From NCBI GenBank assembly GCA_012295275.1, contig CM022677.1, positions 15,748,001 through 15,812,000 on the forward strand: DNA of 64,000 nt, read 5' to 3'. Source of the stretch: Chrysomallon squamiferum. Its lineage: Eukaryota; Animalia; Mollusca. Of this stretch, positions 1 through 64,000 are shown piece after piece (within the stretch, counting starts at the first letter, position 1; every line of letters begins with the position of its first letter). The notes below the pieces were generated by a model. It made no database searches. It worked only from the letters and a program-made list of their open reading frames with translations, and had not been told where the DNA came from. Made by a program: the position numbers and the translations under genes.

Positions 1-2309
1 GTTGCTTGTTTGATTTTTAACATTTGTATCTATAATATGGCTTTTTAAACAGGAAAACTATCTCTTTTCATAAGCTTGTTATTTCATTTTCAGACTAAAC
101 TGAGTGAAGATTGTCTAGTATAATAAGTTAAAGATAAATGTGTAAGAAGAAAAATTATTACTACATTTAATAAACACTAAAAGCATACACCATCTCCAAA
201 ACAAAGATGCCTACACTAACTGAATAAATAATCATTTTTCACATATTTATTGTTTATCACATTGAAAGATCTCAATGACAAAAATTGTGATATCATTAAT
301 CTAAAATAACAAATAAATCACATCTTTAAGTAAAATTATAAGTAAATGCAGAATAAAAATGTACTTACTTTGACTTCTTCATCTGATAAGTTGGTGAACT
401 GAAATAAAAATATACAGTTGAGACAGTTGTCCTAATGGGAAAACAAATCTGGATATTGCTGATATTTTGCTAGTTAAGGAAAATGATGGATGCAACACGA
501 ACTGCTGAACACAAAACGTGTTTCCTGAACTAATTTAACTAATGTCTGCAATGACTGAAATAAGGAAATCTCAGTATAACATAAAATGTCAGTATAAATA
601 AAATGCATATACATGCAAAAACTCTACATGATTTAAATAAAGATAATTGAAAACTAGGGAAAAAAAAGTTAGAGAGAATGACCAATGAGCCATTTCAACT
701 GAAGGTATAACCAGACTTGCTAATCATAAATCATTGTCAAAAAGCCCACAATAAGGACAAATGATTATTTTTAAGAACTGTTAGTGAATCACAACAATTT
801 GACAGAACTTGATAGAATGAACTAAAAAATAATGTACAGTGACACATGATAACTATATCATAACAGATACCAATGCTTTTCAGTTCTAATAACAAAATGT
901 TAATGTCATTCTGCACTAGGTATGCGGATTCAGTCATTTTGATTACATGCTGCATTACTTTTTTGGAACACTTAGAACTGATTCTATACATCTAATTTTA
1001 GATTTGATTAAAAATATAAATTAATAATCTGGCTACAACATTAAAGTTATCCACAATAATAATCTTTTAATCCCAAAAGATAACGAGAATTCTAATTAAT
1101 TAATAATAATAAATTGCTAATGTTTTGAATGAGATGATATAATTAATTCATAAAAAAATATATATATCAGATTTGAATCCTGAATGAAATAATTCAGACA
1201 ATCGTATGATACTGCAACACTGACAAGGAAACTAATCACTTCTTTGTCATCTCATATATAAAGTTTTGACTGGTAGGAAACAGATTGTAAGGATTTACAC
1301 CTGCTTCTTCCTTAGAAATGGCAGTTTATAACATAATTACCACCAACTTGATGCCTATGCATTTGGAAGGTACATTTTTCAGGAATATCGTGGAATTTTT
1401 ATAAAACAGAATCAGGAAATGAAGTACTGGTAATAATTATTTAAAATTATATTTTTCTTCATTGAAACAAATAAAAAAATAAATAAAATAAAAATAAATT
1501 TAATATTCCTTCATTTCCCTGCAAAAATATAAATTAAGAACATTTAAAGATATCAAACAAACTACATAAGTATAAAATCTACTGATGTGTCTTTTGTCTG
1601 ACTTACATGAAAGGTCTTCCAAGCTGGTTAAGAAAATCCTCTGAAATGCTGGACATCACAACATCCAAAGTTTGTGCTGGTGATATGATAGCTATATTTA
1701 AACAACTATCTTGTTTCATGTGCAAGTCATGTTTTCTACTATTTAGCCAGATTTGTCTAAATAAACAAATATAAAACAAAAAGTATTTAAAAAAATCTGG
1801 TATAATTTTCTTATGTGATTAATTAATTTATCATAATTATAATTTTCTGCTATACACTGAAACAAACATAAGACTTCTTAACAGCCACCATTACAATCCG
1901 ATCTACTTACTATGTAATAATAGGTTGATCCTGTAACCAGACCAAAGAACACAAACATATCGTAATTACATTATTTATGTTTACTTTCCAAATAGTAAAT
2001 GTCAAGCTTCATTTTCTCAGTCATAAGTAGACTATTTTAATAATGGTTTGTTGGTAAGTGTTTCTTTCACTATACTGGGAAAATGAGATAGAAATGTATC
2101 AAAGAATTTTCTCAATCTGACGCCTATCAACTTAATAATAGATTTACTGGCTCAACAACTGTATTTTTTACCTATCCCAGACTAGGAATGTATGCTTATT
2201 TTGCATAATAAAATCTTTTGTGAGAACAAATTCATATATAAAGTTGACCAGATTCATATTTCAGCTTATAAAGGAAAACATGTATTGATCATTAACCTTC
2301 AGAAACTAA

Positions 2310-2376
2310 CTCATCATTTTTTTAACATCCAAACAGAACTTTGGTAGCATTTGGTGACTGGCCATTATAAGCCCTG
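2310..2376 (+). mobile_element. Terminal fragment of the hAT-like element family seen at 31192-32221
   Basis: aacagaactttggtagcatttggtgactggccattataagccctg matches the end of the 31-32 kb element, with CpGs lost. Confidence 0.65.
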
Positions 2377-2831
2377 CATTCATATGTACATATGTACTTA
2401 AACACATTACTATATTACTATTATTTATTATTATAAAACATATCCAGACCACTTACTTCAGAACAAGTAGTAGTAGTAATAATAATAAAATAAAAAAGGA
2501 GGAAGTAAATAAAACAAAACAAAATGTAAATAAATAAATTAAAATTAACAATTAGTAAATTTTAAGAAAAGAAGGGAAACTGAGAAGAGTTTTTGATCAC
2601 TTAAACAAGTAAAGCACTTCTACTTGCTTGCATCCTTCTTTTTTCATTCTTCCAGACTTGTTTTTAAGAACAAAACAAACTAGAACAGTTTAAAATACCA
2701 TTACACACAGACCCATAATTCAGACCATTGGTATTTATATTTGTCTATTTATCTGCCCATCAAACTCTAAGTAAATCATCACTCACACCATGTACATCCA
2801 AACATTCCTCTAAATCCTTTTCAATGCATCC

Positions 2832-2834
<3 letters not shown>

Positions 2835-2883
<49 letters not shown>

Positions 2884-2940
2884 ATATATATATATATATA
2901 CACACATACATACACATACATACAAACACACACACACACA
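2835..2940. repeat. Compound microsatellite (CT)n(TA)n(CA)n; representative of many CA, CT, TA, TAA and TCTA arrays in the window
   Basis: Direct reading of the sequence. Confidence 0.95.
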
Positions 2941-5527
2941 TCTATGTCTCTGTTTGTGTTAGAGTCTATATAACTACATACAAATCTATCTTTCTGTATT
3001 TCTGACCATTTATAACACAAGTTCACTCTCAATATTTAGCCCTACTTCTCTGATACACAAGCATAGGTACCTGCACTCTCTTATACATATACATGTGGTT
3101 ACTGCCAACTCACTAAGCTACATATCTACTTATCTATCAATGGTTTATCTACTTTATCTGTCTATTTGTCTTTTACATTAAATCTCCCTATCTACATTCT
3201 GTATATATGTCCATCTACAAACACTCTTATATATATATATATGCACATCCCCTCTGATTGGCCCTCAGAAATACACAATAAAACTTTCTTACACATGCAT
3301 ATACATTAACTCCTCCTTTCACGTTAAATTCACAGCCACTCCTCAAAAACACACAAGCACATTCCCCTTCACATACATACATACATTTCTGTATCAGGAC
3401 AATGTAGTCAACTTACATACCTACATGCCAACACCAATTTCCATACTGCCATATATACATGTACCAACTATCATTTTCTTTTTTGATCTATCTGTTCACA
3501 TTCTGATCCATCAATAAGCATCCATAAATCATGTCCATCTCAGCAGCTGCCTCCCTGCATAACTACCTTACAACCTCTGTCTTTCTGTATATCTGTCCAT
3601 TTATAACAAAAGTACACTCTTATTCACATACGTTCTAGCACATCAAACACATGTACCTGCACTTCCATATACATGTAGTTACCTACCTTCCTATCCATCA
3701 CTCTCTATCTGTCTTTGTATCTATCCATCAAACTGCTGAGTTATCTGTTGTATACACAAACCTACCTATCTACCTACCTATCTGCTTCTTCTGTCTTATC
3801 TAGTTTTCTTTTATCTTGTCCATCCATGCATGTACCAACACATAACCATAAACCAATCATCTACCCAACTTCCTGCCTACCTACATATCTAACTATGTCT
3901 ACAAACCTACATTACAACCTGTCTTTCTGTTTGTCCATCTAGAAACACTGTATCTACATAACTTTATATATTTTCTTTCACACTTTCCAAATTAGTTGTT
4001 ATTATCACTGTGTATCTTCTTCTCTATTAATTTAGCTATGGTCTGGCTTCTATCTGTCTGTCTTATGATTACTTATCAAGGCGACTGTTTCTCATGCAGT
4101 CTGTAATCTACATCTATGTATCAATCTATCATCTATCTTTCCATCTATCTGTTCATCTGTCAGTGTTTATAGACATTTTTAAAAGTTTTTATTGAAGTTA
4201 AAATAAACAATGTTTATCATTTAACCTGTTCTGTAATTCTATAATTCTTTAAAGTAAATATTTTGAAATCATCTCTCAAATTCAGTTATCAGTTATCAGT
4301 TACCTTTACCTTCATACTATTTTCTCTAATAAATGTATTTAAAAAGGGCACTTACCTGGAAGCCCATCCATATTTCTTCCTATCTACTGCGCTTCTTGTG
4401 TACAATAAAAGTTGATATAACCTTTACACCTGTTGGTTTTTAAAATGATTATACTCTTATACCACCAGAAATTTGTTAAAATAAGTTTTTATTTTTTATT
4501 GTGAATGAAACTGGTTTTGAAAATCAATATTTATATATCTTCCAATATTAATTTTCATATTGCATTCTTATTTATTTATTTTAAATTTTCTGAAATAATA
4601 ATAATAAATAAATAAAATAAAATTTGTTTGATGCCTACCTTGATGTCATTAACATTATTAATAAGTGAATATTTCTTATCAGCGAATTCAAAATGATCTG
4701 TTATCGTTCAATGGTAAACGAAGATTAAAACGTTTTTCTAGCAGACGCGAAGTGACGTACAAGTCGGAAATGAGTCTCGATTACGATATTAGTTTCACGT
4801 CATCCAAAAGAAAAAAGACTACCGTGTTTCAAACATTTCGGAGGCCAAGACAAAATAAAAACCTTTTTTCATTTTATACTCTTTAATACTGTTTGATCTT
4901 GTTAAAACATTAATCTCTTATTTCTTACTATCATTAGGCATATCTAATTATCACTGTAAGATTGTCGTTTAACTAACAGAAAACTACATTAATATCTCCT
5001 GCATTTTAACATTATTTTTAAAAAGTCTTCTGCTACCATTACAGCCGTTTATCAGATTATATATATATATATATATATAATACATTAGCTTACTTTATCA
5101 CATTCTGACATAATTTTCAGCCGATAACTTGAGATAACAAAACGGCAATTATCTTTGATTTACAAGCACCTGAGCCAAAAATTACGTGATATTTTTATCA
5201 AGAATTCGCGTCTATTGCAATCATAATATTAAAATAGATAGTGTTCGTGGGAAGTGATGTGATATTTTATAAGGCAATAAACATATAATCATTGAAGGTG
5301 AAGGATTATTTTAAGAAATATCTAGAAATACAGATTAATGTATGTTTGTATGTGTGTGTGTCTATCTAATCTGTCTATTTATCTATTGATAATTGTTTCT
5401 TTGTTTATAATGACGACAGTAATAATATCTGACGTAACTATATTAACGATAAAAACAACAACAACTACAATAATACTAATTAAAATGATAAACAAAATAA
5501 TAATTAATAACGAATACTGAAAAAAGG

Positions 5528-6106
5528 TGTCACGGGGCTCAAACCTTTAAACATCTTGGATGTTTTATTAAAACTCAGTCTAGGGTAACAAGGGCTTTAA
5601 TGGCCACTAACAAGGAATCTAAATTGACAGCAATCTCTATAAATCAGTGTCTATCTATCTATCGACTAGAGAAAAAACCACAACACCAGTTAAGGTTCAC
5701 GTTAATTATTTAATTATTATATACAGGTGAATATATACTTGATAATAATACGTTATACAATCGTAAAACATATGTTTAATTAATTTTGATTAATGATACG
5801 AGAAAGGTCATTTGGGGAACCAAGACAAAATAAGAATCTGCTCAGAGGGCAGATTAAACCATTACTGACACATTACATCTAATCAAAATAAGAATAGATA
5901 ATTGCTTACCATACTCATCCGTAAAAACAATGCCATTCTAAAACATTGGTTTCCCTCTTTAATTACCGGAAAGTGGAAAAATTAACGTGCTAATCAGAGC
6001 TAGCTGGTGTGAAGCACGTCTACGAGGCACGTTTTCTGACAGGCCAGCGGGCGTGTCTGTTGCTGAAAAGAGTTTTGGGGAAGGAAACAGAGTGGTTCTC
6101 GTTACA
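5528..6106 (-). mobile_element. Probable solo LTR of a Gypsy-type retrotransposon (~580 bp)
   Basis: Termini TGTCACG ... CGTTACA (TG..CA short inverted ends) and a GC-richer interior. No convincing target-site duplication; orientation tentative. Confidence 0.5.
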
Positions 6107-6239
6107 ATTGCAGGACACAAAGGAATGTCCAACATGGTCTTTTTATTGATTTAAAAGATGCTATAAACACCTACAGCTAAAAATGAGAACATGAACGTTG
6201 TTAACTTATTTACATTTATAAAAAATCCATACTTGCCTA

Positions 6240-6510
6240 CACTATCTGTCTCTGGGTGTCTTCTGTTTTATTAGATAACTGTCTACATATATCTACATAT
6301 CAAACTCCTGAACTACCTAACTACCCACCTAACTGTCTCTGTGTCTGCTGTCTATTAGATATCTACATATAACTATCTACATATATCTACATATCAACCT
6401 ACTGAACTAATGACCTACCTACCTATCTGTCTCTGTGTGTGTCTGCTGTCTGTTAGATAACTATCTACATATATCTACATACCAACCTATTGAACCACTG
6501 ACCTACCTAC
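6240..6510. repeat. Degenerate tandem repeat, about 3 units of ~90 bp
   Basis: Recurring ctgtctctgtgtctgctgtctattagataactatctacatatatctacatatcaacctactgaac. Confidence 0.8.
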
Positions 6511-6723
6511 AGACAGACAGACAGAGTTATCTGTTTATCTATCCACATTACAACAGATCAATAACCATCCATCGATCATCTATCCAACTCCCTGCTACAT
6601 AACTAACTATGCCTGCTTAGCTACATTACAACCTGTATAATTTACTGTATATATCTGTCGGTCTGGCACCTGCTTATCCACATCTTTTCATTTCTTCTGC
6701 AGTTATTTCCAATTTGTAATATA

Positions 6724-7080
6724 CAGGGTGATTGAAAAGTCATTCCCTATTTTAAACAGTTCATAATTTTTTAATTTGCAGTTACTTTTTTCTCAATTCC
6801 TTCATGTATGTTATTTATATGAAAATTAAACCTAGATTGTTATTTTCTTTTCAGATGATTATTTTGTTTAAAAGTATTATTGTTTTTCTTTTCCGAGTAA
6901 TTATTTTGTTTAAAATTCAAAAACCCTATTAAGATGCAAAGAAAGTTGACTCTAAAAGAACGTGCCCAGGTAGCATGATACGAAGTTTGGAAATCTGTTA
7001 TTCAAGTGCAAAGATGGTGTTTTCACTATCTGCGGATCACTGGAATTGGAGGGGGCGACCACTTCTTTGAGCTTCCATTA
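6724..7080 (+). mobile_element. Internally deleted mariner-like (DUF4817-type) DNA transposon, 5' part
   Basis: TA|CAGGGTG terminus. ATG at 6934 reads MQRKLTLKERAQVA*YEVWKSVIQVQRW (N-terminal HTH region), then jumps to a frameshifted WIGRG-like remnant near 7040. Confidence 0.65.
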
Positions 7081-7604
7081 CAGAACCTCTTGTCATGAGT
7101 TTCGTGTGACAGTTTTTGACTGTCTTTGCATCGATCTGAGCATGTATTTAATTTTATTTAATAATTAGAGAATACTAAAAGAAAAAGTGATATTATACGA
7201 AAAGGTTATTCAAATTAAATAACGCCGTACAAATAAAATAAATATTGCACTTTTATTAATTGTCAATAAAATACATATTTAGTAGGAGAGCAGTTGATAT
7301 GACAGAATGTAGAATCGAGAATTATAGAACAGGTTAAGTTATAAACATATTTCTTTAACTTTAATAACAACATATAAGCAATTGACATACATGTGTATCT
7401 GTAAGAGTGAGTATATGTTCGTTATTTTGTTTTTTCTCACAATTTACTAATTATTTATTACAAGTATCAAGAGTAATACGAGTATCACTTGATAATTTAT
7501 ACGGTATTAAGATTGCAGATGGAGAGAAGGCTTTTAGAGTCACAACGGTTATACTGACAAATTGAGAATTAAATATACAAAATTTCTACAGATATCTGAA
7601 GAAA

Positions 7605-7694
7605 GACTGCGCGTCGGAATTTACGTTGTATTCACTGTCAGTATTTTTATTATTAACATGACATGTTTATATGATTAAATTTAGGTTTATCTGT

Positions 7695-7776
<82 letters not shown>

Positions 7777-7914
7777 TTGATAAGACGTGTAAAAATGTCA
7801 GTGTAAACAGCCACTACAGTTATTATAAGATTAACGTAATTTTCACTAGTGACTCAATTTATTCATGTAAACTGCTGGTAGTAAATAAAAACGTAAATTC
7901 CGTGGAGCAGTCTC
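7605..7914. repeat. Foldback structure: imperfect ~45 bp inverted arms around a central (AAT)10(ATT)15 palindrome
   Basis: agactgcgcgtcggaatttacgttgtattcact at ~7606 versus agtaaataaaaacgtaaattccgtggagcagtct at ~7880-7913; palindrome centre 7731/7732. Confidence 0.7.
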
Positions 7915-8043
7915 AACTGACCTTAAGAAAACTGCGCTCATACAAAACAAAGACGATATTTATGTCATTAATATAAATTGTTGCGATTCCATTAAAGTAG
8001 CAGCTCGGTTTTAAAGATATACTATTCTGTTCTTTACAGAATA

Positions 8044-8125
8044 CAGTGGTGCCTTGATTTACGAGTTTAATTCGTTCCGTGACCCGCGCTCGTATCTCAG
8101 TTTGCTCTTATATCAAATCAATTTT
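8044..8125 (+). mobile_element. One end of a Tigger/pogo-like MITE
   Basis: TA|CAGTGGTGCCTTGATTTACGAGTTTAATTCGTTCCG resembles Tigger-type termini; matching end not found. Confidence 0.55.
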
Positions 8126-9449
8126 GTGTGTTTTAATGTATGTCTTACATTCATTATTTTCCCATTCTTTTTCAAAGGTTGATTAAAAATAATGTGGATA
8201 ATTTCAGATCTATTAGATTTCTAAGTTGTCTTGGAAAGCTACTTAAATAACAGCTTCTTAAAAAACAAATAATACACTATTTGAAGTACTAGAAGAATTA
8301 TTGTACGTTTTCACATTAAATTGATTGACATACAGATTATGATCCTGATGTATATACATAAATCTTGGTTTAAAACTATGTGTATAAAAAGTGCGTGAGC
8401 GTGTCAATGAAAACATTGACGGTAGTTAGAAATATTTACGTGAATTACAGGCCTAACGCTGGGTTTGATATTTTTTCAAGATAGATCTGAGATATGTCTA
8501 GTCGACATATTTATATTTCCCGCCGATCTTCTACGTCACTGGAAATCTTTAGTTGAAAATAGTTTCGTCATTTTTACATTGAGAAATCAATGGCTGAAAA
8601 GCGCAATCGTTCTGAAGAAAACGATAGCTTATTTTTATAAGCAACGAAAATTAGGAAATATTCAACACAATAAAAGTGAGACTAATTCCTACTAACCGTC
8701 GTGACAATACGGGTGCCTGTGTGTGAACGTGGATTTATTTATTTTTCGTAGTTTTTCTGTTTACTTGTAGCCTTTTTTCGCAGATGTTTCTACGTTTTTC
8801 TGTTTTACTGCTTTGCTGAATTAAACAAAACAAATCTAACAAATTTCTCAACATTAATATAAGCAGTCGAAATCAATCTAGTCAGCCACACGGAACTCTT
8901 TTTCTCTTCTTAAGTACACATCTTTTTCAATTTCCTGTCTGTTGTATTTATAAAATAAATGTTTGTTTAGTTATCTGTGAGTCGTTTTTATTATTTTATT
9001 GTTGTTGTTTTTATTTATTTATTTTCATTTCATTTAAAGCTACCGAATTAAATTCACAACAGAAAAACTGTTAGATCCACGTCCTGATAAAGGGGAGACA
9101 AGAATTATTTTTTAATTTTTATTTAAATTTTATTTTATTTGAAATAGTCTCAATTTTTGAAATGCTTTCAGCGAATGGTAAAAATGGAAAAATAAACAAA
9201 CATAAATCAGAATAGTGACATATATAATGGCTGAGCTTTGTGATTTTACTTCGTGCATTAACATAAATAAATAAGAAGAAAGAAAAAGTGGGGGGGGGAA
9301 ACAACACCGTTTATCTGAAGTTTATGGTCAGTGATTGGCTTGTAATAAGAAAAAAATATATATATAAATAAAAAAATAGAAAAAAGAACCGCATCAATTT
9401 ATAATCAGTACGTATATTTTATTTTATTTTATTTATGTTGAATTTTCTT

Positions 9450-9490
<41 letters not shown>

Positions 9491-9494
9491 TTGT

Positions 9495-11344
9495 ACTTTC
9501 GGAAAAATGCGGGATGATTGTCGGTTTTTACGGATTTTTTTTTTTTTTTGTATTTGATGTTCGTAGATTGTCATCCAACTTTCGGAAAAATGCGGGATGA
9601 TGTTTATTAAAGCATTTCATTTTGTGAAGCAGACAGGTAGTACTATTTATTATTATTGTTGTTAATGTGTTTGGATTTTTTTGGTTTTATTTAAGTATAA
9701 TTTAAAAGTCACAGCGACATGTTTAGTCTTTAATTTTGTTTTAACAATCACTGATGTATCAGGAAAACATTTTGTGTGGCCATTAATTAAATTTGTTTTA
9801 AAAGAAATTGAAATGTGTAGCACACACCAAAGTAAACCCAGCACAACATCTATGTGTCAACTCACAGACGATTTTGTATTATTATTATTATTATTATTGT
9901 TATTTTTATTGTTATTGTTATTGTTATTTTTTTATTTATTTATTTATTTATTTATGATTGATTTTTTTAAAGATTTATGTTAAACTCCTAACTTGCTCTT
10001 TACATTATTAAATATATTTAAAATGTTTAAAACATATTAAAGTTTATAATGGGTGGGACCCAAAATGCTTTCATATTGTTTAAGCTAAATACATATAAAG
10101 CTCTATGTTAACATTAAAAACAAGTAAAGGTGAATAAAAAGTTAAGAAAAATATGATCAGGTTATTTCATATGTAAACACTGTAAAATATTAATAAAATT
10201 ATTTGTTATAATAATATTTAACACACACACACACACACAGATAATTTGTGATCATAATAGCAAAAGATATTAGTATATTGTACAGTTTCTAAGCACAAAA
10301 CACTACTAATTGAAGATTCCTTTTTGAAGTTTGTGTACATATTCCGTAGATGTCTCATGTAAATAATATGACTAATACTATGACATCCAAAACATTTACA
10401 TCTGTATCTATAGATAATATACCTGGTTGACATTAATTGCTTCATCACACCTATACCTATTACAAAAATGTTCAACTCGTACAGTGTAAACCTATGAATG
10501 TACAAGGTCTGAATTCTGTCAATTCTGTGTTTGTATAGTATGTGTCTGTGAGTCTATTTTAAACATTTCTAGTTGGTTTTGTTCTTACAAACAAGACTGG
10601 AAGAATTAAAAAAGAAGGATGCAAGCAAGGTAGAAGTGCTTTATTTTTTTGTGATAAAAAATAGTTCTGTTTCCCTTTGTTTTAAAAACTTTACTAATTG
10701 TCAGTTTTAATTTATTTATTTACATTTTGTTTTGTGCTGTTGTACTTCCTTCTTTTTTTATCTTCCTCTTATTATTGAGTTTGTTAATTGTGACTAATCC
10801 AGTTTACTTCCAAAATTGCTAAAATGGCATCTTGTTTTGCCAATTTAATTTTCTATTACTTTTATGTTTCATTTTTATTATTATTTTTTTTTTTAATCTT
10901 TATTATTGTTCATTTTCTTTTACGTTATGATCACACTGTTTAGGGAGACAGCATTATTGGCTACCATATCACTGAGAACACCGCACCCACCACCACAACC
11001 TCCACCAACAACCTAAGTGACAAAACTTGCTCTCATTGAAGCCAAATATTCTAGATACCTCCAGTGACAAGACAAAATCCATGACAGCAAATTTTGCTGA
11101 AAGATGCTTATGGATATATCAATGGTTTACATTCAGCATGGTCAGGAACAAGAAGGAAAGAGCAAAGCACCATTGAAGTCTGCTTTTTTGTGAAAACAAG
11201 CTGGTGCTGGTAAAAAGACTTCATCTGCTACGCTGTCAAACAAAACCACTTGGCAGATGACTGGATTGGCTGTGTGCAAAGACAACAGCCAGGAAGTTGA
11301 GCAGCAGGTGATGTCTGTGTGGCATGGTATGTTTTATTAGTGTA

Positions 11345-11412
<68 letters not shown>

Positions 11413-13050
11413 AAAAATATGCAAAATATGCAAAAAAAAGCATTTATCAGACAAATGTAGACTGATTAAAAAAATAAAAAGTATCGTGTTCATGTTGAAA
11501 TTATTAAAAACTTTGTTTACCATTGATGTTAAATATATTATGTAGGTCATTGCAGTATTGTTCAGGTGCTGTCTAGAAAGGTAATTTATGTTATGGAGAA
11601 GGATGAATCAGCTGTACAGAAACTGCAGACTGCACAATTCCAAGTTTTGAGTTTTTTTTATCTTATTTTTATTTCTTAGTAAAATACATTTTATAGTAAC
11701 ATCTCTTTACTGATTATAAAATAGCAGAATAATAATCACTTATTTACTATTTTGTTAATTATTTAAATTGTAACCATTATTATTATCATTATAATGATTA
11801 TTCAAGGTATATCAAAAATATCCCACACCCCTTTTTGTCTGAATAATCCAGTAAATGATACCAGTAAAATTTTAATTTTTATAATAAAAGAAACATAGTT
11901 ATTTATTTATAACATTTATTATTCTTATTTTTTTTCTTCAGAAAGCACATACAGCTCTAACTGATGTGCTGATGTTGGCTAGTGAAGCTGTCCAGCACTG
12001 AGGATAAAGTTTGTACTGCTGCCACTGGAAAAAAGAAACAACTGAACAGGTAAATTATTATTCTAAACCTGATGAAGTTTAATTTAATTTTATGTAGGAA
12101 GCTGCATTTTGTAAATATTATATCAGTAAGTACACATGCACATACATTAGTATCTTGTATAACACACTATATTTTATACCATCTACATTTCTGTCATGTA
12201 CATATCTCTCTGTCTCTTTCTCTCTCTCTCTCTCACTCACTCACTCACTCACTCACTCACTCTCACTTCCATTCATACAGACCTGATTATTTTGTTGTAA
12301 ATTTCTGTATTTTATAACAAAAGAAGAAGAAGCGTCATATTTTAAGAGTATTTTAAAAAGTTTAAATACAAGAAGAGCTAATTCTGTGAGCTCACCAAGG
12401 AGAGAAATGTCATCAATGAATATGGCAGAACAGGAACATCTGTAGAGGTTGTTGTTATAGTAGTAGTATTAGTCATTGCCATTTTGTAGTAATGTAGTTG
12501 TTACAGCATTAATAATAATACTACTTGTTGTAGTAATATTGTAAAATTGATCTTGGTGATGTTTTAGTGGGTGATGTTGTCTCAGGTTTAGTAATGTATC
12601 TTGTGAGACTGATGGTGATTAAAAAAAAGCTGGTTGTAGTGGTGGTAGTAGCAGTACCAGTTCTAATAGTTGTTTTTAGAGAAATGATAAATGTAACATG
12701 AAGAGTAGGTTAACAGCAGCAATAATAGTAGTAATAGTAGTCATAGTTGTTGTTGTTGTAATAATTATAATAATATTAGTATATAGAAATACAGGCATAG
12801 GAGTAATACTGAAAAGAGTAAAAAATATCACTTTTATTATTAATGGATAGTAATTTTAGTAAAAGCAGTATTATTTCAATAAAAGTAACCCCAGTTGAAT
12901 AAGGAATAACAATAAATATTAGTTATAGTAATGATGGTAATGAAAGTGGCATGTAGTGTTGCAGTAAATGTAGTAGTAGCAGTATTTTATTTATTTTACA
13001 TTTTTTACTGTATTTTATTTATTTATTTATTTACTCAAACTAGGCAGTGA
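9495..13050 (+). repeat. Diverged direct segmental duplication, partner at ~58775-61990; partial third copy at ~55830-56045 and inverted piece at ~2490-2697
   Basis: Colinear shared blocks, e.g. gaaaaatgcgggatgattgtcgg, tataatgggtggg, taggtcattgcagtattgttcag, gcacatacagctcta...ctgaacag|gt, acctgattattttgttgtaaatttct. Confidence 0.9.
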
Positions 13051-14130
13051 CCCACCAATGTGACTCTGACTCAGAGTTGTTCAAAGTTCTGCTGATGAAA
13101 AGCTCAATTTTGGTGACCTGGACATTGAAGCTGACCACGTCAGACTACAACAATTCTTAAGTTGGAGAGTGTTCCACCAGGTCACCAATCTCAACAGTCA
13201 AATATTAGGAGACTTGAAAAACTTGAACATGCTAAAACCAGGCAAAGAAAAACATTAAAATGAAACCACTTGGCAGACAACTGTGATTGCAGTGTGTGAC
13301 AGTGGCAAAGTCAAAATCCATGAAGTTCAGCAGCAGGTGACTTAGTTTACTTCCATTAGCATTGTTTTATTTCTTTTTAGCTTAAATTTGTACTAGGAGT
13401 AATCAAAACAGTCTCATTTTTAACTCACATGGCTTAAAGAACGATATTGAGGTATGTGTGAAATCAGTTCATAAAGAAAAGCTCATCTTGTTGAAGGTGT
13501 TTCTGAGTGAAAAATTCTTCTTTAGCTTTAATTATGTGATTGACATTCATCTTTATTTTAGACATATTTGTCATCACTCTAACTAAAATAGTTATATTTA
13601 AATTTTAATATTATTTTTAATATTTACTTTATTTTATATATTTATTTTTTAAAATACTGGCATTCAAAACTTCTCTGCATATTTATCATAAATTAATAGG
13701 ATCCATCAGCTATACATGTGACTCTCATTATATTGAAGAATCTAACTAGCTGAAGTAATTAGTTTAAATTTGGGATTAAATGCCTTTCTTTAGTTTTTAT
13801 TTATGAATTTGTTTTTGTTTATGAGAAATAATGCCTGCCAAAACAGTCTGCTAGATCATTATAGAAGTTCAAGATGAAAGAGGAAATAAAAGAGAGAAAT
13901 GTACTCAGTGGATCCAGATAAAACAAACTGTAAGCTGGAAACCATTTTGAGTTTGTGGCTAATCCAGCTTTACTTCCAAAATTGCTAAAATGTCATCTTG
14001 TTTTTCAATCTGTTTCTGGTTTTGCAGGTGATTTTGAGAAAAAAAAACTGAAGATGCCAAATTCATCTGATACTGATACTAGCCAGTCAGAAGAATTCAA
14101 TAAAACAGGGAGCTGTTCTGAACTAAGTGG
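10940..14130 (+). pseudogene. Decayed exons of an unidentified Lys/Arg-rich gene
   Basis: Splice-bounded, GC-richer segments (~10940-11307, 11942-12049, 13044-13336, from 14028) with stops; partly conserved in the 60-62 kb duplicate. Confidence 0.4.
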
Positions 14131-14199
14131 TATCGATATGTTTTATAATAATAAACAATAGTAATGTGTTTAAGTACACATGAACATTACATATGAATG

Positions 14200-14305
14200 C
14201 AGGGCTTGTAATGACCAGTCACCAAATGCTACCAAAGTTCTGTTTGGGTGACTGGGATGTTAAAATATTATATGGGTGACCTTTTTTTTTTCTGTAAGTT
14301 ATAAA
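14200..14305 (-). mobile_element. Terminal fragment of the same hAT-like family
   Basis: CAGGGCTTGTAATGACCAGTCACCAAATGCTACCAAAGTTC is the reverse complement of the element end at ~32085-32221. Confidence 0.7.
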
Positions 14306-14725
14306 ACAAGAGCCACTATTAATAATTTGATGTCAATATTTATTTCACAGAGTGTTAGTTAAAATGGTAGAATTCTCTTTATTTTGTTCTCTGTAATGCA
14401 CACCTACAATTTTTTTTATTTTTAATCAGTGTTTTAATTCATTAATTGTAAGGTTTGTTGCAGGCAAAGCATTTACCTTTTTAAAAGTTATTTTTGCTTC
14501 TTCTGAATGTTACCATCATATCCAGATAAATAAAGTCAATATTAAAACATTGTTAAAGTATAATTCACTGATAATGTTTAATACTTTTCCACGACTGAAA
14601 TATTTCTTGCCAAAGATTTTATTGTGTAAATTAATCATATGGTCCTAGCCTGGATTAGATAAAAAAAATAGTCAATGAAATAATGTTTAGATTTAGATAA
14701 TAATTTATTATTATTGTATCTACAG

Positions 14726-14940
14726 GAAAGACATGATTCTGGAATCATCTTCATTTCTAAAAATATGGAGAAGAATATAAAGGTTACTTCAAACAGTTGA
14801 GATATCTACTGATTTAGACCAACATGGATTTTTCTTTCCAAAGGCAGAGAAGTTGTTGATATGTGGTATTTGTTGATTGATTGTTCTCCAAACGTTAACA
14901 GTGGATGATTCTGGTTAAAATGGAACAAAAAACTTCCACT
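14726..14940 (+). pseudogene. Isolated UPA-like exon, family copy 2
   Basis: tgtatctacag| then HDSGIIFISKNMEKNIKVTSN..; clear nucleotide paralogue of the minus-strand exon starting at 34131; its upstream intron matches ~2160-2410 inverted. Confidence 0.55.
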
Positions 14941-16445
14941 GTAATACCATAAGTGATTTAAAGGAATGGCATTTACTTAGTGTTTGATGGATGGATATAC
15001 AGATAGCTAAAGAGACAGGCAGGTCAGTAGGTTCATATCTAGCTATAGAATGATAAATAGATAGACAGAAAGATAGCTAGAAAGATAGATAGTAAGATAG
15101 GTAGAAAGATAGGTGTAAGCAAGTATGATGGTAAAGTGGATGGCGTTGATTTGAGGATATGAACATATATATGTACGTAAACATACACACAGATATACAG
15201 AGAGACATAGAGGATTGGATCCGTGTTTGGACTGAGTTAGTGATGAACTGATAGATTATAGATAGATATCCAGAGGTAATACAGATAGATTATATAGATA
15301 GATATATAGAAAGATACAGTTGTTTGAAGTAGAGTGTAGTTAGATATACAGATCATTAGTGAAAAATAGACATATAAGCTAGAGAGATAAACTGATAGGA
15401 AGGTAGATATGTAGGTATGTCACTAGTTCATTAGATTGATTTGTAGACAGACTAATAGATATATAGACGCATGTATATAGAATAGAGAATAGGCACATAT
15501 ATAGGAAACGTGTATAGGAATGATAATGTATTTGTGTTTAGGAAGTGATCGATATGTATGTCTATATTAAAGGATGAGTAACTTGATGTTTAAAACATGA
15601 TGGATATATGGTAAAATGTAAAATGGGCACAAGAAAGGTAGCTTGACAGACAATAGATGCAAGGAGGCCTAACTAAGAAAGACTGAGTCTGTTGTTCGTG
15701 TGTTAGAGAGTGTTGCTTATGTGTATGGGATAAATAGATAAATGAATATATTGATAAATAGATAGATAGACAGATTGATATATAGATAGATAGGTAGGTA
15801 GGTAGATAGATGGATAGAGAGATACAAAGACAGATAAAGAGAGGTGGATAGGTAAGTGTGGAGGTCTTGATGTGTTTGTATGTTTGCTAGATAGGATGGC
15901 TGTATGGCACAATTATGTGTTTGTGTGTTAGAGAGAATGGGTATATAAATGCATGTGAAAGATAGTGTGCTTTTTGTGGGTTTTTGAGAGTGTCAGATGA
16001 CTGATAGAGAAATCAGTGAATGAATTTGGGTTTATGTATGTATATGTGTTAGAGAGGATATCTAGAGATGGATGGATATTTACAAACTACATAAATATAT
16101 ATATATACAGGTCCATAATAATGAGTGTATGTATATGAATATATTGTTATGTATTTATGTTAGAGGATTGGTATATAAATAAATGTGTAAATGAGAGTAT
16201 GTTTATATTAAAAAGAAAGGCTAGAGATAGATATATTGAGAGAGAGACTAATATATAGGTGTGGTTATATGTTTTAGTGTGTTACAGAGAGAGAACAGGT
16301 ATTGACCTCTGTATGAAACCGAGAAGTATGCCCAGTGTGTATGATTTTTCAGTGAATGACATAGATTAATAGAGATAATTATAGATCTGTATATAGATAT
16401 AGAGATAGAGATAGATAAGATTGACAGATGAGAGATAGATATGTG

Positions 16446-16451
16446 AGATAG

Positions 16452-16489
<38 letters not shown>

Positions 16490-16495
16490 CTATCT
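16446..16495. repeat. Perfect 50 bp palindrome AGATAGGTGC(AT)15GCACCTATCT
   Basis: Direct reading of the sequence. Confidence 0.9.
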
Positions 16496-16689
16496 TTATT
16501 AAAAAGAGAAAGGATTGCCAATAAATAAGTGTGTTTATGCTGTTTATTTATTTTAGATAGATTAGATATAGATTTGTGGTAGATTTACTTAGCGACAGGC
16601 CTGTGTACTGGTGTAAGAATATACTGAGTATTTATTTTTGTGTGAGTTAGAGCAAGGGGATGTGTGAATAAAAATGTGTTTATGTATAT

Positions 16690-17295
16690 GGGTCATTCCG
16701 TGTCAAATCGCCCAAAAATTTAAAAATTTACACCCGACCATCTCAGATTTTTATGAAACTTTTTATGGTATACTTGTTGACTAGGATCCCACAGCACAAA
16801 ATCTGAAATTTTAGCTCGATCAGACCATTGGTGTGGGAGATACGGCCCACCGAATTTTGAGATTTTTGGCAAAAATGGGTTTGACCACCAACCTTAGAAC
16901 CCTTGTATCTCAGGAACTACTGGGCCAATCTTCATAAAATTGGTATTGTTAGAAAGGCAAAATGACAAGGATTCCAAATCTGCCATTTTTGTTTAGTTTG
17001 GAAAATATTGGAGTACCTTGACCTTTTGACCTTTGCTATGACCTTGAAATTGGCCGTGTGGATCACGTGATCTTGAGATGACCTTTATTGAAATTTAATC
17101 TCCCACATGTTAACTAAAACATATAAAAGTTTCCTGGGTGTAATTTTTTTTGTTTAGCCACAATATAGATTTAAAAAATGCACATACATGAAAATAACAC
17201 CTTTTCAGCCATTAACATCGGATTAACTAAAACCTGAATGATCAATCTGAGACGGTCGGGTTTTAACCATTGGGTGATTTGACACGGAATGACCC
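16690..17295. mobile_element. Complete 606 bp non-autonomous TIR transposon (GGG..CCC ends; Sola2- or ISL2EU-like)
   Basis: 26 bp TIRs GGGTCATTCCGTGTCAAATC(G/A)CCCAA with one mismatch; subterminal inverted repeat cccgaccatctcagatt / aatctgagacggtcggg; ATAT on both flanks. Confidence 0.9.
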
Positions 17296-17885
17296 ATATA
17301 CATATATTTGTTAGGTAAGCTATGTCTGCAAATGTGAAAGCTGGAGTGCATATATTAGAAAGAGTGAGTATTTCTCTTTGTGAGCAAGACAGAGAATACA
17401 TGCATGTTCAAAAAGCAGTGTTCTTTGTATAATACACCCATTCTTGCTAAAAATAAACAAATGTTTTTCAAAAATACTCTGAAATACATACACTTCTGGT
17501 ATACTCTGTTCTCTTGTCTTTCTATCTGTATACAGAAATGGCTTTCAAATGAATGCCACTGTATTCAAAATTGGAAAAAGTAGCAGTACCCTATGTATCC
17601 ACATTCTCTCTAACACACAGACACATAATATTATACAGCTATACACATTTACACACTACATCTTTCACATTCACATATATCTTTCGATCTCTCTGTCTCT
17701 CTATCTACCTATGTATCTATCTATAATACATATGCATTCTCAAAAACACAGAGAAAACACACAAAAAACCCACATGATATACACATTCTTTCTATCTAAC
17801 TCATAAACACATTCTCACAGTTTCAAATACTCAAATCAACCTATCAGACATGTTCATCATTTCATATTCACTCTCAAAAAAAATA

Positions 17886-17940
<55 letters not shown>

Positions 17941-18659
17941 TATCTAACACCACATATATATATAGTCACACTTTATAACATACCCCACATTACCATCATA
18001 TAGTTGCTTACATCTATCATGTCTCTTAATCTGTTTGTCTCAGTATTTCTATATCTGTCAGTATGTTCCTCTGTGGCTTTCTATTTATCTTTGTTCCTTT
18101 CTATCAGTCTATTTATCTGTTAGTCTGTCTAAGTTTTTATCTTTTTCAAACTCTCTACCTCTGAGTCTCTCTGTCTCACTCATCTTCTGCATGCATAACA
18201 ACTTTCAAAATCCATATGTATCTTTCTGTTTGTCTGTCCATTTATAACCCATACAAAAGTACATCTTCTCTCTCTCTCCATATCAAATGCCCTATACAAC
18301 CTACCTACATAAGTACCTATCTTATCTATTTTTCTTGTATATATATAAATCATATTTCACTTTACAATCCTATTACAGTGAACATCTATCAATCATCTGT
18401 CATCTCCTTGCTTATCTGTCTACATAACCTTCCTTCAAATCTCCCTCATTTTTTATTTATCAGTATATATTTCTGTATATCTACCTATCATTTTTTTTTT
18501 TTCTGTATGAAAAATGCATGTTTTTTAATGTTGAATTTACATTATAAGATTTCAGTTTATTGTGAATGAAACTGGATTTTAGAAGAAAAATTGCAGATTG
18601 TTCAGCCTTAATTTTCACATTCATTATACATTTTATCTTACCCTTTTAATACATATTTC

Positions 18660-20540
18660 AGTTAATGTCGCCATCACTGCTTTCTTAGTGTGCACATCCT
18701 ATATACAAATATGTTACTCTTATTAGAATTAATGTAAGTTTTCTTTATTAATTTGAGCATTTTAATAACTATTATTCTTACTTTCTTAGTGTCTGCATTA
18801 AACTGTAATATTACTATTTCTATTAATGTTGCTGTCGTTGCCATTGTATCTCCATTTTTCTTAAGGTGCGCTTTTCATTATTCATTTTCACTTGTTATTA
18901 ATATTATTCTTGCATTCTTAGTGTGCACCTGCTATTTCAAAATATGTTGTTCTATTCACCATTGTTTCCGTCATATCTGTGTTCTTCTTGATGTTATTTG
19001 TGTACTTTTACTTATTTTCTTTCTATTAATTCTTAGACTCACTTTCAGTGATAATTAAAATATATTATTAGTATTTCTATTAAGGCTGCTGTTGTTGTGG
19101 TCCTACCTGCATTGTTCCTAGTGTTACTCGTGTATTTCTCCTTATTATCTAGTGCTTTCTTTTTTCTAAATTATATTATTCTTATTTCTGTTAACATCGC
19201 CATCGTTTTCTTAGAGTGCACATCCTCTATTAAAATAAATTAATCGTATTAGAATTAACGTTGTGTACTTCTCTTTATTATTTTCAGTGTTTCAGTAACT
19301 ATTATTCTTTCTTTCTGAGAGTCACATCCCTCATTTAAATATATTACTATTAATGTTGCTGACGTTGCCGTGAAACCTTTGTTCTTAACATTTTGGTGTA
19401 CTTCTATTTTTGTTTTTTCTTACTTGTGACAGTGTTGTGCTTTCCATTATTAGTTAGTCTCACTTTCAGTGTGCGCTTCCTGTCTCAAGTTAATGTGTAG
19501 TTCTACTTATTGTGTTGTGCTTTCTATTATTAGTTAGTCTCACTTTCAGTGTGCACATCCTCTATTGAAATAGATTATTATTATTAACATTAATGTTACC
19601 ATCATATCTCCATTGTATTCCTTTTTATTATTTTGCTCTTTTTATTAACTATTATTCTTACTTTCTTAGTGTGCACCCAATATTGAAATATATTATATTT
19701 ATATTATTCTATTTCTATTAAAACACTGTCATATCTGCATTCTTCTTCATTTTACTGGTGTACTTCTCTTTATTCTGCTGTGCTTTTTATTAATAGTTAT
19801 TCTCACTTTCTGTGTGTACATCCTGTATTAAGAAAGATTATTCTTATTTGTATTAACGTTGCCATCGTATCTGCATTCTTCTTGATCATATTGGTGTATT
19901 CTGTAGCACTTTCTATTAATAGTTAGTCTCGCTTTCTGTGAGTATTAATGTCGCTGACATTGCCATCATACCTGCGTTGTTCTTAATGTTTTTGTGTACT
20001 TCTCGTTTTTATTTTTCTTACTTGTGACAGGGCTAATCCTGTCTCACAATGTAGTATTATAATGACGTAATTGGTATTTCTATTAATGGCACCCTGTCTC
20101 AAAATCGTATTTCTATTAATGGCACCATCGTTTCCTCATATCTGCGTTATGCTTGATGTTACAGTGTACTTTTATTTGTTCTGTTGTGCCTTCTGTTAAT
20201 TGTTAGTTTCACTTTCAGTGTGCACATCTTATATTAAAATATATTATTAGTATTTCAATTAATGTCACTTTCTTTGCTGTCATAATGATGTTGTTTGTAA
20301 TGTTATTCATGTACTTCTCATTATTCTTTAGCGCTTCCTATTAACTGTTATTCTTATTGTTTTAAAGAGTATTTCCTATATTAAAGTATATTATGATGTG
20401 TATTAATGCTGTTCCTAATGTTATTCGTGTACTTCTCATTATTCTCTCTTTTTATTAACTACTATTGTTACTTTGTTAGTCTGCACATCCTATTTCAAAG
20501 TCTATAATAATATTATTTCTATTAACATTGCCATTATAAC
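18660..20540. repeat. Degenerate satellite array, unit roughly 100-140 bp
   Basis: More than ten recurrences of motifs like agtgtgcacatcct, tatttctattaatg and gtgtacttct. Confidence 0.85.
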
Positions 20541-20590
20541 AAAAATTGTAATTTTAAAAGACTGAATGTTTTTGTTTTTTTTACAATTAG

Positions 20591-22062
20591 TATAATATAG
20601 AAGGTTGGTGGATGTGAAAATTCCTGAAAGAATTCCTTACAGACTGAGTCTTTGATACTTTTCACAATGAGACACACTGTTTATTATTACCATCATTTTA
20701 ATTTCACATTTTACTGACAGGATTAGATTTATATTTTGACAGCCACATATATTTGTTATTATTATTAGTATTATTATTATAGTTATTGTTATTGTTATAA
20801 TTATTATTATTCTAAATCTTACTTTCAGGTTTGTTTATTTCTAGAGATCAGTGATCAGAACGTGCAGGAGGCCATATTGAGGTTAATATGTAATATCAGT
20901 TTATTCAACAAGATAATATGAAGTTATATTGGTTTAATTATCAAAATTAAATAAAAATAAAATAAAATAATTTCTTCATGAATAATTGTTTAAAATGAAA
21001 TTATAATAGTAATTTTAATCATTATTTTGATCTCAGACTTTTTACATTATTAAACAATGTTATATGATTAATTAAACATGTTAAACATCATAAATGTAAA
21101 TCTTTGTAATAGTTTAAATTAAAGATTCTATATTTTATAATATCAATGTCTGTAGATTGTCCTGACATTGTTTCAAGAAAAAACATTTAGTTAAATTATG
21201 TTTTATTTAGAAATCTAGAAATGTACACTATCTCAATGTTTCAAATATTTGGTAAAAAAAATAAAATAAATAAAGATTAAAAATATTTTTATTAATAATT
21301 TAGAAATACTGATCTCTGTACTGTTGTCAGCTTCCATCATATGATTTTTACATCAAGAACAAAATAACTAATATTTACTATTGCAGAATTTTCAGTATCC
21401 ACACACACTTCAACATTTTACCATTAGTAAACAAATATAGCTATATATTAATGTTTCTATTTCTTTTTAAATAATATTTACTATTTTAGAATTCTCAATG
21501 CCCACATATATTTCAACATGTCTGAAAGATTTCACAATGGTGTTGTTGTTGTGTGATGCTGCTGTCAACACTCCTACCTATGTCAGCAAATACTACTGGG
21601 TAATGTAATTATAACAATTTTACTATTTGAATTAGTTTGAACATTTAAATAAAGACTGTTTTATTACCAGTATCAGGAATTTGAAATTTACTTAAACTAG
21701 TGTCGTAAAATATTCTTAACAGAAGTGTCCCAATAGATTGTTCTGTAAATAATAGAAAGTACAAAGTATAAACAGTTAATAACACTATATTATTGCACTT
21801 CATTATTGACATGTTAAATTATTAAGTACAGAGATAGAGCTAGTTCATAACAGTATACTGTTATAACTTTATTAACATGTTTGTTTATAAGTAGTTATGT
21901 TAACAACAAAATTTAAGATGATAATCAAGGACTTGCACATGTGAAAATATTTAAATAATATTTGTTTCCTGGTTTTACAGGGATCTTTGGATTTTTAGTT
22001 TTCCAGCTAAAATAATGTGGAAGATTCTAGAAAGTCACCCAGATTTCAGTGTCAAAAACCAG
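20591..22062 (+). pseudogene. Decayed exons, family copy 5: end of a ZU5-like and start of a UPA-like domain
   Basis: From 20591 EGW/DVKIPER../ILFTMRHT; 20829-20881 LFLEISDQNVQEAILR; 21490-21599 ILNAHIYFNMSERFHNGVVVV*CCCQH; 21981-22062 GIFGFLVFQLK. Intron phases are compatible across the last three exons. Confidence 0.45.
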
Positions 22063-22149
22063 GTGAGCCTGTCATTACATAGTAGATGGTGACAGATGAC
22101 AAAAACAAAACTGTAAACTATGAATTAATCTATCTACTGTTTAACTTGA

Positions 22150-24310
22150 TAGTGAACTTGATTATCAAGTCTTTTAGATTTGTGTTGAAACCAAGAACTA
22201 GAGTGGGTGTTTTGTCATCAGTGGTAGAAGTAGAAGAGCCTCAGTCAATAAATAACATGGAGGTAAAATTTAGAAAGACAGGAACAGGAGAAGAGTTTTG
22301 CATGGAGCAGATTACAGAATTTGACAGATTTCAAATTGATATCTCATTATTCTGATGAACAGAAGAAAATGTTAGAAAGAATACTTAACAAATACTCTGA
22401 TATTAAAGAGAATACTTAACTGATGTATTTGCTAAAGATAACATTGATTTGGGTTTACTGACACTGTAAAATATCACATATGCACAACTGATAACATACT
22501 AGTGTCAACCATACAGAAGAATTTCACACAGTCAGTATCAGAAAGTCAAGGAGCTGATCAAGAAACTTATAAAACAAGATGCAATTTGACCCACCCACAG
22601 CCCATATGCATCTCCTATTGTTATAATGAGAAAAACAGACAACACAATTCATCTGTGTGTGGACTACAGGTGGTTGAATGCTAAAACTAGGAAAGACTGA
22701 TTTCCACTACCTGCAATAGAAGAGTCATTAGATGCTTTGCACAGAGCAAACTGGTTCACTACACGGATATGGCCAGTGAATACAACCAAGTTGCAGTTGA
22801 GGATAAAAACAAAGACAAAATGCATTCATCACTCCAATGGGTTTGTTTGAATACAATCATATGCTGTTTGGTTTATCAGGAGCACCAGCCACATTTCAAA
22901 GACTTTAGAGAGCAGATATTTCATTGTTCTTTTTTTTTATGTGTACATAGAAAAACTAGAAGAGGTATTTAAAATTTTAAAACAGCATGGGCTCAAACTA
23001 AAACCAAGCAAATGCCATTTCCTTCAGAAAGAAGTGAAATAGGATATGATCCAGACAAAATAATGGCTGTTCTTGAATGGGAAGTTCCAAAGACACCAAA
23101 GGACCTGATGTCATTTTTGCAGTTTGCCAGTTACTTTGATGATATGTTAAAGGATTCTCAGTTACTGCTCGACCTTTGCATTCTCTGGTGAACGGGTTCT
23201 GAGATAAGAAAAATCAAGCATTGTTAAAGGGTGTTAGGGATGAGAGTTGTCAAAAAGAGATACTTTAAAAGACAAGTTAACTTCAGCTCCAGTATCAGGA
23301 AATGCTGATTTAAGTGAACATTTCAAGTTTTCAGTGAGTGGGAGCAGTACTGTCACAAGAGGAGCAAAATGGGCAAAGGAAAGAAATTACATATGTTAGA
23401 CAGAACTTGAGACCCACTGAGAGAAACATGAATAATAACAGTTCCATGAAATTAGAGCTTGGTCTGAAATGAGCTGTGACTGAAAAGATTAAAGATTATC
23501 TTCTCAAACATCAATTTACCATATATACAGACAACAGTCCAGTAAGTCATCTTGATAACACAAAATTACATGCAGTGGATGAAACATGGGGGTCTCTGCT
23601 GGCAGAATTTGATTTTGATGTGAAATATCATTCAACACAATAAGAATACCAATGGTCTATCCAGGAAGAAATATCATGAATGATGTCTACTTCAGTGGAA
23701 GCTGCATTGAGAGATACTGCTATTAGTACAGAAGTTACACAACCAATGAGACAAGTTATAAAATCATGGTGGAAGAAAAGTCACACAATAAACTGTCACA
23801 GTGGAAGCCACAACATCATTTCGAAGCTTTAGAAGAATTAGCAGTGATGCAGACAAAAGACAAGTTAGTAAGGAGATTGCTGTATTACATGGCTATCATG
23901 CAGAGCTGAGAGAAGATTAGAAGAATCAGGTTTCTTCACACTAATCTGGCAATGGGACAGATTATTTCTTGAAAACAACGTACTTTACAGAAACGTAAGT
24001 ATGCAGCAGACTGTACTACCAGGAATCATGAAGAAGAACGTTCTGTAGAGTTTACACAATCAGAGACACCAGGGTTTTGAAAGAAGCATGAATCTTATTA
24101 GAAGAAGATGTTGCTGGCTTGCAGTGCACAAAGATGTGGAACAATGGTGTAAAGAGTGTGAAAGGTGTATGGTGGCTAAACTGCCACAACCCAAACTGAA
24201 ACTACCTTTGGGACATCGTATTGTTATTAGACCTCATGAGATTGTAGCCATGGATTTCACAGTGCTGCAGCCATCTTCAAGAGGCAAAGAAAATGTCTTA
24301 AACATGACTT
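22150..24310 (+). mobile_element. Ty3/Gypsy LTR retrotransposon pol relic (RT, RNase H, integrase N-terminus)
   Basis: Frameshifted motifs PYASPIV, LCVDYRWLNAKTRKD*FPLP, GLKLKPSKCHFLQ, GAVLSQ..LRPTERN..KLEL, HQGFER..WCKECERC, RPHEIVAMDF. The YxDD region appears deleted; truncated within integrase. Confidence 0.95.
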
Positions 24311-24357
24311 TATGTTTTCTAGTATTTATTTTGTTTGTAACATTAAAAAGTTCTTAC

Positions 24358-24758
24358 TTCATTTCTGTTGGCGATGACCGTCCAGTTCTTCAACATCAAC
24401 TCAAACACATCGAGAGTCAGTTTGCTGTTCATCTTATCTAGAAGAAATATCACATTCCTTCCTCTCTACAAACATAAATACAATTATTATTAGTAAATAC
24501 TGTCTTAGAATGACTTAGAAAATATCCTTTTGACCTGAAAAACAAAAATATTTGGAGATTGTGTTGAATGGTTTAATGGTTCAAGGATTTTCTGTCTGAA
24601 ATGTTTAATTACGTGTTCACACATGGATAGGAAGACACATTTCAATTTATTTTGTAATGGAGCCAGAAACAGTCTGGTGGAAGCACTAATGTGATTTGAT
24701 TCTGTGACTACCCACCCTTCATACACTGACTTACACATTGACTAGTTTGATAATCATA
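24358..24758 (-). pseudogene. Decayed exons, family copy 4: UPA C-terminus and death-domain-like exon
   Basis: 24758-24613 reads VYEGWVVTES/NQITLVLPPD. 24465-24358 is an open 108 nt AG/GT exon, RGRNVIFLLDKMNSKLTLDVFELMLKNWTVIANRNE (MLxxW motif; resembles the 1398-1301 exon). Confidence 0.45.
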
Positions 24759-25434
24759 CTGAAAACACAGCAGTCAGTTTAATTCATAGTTTACAGTTTT
24801 CTCTCTAACTTTATTCCAGTGATTAACCCCTGTGAAATAAAATACTTGATAACCAATTTGACTAGAAAATAAAATAAAATAAAATATAATAAAATAAGGA
24901 AAGAAAATAATTAGGAAAAGTAGCTAAAAAATATTCATAAATCACGTTTTTCCTCGATATAATAGGTATTGAAACAGACCTATTATTTTACTAATTATTT
25001 ATTTATTATTATTTTTATTATATATAAATTAACAGAATTTAACTTTAAACACTGTAAATGTTTTAAAAAAAGATCAAAAATTAAAACCTTATATCACATA
25101 ATCCTAATTTTGATTTAGAATTTAACAATTTATAAAACTGTTTATTTCTTTAAAAAAAATTATTCCAATATCTGTAGAAATTAATGGTGGTTTAAGACCC
25201 AGCACAGACACAATGCAAGATCAATTATTAATGGAGCCCAGTGCGGAATGGGAAACAGGGTAATTTTTCAAGGGTAGAGTGACCTCTGGGATCATTTTAG
25301 ATTCTTATTTATTAAAACTAGTTGTAATTAAAACATTTATCAATTTAAATACTGATAAATTAAAAATTTAACAAACTATTAATCATATATATGTATATTA
25401 TAAGTTTTAATATACTTCTGTGTTATATTTACAG

Positions 25435-27180
25435 ATGACTGAACTTCCACTGCAGTCCATGTTGTCCACAATGTTGATCATGTGAGTTCACGTGACAGAA
25501 TTCTCACATTGTCCCCATGTTGTCTGAGCAGAATGTTCTCTACACACCAAAGGTTTGAAACTGCTTTTTTTATTGGTTTCAAAGATATAATTAAACTAAT
25601 ACTATATAAGAAAATAATTAAAACAGATTAGTTATTATTAACAAAAATCTTATATACAACATCCTATGTTTTGGAAATTAAAAAAAAAAAAAAAAAAAAA
25701 AAGCAAAGTGAACTCTTTATTATTAAAATCCAAGAAAAAAAGGCATCCAAAATATTATTTTGTTTATTTATGGTGAACAATCTTGTTAATTATGATGTTT
25801 ACCACAAAACTGAAGAAACTCACTGATTATGAACACTAAAAATTATAAACTTCTGTATTTTAAAAAAAATAACAGATAAGCAGATAATTTTCAAGAAATA
25901 TCTTAATGATGATTATAAGATGTAAAATGTATTTATTATGACTAAATAATTTTTAATTTTTAATACTTTAGGTAACTTTTAAATAATAATTTGCTATCCT
26001 TCCCAATGATAAACGTTATATTTTTTTTTTAGTAAATCAATTTTATTTATTATGGTTATCAGTGATAAGTTTTGTTTACTACTTTGACAGGATACACAAT
26101 CCCTTGCTGACCAGAAAAAGTTCTGTCAGGCCAAGGATGACTAGGCTTGTAGTACAATTCAGTGAAGAACAATCATTTCTTCAGTTCTTGGTGTTAAAAG
26201 AAATTTGTACCAACTCAGAAACTCAGATGAATTCATGTGTTTGAAATCAGATGCTGAGTATAATGGACAGGTAATTCAGTTTACAACTAGATTTTATAAA
26301 CTGTAAAATATAAATCATTTAATGTCATATGAGAATATTTTTAATATTATTATCTTTATATATAATTTTCTTTTTTTAAATAATGGTATCTCTAGATGCA
26401 AAGAAAAAGACAAACCATATCATTGATATAGCAGTTGGGAGAAAAGGACTACTTTAGAAAATGTATCTTCAAAAATTAATACATAAAGATTATTGATCTT
26501 ACTTGTTGTCAATAGAATATATTAATTTATTTACTTAATTAAAAGTAAAATAGATGTTACTGCTTTAAAAAAGAAAAAATATGTATTATTATAAAAATAT
26601 TAATCAAGTATCTGAGTTGATTTTTCAAACTTGTATTAAACACACATTTCCCCAGCCAGTGAAAAAAAAGAGGTCCAACAAGAACTGTTTAAATAAATAT
26701 AATTAAACTTTATTTTATTTCAATTAAATTGACTGTACTTATTATTGGTTGAAAACATTACTTCAGATTCAAATGATAAAATATAAAATTATAGTGGGTC
26801 TTGTTAAAATGTTTGAATGTAAAATTTTATATTTCAGAAAGCTATTTACAAGTATTGTTATCCACTGAATCTAAATGACTTGTCAAGTTTGCCTCCAAGT
26901 TCTTCAAGTTTTCTGACTGTACTGATCTAAGTAAACAGAAGACAAAACATCTCCAAAGTAAATATAAAGAACTGAATAACTGGATAAAATTCAAAGCTTT
27001 TAGGAAATTCCACACCAAAATAACATTTTAAAAACATTACTTGTGTGAATCAAGGACTGTTCTTATTGAAGAATTTATAATATTGCGATACTGAATTTAG
27101 ATTCAAAGCTACAATGTTGTTCATGAAAGTTGTGATCAGATATACTCAGTATACTGAATGTTTGTACCAGACACAGCACC
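25435..27180 (+). pseudogene. Decayed exons possibly encoding Ulp1/C48-like protease and PHD finger (transposon accessory gene?)
   Basis: Exon 26091-26270 ends ISSVLGVKRNLYQLRNSDEFMCLKSDAEYNGQ; ~27050-27170 reads DCSY*..*IQSYNVVHESC..MFVP; catalytic residues not seen. Confidence 0.3.
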
Positions 27181-27789
27181 AAGTACAGACAAGTTACTTT
27201 TTGAAAATGATTTAATGTCAGAAATCCTTGTTTACTGACTTAAAACAAAAACACACACTTCATATTAAAAAAATGTTTGGTTTAAGGGAGATAATTGTTT
27301 TTAAATTTAATTTTATATTTTTAAATAATTGTTTTTGAAATAATAATGTACTTAATAATCTAATCAAAACTTAAAATAAAAAAATACCAAGTGTTCTGGT
27401 AAAGATTTATCCTATAAAACTTTGTTAAAACATAAAATGGAATCAGTTGTGTAAACCTATATTTATCATGTATTTGTTGTTTGGAAGATAAAATCATAAA
27501 TTGAAAATGTTCTTAATGACTAATTTGCAGGTTTCATTATCTGTCAAGTTATTTATTAAGTTTTATAGTTTTTGTAAACAAATGTCTTGGTATTCTTTTT
27601 TTATGTTGTATATTTTATTAATATATTTTTATTGATCAATCGAAATCATGGTAGCCTCTCAACTCTTTAAAAGGTTATGAAATATTTAAAATAATTTTTA
27701 ATTTGAAACTTACAAACGTTTTATATCATGGTTTTCTACATTTTTGATTACAGATTTTGGCAAAGTTTTTCTAAAATTGTATTTTTTGT

Positions 27790-28095
27790 AATCTAGAACA
27801 AATAGACTCACTGACTAGTAGTACACACTCACAGAGTAGTACATACTATCACCTCTAATATTCTAGTCATCAAAAAAACAGACTCACTGTTAGTACATAC
27901 CACAGGCTTTAATGCACTGACTGGAACAAACAGTCTCACAGCCTTTAATATACCAGACACTGCGCACTGACAGGAACAAATGGACTCAATGACAGGATAG
28001 TACATTAAAAATGGTTGGAACAAACAGACTCACTGACAGGGTAGTACATACCACAGCTTTTAATATAGTAGACACAGTGCACTGGCTGGAACCAA
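27790..28095. repeat. Short degenerate tandem array of ggaacaaacagactcactgac...gtagtacatac
   Basis: Five to six recurrences read directly. Confidence 0.8.
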
Positions 28096-28899
28096 AAATA
28101 TTTATACATAACTAACTTCCGATTTTTATTTTCAGTCTAAATAAATATATGTTTTTACATAAAACTGGCGGTACACAATCTATGACACACTTAAAGTTAC
28201 TTTGAATTAGTTATTTGTTAAATAAACCTTGAAATGGAACACCCTGCTATTGGCTTTACATTTTTGTTTATCAATATTTATAACTGTTTTCAGGATATGA
28301 AAATAAATTTTTATTTTAACTGACATTGTTTTTTAAGTAAAAACAAAACAACAGCAAAAAAAAAAAAAATAATAAAAAATAATAAAAAATTAAAATAAAT
28401 AAATAAAATAAAATAAAAACAACAAAAAATGTGTAAAACCCATGAAAATAAATAAATAAATAAATAAATAAATATTAAACTGCAAATTACAAAAATATGT
28501 ATTTAATTGCAAAGATAGGAATCAAAAGCACATTTTTAAAATAAGAGCTCCAAAATTGTTAAAAGTTAAAAGAAAAACACACACACAGTCATATATAATC
28601 ATAATAATAATAACTAATGATTATAATAAAAAAAAGTAGTAGTATAAATTAATTATAACAGTTAAAAAGAAGAAACATTTTTAGATTTGCAATGTAACAT
28701 ACTGAGAAATGAAAATATAAAAATAAAATGAATGGCTGAGAAAGAAAAATAAAACACTAAATAAAATAATAAGTGTATGTCTGTTTGTATATTTAAGTGT
28801 GCATGTTTATCAGTGTCTGTGTGTGTGTTTGTTGAAGTAAATAGAGACACATTAGAAGTATAAATAATTACCATTGAATTATACACACAACTGCACACA

Positions 28900-29990
28900 T
28901 TAAACTTTCAGAACCAAGACAAATAACAACAAACCCACCTATAAAAAAAAAAAACATGGAAGACATTAAACCCACTAATTCAAATGATTCAGAAATGAAA
29001 ATTAGGATTTACAACAGACAGCAGGCAAAAAGACCAAAATAGAAAAAAGTTGACTAGAAGCAAAAGGTGATAAATAAAAAAACAACAAACACTTACTCAG
29101 ACAAAACCCTGAATGGAAAATAAAAAAAAAGTGGACATTCTGGTATCCTTACAAACATATATACCACAGCATACAAATACAGAAGAAAACCAATCTCCAA
29201 ACAGAAAAAAAACTGAGATATCTTGACTAGGCAAAAATCTCCTCAATCAGCAAAACAGCAGAAATCATAACAAAAAGTGACAACTGAATGAAAATTTATT
29301 TACAGATGAACACAAAACTTAAAGGCTTTTGGTCCCAGTGTAAACATCTGGGATCAACATTTTCTTACTGGGAATTATCGTCACTAATCCTGAAACTCTG
29401 ACTCAACAAACAGTAAAACAGTCTGCACATTAACAACAACAACAACACAAAGCCAAATGAGTGAAAAAAATAAGACAACAATTAAAACATACCTTTCACA
29501 ACAGTCCAGTTTTTAAACAACAGTCAGCCATATTGAAATGGAGAATAGAGTTGGTGAATGTTATATAGTAAATAAATAAAATAAACACCATTCATCATCA
29601 AAACACAAAATAATTTTAGTAACAAACTACATAACAACCTTACCAAACTCAGAATCAGCTAGTCCACCAATCCAAATACAATCAAATTCAAACACAAAAT
29701 AAACACAACACCAAACTGTAGATGTGGAATTTCTGAAATCATGAAACATTACTGAGTTCTCTGTCCAAAGTCTGTCCATATGCTCCATTACTTTTTCAAT
29801 GAATTAAAAATTGAATTTACACTTAAAAACATCTGGGATAGCAACAGTGAAAAACTTTAATTCAAACAAATAAATAGATACAAATGGTTGATTAAATAAA
29901 TTCAAAAACATAACATAAAATAACAAATTAAAAAAAATAAATAGCATACACAATAACAAACAAAATAAAAAGCAAATACACCAACAAAAA
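28900..29990 (+). mobile_element. Deleted I/Nimb-like LINE relic
   Basis: TKLRIS at ~29642, then from 29711 PNCRCGISEIMKHY*VLCPK..FNELKIEFTLKNI (CCHC knuckle at ORF2 end), then an A-rich tail; A-rich ORF1-like remnant upstream. Confidence 0.55.
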
Positions 29991-30032
29991 ATAATTATAT
30001 AAATTATTAAATTAACAGATCAACTGACTCAC

Positions 30033-31442
30033 CAGCTGATAGATTGGCTGACACAGAGTTACAGAACATATTTTAAAAATTCCACATTTTCTTGACACAA
30101 GGAAGTAAACTGGTTCTGGCTGGAGTGGGCGTTTGGAATGTGAACTTACTGTTCAAAGTTACAAAACAAATGGGAGACTGCAGCAGGAAATGAACTGGGA
30201 AGATGCTGACCAAAACAGACTATACCAGCTGCAGAAATTACAATTTTACACTTGTGTACCAAATTGTTATAACTTTTCTTTCTTCTTCCACAATGTGTAG
30301 ATGCTCAAATTGCTCTCCAAACACTCTCATTTTCTCTTCTGCTGGAAGACTGGACGTTTGCTCTATCTTCTCACTGTTAGCAGAGATCTGTTTTGGGACA
30401 ATAAAAAGGACATTTATGTTCCACAGATTGATAAATGATGACCTAAAAAGGATTAAAAATCAGTGTCAGTGACATTAAACTGACATGTCAAACTGAATAA
30501 AAATGAAAACAAAATTTAAATTAACAAACAAAAACATACTGCAATATAAAATCAATTAATCTAAGAATTCATAGAATATCCTTAAAATTATATTTACTCT
30601 TTTAAATATGTTTCAGACCAGATTCCAGTAAATATCACTTAATCTGTTACAAAAATAACACATTATTCAAATTAATTATTACCCTATGCAATAGCAGTCT
30701 GTTGATACTCCCTCCAAAGTGAAGATTCAGTCTCACATGCAGACAGTATTTTCAAATCACTCACTTTGAATACTGTGACAGACTCAGACAAAATTAGTCA
30801 TAATCTTGAGGAAAATGCTGCAGAAATTGAACTATCCTTTCTCTGTCTTCACATGTAAAAGTGTGTGATTTAATTTTCTTCTGCCAGATTTCTTTCTCTC
30901 TCACAGTTACCCCACTCAGTCTGCAATGCTGTGAGTTTGTTCTAAATGCTGTAAACAAACAATAAAATATATAAGCAGACACCAGTAACCACACACACAC
31001 ACACAAATGTCCTCTATAAAAATGATGGAGAAATTACAAATTACCTGCTGCTTAAATAAAAAAAAATACTAATGAAAAACCCATACACGTTCTCTTTGCT
31101 TTGTTCATTGGAGACGTGCCATATCCTTTCAGCTGCTGAAAGTTTTAACTGTCTTTCAAGCTGTAGGTTATGCAGGTCATGTCAGTAAGCACAAGGCTCG
31201 AAATTTAAAAGAAATTATCTCTTTTTTTTCTATAAATTATAACATATTAATAATTTTATTTATTTCACGTAAAAGGTTTGTTCGTAGTTCAAAAGTTGAA
31301 AGTATCGGCTTACCTTAATTTGTCAACATCTAAAAAGAAATACGAAAATTCTTTATTAATTAAAATAGCCCCACAAATTTAGTCCTAGTTATACAAATCA
31401 GCTGGTATGACATTTTCAAACAAACCTTGATAAAAATGGAAT

Positions 31443-31492
<50 letters not shown>

Positions 31493-34400
31493 TTATAGTA
31501 TTATACGCTTGGATTTTTCAAAAGAAACAAAAATTAAAAAGCAACATGAAATGACAGTGAGTAAAGTTTAGCGTGTAGCAAAAATATGAAAATCAATGAC
31601 TTTACTCTATAAAATATGCAGGCGTTCAACTTTTCTTTTTATTATTTATTATTTATTTCTTTATTTCTTTTATTTTTTTCTTTTTCTTTTTATTATTATT
31701 ATTTTTTTCTTTTTCCGTGTAAATAATCCTACCGGAATTGAAAACGAAAAACAACAGCAAATACAAGGTTATAGAGTTATCTTCCATGATAACTTGTTCC
31801 GTTAACCAACCGATAATTATTTGCGTAACACTCAAAAAGTTCGCTAAATGTATTCGTTGGCGTCAATTTAGCCAATTAAAGGTGGAATTTAAAAAGAAAA
31901 ACGATAGCAAACAATTAGTTACAAAGCTATAGTCTATGATAACTTGTTCCGTTAACCAACCGATAATCCTTTAACGTAGTGTTTATAATTAGATATTGGC
32001 AAATAATGTAAGCCGATATGTCCAACTTATGGAACTATCGGCAATCGTTTTATGTGAAATAAATATTTGCGATAAAAATATTGTGTTATAACTTATAAAA
32101 AAAAAGGTCACCCAAATAATATTTTTTGGGGCGACTAACTATAATAGTTCTAACATCCCAGTCGCCTAAACGGAACTTTGGTCGCATTTGGTGACCTGGC
32201 GACTGGCCATTTCGAGTCCTGCATAAGAATCTCTCATATTAAGAAATCTGTTGGTACTATAAACTGTCATTTTAATACTGTTTAAATATTTCATTCAGAA
32301 CATGACAGTAATTGTATCTCAGAAAAATGTCCACAGATCTTGGATATAGTCACTACTGAGCCACCACGTGTAACATGTACTGTAACAGATGACATAGATC
32401 ATGACCCCATTGTATCAGCCGTAACCCAGCATTAAATCCTCGTAATCATCTCCCCGATAATGAAAATCAATTTTGTAAACCGTAAGTGAGAATGTTGATC
32501 GAGTGATCACTTCTCACCTTCCATTTACTTGTGGTCCTTTTATTGAGACAGAGCGGGATGTTACAATCTTCTAATATGTGAATACTTTTTTTTATTATTA
32601 GAATTATTTTTTCTTATCTTCACTGACTATACAGCGTATCCCATACACGATAAACAAATATAATTCTTTTCATAATTTCTTTAGTACTTAACTAAACGAA
32701 ATAAATGAAACCGAAAACTAAATCTGAAAATATATCATTATTATTATTTTTATTTTCCTTTTTCAAACTGTTTTGTTGTTGTTAATGTTGTTACGATTAT
32801 CGTTATATTCATTCCTATTATTAATGGACAACAGTTATTTCCCTTAGACTATGAAATTGACTAATTATTATTATTATTATTATTAGTGGTAGTAGTAGTA
32901 GTACTAGTAGTACCAGTAGTAGGAGTATTTATATTTTTGTATTCTTAGTTTATTTCATATATTTAAAATGTTTCTTTACTATTCAGAATAAAAATAAAAA
33001 TGTATATTTGTTACGAAATTCCGTTTTGATATGTGAAAATTTGTGTATGTCATTTATTATGATTAGAGAAAGAGAGATTTGGGTTTCACTACTATTAAGT
33101 TTGTATGTTTTCATAAAAATGTCACTTCACTGTAAAAAAGTTTCAAATACATGTAAATACTGTTTTTATGCCTTTTCATACTGACACGTTATTTAAATTT
33201 CACAGATATGATGATTTCTAATGTGGTAAAATGTTTAATTAAGTTTGTGTGTGTGTGTGCGTGAGTCTGTGTCTTTCCTCTGTCTTTAATTTTTGTTTGT
33301 TTGCATTTTTATTGTTGATATTATTGCTAACATTATTATTGTATTTTTATTACTATTTTTATTATTTTTGTTATTGTTGGTTAACTTTGCTGTTCCTTTT
33401 GCTGTTGGTTAACTTTGCTTTAGGTAATTTTGTATGGAGAGAAGAAAGAGCTAGAGAGAGAGATAGATAGAAAGACAGACAGAGAGAAAGACAAAGAGAC
33501 ACAGAGAGACAGACAGATAGACAGAGAGAGAAAAGAGAGAGTCAGAGAGACAGAGTTAGAGAGGTAGAGAGAATGGAAGAGAGACAGAAAAAGACACCTA
33601 TCTTTCTATCTAACTTTCTGTTTATCTACTGAGCCTGCTGATCTGCCTATATGTTTAGTTATTTATATATCTCTCTGTCTGTCCTCCATCAAGCTCTAAG
33701 TAAATGCCTCCACTCTTAGTGGATTGATCAATCCATCCATCTGCACACACAAACACACACACACACAAAAACACACACACACACATATTTGTCTGTCCAT
33801 ATACATTACATTCCATCAATAACAATCCATGAATCACCTATTCATCTTCCCTAAATAAATATAACTACTTTACATAATCTGTCTGTCTGTGTTATTGTCC
33901 ATTTATAACTCTCATTCACAATTTCCATATTTAGCTATGCTTATCACTGGCACACACAGTGTGAATAATCAAACAACACTGACATTGTTAACAATTTCTC
34001 TGACTGGAAACTGCTTTCGAAAGCTAAATCCATAATTAATCTATATCAGTAGATATCTCAATGTTTAAAGTAACCTCTGTATTCTTCTCCATATTCTTGT
34101 AACTGAAACTGATTCCAGAATATTGTCGTGTCTGTAGATACAATAATAAAATTTAATAGAATAATTATTTAGAAGTATTTTTACATTGTGTTTAATTGTC
34201 TGATAAATAACAATTATTTAAACAAAAATATAGATCTATTAAAAAAAAAAGTATCAAAATTGTAAATTTTACATTCTGGTCAAATTAAAATAACAAATAT
34301 GTCTTTGAAATCTAAATTCATAAAGATAACTGAAATATTTTCATATTGTAAACAAGAAGAATGCATTGATTAGATCAAAATATGTTAAAGTTAAGCAATA

Positions 34401-34591
34401 CAAACATAAGATGAAAATGTAATAATAATAATAATAATACAAATACCACACTAATACTTCTCAAAGCTGAAATCCATAAAATTGTGAACACTCCTCTGTA
34501 TCTTCTTGTACTGTAAAGGTGAGAGATGAGATCTGAAGAACTCTGTCTTTGTCCAAGTCCTTAAAATAATACAAAATCTGACAGTATCCAC
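30033..34591 (-). pseudogene. Decayed multi-exon gene, family copy 3: UPA-like, death-domain-like, RING1-like and UEV-like exons
   Basis: 34591-34458 GGYCQ..QISSLTFTVQEDTEECSQFYGFQL; from 34131 RQYSGISFSYKNMEKNTEVTLNIEIS; 32256-32222 + 31191-31045 LQLERQLKLSAAERIWHVSNEQSKENVYGFF; 30948-30683 KLTALQTEW..RNLAEE/TCEDR..D*FCLSLSQYSK*VI*KYC(P)ACE; 30387-30033 HLPSSFPAA/PICFVT..LPCVKKMW. Confidence 0.6.
31192..32221. mobile_element. Non-autonomous hAT-like element (~1030 bp) inserted in an exon of copy 3
   Basis: Ends CAAGGCTCGAAAT ... ATTTCGAGTCCTG; candidate 8 bp TSD agtaagca/cataagaa (5 of 8 match); internal direct repeat atgataacttgttccgttaaccaaccgataat at ~31786 and ~31936. Confidence 0.75.
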
Positions 34592-34672
34592 CTGTAAATT
34601 GAAAATAATTCATTATCACCAGCATTTTAGTTAAATAACTAATTGACAAGTTCTGTCATTTACTAATCGTTT

Positions 34673-35420
34673 GAGGTAAGTCACTTACGATATCACGTTT
34701 TCGGACAATGATTTTGTTTTAATTATTTATTTATTTATTTATTTATGTTTTGATTTTTTCTGGCTGCCGACATCGAAATAATATCTGGAAAAAAACAATC
34801 TAGTATGAAATGGGTAAGAGATAGTAGGACGTCAAAGTTATAAAAATAAAATAAATAAATAAATAAATTAAAAATTGGTTTCGACCTTTGAAGCAATTAC
34901 TACTCAGTAATAGAGATCTATGTATAAACGGCATTAGTTATATGATGTATTTCCCCAAATTACTTTTAATAATCCATATAGACTTGATTGGATGTTTAAA
35001 AGTTTGTAAACACTGATCGGCGTTCGACGCTGCCATCTTGGATTTTGATCGGAGGTTTCCGTGAGCGCTCGGAAACCGTCTGATCGGGTTTTTGAACTTC
35101 CAATTTCAACTATTTTACGTGTATTTTTTTAACTTTTTATGATTTGTAAATTAGATTTGCGCTGATACAGGTAATATATTACCAAATCATGATCTCCTGC
35201 GCCTTTCCTAAGTACTTTTTCAACTTAATCAAACTTTTCAAACTGGATTATTTTTATGGAAATGCGTGCATAATAAACTGAAATTATAATTTGTTACAAG
35301 ATTACTGTATTAACTTTTCCAGTTGGCAATGTTCCCCAACAGAAACGAAGAATCAGGTTCAGTTTGTACCAATAAACCGGCGAAATTCTGACTTTGCTTT
35401 GTTTCTTTTTAAGTTTTATT
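34673..35420. mobile_element. DNA transposon fragment, possibly Sola-like
   Basis: Abrupt switch to CpG-containing sequence beginning GAGGTAAGTCAC; internal gccatcttggatttt; weak minus-strand LPTGK..IW..KVKKIH remnant; second terminus not found. Confidence 0.35.
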
Positions 35421-35979
35421 ATTAAATAGCTTTCAAATATTGTCCTAAATATGGTGTATTCTATATGCGCAAATATACCAAACATTTCATATACAAATAA
35501 TTTGTAAATAAATTCATTGTTTTTAAAGTGACAAATCGAAAAGAAATAAATTAACTTGAATAAAAACATTAAATAAAATAAGCATTTTACAATAATTAAA
35601 TAAATAATAATAACACATTAAATAAACAAAAACTAAAGGAAACTGGTTATTTAAAAGACAAAGAAAACGCAGGGAATGTTATTAAGCTGGTGCTGTCTGT
35701 TATAAAACATTATACACAATTAATTCTTTTCATCTAAAAGGAACAAATATAATTTACCGTCGCATCGCATATTTGGAGTAATCTATTTCAAAAGTTTGTG
35801 GTCTACGGGAAATAACTCTATTTAACACGTTGGAAAATATACACAAAAAACTGAGTGTCAAGTAAAATATTAAAAAAGAACAAAATAAGAAAAAGAAATC
35901 GCATAGAAATATATATTATTTTCAATAAATAAATCGACGAAAGAATAATTGTGACATCATAAGTCTTCTGAATATAGAT

Positions 35980-36953
35980 CAATTTACTGAATTCACTAAA
36001 ATGATTTTATTTAAACCTATATATTATTTTTTATTTCTGTTTAATATAACTGTTTCATTATAATAAATATATACCTCTTTTTCTCTTGTTAAAGTATTCT
36101 TTCTTAATTATTATTTTATCATTTTAATTAGTATTATTGTTGTTATTTTTATCGTTAATCTGGTTATTTGAGATATTATTACTGAACAAAAAGGAACAAT
36201 TATCAATATATAGATAGATTATACACACAAACACACATAGAAAAGAAAGAATCTGGTTACACGTGTTTGCCTTAGATGATAGTTATATACATAAGTTGAT
36301 ATGTATGTAGTTAAATAATAGATAGATAGATACACTGACGATAGCTACGGATTGATACAGAGATAGAGAGACATTTTACATTTCATAAGCAAATGAACTT
36401 GTAGGAAAATGTTTGTATATGCGTTATAATATAATATCATATTAACCTCGCTTTTAACATCTTTTCTTTTATTGGTCATTTTAATCTCTCTGTCGGTCTG
36501 TCTATCCATCTATTTATCTATATGTCTGTCGGACTGTCTATCTCTCTGTCTGTCTGACTGTATATGTCTCTGTCTGTCTATCTATCCTCCTACCTATCTA
36601 CCTCTCGGACTGTAGAGATAAATACAGGTGTAGCTGTAATTATATCTTTAGTAATTTTGTTATAAACTCTGCAGAAAATATTGATAATAAAACAGCGATG
36701 ATATTTTATCTCACTGGCAGAGGTTCTGTGTATTCCGAAAATACTGAAGGATCTTTATTTATTTATTATTTATTTATTTATATTCTTAACTAAGTTAATT
36801 AATTTGTGTTTTACTTTATTTTTAATAATAAGAATCTGTATTAAAATGGCAAATATTTATGAAAGATACACTTGTAAATGTCAATAATATGTTGAAGTTA
36901 GTTCATTTTAATATAGTATCTCACCACTAAACTGCAACCCCACTATCTTGACA

Positions 36954-37011
<58 letters not shown>

Positions 37012-37275
37012 TAATAATGTGGAAGGCATTCAATTTTTTTCAAAGGCATTTTTAAACGTTGATTCATTATTCAGCTTGTTAGGTACGTTATACCAATTAA
37101 TGAAAAATTAAGCTTATTATTTATTTATTTATTATGCAAAATAAAATTATCTAATATTGTTAAGAAAAAAATAACACTTGTATTTTCCAATAAACTGTGT
37201 TTTCAATACATAACATTATAGCTGTGCCTCTGTTTACAACATAAGACATGTAACATAAATAGTGATGGCAGTACT
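35980..37275 (+). repeat. Diverged direct duplication, partner at ~40780-42690; also 39590-39720 matches 42836-42950
   Basis: Shared ctgcagaaaa.attgataataaa.cagcgat.atattttatctcactgg.agaggttctgtgtat, aaacgttgattcattattca and ctgtttacaacataa.acatgtaacataaatagtgatggc. Confidence 0.88.
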
Positions 37276-40200
37276 GAAGTTGAGTGTTAATATAAGTAAG
37301 TAAACATTTTCTTTCTTCTTGTAGATGTAGATTTCTTTCTTCCTACGGATGGGTCACCTCCATGGGTGTCCATGGGCAAAACCGTCTTCCCGTGTGTAGT
37401 GGTCCAACAAGCACGGCATGACAGTTGACATGATGCGAAAAGCAGCTCAAACCACAAACTGATAAAAAAAACAACAACACCCGATGAATATAAAGCTGAT
37501 AATAATTATTAAAATAATCGGACATCTCGGTTCTTGGTTTTGTTTCTGTTTGAATAGCAAGACATATCTTTGCGGTAGACATACCTAAAATAACATGAAA
37601 CATTCGAAAATAAACAAATAAAAATTATTGATGACAATAGTTAAAAAATAAATTATAATAAGATTTAAATCACTGAAGATTTCGTGCTTACAAATTAGAA
37701 TTTATACTAAGCGTACACTCGGTGTTTTATAATGTTTATTTTTATATCGATCGGAGTTGAAAATAAAATTTAATATTCGGCTAACTTCGTTTCTATATTC
37801 GGGTATATGACGTCATCACTGTTTTGTTTACATAGATACAGTTGGCGATATTGAAGATTAGCGCATTCGAGTTATTTCTGACTCTACTTTCCTTCCTTTT
37901 TACCTTGTATATTGAATTGCATCTGCAAGTGATGAAGGTTACATTTGTATAGGTTTGATTTTTTTATATTATTAACATATTTAAGTCAAAACTGGACATA
38001 TTGTTTTATTCACAGTGAGGTTGTGCTAGATTATTTTTAGATTAGTTAATCAACGATAACTGAAAACTGTGTCTATCAATTACTTTCTAACCTCTAATAC
38101 TATGATTCCTGTTTCTTATATTGTTAATACACCCTTGTCAAAATATGTTTATTTTTACACAAAAATAACAACAACAATCAATTACAGATAGTGTTTCGAA
38201 TGTTTTTATTTAAAAAGAATAAAGGAGTGTAAAAAAATATCATTATCTGACAACTATTATTTTATTAATTCTTCACTTCTAAAAATATTTAGTGAATGGT
38301 TTCTATAAAATAGTTGAACAGTTCTGTTATTTTCAGAATCCGTTTCGAAGAGCCCATGGACTTGAAGCGAAAAGCAGCTCACAGCATGAACTGGCAAAAA
38401 CAACTGATGAACACAAAAGTTGACAAAACGTTTCAAACACGAAACATCATAAACATATAAATCATGCCAGTCATTTATATCTTGATCAGTGGTGGTGATT
38501 AAAGAAGTTTTTTCCTCTCAGTTTATGAACACTATATTTACGTAACAGTAACAATAAATCAAAATGTTTTAGAATACATACATACATATATATATATATA
38601 TATTCAACCCATGTGCGATATATATTTTTACATTTGTAAAGATTAATATTTTTCTAAATTAAAAGGTGGTGTTGTTTTCTCTTTCATGCAAAAGGCTGAG
38701 CACAAATTTTGTTTTTAAAATCAACATTATTACATAATTAAGTATAGTTTATAAATTTTAATTTGTACTATTTATTTATTATCTTGAAGTGATCAAACTC
38801 ATTTCAGAAATGATATCAGATTTTATTCATACTGAGAAGACAGAAATCTCGTGTGGTTAGCCGCTCCGTATAATCTTAGCAATCTGTATATAGGGTATTG
38901 CTACTTTTTTCTAATTTCGAAAACAGTGCTATTACTTTGAAAGCCCTTTCTATATACAGATAGACAGACAGGCCAACATAGTATAGACAGAAGTGTATGT
39001 ACTTAAGAATATGTTTATGACATATAAATATTTCACTCTGGCTTTCTTATTCTCCTTGTCATTCTCCAGACTACTCTAATTCAATGTATTATTTCATTTT
39101 ACCAGATATTAATTGATACTTAACCTATAGGTTCTCTGTTTATGCTATTTAACAGAAAATATTATAGACACTTCTTATCTTTTCATATTTACCTTCTAAT
39201 CAGCAGATGAAGACTATGCTTTCCAGATAATTTTTCTGTTTATAAACAATGCCAGAAATCACTAATCTCTCATTAACAATTTATTGGTACTTCCAGTCAT
39301 GCCTCCCTCCTAACTCCACATATCCCTCATCACACAGTTTATATATTAAGCCAAATTCCATTGATATATCACTCAATCCATGGGCCTACAATGAGGACCT
39401 TATTTGTTAACAATGTGATAAAGTCTGAAAAATAATTGCTTATATAGTTGAAAACCTTTCAGTCCATCATTCCCTCTTTTTATCGTTTTATTATTTTTCC
39501 CAATTCTTCTTTGCACCAAAACGTTCATCCATTCCTCCATCTAACACTCCATCCATCCTTACTTACCTGCATGTTTCTATCTGTCTATTTGGAAGCCCAA
39601 TCTACATTTCTGAATGTACATTGTGTTTTCGTAGTAAAGTCACACCTGTAATGTTTACTATAATGCTACAGTACACACATGAAACAACAACGACAACGAC
39701 AACAACAATAGTAATATAAATAAAATAAAATTTTAATCTTTATTCGATTTCTTTACTTCTCAATATCCATAAGACTTCAAACGTTAACATCATCGCTCCA
39801 GTCTGGATGTCTATATATTTGTTTTATTTCATCATCAATTTCTCTGGCTATTTGTCTATCTATCTGTCTCTTTATTGGTCAACCTGTGGTGTAGCTTAAT
39901 CTCGTATCTGCTCGCCTCTTTCTAACATAGTTATTAGAAACAGACTTTAATGAAGAAATCTAATGATTTTTTTTACTGATATAGATGTCTAGCTAACCAT
40001 TTATTCATCACTATTCTCTGTCTGTCTGTCTGTCTATATCTATATTTATTTATATAATTATCTCTCATTCTCTGAAAAACATACACAAATGGCATGCTTC
40101 TGTTTCATAGTGAGGTTAATTCCTGTTCTCTCTGTATAACACACAAACACATATAACCACACCTACATATCAGTCTCTCTCAGTCTAGCTATCTAACTGC

Positions 40201-40579
40201 AATCAACACCCATATAAACATACTCTTATTCATACATTCAGTTATATACCAATCCTCTAACATAAATACAAATACTCATGCTTATGAATCTATGTATCTA
40301 TTTATGTTGTTTGTATAGTTTATTCTGAGTATGTGTTTGTGTGTCCATCCATCTATCTATATCTACCCTCTCTAACACATATATATACACACATACATCT
40401 ATTCACTCATGTATTTATTTATTTGTATTTAATCTATTATCTCTCTATTAATAATCTGACTATCTCAAAAATCGTTGACACCCATTTATATACCCATTCT
40501 CTCCAACACATATACACATATACACATATACACATACACATCAGTTTATCTAGGTTAGCTCTATATATCTATCTATCTA

Positions 40580-40616
<37 letters not shown>

Positions 40617-40815
40617 CTAATATATCAATCTATCTCACCTTCTCAGTTATACACAGTCTATCGTGCAGTCACACAAAACACATACGCACACACACACACG
40701 TACGTATACATCCTTTTTAAGTGTTGAGTAAAATTAAAAAATAATTCAAGTCGCCTGAGTGAGTATTGTTCATTCACTGAATTTACTAAATTAACTAAAA
40801 TGATTTTATTTAAAA

Positions 40816-41590
40816 CTAGTAGTTGGGGTAATTCTGACCTCAGGACAATTCTGGCCTATGAGGTATATTATGACTAGCAGCCGCTATGCATTTTGCGGTT
40901 TAAAAATGAGTGTTATTTTTTAGTCCTATAGACATAAAGTTAGTGATAAATTATAACAGGTAAACATATAATCGGTTTTTAAGTTCAGCAGAAGAACCTT
41001 GATTAATATGTGATAATTAGGCTAGAAATATGCTTTTCTATTTTACTCCACCACTTGGGGCAATAAAATCAAAAGGATGAGGTATGCTGAGGCATTGACA
41101 GAAGAAGAAAGTGTCAAGAGGTATGAAGAAGAGTTGGCAGAGAAGAAGAAGAAGGAGGAAGAAAAGGCAAAGAAAGCAAATGTTTTGGAGGCAAAATTAC
41201 AACAAAAATAATTAGAAGATACCAAAGTCAAAACAGCAGTTCAATTTGAATGCTACAGCAGAACCGGTGGATGCAGCCAAAGAAAACGTTGTTGGTGATG
41301 AGCCTGAACTAGAAGACAGAGATGTAGTAGATACACAAGAAAAATGTGAACTCTGTGGCAGAGTTGATGATGGAATGAATTCTGACGAGTTCATAGGATG
41401 TGACGGGTTCCCAAATTGGTATTGTCTTGATTCTTGCGCAAATATTGAAATCATAGCTGGTGCAGACTTTAAAGATATTGTATTCTTGTGTGGTATTTGT
41501 CAAGGAGTTTAGTTTATTGAAGTTTTGAATTTGGCTTGTATTATGATTAGGACTAATTACTATTAGTAAACAATGATTATATAGCAATAA
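40816..41590 (+). mobile_element. pogo-like deletion derivative retaining the transposase C-terminus with a PHD finger
   Basis: 5' end gtagttggggtaattctgacctcaggacaattctggcc; RYAEALTEEESVKRYEEELAEKKKKEEEK coiled coil; then CELCG..FIGCDG..WY..C..FLCGIC (41246-41512). Confidence 0.75.
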
Positions 41591-41631
41591 TCAGTTTTTC
41601 TATCTGTGTGTCAGTATGTCTGTCTATGGAT

Positions 41632-41683
<52 letters not shown>

Positions 41684-42951
41684 ATATATATATATATATG
41701 TCTGTCTGTGTCACTCTCCAATCTATCTGTCTGTCTATCTGTCTATCCATCTACCTATCTACCTCTCAGATTACAGTGATAAGTGCAGGTGTCGCTGTAA
41801 TTAAAACTTCAGTAAAAGAAATGATAAACACTGCAGAAAACATTGATAATAAAGCAGCGATCATATTTTATCTCACTGGGAGAGGTTCTGTGTATGCCTA
41901 AAATACTGAAGGATCTTAGATATTAATATTAATATTAATACATTTATTTATTTATTTGTTTGTTCCTGTAAACGGCAACTGAAATGTCCTTTGTATTACA
42001 GTAATGAACAAAAAAATGTTCTTGTTATTATGATGAATCGCTGTTTACCACATATAATGGAACTGAATTTGTATAGTTTATTTGCTTCAGCCAGTCCTGT
42101 TTATACTAATACATTTCAATTCAGCGAAAGAACCGTAATGTTTTACATTTATATATAGCTCTCTAGATTTTATCTAGTTGAATATTAATTGTCTAATTAT
42201 CAATTTATTTTTAGGGGAGATAATAGAATATCACTTTCTACAGTTAATTAAGAATTAATCTGTAATAGCGCAGTATATTTACAGAACTCGCCTTTTCAGT
42301 ATACTTTTAATAATAAAAACGTCCGTTAATGTTTCTCTACATTCTTGACTTTTCTATATTTAAGAAAGATGCACTTGCAAATATCAATAACATGGTGAAG
42401 TTAATTCATCTTAATCTAGCCTCTCACCTCTCAACTGCAATTCTGCTATCTTAATAATAACAAAGTGATTGATAAACGTTGATTCATTATTCAACTTGTT
42501 TTACCTGTTAATGAAAAATTAAGTTTAACGTTTATTTATTTATTTATTTATTATGCAACATAAAAGTATCTAATATTGTTAATTAAAAAACAATACCTCT
42601 ATTTTTCAATACCTTGTGTTTTCAGTACATAATTTTACCGCTACGCCTCTGTTTACAACATAAAACATGTAACATAAATAGTGATGGCGGTACTTATTTT
42701 CATAACGCCGTGTAAAATTGCTCCTTCTTAGCTGTTCTGTGAAACAAGTTCTGTTAATAAAATATCACATTAGTATGGAAGCGTTCTCGATATTCACATA
42801 TAATTCTACTGTTGTTTATAAAAACACGTTAACATGGAAGCCCAATCTACATTTCTGAATGTACACAGTGTTTTCGCAGTAAAATCACATATGTAATGTT
42901 TACTATAATGCTACAGTACACACATAAAACAACAACAGCAACGACAACGAC

Positions 42952-43040
<89 letters not shown>

Positions 43041-43510
43041 ACCAACATTTACATCGTATAATAAAAAACATTTTTTATAATTTAGTATGTAGGTGAGAGG
43101 TGTATATTGAACATATTAAATAGGCTTCTGGATTTATTAATACTTTTTTTTTAATTACCAATGTATGATTATACTTGAAAAGGTGAGAAGAGGATAGATT
43201 AATAATATGACATGTTATAATTTGACACATTACTTACAGTTACTAACGCAGAATGCACAAGATAAATATTTTGTTTTATAGAAGATCAGTGGATAATCAG
43301 AATTATTGCGCGCGCTTGTGGATTAACGTCATTTTTTATTGACTGTATTAGAAACAAAATCACATTATTATTACAGATAAAACTAAATATCTAAAACTGT
43401 GAGTCAAGAACAGAACATAATATGATGCAGGGAAATAGAGAGTTATGTACCCTTTTTTCAACAGTGGCTGTAGAGCTGATACATAGCGAGATAGATTTCC
43501 AGTAAGATTG

Positions 43511-44050
43511 TATTTTTTATGATGCAAAATAGAGGTAAAACATAACAAAATATCACGTTATTTTCACTAAGTATCAATAAACGTCGCTGGTTTTATATAT
43601 AAAACGTAAATTACGTCGCGTTTTACAAAACAGAAAACTTAGCTTATCTCTGTGAATTTTAATTTTAATGTTGTTTGCTTTGCAAACTCAAATTTTGTGA
43701 TTCAAGTAAAATGTAACTTCTCACGTGATCAGTATTAATTTTTAATTTTTAATTTTTTGTTGAGAAGAAAGTGTAGCTCAGTTTAACAGAAAAATATTTC
43801 GCAACAGAGGGGTCCCCTGTTTATCTCGTCATTAAGTTATTTATTTCTAAATTTAAAAGTCCAGCCCTAATTTCCACTATAAAATAAAATGTCAGATCCA
43901 GATTAATGTGATATTTGATTAACAGCAGAACAGATTACATTAATTCACGTTAATACATAAAACCAGCGACGTTTATATTATAAACTGATACTGAGTGAAA
44001 ATAACGTGATGTTTTATTGTATTTTCCTCTATTTTGCATCATAACAAATA
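43511..44050. repeat. ~100 bp imperfect inverted repeat with ~330 bp spacer (MITE or foldback-like)
   Basis: 43511-43613 atgatgcaaaatagagg..tcacgttattttcact.agtatca..taaacgtcgctggttttat is the reverse complement of 43941-44050. Confidence 0.85.
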
Positions 44051-44429
44051 TTGATAATTTCACCTACATTTTATTCTACTAGGACAAATCTTATAAATCT
44101 TACAAATCAAAGTTAGTATACTTTGTAAGTTACATCATAGAAAACATGCCTGTCCTCCTGAACTAGTGTTTTATGAGATATGAGAATATTTTCAGTTAGC
44201 TAGACGAAATATATCATTTATTTCATCCTATTAAACCATAACAATAATGTCTTTACTATCAACTAAATAATAATGTTTCTCCTCCAGTTATCAGTAAAAT
44301 TTTACCTGATGCTTTTAAAATATCAGATTAAACTGCCGCCTTCTCATCTACATAATACGCCTAATATGATATAAATATCCAATCTCCTTTATTTAAATTG
44401 TGCAGTTGGTATTAAAATTAAAATCATAT

Positions 44430-44468
<39 letters not shown>

Positions 44469-44724
44469 TTCATGTAAACACAACAACTACAATAAAACTA
44501 ATTAAAATGATACATAAAATAATAATTAGGACGAATTAGTACCACATTTCTTAAAGTTTACTGGTTAAATATTAATAACCAGAAAATTAAAAACACAGGC
44601 TGTGGTGTAATTATTGAAAATCACCTTCATCTTTCTCCATCTCACTGACTCCAGCTTAGAAAAAAGTATATTTCTAAAATATACCCAGCGCTTTTCCAGG
44701 AATTTAGAAGTGATATTTCCTTCT

Positions 44725-44929
44725 GTACATATCTGGATTGAGATAAGTCTTGAGAAAGTAAGAACAGAAAAAATTCACAACGTATCTCGGTTAGAACTTC
44801 ATGTCTATAACATACACGGTAGAGAATTATCGGGACAGATAGAACACGTTTTAAATTAGACAAATGAACAGTTAATGTTAGCTCGTGAACTAGAACGTGC
44901 TCCGAACAGAAGAAAAAAGTATTTAAGTA
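44725..44929 (+). pseudogene. P4HA: Prolyl 4-hydroxylase alpha fragment (peptide-substrate-binding region)
   Basis: HIWIEISLEKVRTEKIHNVSRLEL..GQIEHVLN*TNEQLMLARELERAPNRRKKY; inverted nucleotide paralogue of ~57405-57604. Confidence 0.75.
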
Positions 44930-45369
44930 GAGATTTCAGTTGTTATCCGGTTGATCTTTAAATCCAATTCGCTTGTTCTACGCTGTTTTTTACTAAACAT
45001 TTTAATATTGGATACAGAAGCATTCGGAATTGTACAGAAATACACTTCTAGAACAATGCATTTATAAATATATTTAAAACATTTCAAAAACTGTTTACAT
45101 AGTATCCTTTTTTTTATCTATAAATATCTATCTGTAACCTCTCAAAACATTTTTTGACAAAAAAATTACCGCACTGGCTGCTACACTATCATATTTTTAA
45201 TCATATTTTGTATAAACAAGAAAGTATATTTATTATTATGTTTTGTCATATAAACGGCCGTAATGTTACCTGAAGGCCTTTTTCAGGTTTCTGAATAAAG
45301 ACCAAACATTAAATCTAAAACCAAGGGTTTATTTTAATGTTACCACCGAAAAATATAGGAGGAAAATGT

Positions 45370-45379
45370 ATATACGCAA

Positions 45380-45430
<51 letters not shown>

Positions 45431-46360
45431 ATATGTATCTGTCTGTATAAAAATGTTAAATTATCCTAATTTATTTTGTGAATTTATAAAGAAAAATGCC
45501 TTTTGTAAATTGCGAATGTGAAAAAGGACTCAGTATTTTTATTGAAATGTACGCAAACTAATAAAAACATGTTTTATGATTTACAGTCATCGATAGATTA
45601 CTGTTACAGAAATTTATCAACATTATTAATTATAACATCTAAACAACAGGTGTAAGTTAAATAGATATTTCTCTGTTCAGAAGACAGCAGGTACAGATCT
45701 AGGTGTGGTATGTTAACATATTTGTGTGATGAGAAAATACCCCACATGTTCTTTTACACCTCTACCATATAAACACTTTTTTTTTTTTTTTTCTCTCACA
45801 CACTGCCTGAAATAAAAAATAAACAGTTACCAAATAAAATTTCTCAAACAGATAGTCATAGAATTTTATGGTAGTTTTAAAGAAGTGAGACAGAGAAAAA
45901 AATAAGGAAGATGATCATAGAGAAAGAAATAAAAAAGTTTAGTCAACAAAAGATCGTAAAGGGGGCTCGCATTATTAAAATCTTTTTTTTTTTTTTTTTT
46001 TTTTTTACTGTATCAGTTTTCTGAGTAAAGACAAAACTTTAATTTTAAAAGCAAGGATTCATCTTAATATTATCCCCGAAAAATACAGGAGGAAAATGTC
46101 CCAAAATAAATAGATGAGTATTTTAAAGATGTTCTTTGATTCAAATGGAATTTTTTATATTGAAGACAGCGAGAAAAATAAAATGAGAGAGAGAAAAAAA
46201 GAATAAGGAAGATGATCAAAGAGAATGAAATAAAAGTGAAACCGAAAAGGTACAAAAAACCAACAATATTCTGTCTTTTACCTGAGACTGTGTACAAACT
46301 GATAAAGTTCCTCACTTATTACAATCAATCACTAATCATTCTGCTGTGGTAATACAAAAA
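45370..46360. repeat. Arm of an inverted duplication, partner at ~51091-52046
   Basis: tgcgaatgtgaaaaaggactca..atgtacgcaaactaataaaaacatgtt and ggaagatgatcaaagag..taatcattctgc occur reverse-complemented at ~51810-51960 and ~51100-51280. Confidence 0.85.
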
Positions 46361-46896
46361 ACAATCTCTTATAATACATTTTTAAAGAAAGGCTCAACTT
46401 TCGTTGTTGTTTTTTTGACCTGCCACATCCAAAATATTACTTCCTTTCCTGTCAGAGTATGAAGACGTTCATTAAAAAATAAAAATAATAAAAATTAATA
46501 TTAAGAAATTAAAATAAAATGAAATCCGAGTGAAATATTCGATAAAAGAACACACATACAAACACACATGCACTTGCACACATTTTGTGTTATGGTTAAT
46601 CTTTAAACTAACAGGCCTCAGCTTATATTCAGAATTAATTATGAATTACTACACTGTTTAACCAATATTTGAACTAGCACTATTTCCAGAAAATATCTAA
46701 AATGTGCTTAGACTATATTCTATATGAATATCAGGTAAAAACAATTGTTAGCAAAGATTATAATAATCAAATACACTTTAATATCATAAAAGTATCACTA
46801 TTTTATTTTATTTTGTTTATTATTATTATTATTATTATAATTGTTTGTTTTTTATGTTGTTTTTTTTTGTTTTTTTTCAGTTTTTGCAGGGGTTTG

Positions 46897-47032
46897 TGAC
46901 GTCAATTAAGCGCTGTGAAGACCGTGATATTGACGTTCCTACACAAAGTAGCTGAAAATTTAGTAAACAAACGTTCTTATTCTTATAATCTTTTAAAGTC
47001 ACTTCATCTGCTGAAACTGATAATTTAATAAG
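46897..47032 (+). promoter_or_regulatory. Possible promoter and non-coding first exon (perfect CRE followed by a strong donor)
   Basis: TGACGTCA at 46897-46904 in a CpG-containing patch, AG|GTAAGA at 47032, small AG/GT exon at 47599-47628; no transcript evidence. Confidence 0.2.
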
Positions 47033-47448
47033 GTAAGAGTTTCTTCACCATATAAGAAATATCAGATTCTTGTAGACCTATTCTTGGAGTATCAAGCGTT
47101 CATGCAACAGTGCTAGAACAGTTTTGGAAAATTCACTAATCGTAACCAGTCATTCGACAAACGTCAGCCATTTTTTTTCTTTTTTCTGTTTCGTATGATT
47201 ACAATATCAATCCAAGGTTGACTGAGTAGAGATCGGTTACATAACTGATCAATCCTTATCACTTACTAGATGTAAATCTTCTAATTGTTTGAAGCATAAT
47301 AGTAATTAATTGATCAAGGAAAGAATATTGTCAGCTTGATTAGACAATAAATAATAATTTTGTTCAGTTCGAGATGAATGTTATTCACTTTGTTAGTAAC
47401 TACACATTCTTGTCATCTTTAATTTTACTTACAGACAAATAATGACTA

Positions 47449-47500
<52 letters not shown>

Positions 47501-48819
47501 GAAATAAACTAGGCAGTTGCTGTTTTAGTTATTATCAGCTGCATTTTACAGTATTTTATTTTCTCCAGAACCTTCATTTATCAACTTCTTTTTTTCAGCT
47601 GTTCTGTCTTGGTGTCAGTAGCAGTGATGTGAGTACTTTTCTTAATTTGTGTTTTGAATGAGAAAGATTTGGGGCAGTTAATTGTTTTAATTATAATCTT
47701 TCTTTGTTTTTCAGTATTTTTTATTGCAATTCAGGTTTACATTTGAACTTTTGTATAAAATCGGGATACAATTTCACAAAAAAAACAACAGAATATTAAA
47801 AATAGTTGCAACTGAAACATAAATCAGAATTACATGACAAATAATGTTTTTAAAAATGAAAAAGAAACACTCTTTTAATTAGTAATTATAACAAATGTGT
47901 TTAGTTCAGTGTTAACTGTTTTCGCTGAACTTTTTAAATTTTCAATCAACATCAGATTTTTACGAAGGTACACTGTCATCATTTAGAGAACAGCATTATG
48001 CAAAACCTATTAACGATCACAATCATTGTTTAGATTTTAAAAGTGAAATTAATAATAATAATAATAATAATGCTTTGGTCTTTCAACAGTTATAAAGAAA
48101 TCCATCGAAAATTAAGAAAAATGGAAGTGAATTAAAGAGTGCCATTTTATTTCCATAAGGAGTACTGATAATAATATAACTATTGCATTTTGTTACTATT
48201 ATTATTGGTAGAGTAGTAGTGGTAGTAATTTAAAAATAAAACTAATGTTGTAAAAGTTTTAAATAAACAGCAGTATTTATAGCAGAAGGAGCAATGTTAG
48301 CAGTTATACTAGAGACTTTTCTTCTTCTAATCAAAAATTATATTGTAAGTGAAAATATATAAATAACTAATTTCACTTTCACGCGCCAACGTCTCCAAAA
48401 AAATGCAAGATTCTGAATTTTATAATAAAACTTATCTGAAAAAATATAGATGACAGCACGTCGACATTATAGAAAATAATCAAATCTGTTTTTCTTGTTA
48501 CAAATTTGCTGAGAGTTTATCACTGTTACTGTCCCATTTCCTCAATGTCAGTGAATAGTAGAAATTCGTGATCATCAGTTCACAAAAACGTTTCTAACAC
48601 GTCTCAGTTTAGGTATTGATATATTCAACTTTAATGTAATTGTGGAATCCATGCTCAACGCATGTCAATAAATATATTTAATAATTTTCAAGAAAGCACC
48701 TAATTCCATAAACACAAAATTACGAACTACTGGAAATGAACTTGACAATGTTTAAATGGTGTATGCATTTGTTCTCTACTGAAAGATTTTTCTTTCACAA
48801 AATTTGAAGATATTAAGTT

Positions 48820-51090
48820 CAGGTTGACCATTACTAGTCCGGCAATTAGTTATCCGGTACAGTCAGTAATCCGGCACTAATTTCGGCTACAGGCTAAAGT
48901 TTGTAGAACTGACTAAGGCGAAGGGGGATGCTAGGCGATGATTCACGCGGAACTATCGATTCTGTGTTCGATTCTTGTGCTGCATGATACTGTCCTCGTG
49001 CAGTGCGTGCGCTTTCCTCGGGTTAGTGAAGCTGAGTTATGTTTTCTTGAAGTTGACTGGCCGCTACGATTGGAGGCGCTGTTTCCTCATCAACAAACTG
49101 GTACCAGTGTTGGGTCTTCGACAGTTTATGAATAAAGAAACAGAAAGAAAAGTTACTTAAATTTTTTGTTGACAGTGAGTCGAAAAAACAGATGTTTAAA
49201 AGGAAAACAATGAAACCTGGTAATAATGCAGAACTAGATCAAGTAATGACGAGGTGGTTTAAGTTGCGTGAAAGTCAAGGAGTCGAACTGTCAGGTGATC
49301 TTGTGAAGGAACAAGCAAAACTATTTCATGAAGAACTCGGACTGGAACATCAGTGCGATTACAGTGAAGGATGGTTGCAACGTTTTAAGGAAAAACATGG
49401 CTTAAAGTTTCGTGCTGTGTGTGGCGAAAAAAGATCAGCTGACAATGAAGCAGCAACAACATTTGTTGACGAGTTTACCAAGTTGGTCAGTGATGAAAAT
49501 TTAAGTCCTGACCAGGTTTATAACGCAGATGAGACTCTTTTGGAAATGTACACCCAAAAGAACACTGAAATCGGAGGATACAGACTCGCCGACAGGTTAT
49601 ATAGCATCGAAAGACCGTGTTACTGTGCTGGGCTGCTCCTATGCTGCAGGAACACGCAGGTGTAAGTTACTGGTCATCGGTGAAAGTTTACGTCCTCGAG
49701 CTTTCAAAGGCATGACACAGATTCCTGTAAATTACCGTGGCAACGAAAAAGGTTGGATAACAACTGAACTGTTATTGGATTGGTTTCAGAACTGTTTTGT
49801 CCCCGAAGCAAGAGCTCATTCTGACTCTGTTGGCTTGGACCGTAATTGTAAGATAATGCTTATTTTAGATAACTGCTCCGCTCATCCAAAAGCAGAACTC
49901 CTGGTAAAGAACAATGTTTTCGGTATCTATCTTCCACCTAACTGCACTTCCATGATTCAGCCCCTGGACAATGGCAGGTCGAAGTATTGCACTCATTTTA
50001 GTCGAAGTATCGCACTCATTTTATTAGGCGCCTGCTGAGTGAAGTTAACTCCGGGAAGCCTGTACGTGAGTTTATTCGTGAATATAATGAGAGATGTGGT
50101 TTACTGTGTTGCTAATGCTTGGAAATATGTAGAGCCTGCTACACTAAAACATGGATGGCACAAATTGTGGCCAGGATTAACATATGAGACAGCAACTGAT
50201 GAAAATCTTTATAGAAATTAGGTCTTCAGAGGACAAACAGCATACAAGTGATCTGTTGTCTTTTGCTCGTGATCTGACCAATCCTGCTGCGAAGGATCTT
50301 GCATCTAAACTGGATGAAGATAACACTGAAGAATGGATGACTGTTGATGACGGTGCATCTGTTGTTCATCATTATACGGACTCAGAAATTGTACGACTGG
50401 TTGTAAGTCCAGAGCAACAAGCCAGTGAAGGAGAAAGTAGTGGTGGAAATGAGGATGATGCAGCAGAAAGAGTTTCTACTGATCGGTTAATTCAGCTGAC
50501 AGGTGAACCGCTAAAAGGTTTAGAGCAGCGCAGTTTTATAACTGAGCAAGACATAATGTATATTTACATGCTGGACGATAAACTAATCAAAGAAAGACCA
50601 AAATAAAAGAAACAGGTAAGCTTGCCAGATATATTAAAAAAACTGGCTACAAAGCCTGTAACAGAGAAGACATCAATTTGCTCACCGAGAGATCCTCATC
50701 ATATGCACATACACTGCCCTCAACAGATGCTCACCCAGGTATGTTGCCACCGTCACCATCAGTTCCTGATATCTCACTAACCTTAGAAGATGATGATGAT
50801 AATCTTGACAACCTTCAACCACAAGACACTTTGGAAGTGGCAGTGATGATCTAATGTAAGTCAACAGAATTAATTTGTAGTATACCTGTGCCCGTAATTC
50901 ATTAATTGTTTACTTGATTTTATTTGATAATTATCTTTTCTTTATTAATCAAATTGTACTGTTTTATGGGATATTTTAATTGTAAGATGAGGTGGTTAGC
51001 TAATGGGTTTGGTGTATTCTAACTTAATGGCTAATCCGGGATTTGATCTCAAAGCCTGTTAGTTCAATATTTGGATGATAGCACTCACTG
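48820..51090 (+). mobile_element. Near-full-length Tigger4/Zombi (Jerky-like) pogo DNA transposon
   Basis: Left end CAGGTTGACCATTACTAGTCCGG with repeated ATCCGG motifs; degenerate right end ..GGATGATAGCACTCACTG; internal transposase; TA TSDs not intact. Confidence 0.9.
49192..50606 (+). pseudogene. Frameshifted Tigger/Jerky-like transposase (CENP-B HTH + DDE_1)
   Basis: RKTMK..ELDQVMTRWF, SEGWLQRFKEKHG, YNADET, KDRVTVL, LILDNCSAH, LPPNCTSMIQPLDNG, spread over four ORFs. Confidence 0.95.
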
Positions 51091-52569
51091 TTAAAATATT
51101 TGTCTTGCGTTACTATTGCAGAATGATTAATGAGTGACTGTGAGGAAATGTGTCAGTATGTGTAGTGTATCAGGCAAAAGCCAGAATGTTATTGGTTTTT
51201 TTTATACTTTTTCGTTTTGTCCTCATGTTTTTGTTTCACTTATACATGTTTTTTCCTCTTTGATCATCTTCCTCACTCCATTTGTTGGGGGGGTTGGGTT
51301 TTTTTTTTTATGCCATCAGTATATTTTTCCTACGATTATTGTTGTTGTTGGTTTTATATTATTCTTATTGTTTTTAATTATTGTTATTGCTATTATTATT
51401 ATTATTTACTATTTACTATTACTATTACTGTTATTTTTTAAAATAAATATAAGTTTTGCTGTTTCGATTTTTCATTATTAATGCAGTTTTAAGATACATT
51501 TGAATGAACTGTTACGAATACAATAAACATCTCCACCAAAAACTTTAAACACATTTCCGTAACAGTAATCAAAATATTCCAGTGAAAAAATTTGCGAATG
51601 TTGTTTATAAATTTCATTACACTTTATTAGTCTTGAACTCGGTAGTCTCAGAAAAACATGCTCTGTTGGGTAAACAAGTTCACACTTCAGCATCAAACCT
51701 ATCTCTGAAGATGTATCCTTTTTCATAGAACATGATTATTGTAAACACTCGTGTGAAAACAACTGTGATTTCTTCAAGTGAGAATAATGTAAATTCTCTT
51801 AACCCACTTGATCGCTGACTGTAAATCATAAAACAAAAGACCTGAATTGATATAAGGAACATGTTTTTATTAGTTTGCGTACATTTTAATAAATTTATTG
51901 AGTCCTTTTTCACATTCGCAGTTTACAAAAGTCAGTTTTCTTACACTTTCATATTCACAAAATAAATTTAAATAATTTTACATTTTTACACAGACAGATA
52001 TACATGGACGCACACACACACACACACACACAAACACATTGCATATGTGTATATATATATGGAGTGACACGCTATTTGGCCAAGTAAGGAAAATGCAAGG
52101 GTGTTTGCATTCAACTCCGTAATCTTACAAAAAGACGCGATTTTGAAGATAAAAGTATATATATATATATATGGTTAAATTACAGTGTTTGGCAATTAGT
52201 TTCTTTTAATATTTTATTTTTAATGATTGTTTTTCTGGTTAAATTCGCTGGAAACGAGGACATGAACAATGGGTTAAGTTAACTGGCGTGTAGCACAAAA
52301 CCAAGTGAAAACAATGATCAAAATAAAATGTAATAAAGAAAGAGCCAGTAATTGTTTATGTAATTATTTTTTTATGCAATCACGTTTATACAGTGAATTA
52401 GTTAAAAATCATTGTTGTTCGTTACTATTGCTTACCAACTTTGTACCTCATTTTCGTTTCTTTGTTTGTTTACTTCTACACAGCTTTTATTTCCACGATT
52501 TACATTCAAACATGTTTTTAGTTAAAGCTATAAGACGATACATTACAATTTAGCATTTTTAGCTAATTT

Positions 52570-53574
52570 TTGTGTGACTGCTCCGGGCAGATTTGCACGT
52601 GATCACGTGTCTCTGTGAAATGAACATCATCTAAAAGAAGATTGTTAAGCGCTGGTGTATCACTTTTTCGAAGCTTGCCCTATCCTATGTCTGAATAGAG
52701 AATTTGTAAAAAAAAAAAAAAGGTTTCTGATAAATAGCTGAAATTTGTGTGTATGGTCCAATTCAAGATATTCCAAAATATAACAACTGATTGATCTTTT
52801 TAAAGGTTCTTCAGACTGACAAATATGAAGTGAAAGTTCAGTTTTTGAAGAAGAGAGGCAACTATTACAGCTTTCCTGAACTTGACGACGTGTCCTGGGT
52901 TTCGCTGAAAGATGTTCAGGCACTGAAACCACCAACAATCAATGACCGCCGACAATATTTTTTTTATATGATTAATTAAAGAAGTGAAACTGAAATAAAA
53001 CTTTCGCATTTTGTTGTTATAATTCTGCAAAATATTGTTCATTTTTATGGATGATGACATTTTGATGTCTTGTAACTTACGACATATTATACTGCTAAAC
53101 TTTGTTATTTGAAAAGCATACTACTAGTTTTTCTTTGCATCTCTTTCTGATTCAGAAACAATCACCGACATGGGAAAAGAAAAAGACATTTGTTATAACT
53201 GCTTTCTCAAAAAAAGTTGAACTCTGCATATGTCGTAAGTTACAACTTTATTGCCAAACTACCACATCATATGTGATTTTTTTTTTAAATCTCTCAATTA
53301 CACTGAACTGAGATACAACAACACACCAACTACATCAATATGCATCTCATTAAATCAGTTTATTCATTGTATTACTGGATTAACACGTCGTCGTGTAACT
53401 TACATCACCGACAGTATTTGTTTGATTACTCACTACAGTCAAGTGAACAAGAAAATGACAACTTTTGCTTCAGTATTAGTTGAAAGCAAGTTTTATCTAA
53501 TATCTCAACTAGTTGTTTAATCATTTTAAGCACTTTTTATTTTTAATGACTTTGTCCTCATTTTTTTGGCTCAG
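52570..53574 (+). mobile_element. 3' part of a DNA transposon with a transposase C-terminal remnant; superfamily unassigned
   Basis: 52791-52979 KVLQTDKYEVKVQFLKKRGNYYSFPELDDVSWVSLKDVQALKPP..RRQYFF resembles a common DDE-transposase terminal domain; ends TTTTTGGCTCAG|TATA. Confidence 0.6.
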
Positions 53575-53614
<40 letters not shown>

Positions 53615-55925
53615 ATTATTAACAGTAATAAGAACATACAGAAAGGGTAAAGTGCTAGATGAATAATGTATTTATTATTGTATTGATGTTACTGAAAATT
53701 AATTGTGCACCTTTCAGTGACACAATGTGATACTTTGTTTTATGACCGCAGTAACATGACATTCCGCGACACAATTTACATCTCTCACTACATGAAAGTA
53801 CATGATTAATCTAAAATTCAAATTTATCAAATTATGTCATTAAGAATATATCATATTATTTTTTTATTACTGAGAAAAGTAAGTTAATCTAGAATGAAAT
53901 TCCATGTTTATTCAATAATATAACTGACAATCTCTAATTAATGTAATTTTAATTTCTCAAAAATAATACGTTATAAAACTTGCGTCTTATCGGTGGGTAA
54001 CATTATCAGTGAAAACAGCGATATTCTTTAGTTAACTGTGGTTTTGTAAAAGTTCACGATTTCTCATAAATCAGCGGGTTTTTTATTTTATTATTATCAT
54101 TATTATATATTTTTTTGAAAAATACCTCGACAGAAAAATACACTAAGAATAAATCTGATTTCTCTGATAACTTTACGAGGCCTAAAAAAAAATTCGAAGT
54201 AATTTTTATATCCGCACTAAGAACAGTTCTAATGAAACTAAGAAAATAGGGTCAAACATATATAGGAAGAGTGCGCTTTTACAGAAAAATAAAAGCAAAA
54301 TAAAAAATAAAAATATTAAGGTGTTATTACTGTTGTTGTTGTTGCTTTGACAACTATGGTGTCTGCTTCATTGTTATATAGATTATTTCTGGTGAAGCGG
54401 TTATATTAATATCTAATGTTATAAGAGAACTTCAGGTATAATAAGAAATGTAAAAAAATATTAAACTATACAACTTGCGCTGATGTACACCTTTTAATGA
54501 ATGTGATGAAAAAAATAAATTTCGCATAATAAAATAGCATGTTAATCTTGCTTGTTCTCAGCTAATCAGTACACACTATCGTGATTTCAGGGAATTAACT
54601 TTGACATTTTTCAGTATAACTTGATATAAATATTAATATGTGTTTATAATATGTCACACTAGATGCGCTCTCTTTATATCTCGATATATATTTGACGTAA
54701 CATGTAAAGCTACTGTTGTTAATAAAAACATTATAACACTGAAGTTCCATCTATATTTCTGAACGTTCACAGTGAAATCATACCTGTAATTTTCAGTATG
54801 ATTTGTCGTATAACTAACTGAATATCATCTCATTCACGAAGGATAGTTGAGAAATAAAGAGGCCTTCCAGATTCCAATTCTGTGTTACTATCAGAATCAG
54901 GATTAGTTTTTAGTTGCACCTGAGATTGTATTGATAATTAAATACTGATTTTCTTTTTCTAGACAGGTGTTGCATTTGTTAGACATTAGCAAATAATTAA
55001 TCACGTATTCATTTTAATATTTCTAGTTGAGAAGTAAAGTGAATATTCAGGAATAAAATATCGCAACCAGATAAAAATGATATTTCATTAGCAACTGAGA
55101 TATTAATGTGATATTTCTCAACGTAATTTGTGTCGTTTTCTCTACATCATGGCAGCAAAAGTAACGTAGTATTTTTTTTAAGAAAATATACTATTTACAT
55201 TGATAATTTTACGCTGCTTAATTTTTGCACTGTTTAAATAGTGTTATATGTTATAAGCTTGATCCACAGATTATATTGTGTGGTATCCTGAAAGATAACA
55301 TGTGTGAATTCTTTAATAGTCTTGCCATTCTGCTTGACTACATCATGTGATCCAGCAAAAATGGCAATACTTTTTATTTTTTTTTTTTTAAGATATCTAA
55401 AATCGAAAAAACTCTCTCAGCTGAAGTCTAGGATATGTTTGTTTATTTAGAATTAGACATTTTTTTCTTACCATCGATTTATATACGTTTCATCGGAAAT
55501 TAAATATATATATATATTTTTTTTTTTAATTATAAATATGTGTATAATTAAAGATGTAGTGCAGATACTTAACTTTTTTCTAAACTGAGAAAAAATGTAG
55601 CTAGTCTGGAAGGATATTCATAGTTATCCTTAAGTAAAATTGACACCTCATTTTTACTGGTTTATAATTATGTAATGTTTGTATAATTTATTAGTGAAAA
55701 TATCGGTATCCTTAATTAAAAATGTCTTGCTTGTTTATAATTACGGGATGTTTTATGATTTATAGTGTGAACTGCTCTCGTTATACAAAATACACGTGAT
55801 AGCTTTGTATTCATAATGGAATAAACCTATAAAGATGAATACAAATTTAAGAAAAATATGACCAGGTTATTTCATATGTAGACACTGTAAAATATTAATA
55901 CAATTATTTGTTATAATAATATTTA

Positions 55926-55962
<37 letters not shown>

Positions 55963-56989
55963 TTGTAATCATAATCACAAAAGATATTAATACACTGTAC
56001 AGTCTCCATGCACAAAACATTACTAAAATGATTCTTTTTTGAAGTAGGTGTCTTATTGTTTGACTGATGTATAAGATACAACGTGAACTAAAACAGGATA
56101 CACCTCAAATCTGTCATGTTGACTTATGTCTTCAACACGGTGAGATCTCCTAAAAATGAAAAAAGAAAAACATTTTATTATGAAATTAAGTGGAGGCATT
56201 GTAATAGTTTATGCATCATGCTTAAAAATACTGTAGGGCTTTAGAAAGCATCATTTTGATATAAAACATGTGTATACTGGTTTGAAACTGTTTGCCAAAT
56301 GACTGAAATGAATCTCAGATTTTCCACAGAATAAGGGAAAAATACCTGCAAATTTTATTCAGATAATAATAAACATCATTCATATTTTGTTGTTATTTTA
56401 ATCTCCTTTTTTTTCTTTTTTCTTTTGTTTTTTTTCTTTTTTGTCATTATGTAGTTATAAGTTATATAATTTAAAGGATAATTATATTATTGAAATATCT
56501 GCTAAATATAATTTCATTAATAATTTAAATGAAAAGCAAAATATAAATGATTACTCTGTTGATTGATCAATAAAAATTCAGCTAAATTTCTCAAAAAAAA
56601 AAAAAAAAAAAAAAAAAAGAAAGAAATTACACTCGAGTCTTGTGACAAGATTCCACGTCGTATTGTTTAATAATTCATTTTCGATTATCTGCCCTTGAGA
56701 ACGTTTCAAAAAGCAGACGACGAAACATTTTACAAACTAAATTACAAACATATACTCCAACGTACATAAAGAATTAAAAAAAAAGCAAAAAACATTTCAA
56801 GAAAGTAATATTTTACAATTATATAAAGGTATACCAGTATATATGAAGAAATCAACTGAAACGATTATAGCTGTATAATGAGTAACAAATGTAAATGTCT
56901 AGGTATCTTCCAGGAATAAACAATACACGTATCTATTATTATTTGATAAATAATAAAATATAAACAATAAAAATAAAAACAGTGGATCT

Positions 56990-57758
56990 GTCAAAACCGC
57001 ATGATTCATTGAGACCAACGTGATACACCGTTTTAGACAGAGAGCTTTTTCTAAAGATTAAAATAACATAAAACTGGAATATTGTTTTTTTTATTACAAA
57101 TGTTAATGGTCTATCAGTTGTCAGAGGATAAACAGTCTGTCATTGATGACTGCGTTTTTTTGGGGGGGGTTGTGCCTTTTTTAGTTAGGTTTTTTTTTTC
57201 GTATTTCTTTGTCTGTCATGGCCTCCAAGTTTACCATTAATTGCAGAATCTCTTCTTTAGCAGGCTTAAGAATTAAAAGCGGATTTTTGATATTCAAATG
57301 ATGTGGCTGTCGTACTTTAATAACGTCTTCACCACAACAGAGAGCATCGAAAGTTGTTTTTTCTTTAACTCTGCCATTTTTTCTCTTTCCTTTCCAAATT
57401 TTGATATACTTGAATACTTTTTTCTTCTGTTCGGAGCACATTCTAGTCCACGAGCTAACATTAACTGTTCATTTGTCAAATTTAAAACTTGCTCTATCTG
57501 TCCCGCTAATTCTCTACCGTGTATGTCACGAAGTTCTAATCGAGATACGATGTGAATTTTTTCTGTTCTTACTTTTTCGAGACTTATCGTCCTCCAGATA
57601 TGCATATATTTGTATTTTTTCATTTTGTAGGCAAGGCGACCTAACTGATAACAGTCTTCTGCTGATAATCTCTGTATATATCGTTCATATATATAAAACC
57701 TGCTAATCTTGTCGCATTTAATTTGTACATGTCTTGAAGTCGAAACACAGCTGCAGAC
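56990..57758 (-). pseudogene. P4HA: Intronless prolyl 4-hydroxylase alpha pseudogene fragment
   Basis: Across frameshifts: AAVFRLQDMYKLNATRLAG / LSAEDCYQLGRLAY..Y..W / EKTTFDALCCGE..KNPLLILKPAKEE..MTDKEI, colinear with P4HA1 ALLRLQDTY, LTAEDCFELGKVAY, YEMLCRGE, NPKFILAPAKQE. Weak below 57190. Confidence 0.88.
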
Positions 57759-57828
57759 AAAAAAGAAAACAAAAACACTCCTCAAGAAAAAAAATATAAC
57801 AGATTAAAATGTGCATTACAGCTGTCAT

Positions 57829-57925
57829 TTAGAAGTGGCGCACTTCTTAAGTTAAGAAGATTTTGAAGTGTTGTCTGCAGTTGTTCTGTTTCTTCTTCAA
57901 AACACATAAAATTAGATGTCACTAC
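57829..57925 (+). pseudogene. P4HA: Short P4HA N-terminal-domain piece, head-to-head with the main fragment
   Basis: AHFLS*EDFEVLSAVVLFLLQNT*N resembles YFPNDEDQVGAAKALLRLQDTYN and is nucleotide-similar to ~57705-57758 inverted. Confidence 0.55.
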
Positions 57926-58174
57926 TTCTTAATCGTTTATGCAAACTCACCATGTTCAGACATTTTATGACATTTCTATTTTTTATTATGCTATTCCACA
58001 TTTTTTATTTTTTTATTTTATTTTATGAATATGTTTGAATAAATGTCAGTTTTAATTGATACAAAATGTTTTTATCCAGAATCATTACAGTTTATTTCAT
58101 TTCTATTTTTCTTTTTCTTTTTCATTCTTTCTCTCTGTAGCGGACCTTATTCTGCGAAATATGAAGAATTTCCT

Positions 58175-58710
58175 CTTAAGTAAATAAATACTGTATTGTG
58201 ATATTAGCAGTATTAAGTAAATAAATACTGTACAGTAACGATATTAGAAGCATTAAGTAAATAAATACTGAACAGAAAAAATGATATTAGCAGCATTAAG
58301 TAAATAAATACTGTACAGTCACGTGATATGAGCAGCATTAACTAAATAACGTGATATTATCAGAGATAAGTAAATAAATACTGTGCAGTAAAGTGATATT
58401 AGCAGTAGTAAAAAAAAGCGGTATTAAGTAAATAAATACTGTACAGTAATGTAACATTATATGTAATGTTATATTAGCAGTATTAAGTAAATAAATACTG
58501 TACACGAAAGTGATATTTGGAGCGTTAACTAAACAAACTCTGTATAGTAACGTGATAGTAGCAGTATTAAGTAAATAAATACTGAACCATAACGTAATAG
58601 TAGCAGAAATTAAGCAAAATAAATATGTACAGTAACGCGATATTCAGTAAATAAAAACTGTGACGTGGTATTAAGTAAAGAAATACTGTACAGTGACGTA
58701 TGATATTAAC
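58175..58710. repeat. Minisatellite, about 13 units of ~42 bp
   Basis: Consensus attaagtaaataaatactgtacagtaacgtgatattagcagc. Confidence 0.95.
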
Positions 58711-58774
58711 CAAGACGTTAATACTGGAACAATTTTGTTTTTATTTATTTTTTTATTTTTGGGGGGGATTGTTT

Positions 58775-59023
58775 ATGCAGAAAAATGCGGGATGATTGTC
58801 GGTCTTTATGGATTTACGTTTTTATTTAATGTTCGAAGAATTTTCTACAGAATTGGTGTAATCGCATTAAAACAGTCGTTTAAAGTATTTCATTTTGTGA
58901 AGGAGACAGGTATTATTATTTATTATTATAAATGTTAATGTGTTTGGATTTTTTTCGTTTTATTTAATTATAGTTTAAAAGTCATAGACAACTGATGGCA
59001 GCCATATTATTTGAGAACAATAT

Positions 59024-59054
<31 letters not shown>

Positions 59055-59296
59055 TAATTTTTTCAAATAACGACACTCGATTAATAATTACATTCACCAG
59101 TGGTTGTACTAATGTGAACAACATAAACAACATCATGATGTATCTGCAAATTTTGAGTGGCCAGTAATGAAATTTGTTTTAAAATAAATTGACTTGTGTA
59201 GCACACACCAAAGGAAACACCAAAACAACTCACAGAGAATTTAAAATTATTATTATTATTATTGTTATTGTTATTGTTATTGTTATTATTTATTTT

Positions 59297-59332
<36 letters not shown>

Positions 59333-61332
59333 TTGAAATAACTAATAAAACTATTAAAAGAAAATATGCTAATTTTGTTTGACAGGTCAGTTTATTTATG
59401 ATTTATTATTTTTAAAGATTTAGGTTAAATTGCTGACTTGTTCTATAATTATTAAACATATTAAACTTTATAATGGGTGGGTCCCTAAATGCTTTCATAT
59501 TATTTAAGCAAAATACCTGTGTAGCTCTATGTTAACACTAAAAACAAATAAAGATGAATACAAATTTAAGAAATACATGACCAGGTTATTTCATATGTAG
59601 ATGATGCTATAAAATATTAATAAAATTATTTATAAAAAAAATATTTAACACAGACAAATAAACACTTAAATAATTTGTTATCCTGTTCTTTGTTTCTCTT
59701 CTTTTCTTAATGGTGAATTTTAATTTATTTATTTACACTTTGTTTTGTTTTGTTGTAATTCCTTCTTTTTCATCTTCTTCTTCTCTTATTATTATTACTA
59801 TATTTTATTATTATTATTATGTTTTATTTTTATTATTATTTTTTTGTAATCTTTATTATTATTATCCATTTTATTTTTCATATCATTACTAATAATTGTT
59901 TATTTTTTATGTTTTCTAGGTCATGTGGAGAAAATGTTCCAAATGAATTTAAAGAATGGTTCTGTAAAAAATCAGATGTGAGTGAAATATTTTATAAATT
60001 TCTCATCCAGCTACACAGTCATTGATCAGTATCATACTGTAGAGTGCAAGTGCTGCTGGAATACTATAATATGATATACCGATGGTTTACATGCATCAAC
60101 AGGAACAAGACGAAAAGGGCAGAGCACCATTGAAGTCTGCTTTTTTGTGAAAACAAGCTGATGCTGGTAAAAACACTTCATCTGCTATGCTGCAAAACAA
60201 AAAACTAGGCAGACGACTGCGATGGCAAAAATAACAGATTTCACCTGCTGCTCTGAGAATGAAGCTGGATGTGAAGATAAAGAAAAGAGAGAGAAGAAAA
60301 CAGAGGCTGTAGCTGCAGCAGAACAAGATGAGACAGAGACTTGGGAAGGCAACATTCATAAGTGATATCTCGCCACATTGACAGTTTGAATGAACGGGCT
60401 AGTCCTGTACCTGATTCAGATAACAGAGTGAGACCAATAACCCAGGTCCCAGTCCCCTACAATCATAAAAATCCAGGCCATTTTCATGAAAAAGGATACA
60501 AGAGACTAATGATAATGTGAGTCAACAGTCTGGTGCCAAGTTATGTCAGACCTCTGTTAGAATGTTTTCAGAAACCTCTTTACAGTGGTAGGGTATGTTC
60601 GTTTATTAGTTTATATATATACATATATATATTTATGTGTGTGAGAGAGAAATGTAGATTGTTAAATATTTTGTAGGTCATTGCAGTATTGTTCAGTTGC
60701 TGGCTAGAAAGGGAATTTATGTTATGGAGAAGGATGAATCAGCTTAGATATAAAATAAGTTTTATAGCAACAGCTCTTTACTGACTGTAAAATAGCATAA
60801 TAATAATAATTTGTTTCCTGTTGATTTGTTAATTATTTAAATTAATACCATTATCATCATTATCATTATAATGATTATACAAAGTACATCAAAAATATCC
60901 CACACCCTTTTGTGTCTGAATAATTTGTACCAGTAAAATTTAAATTTTAATAAAAACAGAAACATTATTTATTTATTTATAACAGTTTATTATTTTTATT
61001 ATTTTATTTTTATTTTTTTCAGAATGCACATACAGCTCTAATTGATGTGCTGATGTTGGCTAGTGAAGCTGTTTCAGCAGAAGGTGCTGTCCAGCACTGA
61101 GGATAAAGTGTGTACTGTTACCACTGGAAAAGAGAAAAAAACAACAAAACTGAACAGGTGAATTTGAGTTTGTTTTCTTATGTATTTCTCATTATTCTGA
61201 ACCTAAGGCAGTTTAATTTAAATTAATGTAGGAGGTTGGATTTTGTAACATGTACCAGTAAGTACACATGCACATACATTAGAATCTTGTATCATATACT
61301 GCATTTTAATTCATGTTTTCTCTCTCTCTCTC

Positions 61333-61375
<43 letters not shown>

Positions 61376-62094
61376 CTTCCTTTCATATAAACCTGATTAT
61401 TTTGTTGTAAATTTCTACATTTTAAAACAAAAGAAGAAGCAGCATCATATTTTATGAGTATTTAACATTTTTTTAGCTTTCCTGTTACCAGATGGAACTG
61501 TCAGCCTTCACACAGTGTCACTGTTCCTGTGATAACAGACACACTAAAATACATTGGAGATGGATGTACTGTAGCTGTTGTCTATATTTATGTTGTCTGC
61601 AGTCTCTCAATTTTCATGGTTTGTTTAATAATGTTTGTAAACAAAATAATGAATCAGGTTGTTAAATATATGAGTCTCAATAACTAGTTAATCAAGAAAA
61701 TTCATATTATAATATTAGTTCTGGTTTTCTTTTTTGTTTTTGAATATGATATGTATGTAAGTATTTTGTTCTCTCTCTCTCTCTCTCTACAGGAGTAATA
61801 ATGTAATTTTAGTAATAGGAATATTATTTCAATAACAGTAATCCTAGTTGAATAAGAAATAATAGTAAATAGTAATTATAGTAATGATGGCTATACAAAT
61901 AGTATAGTAGTATTGCAGTAAATGTAGTATTTTATATTTTTTACAGTATTTTGTTTATTTATTTATTAATTTATTTACTCAGACTAGGCATCCACATATC
62001 TGACAACTCTTGTCCAATGTCAGTAATGTACTAAACTGAACAAGGAGCAGCTCAAGTCTCCAGTAGAGTTGAAGTATTTGGTGCTGTCCAGCAG
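58775..62094 (+). pseudogene. Second copy of the 9.5-13 kb block with decayed Lys/Arg-rich exons
   Basis: Exon-like segments ~59921-60587, 61023-61157, 61989-62094 with stops; colinear with 9495-13050. Confidence 0.5.
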
Positions 62095-63050
62095 GTATTT
62101 AATTACATTATTCATTATAAACCTTTCCATTTTATTTCAGTTTTAAATAATTCTATGCAAAATATTTTCTCTTATACTGAATTAAACCATGCATTTGAAA
62201 AGATAATACCTTTGTATTTTTGTAAAATGATGCACTGAAAATGAATAGAATCAATGTAATAATTTGCAGGACAGCCTAATAGAGTAGTGAGCAGAACATT
62301 TGTTCAAATTTGTAATTTGATGTTATTAATATCTCATTCTAATCTGAAATCCATACATGTAATACTTTACGTGGGCTAAAGATATTTACATTATTTTGAA
62401 ATTTATTAGACGGATGGAATTTTGGTGGATTTGAAAGGTTGTAATTTGAAAGATGCATAAATTGGCTTGAAAGATTTAGCTTCTTTTGTTATTTTGTCAT
62501 ATGCATGTTTAATGTTTTCTTTGTTTTAAATACATTTTAAAAATACCACTGTGATTCATTATTGAACTGTTAGCTGAATGCTAGGATAATTTATAAGACA
62601 AAATATATTTCATTAATGGCAAAATTTAAATTACATTAAAGTGGCAGGAAAGAATATTACAATTAAATGTTTTAATTAATCAAATAATTTGTTATTAAGA
62701 ATTGTTAAAGGTTACTTACTGTCTAATACAATAGCTGTATAGGTTAAAAATGTTTACTTAATATTCCTGACAGTCTTCTTAAACTGGTCTAAAAGTCTAA
62801 AACACAGTGTAAATATCAAATTTTACCAAGTTACAGAAGTATTCAAATATATTAAAACATATTTTCATAATCTCTTTTATTGATGTATTGCTATTTTAAT
62901 CCTTTTATATAAAAGTTAAATGTACATGGAAAAAATAAAAAAATGTGGATTAAAACTTTTCTTGCTAAGAGAGTGAACTGCAGTTAGAGCTGACAACAAA
63001 AATACTACTTTTATGATTAGTTTATTAATGAATATCATATTTTGTTGTAG

Positions 63051-63439
63051 GATCCTAGACAACAGATTCAAGCTGCCTTAGCCAGCACTTCAGTTGAAAA
63101 TGATGTAAGACCCATTTTCAGGAGAGGTTCACTAAAGCACCAGAATGCTATTACATCACAGTCTTCCCTGTCCAGAGAAAGCTCAAGACTTTCAAGAGAA
63201 AATCTGTCTGAAATGTAATTTGAATTTTGATAACTCAGTGATCTTCAAGAAACTACATTGTCAATGTGATCAGAACATCCAGTGTACACATTGTACTTCA
63301 TAGCAGCTTGCACTGTTTTTATCATTGATCTGTGCTTGGTTATTCTAATTTTTCTCACTGAAAGAGGAATGGAGATTCATCACTGCTATGGAATGCCATC
63401 TTTGTAAATCAGCTAAAATTAATGTTATAGTGCATAGAG
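63051..63439 (+). pseudogene. Family copy 6: exon with death-domain-like end plus an eight-Cys HOIP-RING1-like finger
   Basis: AG/GT exon: DPRQQIQAALASTSVENDVRPIF, then in one frame 63205-63405 CLKC..LHCQC..CTHC..LKEEWRFITAMECHLC with two stops. The exon end (tgcatag..|gt) resembles that of 30948-30683. Confidence 0.6.
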
Positions 63440-63454
63440 GTGTTAGTATTTTTA

Positions 63455-63546
63455 TATTATTTAAATCAGGGGAAAATGAAGGGTTTGCTGGCAGGGTATC
63501 AGTGTGTAAATATATTTAAAATTTTGTAATTAAGGGTTTGATTATA

Positions 63547-63588
<42 letters not shown>

Positions 63589-64000
63589 TTATTTTATGTT
63601 TTTATTTTATATATTATTTAAATTGGTGGAAAATCAAGGGTTTGCTGAGGGTAATCAATGTAAATATAATTGAAGATTGTCTAATTAGGGGTAGTCAGAA
63701 TTTTTTTTTTTTAAAAACCAATCAAACAAAAAGAAACAATTTAATTTCTTTATATTATTTAAATCGGGGAAAATCAACGTTTTGCTGGGGATAATCAACG
63801 TAAATTGAAAATTATGTAATTAGGGTAATTAGAATTCTTTTATAAAAAACCAACATAACTTTATTTTCTTATTTAAATCCGGGGAAAATCAAGGGTTTGC
63901 TGGAGGTATATAATTGAAGATTATGTAATTAGGGGTAATTAGAATTTTTTAATAAAAGAACAACAACATTATTATTTTTTATTTACTATTTAAATCAGGG
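63455..64000. repeat. Tandem repeat of ~120-150 bp, four or more units, running off the window
   Basis: Recurring ttatttaaatc.ggggaaaatcaagggtttgctgg..tgtaattaggggtaattagaatt. Confidence 0.9.

Follow-up and report, generated by a model that had tools for sequence, protein, structure and literature searches.

Lineage-specific expansions of death-like and TRADD-N proteins occur in invertebrates, where they carry variable effector fusions, including UPA-ZU5 and TRIM E3 (PMC8195603, in the available part of the paper). Molluscs also have IAPs with a BIR-DD-RING order, such as the oyster BIRC2/3-like and BIRC11, members of an expanded invertebrate family according to the accessible portion of PMC8917759. 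In Aplysia, as far as an excerpt of PMC9334734 goes, there is one HOIP gene, LOC101849805, which is not an expanded death-domain fusion.

The window considered here is a stretch of 64,000 nucleotides from Chrysomallon squamiferum, AT-rich animal DNA. An initial annotation read its segments as about six old paralogues of one gene, in which ZU5, UPA and death domains would be joined to a HOIP-like RING1(-IBR), perhaps with a UEV as well. In its intact form, such a protein would nucleate death-domain complexes and itself ubiquitylate the partners recruited. If true, this direct fusion of a PIDD-like scaffold and a LUBAC-like ligase would be an addition to invertebrate immunity; a whole-word search of the literature, supplements aside, returned no paper that combines ZU5, death domain, UEV and RING. 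We consider it probable that the window contains relics of exons and introns, duplicated in part (Table 1). They would descend from likely three or four gene copies, now dead, and are apparently decaying without selection. On the evidence, this is a decaying duplicate cluster of an ordinary kind, and the proposed architecture is a lead with a slim chance of being right.

Table 1. Relics, duplicated blocks and neighboring pieces in the window
Feature	Position	Strand	Details
Unit 1	369..4472	-	relics 4356-4472, ~1990-2074, 1607-1756, 1240-1354, 700-991, 369-554
Unit 1 intron blocks	2158..2717	-	collinear with unit 2 blocks 10539-10774, 14114-14250, 14596-14672
Segmental duplicate upstream of unit 2	9455..13046	+	partner 58733-61990
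Unit 2, 5' part (multi-copy exon-like relic)	14726..14864	+	82% to 34014-34158
Unit 2, likely 3' part	20591..22062	+	relics near 20602, 20829-20889, 21490-21599, 21982-22062; splice-like ends
Relics beside Gypsy remnant	24358..24829	-	pieces 24613-24829 and 24358-24465
Two extra exon-like pieces, absent from the initial annotation	25433..26300	-	25433-25601; 26070-26300
Unit 3	30033..34591	-	relics 34447-34591, 34000-34131, ~31100-31200, 30683-30948, 30033-30442
Segmental duplicate upstream of unit 4	58733..61990	+	partner 9455-13046
Unit 4 relic	63051..63439	+	open Ser/Arg-rich exon of 164 bp (63051-63214), or a longer, broken exon rich in Cys

Exon-like relics and their decay

Exons had been placed at many of these positions, and their ends bear this out. 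AG acceptors and GT donors are present at 1607-1756(-), which also has one open frame, and at 369-554(-), 34447-34591(-) and 30033-30442(-); AG/GT ends are likewise seen at 20829-20889(+), 21490-21599(+), 24358-24465(-) and 63051(+). Of 79 GC edges found automatically, 29 have splice-like motifs on the claimed strand and 19 on the opposite one, compared to 11 and 12 of 63 edges in control blocks. This strand excess is weak, and two of the four blocks have none (1 vs 1; 12 vs 12).

Summed over 21 segments, stops and frameshifts cost 24 on the claimed strand versus 37±4 in shuffles (p ~0.003), a significance that is inflated because segments and strands were chosen by eye; on the other strand, the cost is 35.5 versus 35.8. 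Taken singly, on the claimed strand none of 26 segments falls below its own shuffles at p<0.05. The collective, strand-specific deficit speaks against another explanation, in which unrelated pseudo-exons, duplicated intron DNA and transposon debris make up a mosaic with one short exon-like repeat in several copies, the domain motifs being pattern-matching on TG/CA-rich decayed DNA. We regard this explanation as unlikely.

The ratio of observed to expected CpG is 0.03-0.3 in 1-kb bins of most named segments versus about 0.5-1.4 across 35-59 kb, the exceptions being the bins of 4356-4472 (0.87), 34000-34591 (0.68) and 20591-20900 (0.47). The depletion is accompanied by an excess of TpG/CpA, and a dispersed repeat has kept its CpGs at 32097-32226 and lost them at 14158-14290. 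In the sole clear exon pair, 14726 and 34131, the 12 mismatches of the first block are split 3/5/4 by codon position, and each frame has 0-2 synonymous versus 7-9 nonsynonymous codon changes. To judge from the sequence, the divergence of this pair looks neutral, and the relics would yield no working protein.

Duplication of exons and introns

The 14726-type exon is the best case of duplication: 14698-14843(+) and 34158-34014(-) are 82% identical (blastn), and the exon at 34447-34591 resembles 14726-14864 with a DNA score of 166 (null 103±13, maximum 131) and a common donor end. The unit 3 relics 34447-34591 and 34000-34131 look like a single exon repeated in tandem. Three intron blocks, in gene orientation, are common to units 1 and 2 at 83%, 85% and 75% (blastn), and in the alignment this collinear intron leads to the same exon position, which counts against a mosaic. 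Upstream of 14726 lies a 3.6-kb block that has a second copy upstream of 63051 (blastn pieces of 70-93%). Some of the blocks common to the units are dispersed repeats.

In a frameshift-aware comparison of 25 segments (300 pairs), only 14726 versus 34131 stands out (z 24; next 3.8), and the 18 pairs drawn from the scheme of the initial annotation, that one aside, give z of -0.7 to 2.7. Clear homology in only one of 300 pairs is a point in favor of a mosaic. Copies 1 and 3 had also been said to share their exon order; this is not borne out, as the GG..GFQ exons reach z 0.4 and a DNA score of 201 (null maximum 205), and the ISFS motif of copy 1 comes from an intron-like pyrimidine tract that ends in CAG (2095-2075). 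The "helical" and "Cys-rich" exons, taken earlier as paralogues, are similar to each other at chance level only (Cys-rich exons, z 0.6-1.1). The idea of a decayed, locally duplicated gene family holds for the 14726-type exon and the intron blocks, where several homologous, disabled copies are found as in a birth-and-death cluster, and is not supported for the 3' exons. These show no mutual similarity, although the 5' parts agree at 75-85%, so it may be that the units do not derive from a single gene. As to number, 14726 and 20591-22062 share strand and order, by which the latter is likely the 3' part of unit 2, and so do 34591-30033 and 24358-24758; the proposed six copies would then probably reduce to three or four units.

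Transposon DNA lies close to some of the segments. The stretch 24689-24846 is an inverted copy of 22066-22258, the DNA directly upstream of the Gypsy RT, and in contigs of other genomic copies Gypsy DNA adjoins 24419-24568; both are in keeping with a mosaic. On the other hand, an antisense Gypsy integrase core was considered for 24358-24758 and found no support: Gypsy homology stops at 24327, and a two-sequence profile gave no extension over 24330-24900 (best p 0.21-0.33; one single-sequence p of 0.007).

Related copies were sought in sequencing reads over 14660-24900, where read depth gives no copy number. Many contigs that are 80-95% identical came from two DNA and two RNA runs of other samples of the organism, in support of a duplicated family, and several diverge at 14871, just past 14726-14864. 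No GT-AG joint was seen among the 15 joints listed of 222. RNA contigs also cover this stretch, a coverage that cannot show transcription.

The favored reading, dead and partly duplicated gene copies, would begin with an intron-rich gene in germline-methylated DNA, whose CpGs were lost there, as the CpG-poor blocks suggest. Local duplication and inversion probably then spread its pieces, chiefly the 14726-type 5' exon with flanking intron, since blocks of 70-93% identity occur in both orientations. The copies would have gone on to accumulate stops and frameshifts, and transposons would have come to lie among them.

Searches for the proposed domains

For the ZU5-UPA-death-RING(-UEV) architecture, no significant profile, sequence or structure match was found, the outcome that the initial annotation had itself named as counting against it. 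Pfam (87 translations) and PDB sequence, protein-database, Atlas and fold searches gave no ZU5, UPA, death, RING/IBR or UEV. Because power on short unspliced relics is limited, no intact homologue was found and UPA was sought with Pfam and PDB only, the architecture is unproven rather than excluded.

Our own death, RBR and UEV profiles were splice- and frameshift-aware, the first two being of moderate power. The death profile (44 domains) leans negative, with 0 of 12 regions at p<0.05 and p of 0.69, 0.36 and 0.81 in the three candidate units; it found 14/14, 9/14 and 5/14 simulated relics at 10, 20 and 30% decay. The RBR profile (30 bacterial sequences, not HOIP-type; 10/10, 9/10 and 6/10 in the decay simulation) reached p<0.05 in one of eight regions, 63040-63450, and gave p 0.003 for a control zinc finger. 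At 63051-63439, RBR (p 0.013) and FYVE (E 0.038) are not significant after many tests. A RING2 with catalytic Cys and an LDD had no Pfam or PDB match, nor any region beyond that nominal one. No region of 11 reached p<0.05 with the UEV profile (26 archaeal sequences; 21380-22070, p 0.85; Pfam, none), and 20591-22062 gave p 0.36 for death and 0.16 for RBR. The ZU5 profile (four bacterial sequences) was at p<0.05 in three of 11 regions, the best being 360-600; at 24358-24758 of the initial annotation, p was 0.15. PDB was negative for ZU5 as well. Seed sequences for UPA were found in 0 of 63 genomes, hence the Pfam/PDB test, in which 14726-type exons had no match, alone or aligned (pieces of 30-45 residues).

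Unit 1 has no family match in Pfam or our own profiles, and 25433-25601 and 26070-26300 have none in Pfam, PDB or fold searches. AlphaFold on 26063-26299 without alignment was uninformative (pLDDT 52.7; no Foldseek match). The 63052 exon and two alignments of 14726-type exons also served as queries in word-seeded protein searches, where not one of the 23, 31 and 529 candidates reached E<=10, and HMMER with the 63052 exon gave none at E<=0.001 among 1.84 billion representatives. The best Atlas values, 0.83 and 0.76, are at chance level. Exact look-up of open stretches (0 of 10), the shared-exon DNA pattern in metagenomes (0) and a search of viral contigs with 26063-26299 (none of 5 candidates) were also negative, and in profile searches over the whole window, spliced and unspliced, the named exons did not rise above shuffles.

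Judged by eye alone, 1607-1756 with 1240-1354, 20602-20889 and 30683-30948 fit death-domain helices, and 700-991, 26070-26300 and 63051-63439 resemble RING1 and its linker to the IBR. Together with the nominal p of 0.013 at 63040-63450 (RBR) and 0.007 at 360-600 (ZU5), this favors the fusion. However, opposite strands do as well with the same RBR profile (2 of 8 at p<0.05, p 0.010 and 0.020). In unit 1, the ZU5-like piece is the 3'-most one, in a place where RING/UEV was expected, and the death-like reading across 1607/1354 requires a frame change at the splice. The Cys-rich exons are mutually unlike, and CxxC is about twice as frequent by chance in CpG-poor DNA (1.11 per 1000 residues versus 0.60 in CpG-rich DNA). 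With chance CxxC roughly doubled by CpG decay, a zinc finger read from a pseudo-exon in methylated AT-rich DNA should be backed by an intact homologue. The HOIP-like exon read by eye at 26070-26300(-) was not confirmed by tools, and a + strand exon at 26091-26270 fits equally; likewise, 63051-63214 is open in another frame, and two key segments equally readable otherwise are a point for the mosaic. We hold it doubtful that the units are paralogues of a fusion gene, and equally doubtful that the lineage had an expanded family fusing a ZU5-UPA-death scaffold to a HOIP-like RING1-IBR, of which the window would be a graveyard, with intact members elsewhere in the genome. A tentative family guess, drawn from motif patterns alone, is an invertebrate adaptor with UPA and death domain, akin to PIDD1/DTHD1/UNC5CL, the RING/UEV tail not included.

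Comparison with known systems

PIDD1, DTHD1, UNC5/UNC5CL and ankyrin are not known to have a RING tail. By eye, the window resembles the module of these proteins in its beta-strand-like, then helical exons and in a death-like hydrophobic spacing with a Trp; it differs in that ZU5, UPA and Death are unmatched in Pfam and PDB, our own death profile is negative and all units are broken. Also by eye, the CP..C, helical linker and aromatic-W-x-x-x-C at 26070-26300 are similar to the RING1-linker-IBR of HOIP/RNF31 (LUBEL), whereas PDB and Pfam give no IBR/RING match and no RING2 or LDD region was found.

As described in the accessible portion of PMC8917759, the oyster IAPs lend the proposed fusion some plausibility, since they too have a death domain and a RING E3 on one chain; they carry BIR and not ZU5-UPA, and the window translations have no BIR match in Pfam. 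The TRADD-N expansions are defined by TRADD-N, which has only a chance-level match in the window (Pfam, E 0.1), and yet, in the available part of PMC8195603, they offer a likeness in their fast-changing architectures, their UPA-ZU5 and TRIM E3 fusions and the retrotransposons nearby.

Exons, paralogy and the number of units

The cluster between 369 and 63439 is a real but ordinary group of decaying duplicates, as judged from the window itself, public collections and read contigs. It had been described in the initial annotation as about six decayed copies of a ZU5-UPA-death domain-RING(-UEV) gene, and the exons proposed there are mostly present. An exon scan for GC-richer segments bounded by strong AG and GT sites gave 61 candidates, many beyond the named units, and recovered segments within those units (see the table). 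The ISFS motif of unit 1 (369-4472, minus strand) traces to a pyrimidine tract with CAG at its end. Summed over 21 segments picked by eye, stops and frame changes numbered 24 on the strand claimed for each, compared to 37±4 in shuffles, with no deficit on the opposite strand; taken singly, none of 26 segments reached p<0.05 on the claimed strand. At 79 GC edges located blind to splice sites, splice-like motifs were found 29 times on the claimed strand and 19 times on the other (control DNA had 11 and 12 at 63 edges), a strand excess that is a weak signal.

Paralogy stood up for one exon type and for some introns. The stretch at 14698-14843(+), overlapping the exon-like relic at 14726-14864(+), is 82% identical to 34158-34014(-), and the flanks align as well (score 796, null 398±24). 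Mismatches between these two clear copies lack codon-position bias in every frame, which fits the expectation of neutral decay and singles out no true frame. A more distant relative lies at 34447-34591 (score 166 vs 103±13), and because it resembles the 14726-type exon and has an identical donor, the first two exons assigned to unit 3 (30033-34591, minus strand) appear to be a single exon duplicated in tandem, not two parts of a domain string. Three intron blocks of unit 1 recur, in gene orientation, upstream of 14726. Helical and Cys-rich exons showed no such resemblance from one unit to another: comparisons of DNA, of protein with the window as a whole, and of 300 pairs with frameshifts allowed all gave chance-level scores. 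Judging by strand and order, 14726 probably forms a single unit with 20591-22062, and 34591-30033 another with 26300-24358, for a total of three or four.

In read contigs of other samples, 20500-30450 was partly present in nine of the 11 runs listed, at no more than 30% of its words. The 14660-24900 stretch drew hundreds to thousands of contigs from two DNA and two RNA runs, most of them less than 95% identical. The 14726 exon is likely to have further copies in the genome, since five or six contigs per run, in three runs, continue differently at 14871. None of the 15 joints listed, from 222 in this stretch, was GT-AG, and the joints of RNA contigs also occur in DNA contigs. Inverted repeats at 16679-16752 and 17241-17306, abundant in RNA contigs too, flank its peak read depth and are likely a very high-copy MITE.

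Domain identity

A Pfam scan of 87 translations found no ZU5, UPA, Death, RING, IBR or UEV/UBC family, and the same scan did detect Gypsy RNase H, an integrase zinc finger and Tigger domains. PDB sequence, word-seeded protein, full HMMER and Atlas searches of the relics returned nothing relevant, nor did a fold search with a poor-quality model, and the proposed architecture stands unverified. By eye, several pieces do fit the death-domain and HOIP RING1-IBR patterns.

Spliced and frameshifted readings were also tested with profiles built from prokaryotic homologues that the Pfam families picked out. Endozoicomonadaceae supplied 44 domains for the death profile and 30 regions for the RBR profile; the other two profiles used 26 archaeal UEV-like domains and four bacterial ZU5 domains. 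Of 63 genomes of Endozoicomonadaceae (L121-L181, the family of G001), 16 encode eukaryote-type death domains, repeated in tandem several times in some proteins, and 22 encode IBR/RBR domains. The death profile reached p<0.05 in none of 12 regions and the UEV profile matched none of 11. The RBR profile, whose positive control was a zinc finger at 41200-41520 (p 0.003), reached p<0.05 in one of eight regions (63040-63450, p 0.013) and did equally well on two of eight opposite strands. Three of 11 regions were nominally significant for ZU5, the best being the 3' end of unit 1, away from where this domain had been placed. In leave-out simulations at 10, 20 and 30% substitution, the death test recovered 14, 9 and 5 of 14 relics and the RBR test 10, 9 and 6 of 10. 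At this level of recovery the negatives weigh against the domain calls, though domains that are atypical or far decayed could have escaped.

Base composition and neighboring elements

Table. Exon-like segments and transposon or gene fragments (window positions)
Feature	Position	Strand	Evidence
Exon-like segments	1607-1756, 369-554, 34447-34591, 30033-30442, 30683-30948, 24613-24829, 25433-25601	-	AG/GT scan
Exon-like segments	20829-20889, 21490-21599, 63051-63214	+	AG/GT scan
Ty3/Gypsy pol remnant, decayed	22086-24327	+	RT; RNase H E 1.5e-11; integrase zinc finger E 2.9e-10
Tigger/pogo transposase remnant, frameshifted	49132-50600	+	HTH_Tnp_Tc5, DDE_1
Lys/Glu-rich stretch, then zinc finger	41026-41509	+	
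Prolyl 4-hydroxylase-like fragment	57297-57803	-	Substrate-binding TPR domain, E 9.5e-6

The window has a GC content of about 29% and many microsatellites. Its animal character is evident from introns, the Tigger/pogo transposase, the Gypsy remnant and the prolyl 4-hydroxylase-like fragment. CpG observed/expected is 0.03-0.3 in the blocks holding most of the units and about 0.5-1.4 in 35-59 kb, a patchy depletion that suggests an invertebrate whose gene bodies are methylated. A dispersed repeat retains its CpGs at 32097-32226, where the surrounding block is CpG-rich, and shows CpG loss at 14158-14290 and 2326-2413, which lie in CpG-poor blocks; this contrast points directly to germline methylation that is patchy. 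In six-frame translations, CxxC is commoner in CpG-poor than in CpG-rich DNA (1.11 vs 0.60 per 1000 residues), so a plain source is available for the Cys-rich readings.

The Gypsy remnant is 38-58% identical to L183, with many stops and frameshifts. It is bracketed by an inverted repeat of 34 nt (88%; 22107-22140 and 24767-24800) that can be followed weakly over about 190 nt, an unusual feature for an LTR element. The Lys/Glu-rich stretch is probably a transposase tail; its flanks are duplicated at 36484-37275, and its zinc finger, without a PHD match in Pfam, is presumably PHD-like. The prolyl 4-hydroxylase-like fragment is 89% identical to 44645-44935(-). A large block at 9455-13046 has a duplicate at 58733-61990; within or beside it lie mutually related, GC-richer exon-like pieces (13044-13337, 11090-11330 and 60060-60460, all plus strand) with no family match.

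Origin and comparison with known families

Duplicated and inverted blocks, broken frames and CpG loss are the observed part of the mechanism. The ancestral gene would have been methylated and intron-rich, its 5' part may have been copied locally several times, and the copies would then have decayed among transposons. That the ancestor was a UPA-death-domain adaptor is a guess we hold at somewhat short of even chances, and a complete fusion including the RING, likewise a guess, seems unlikely.

A whole-word literature search found no paper combining ZU5, death domain, UEV and RING, and no title in further literature searches describes the proposed architecture. The passages of PMC11874512 consulted describe no such fusion. 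Among related systems, oysters have IAPs with a DD-RING arrangement (PMC8917759) and Aplysia has one HOIP gene (PMC9334734). Families of death-like proteins that have expanded in invertebrates, with fusion partners that vary, are also described (PMC8195603), and the source data of that study could list such an architecture.
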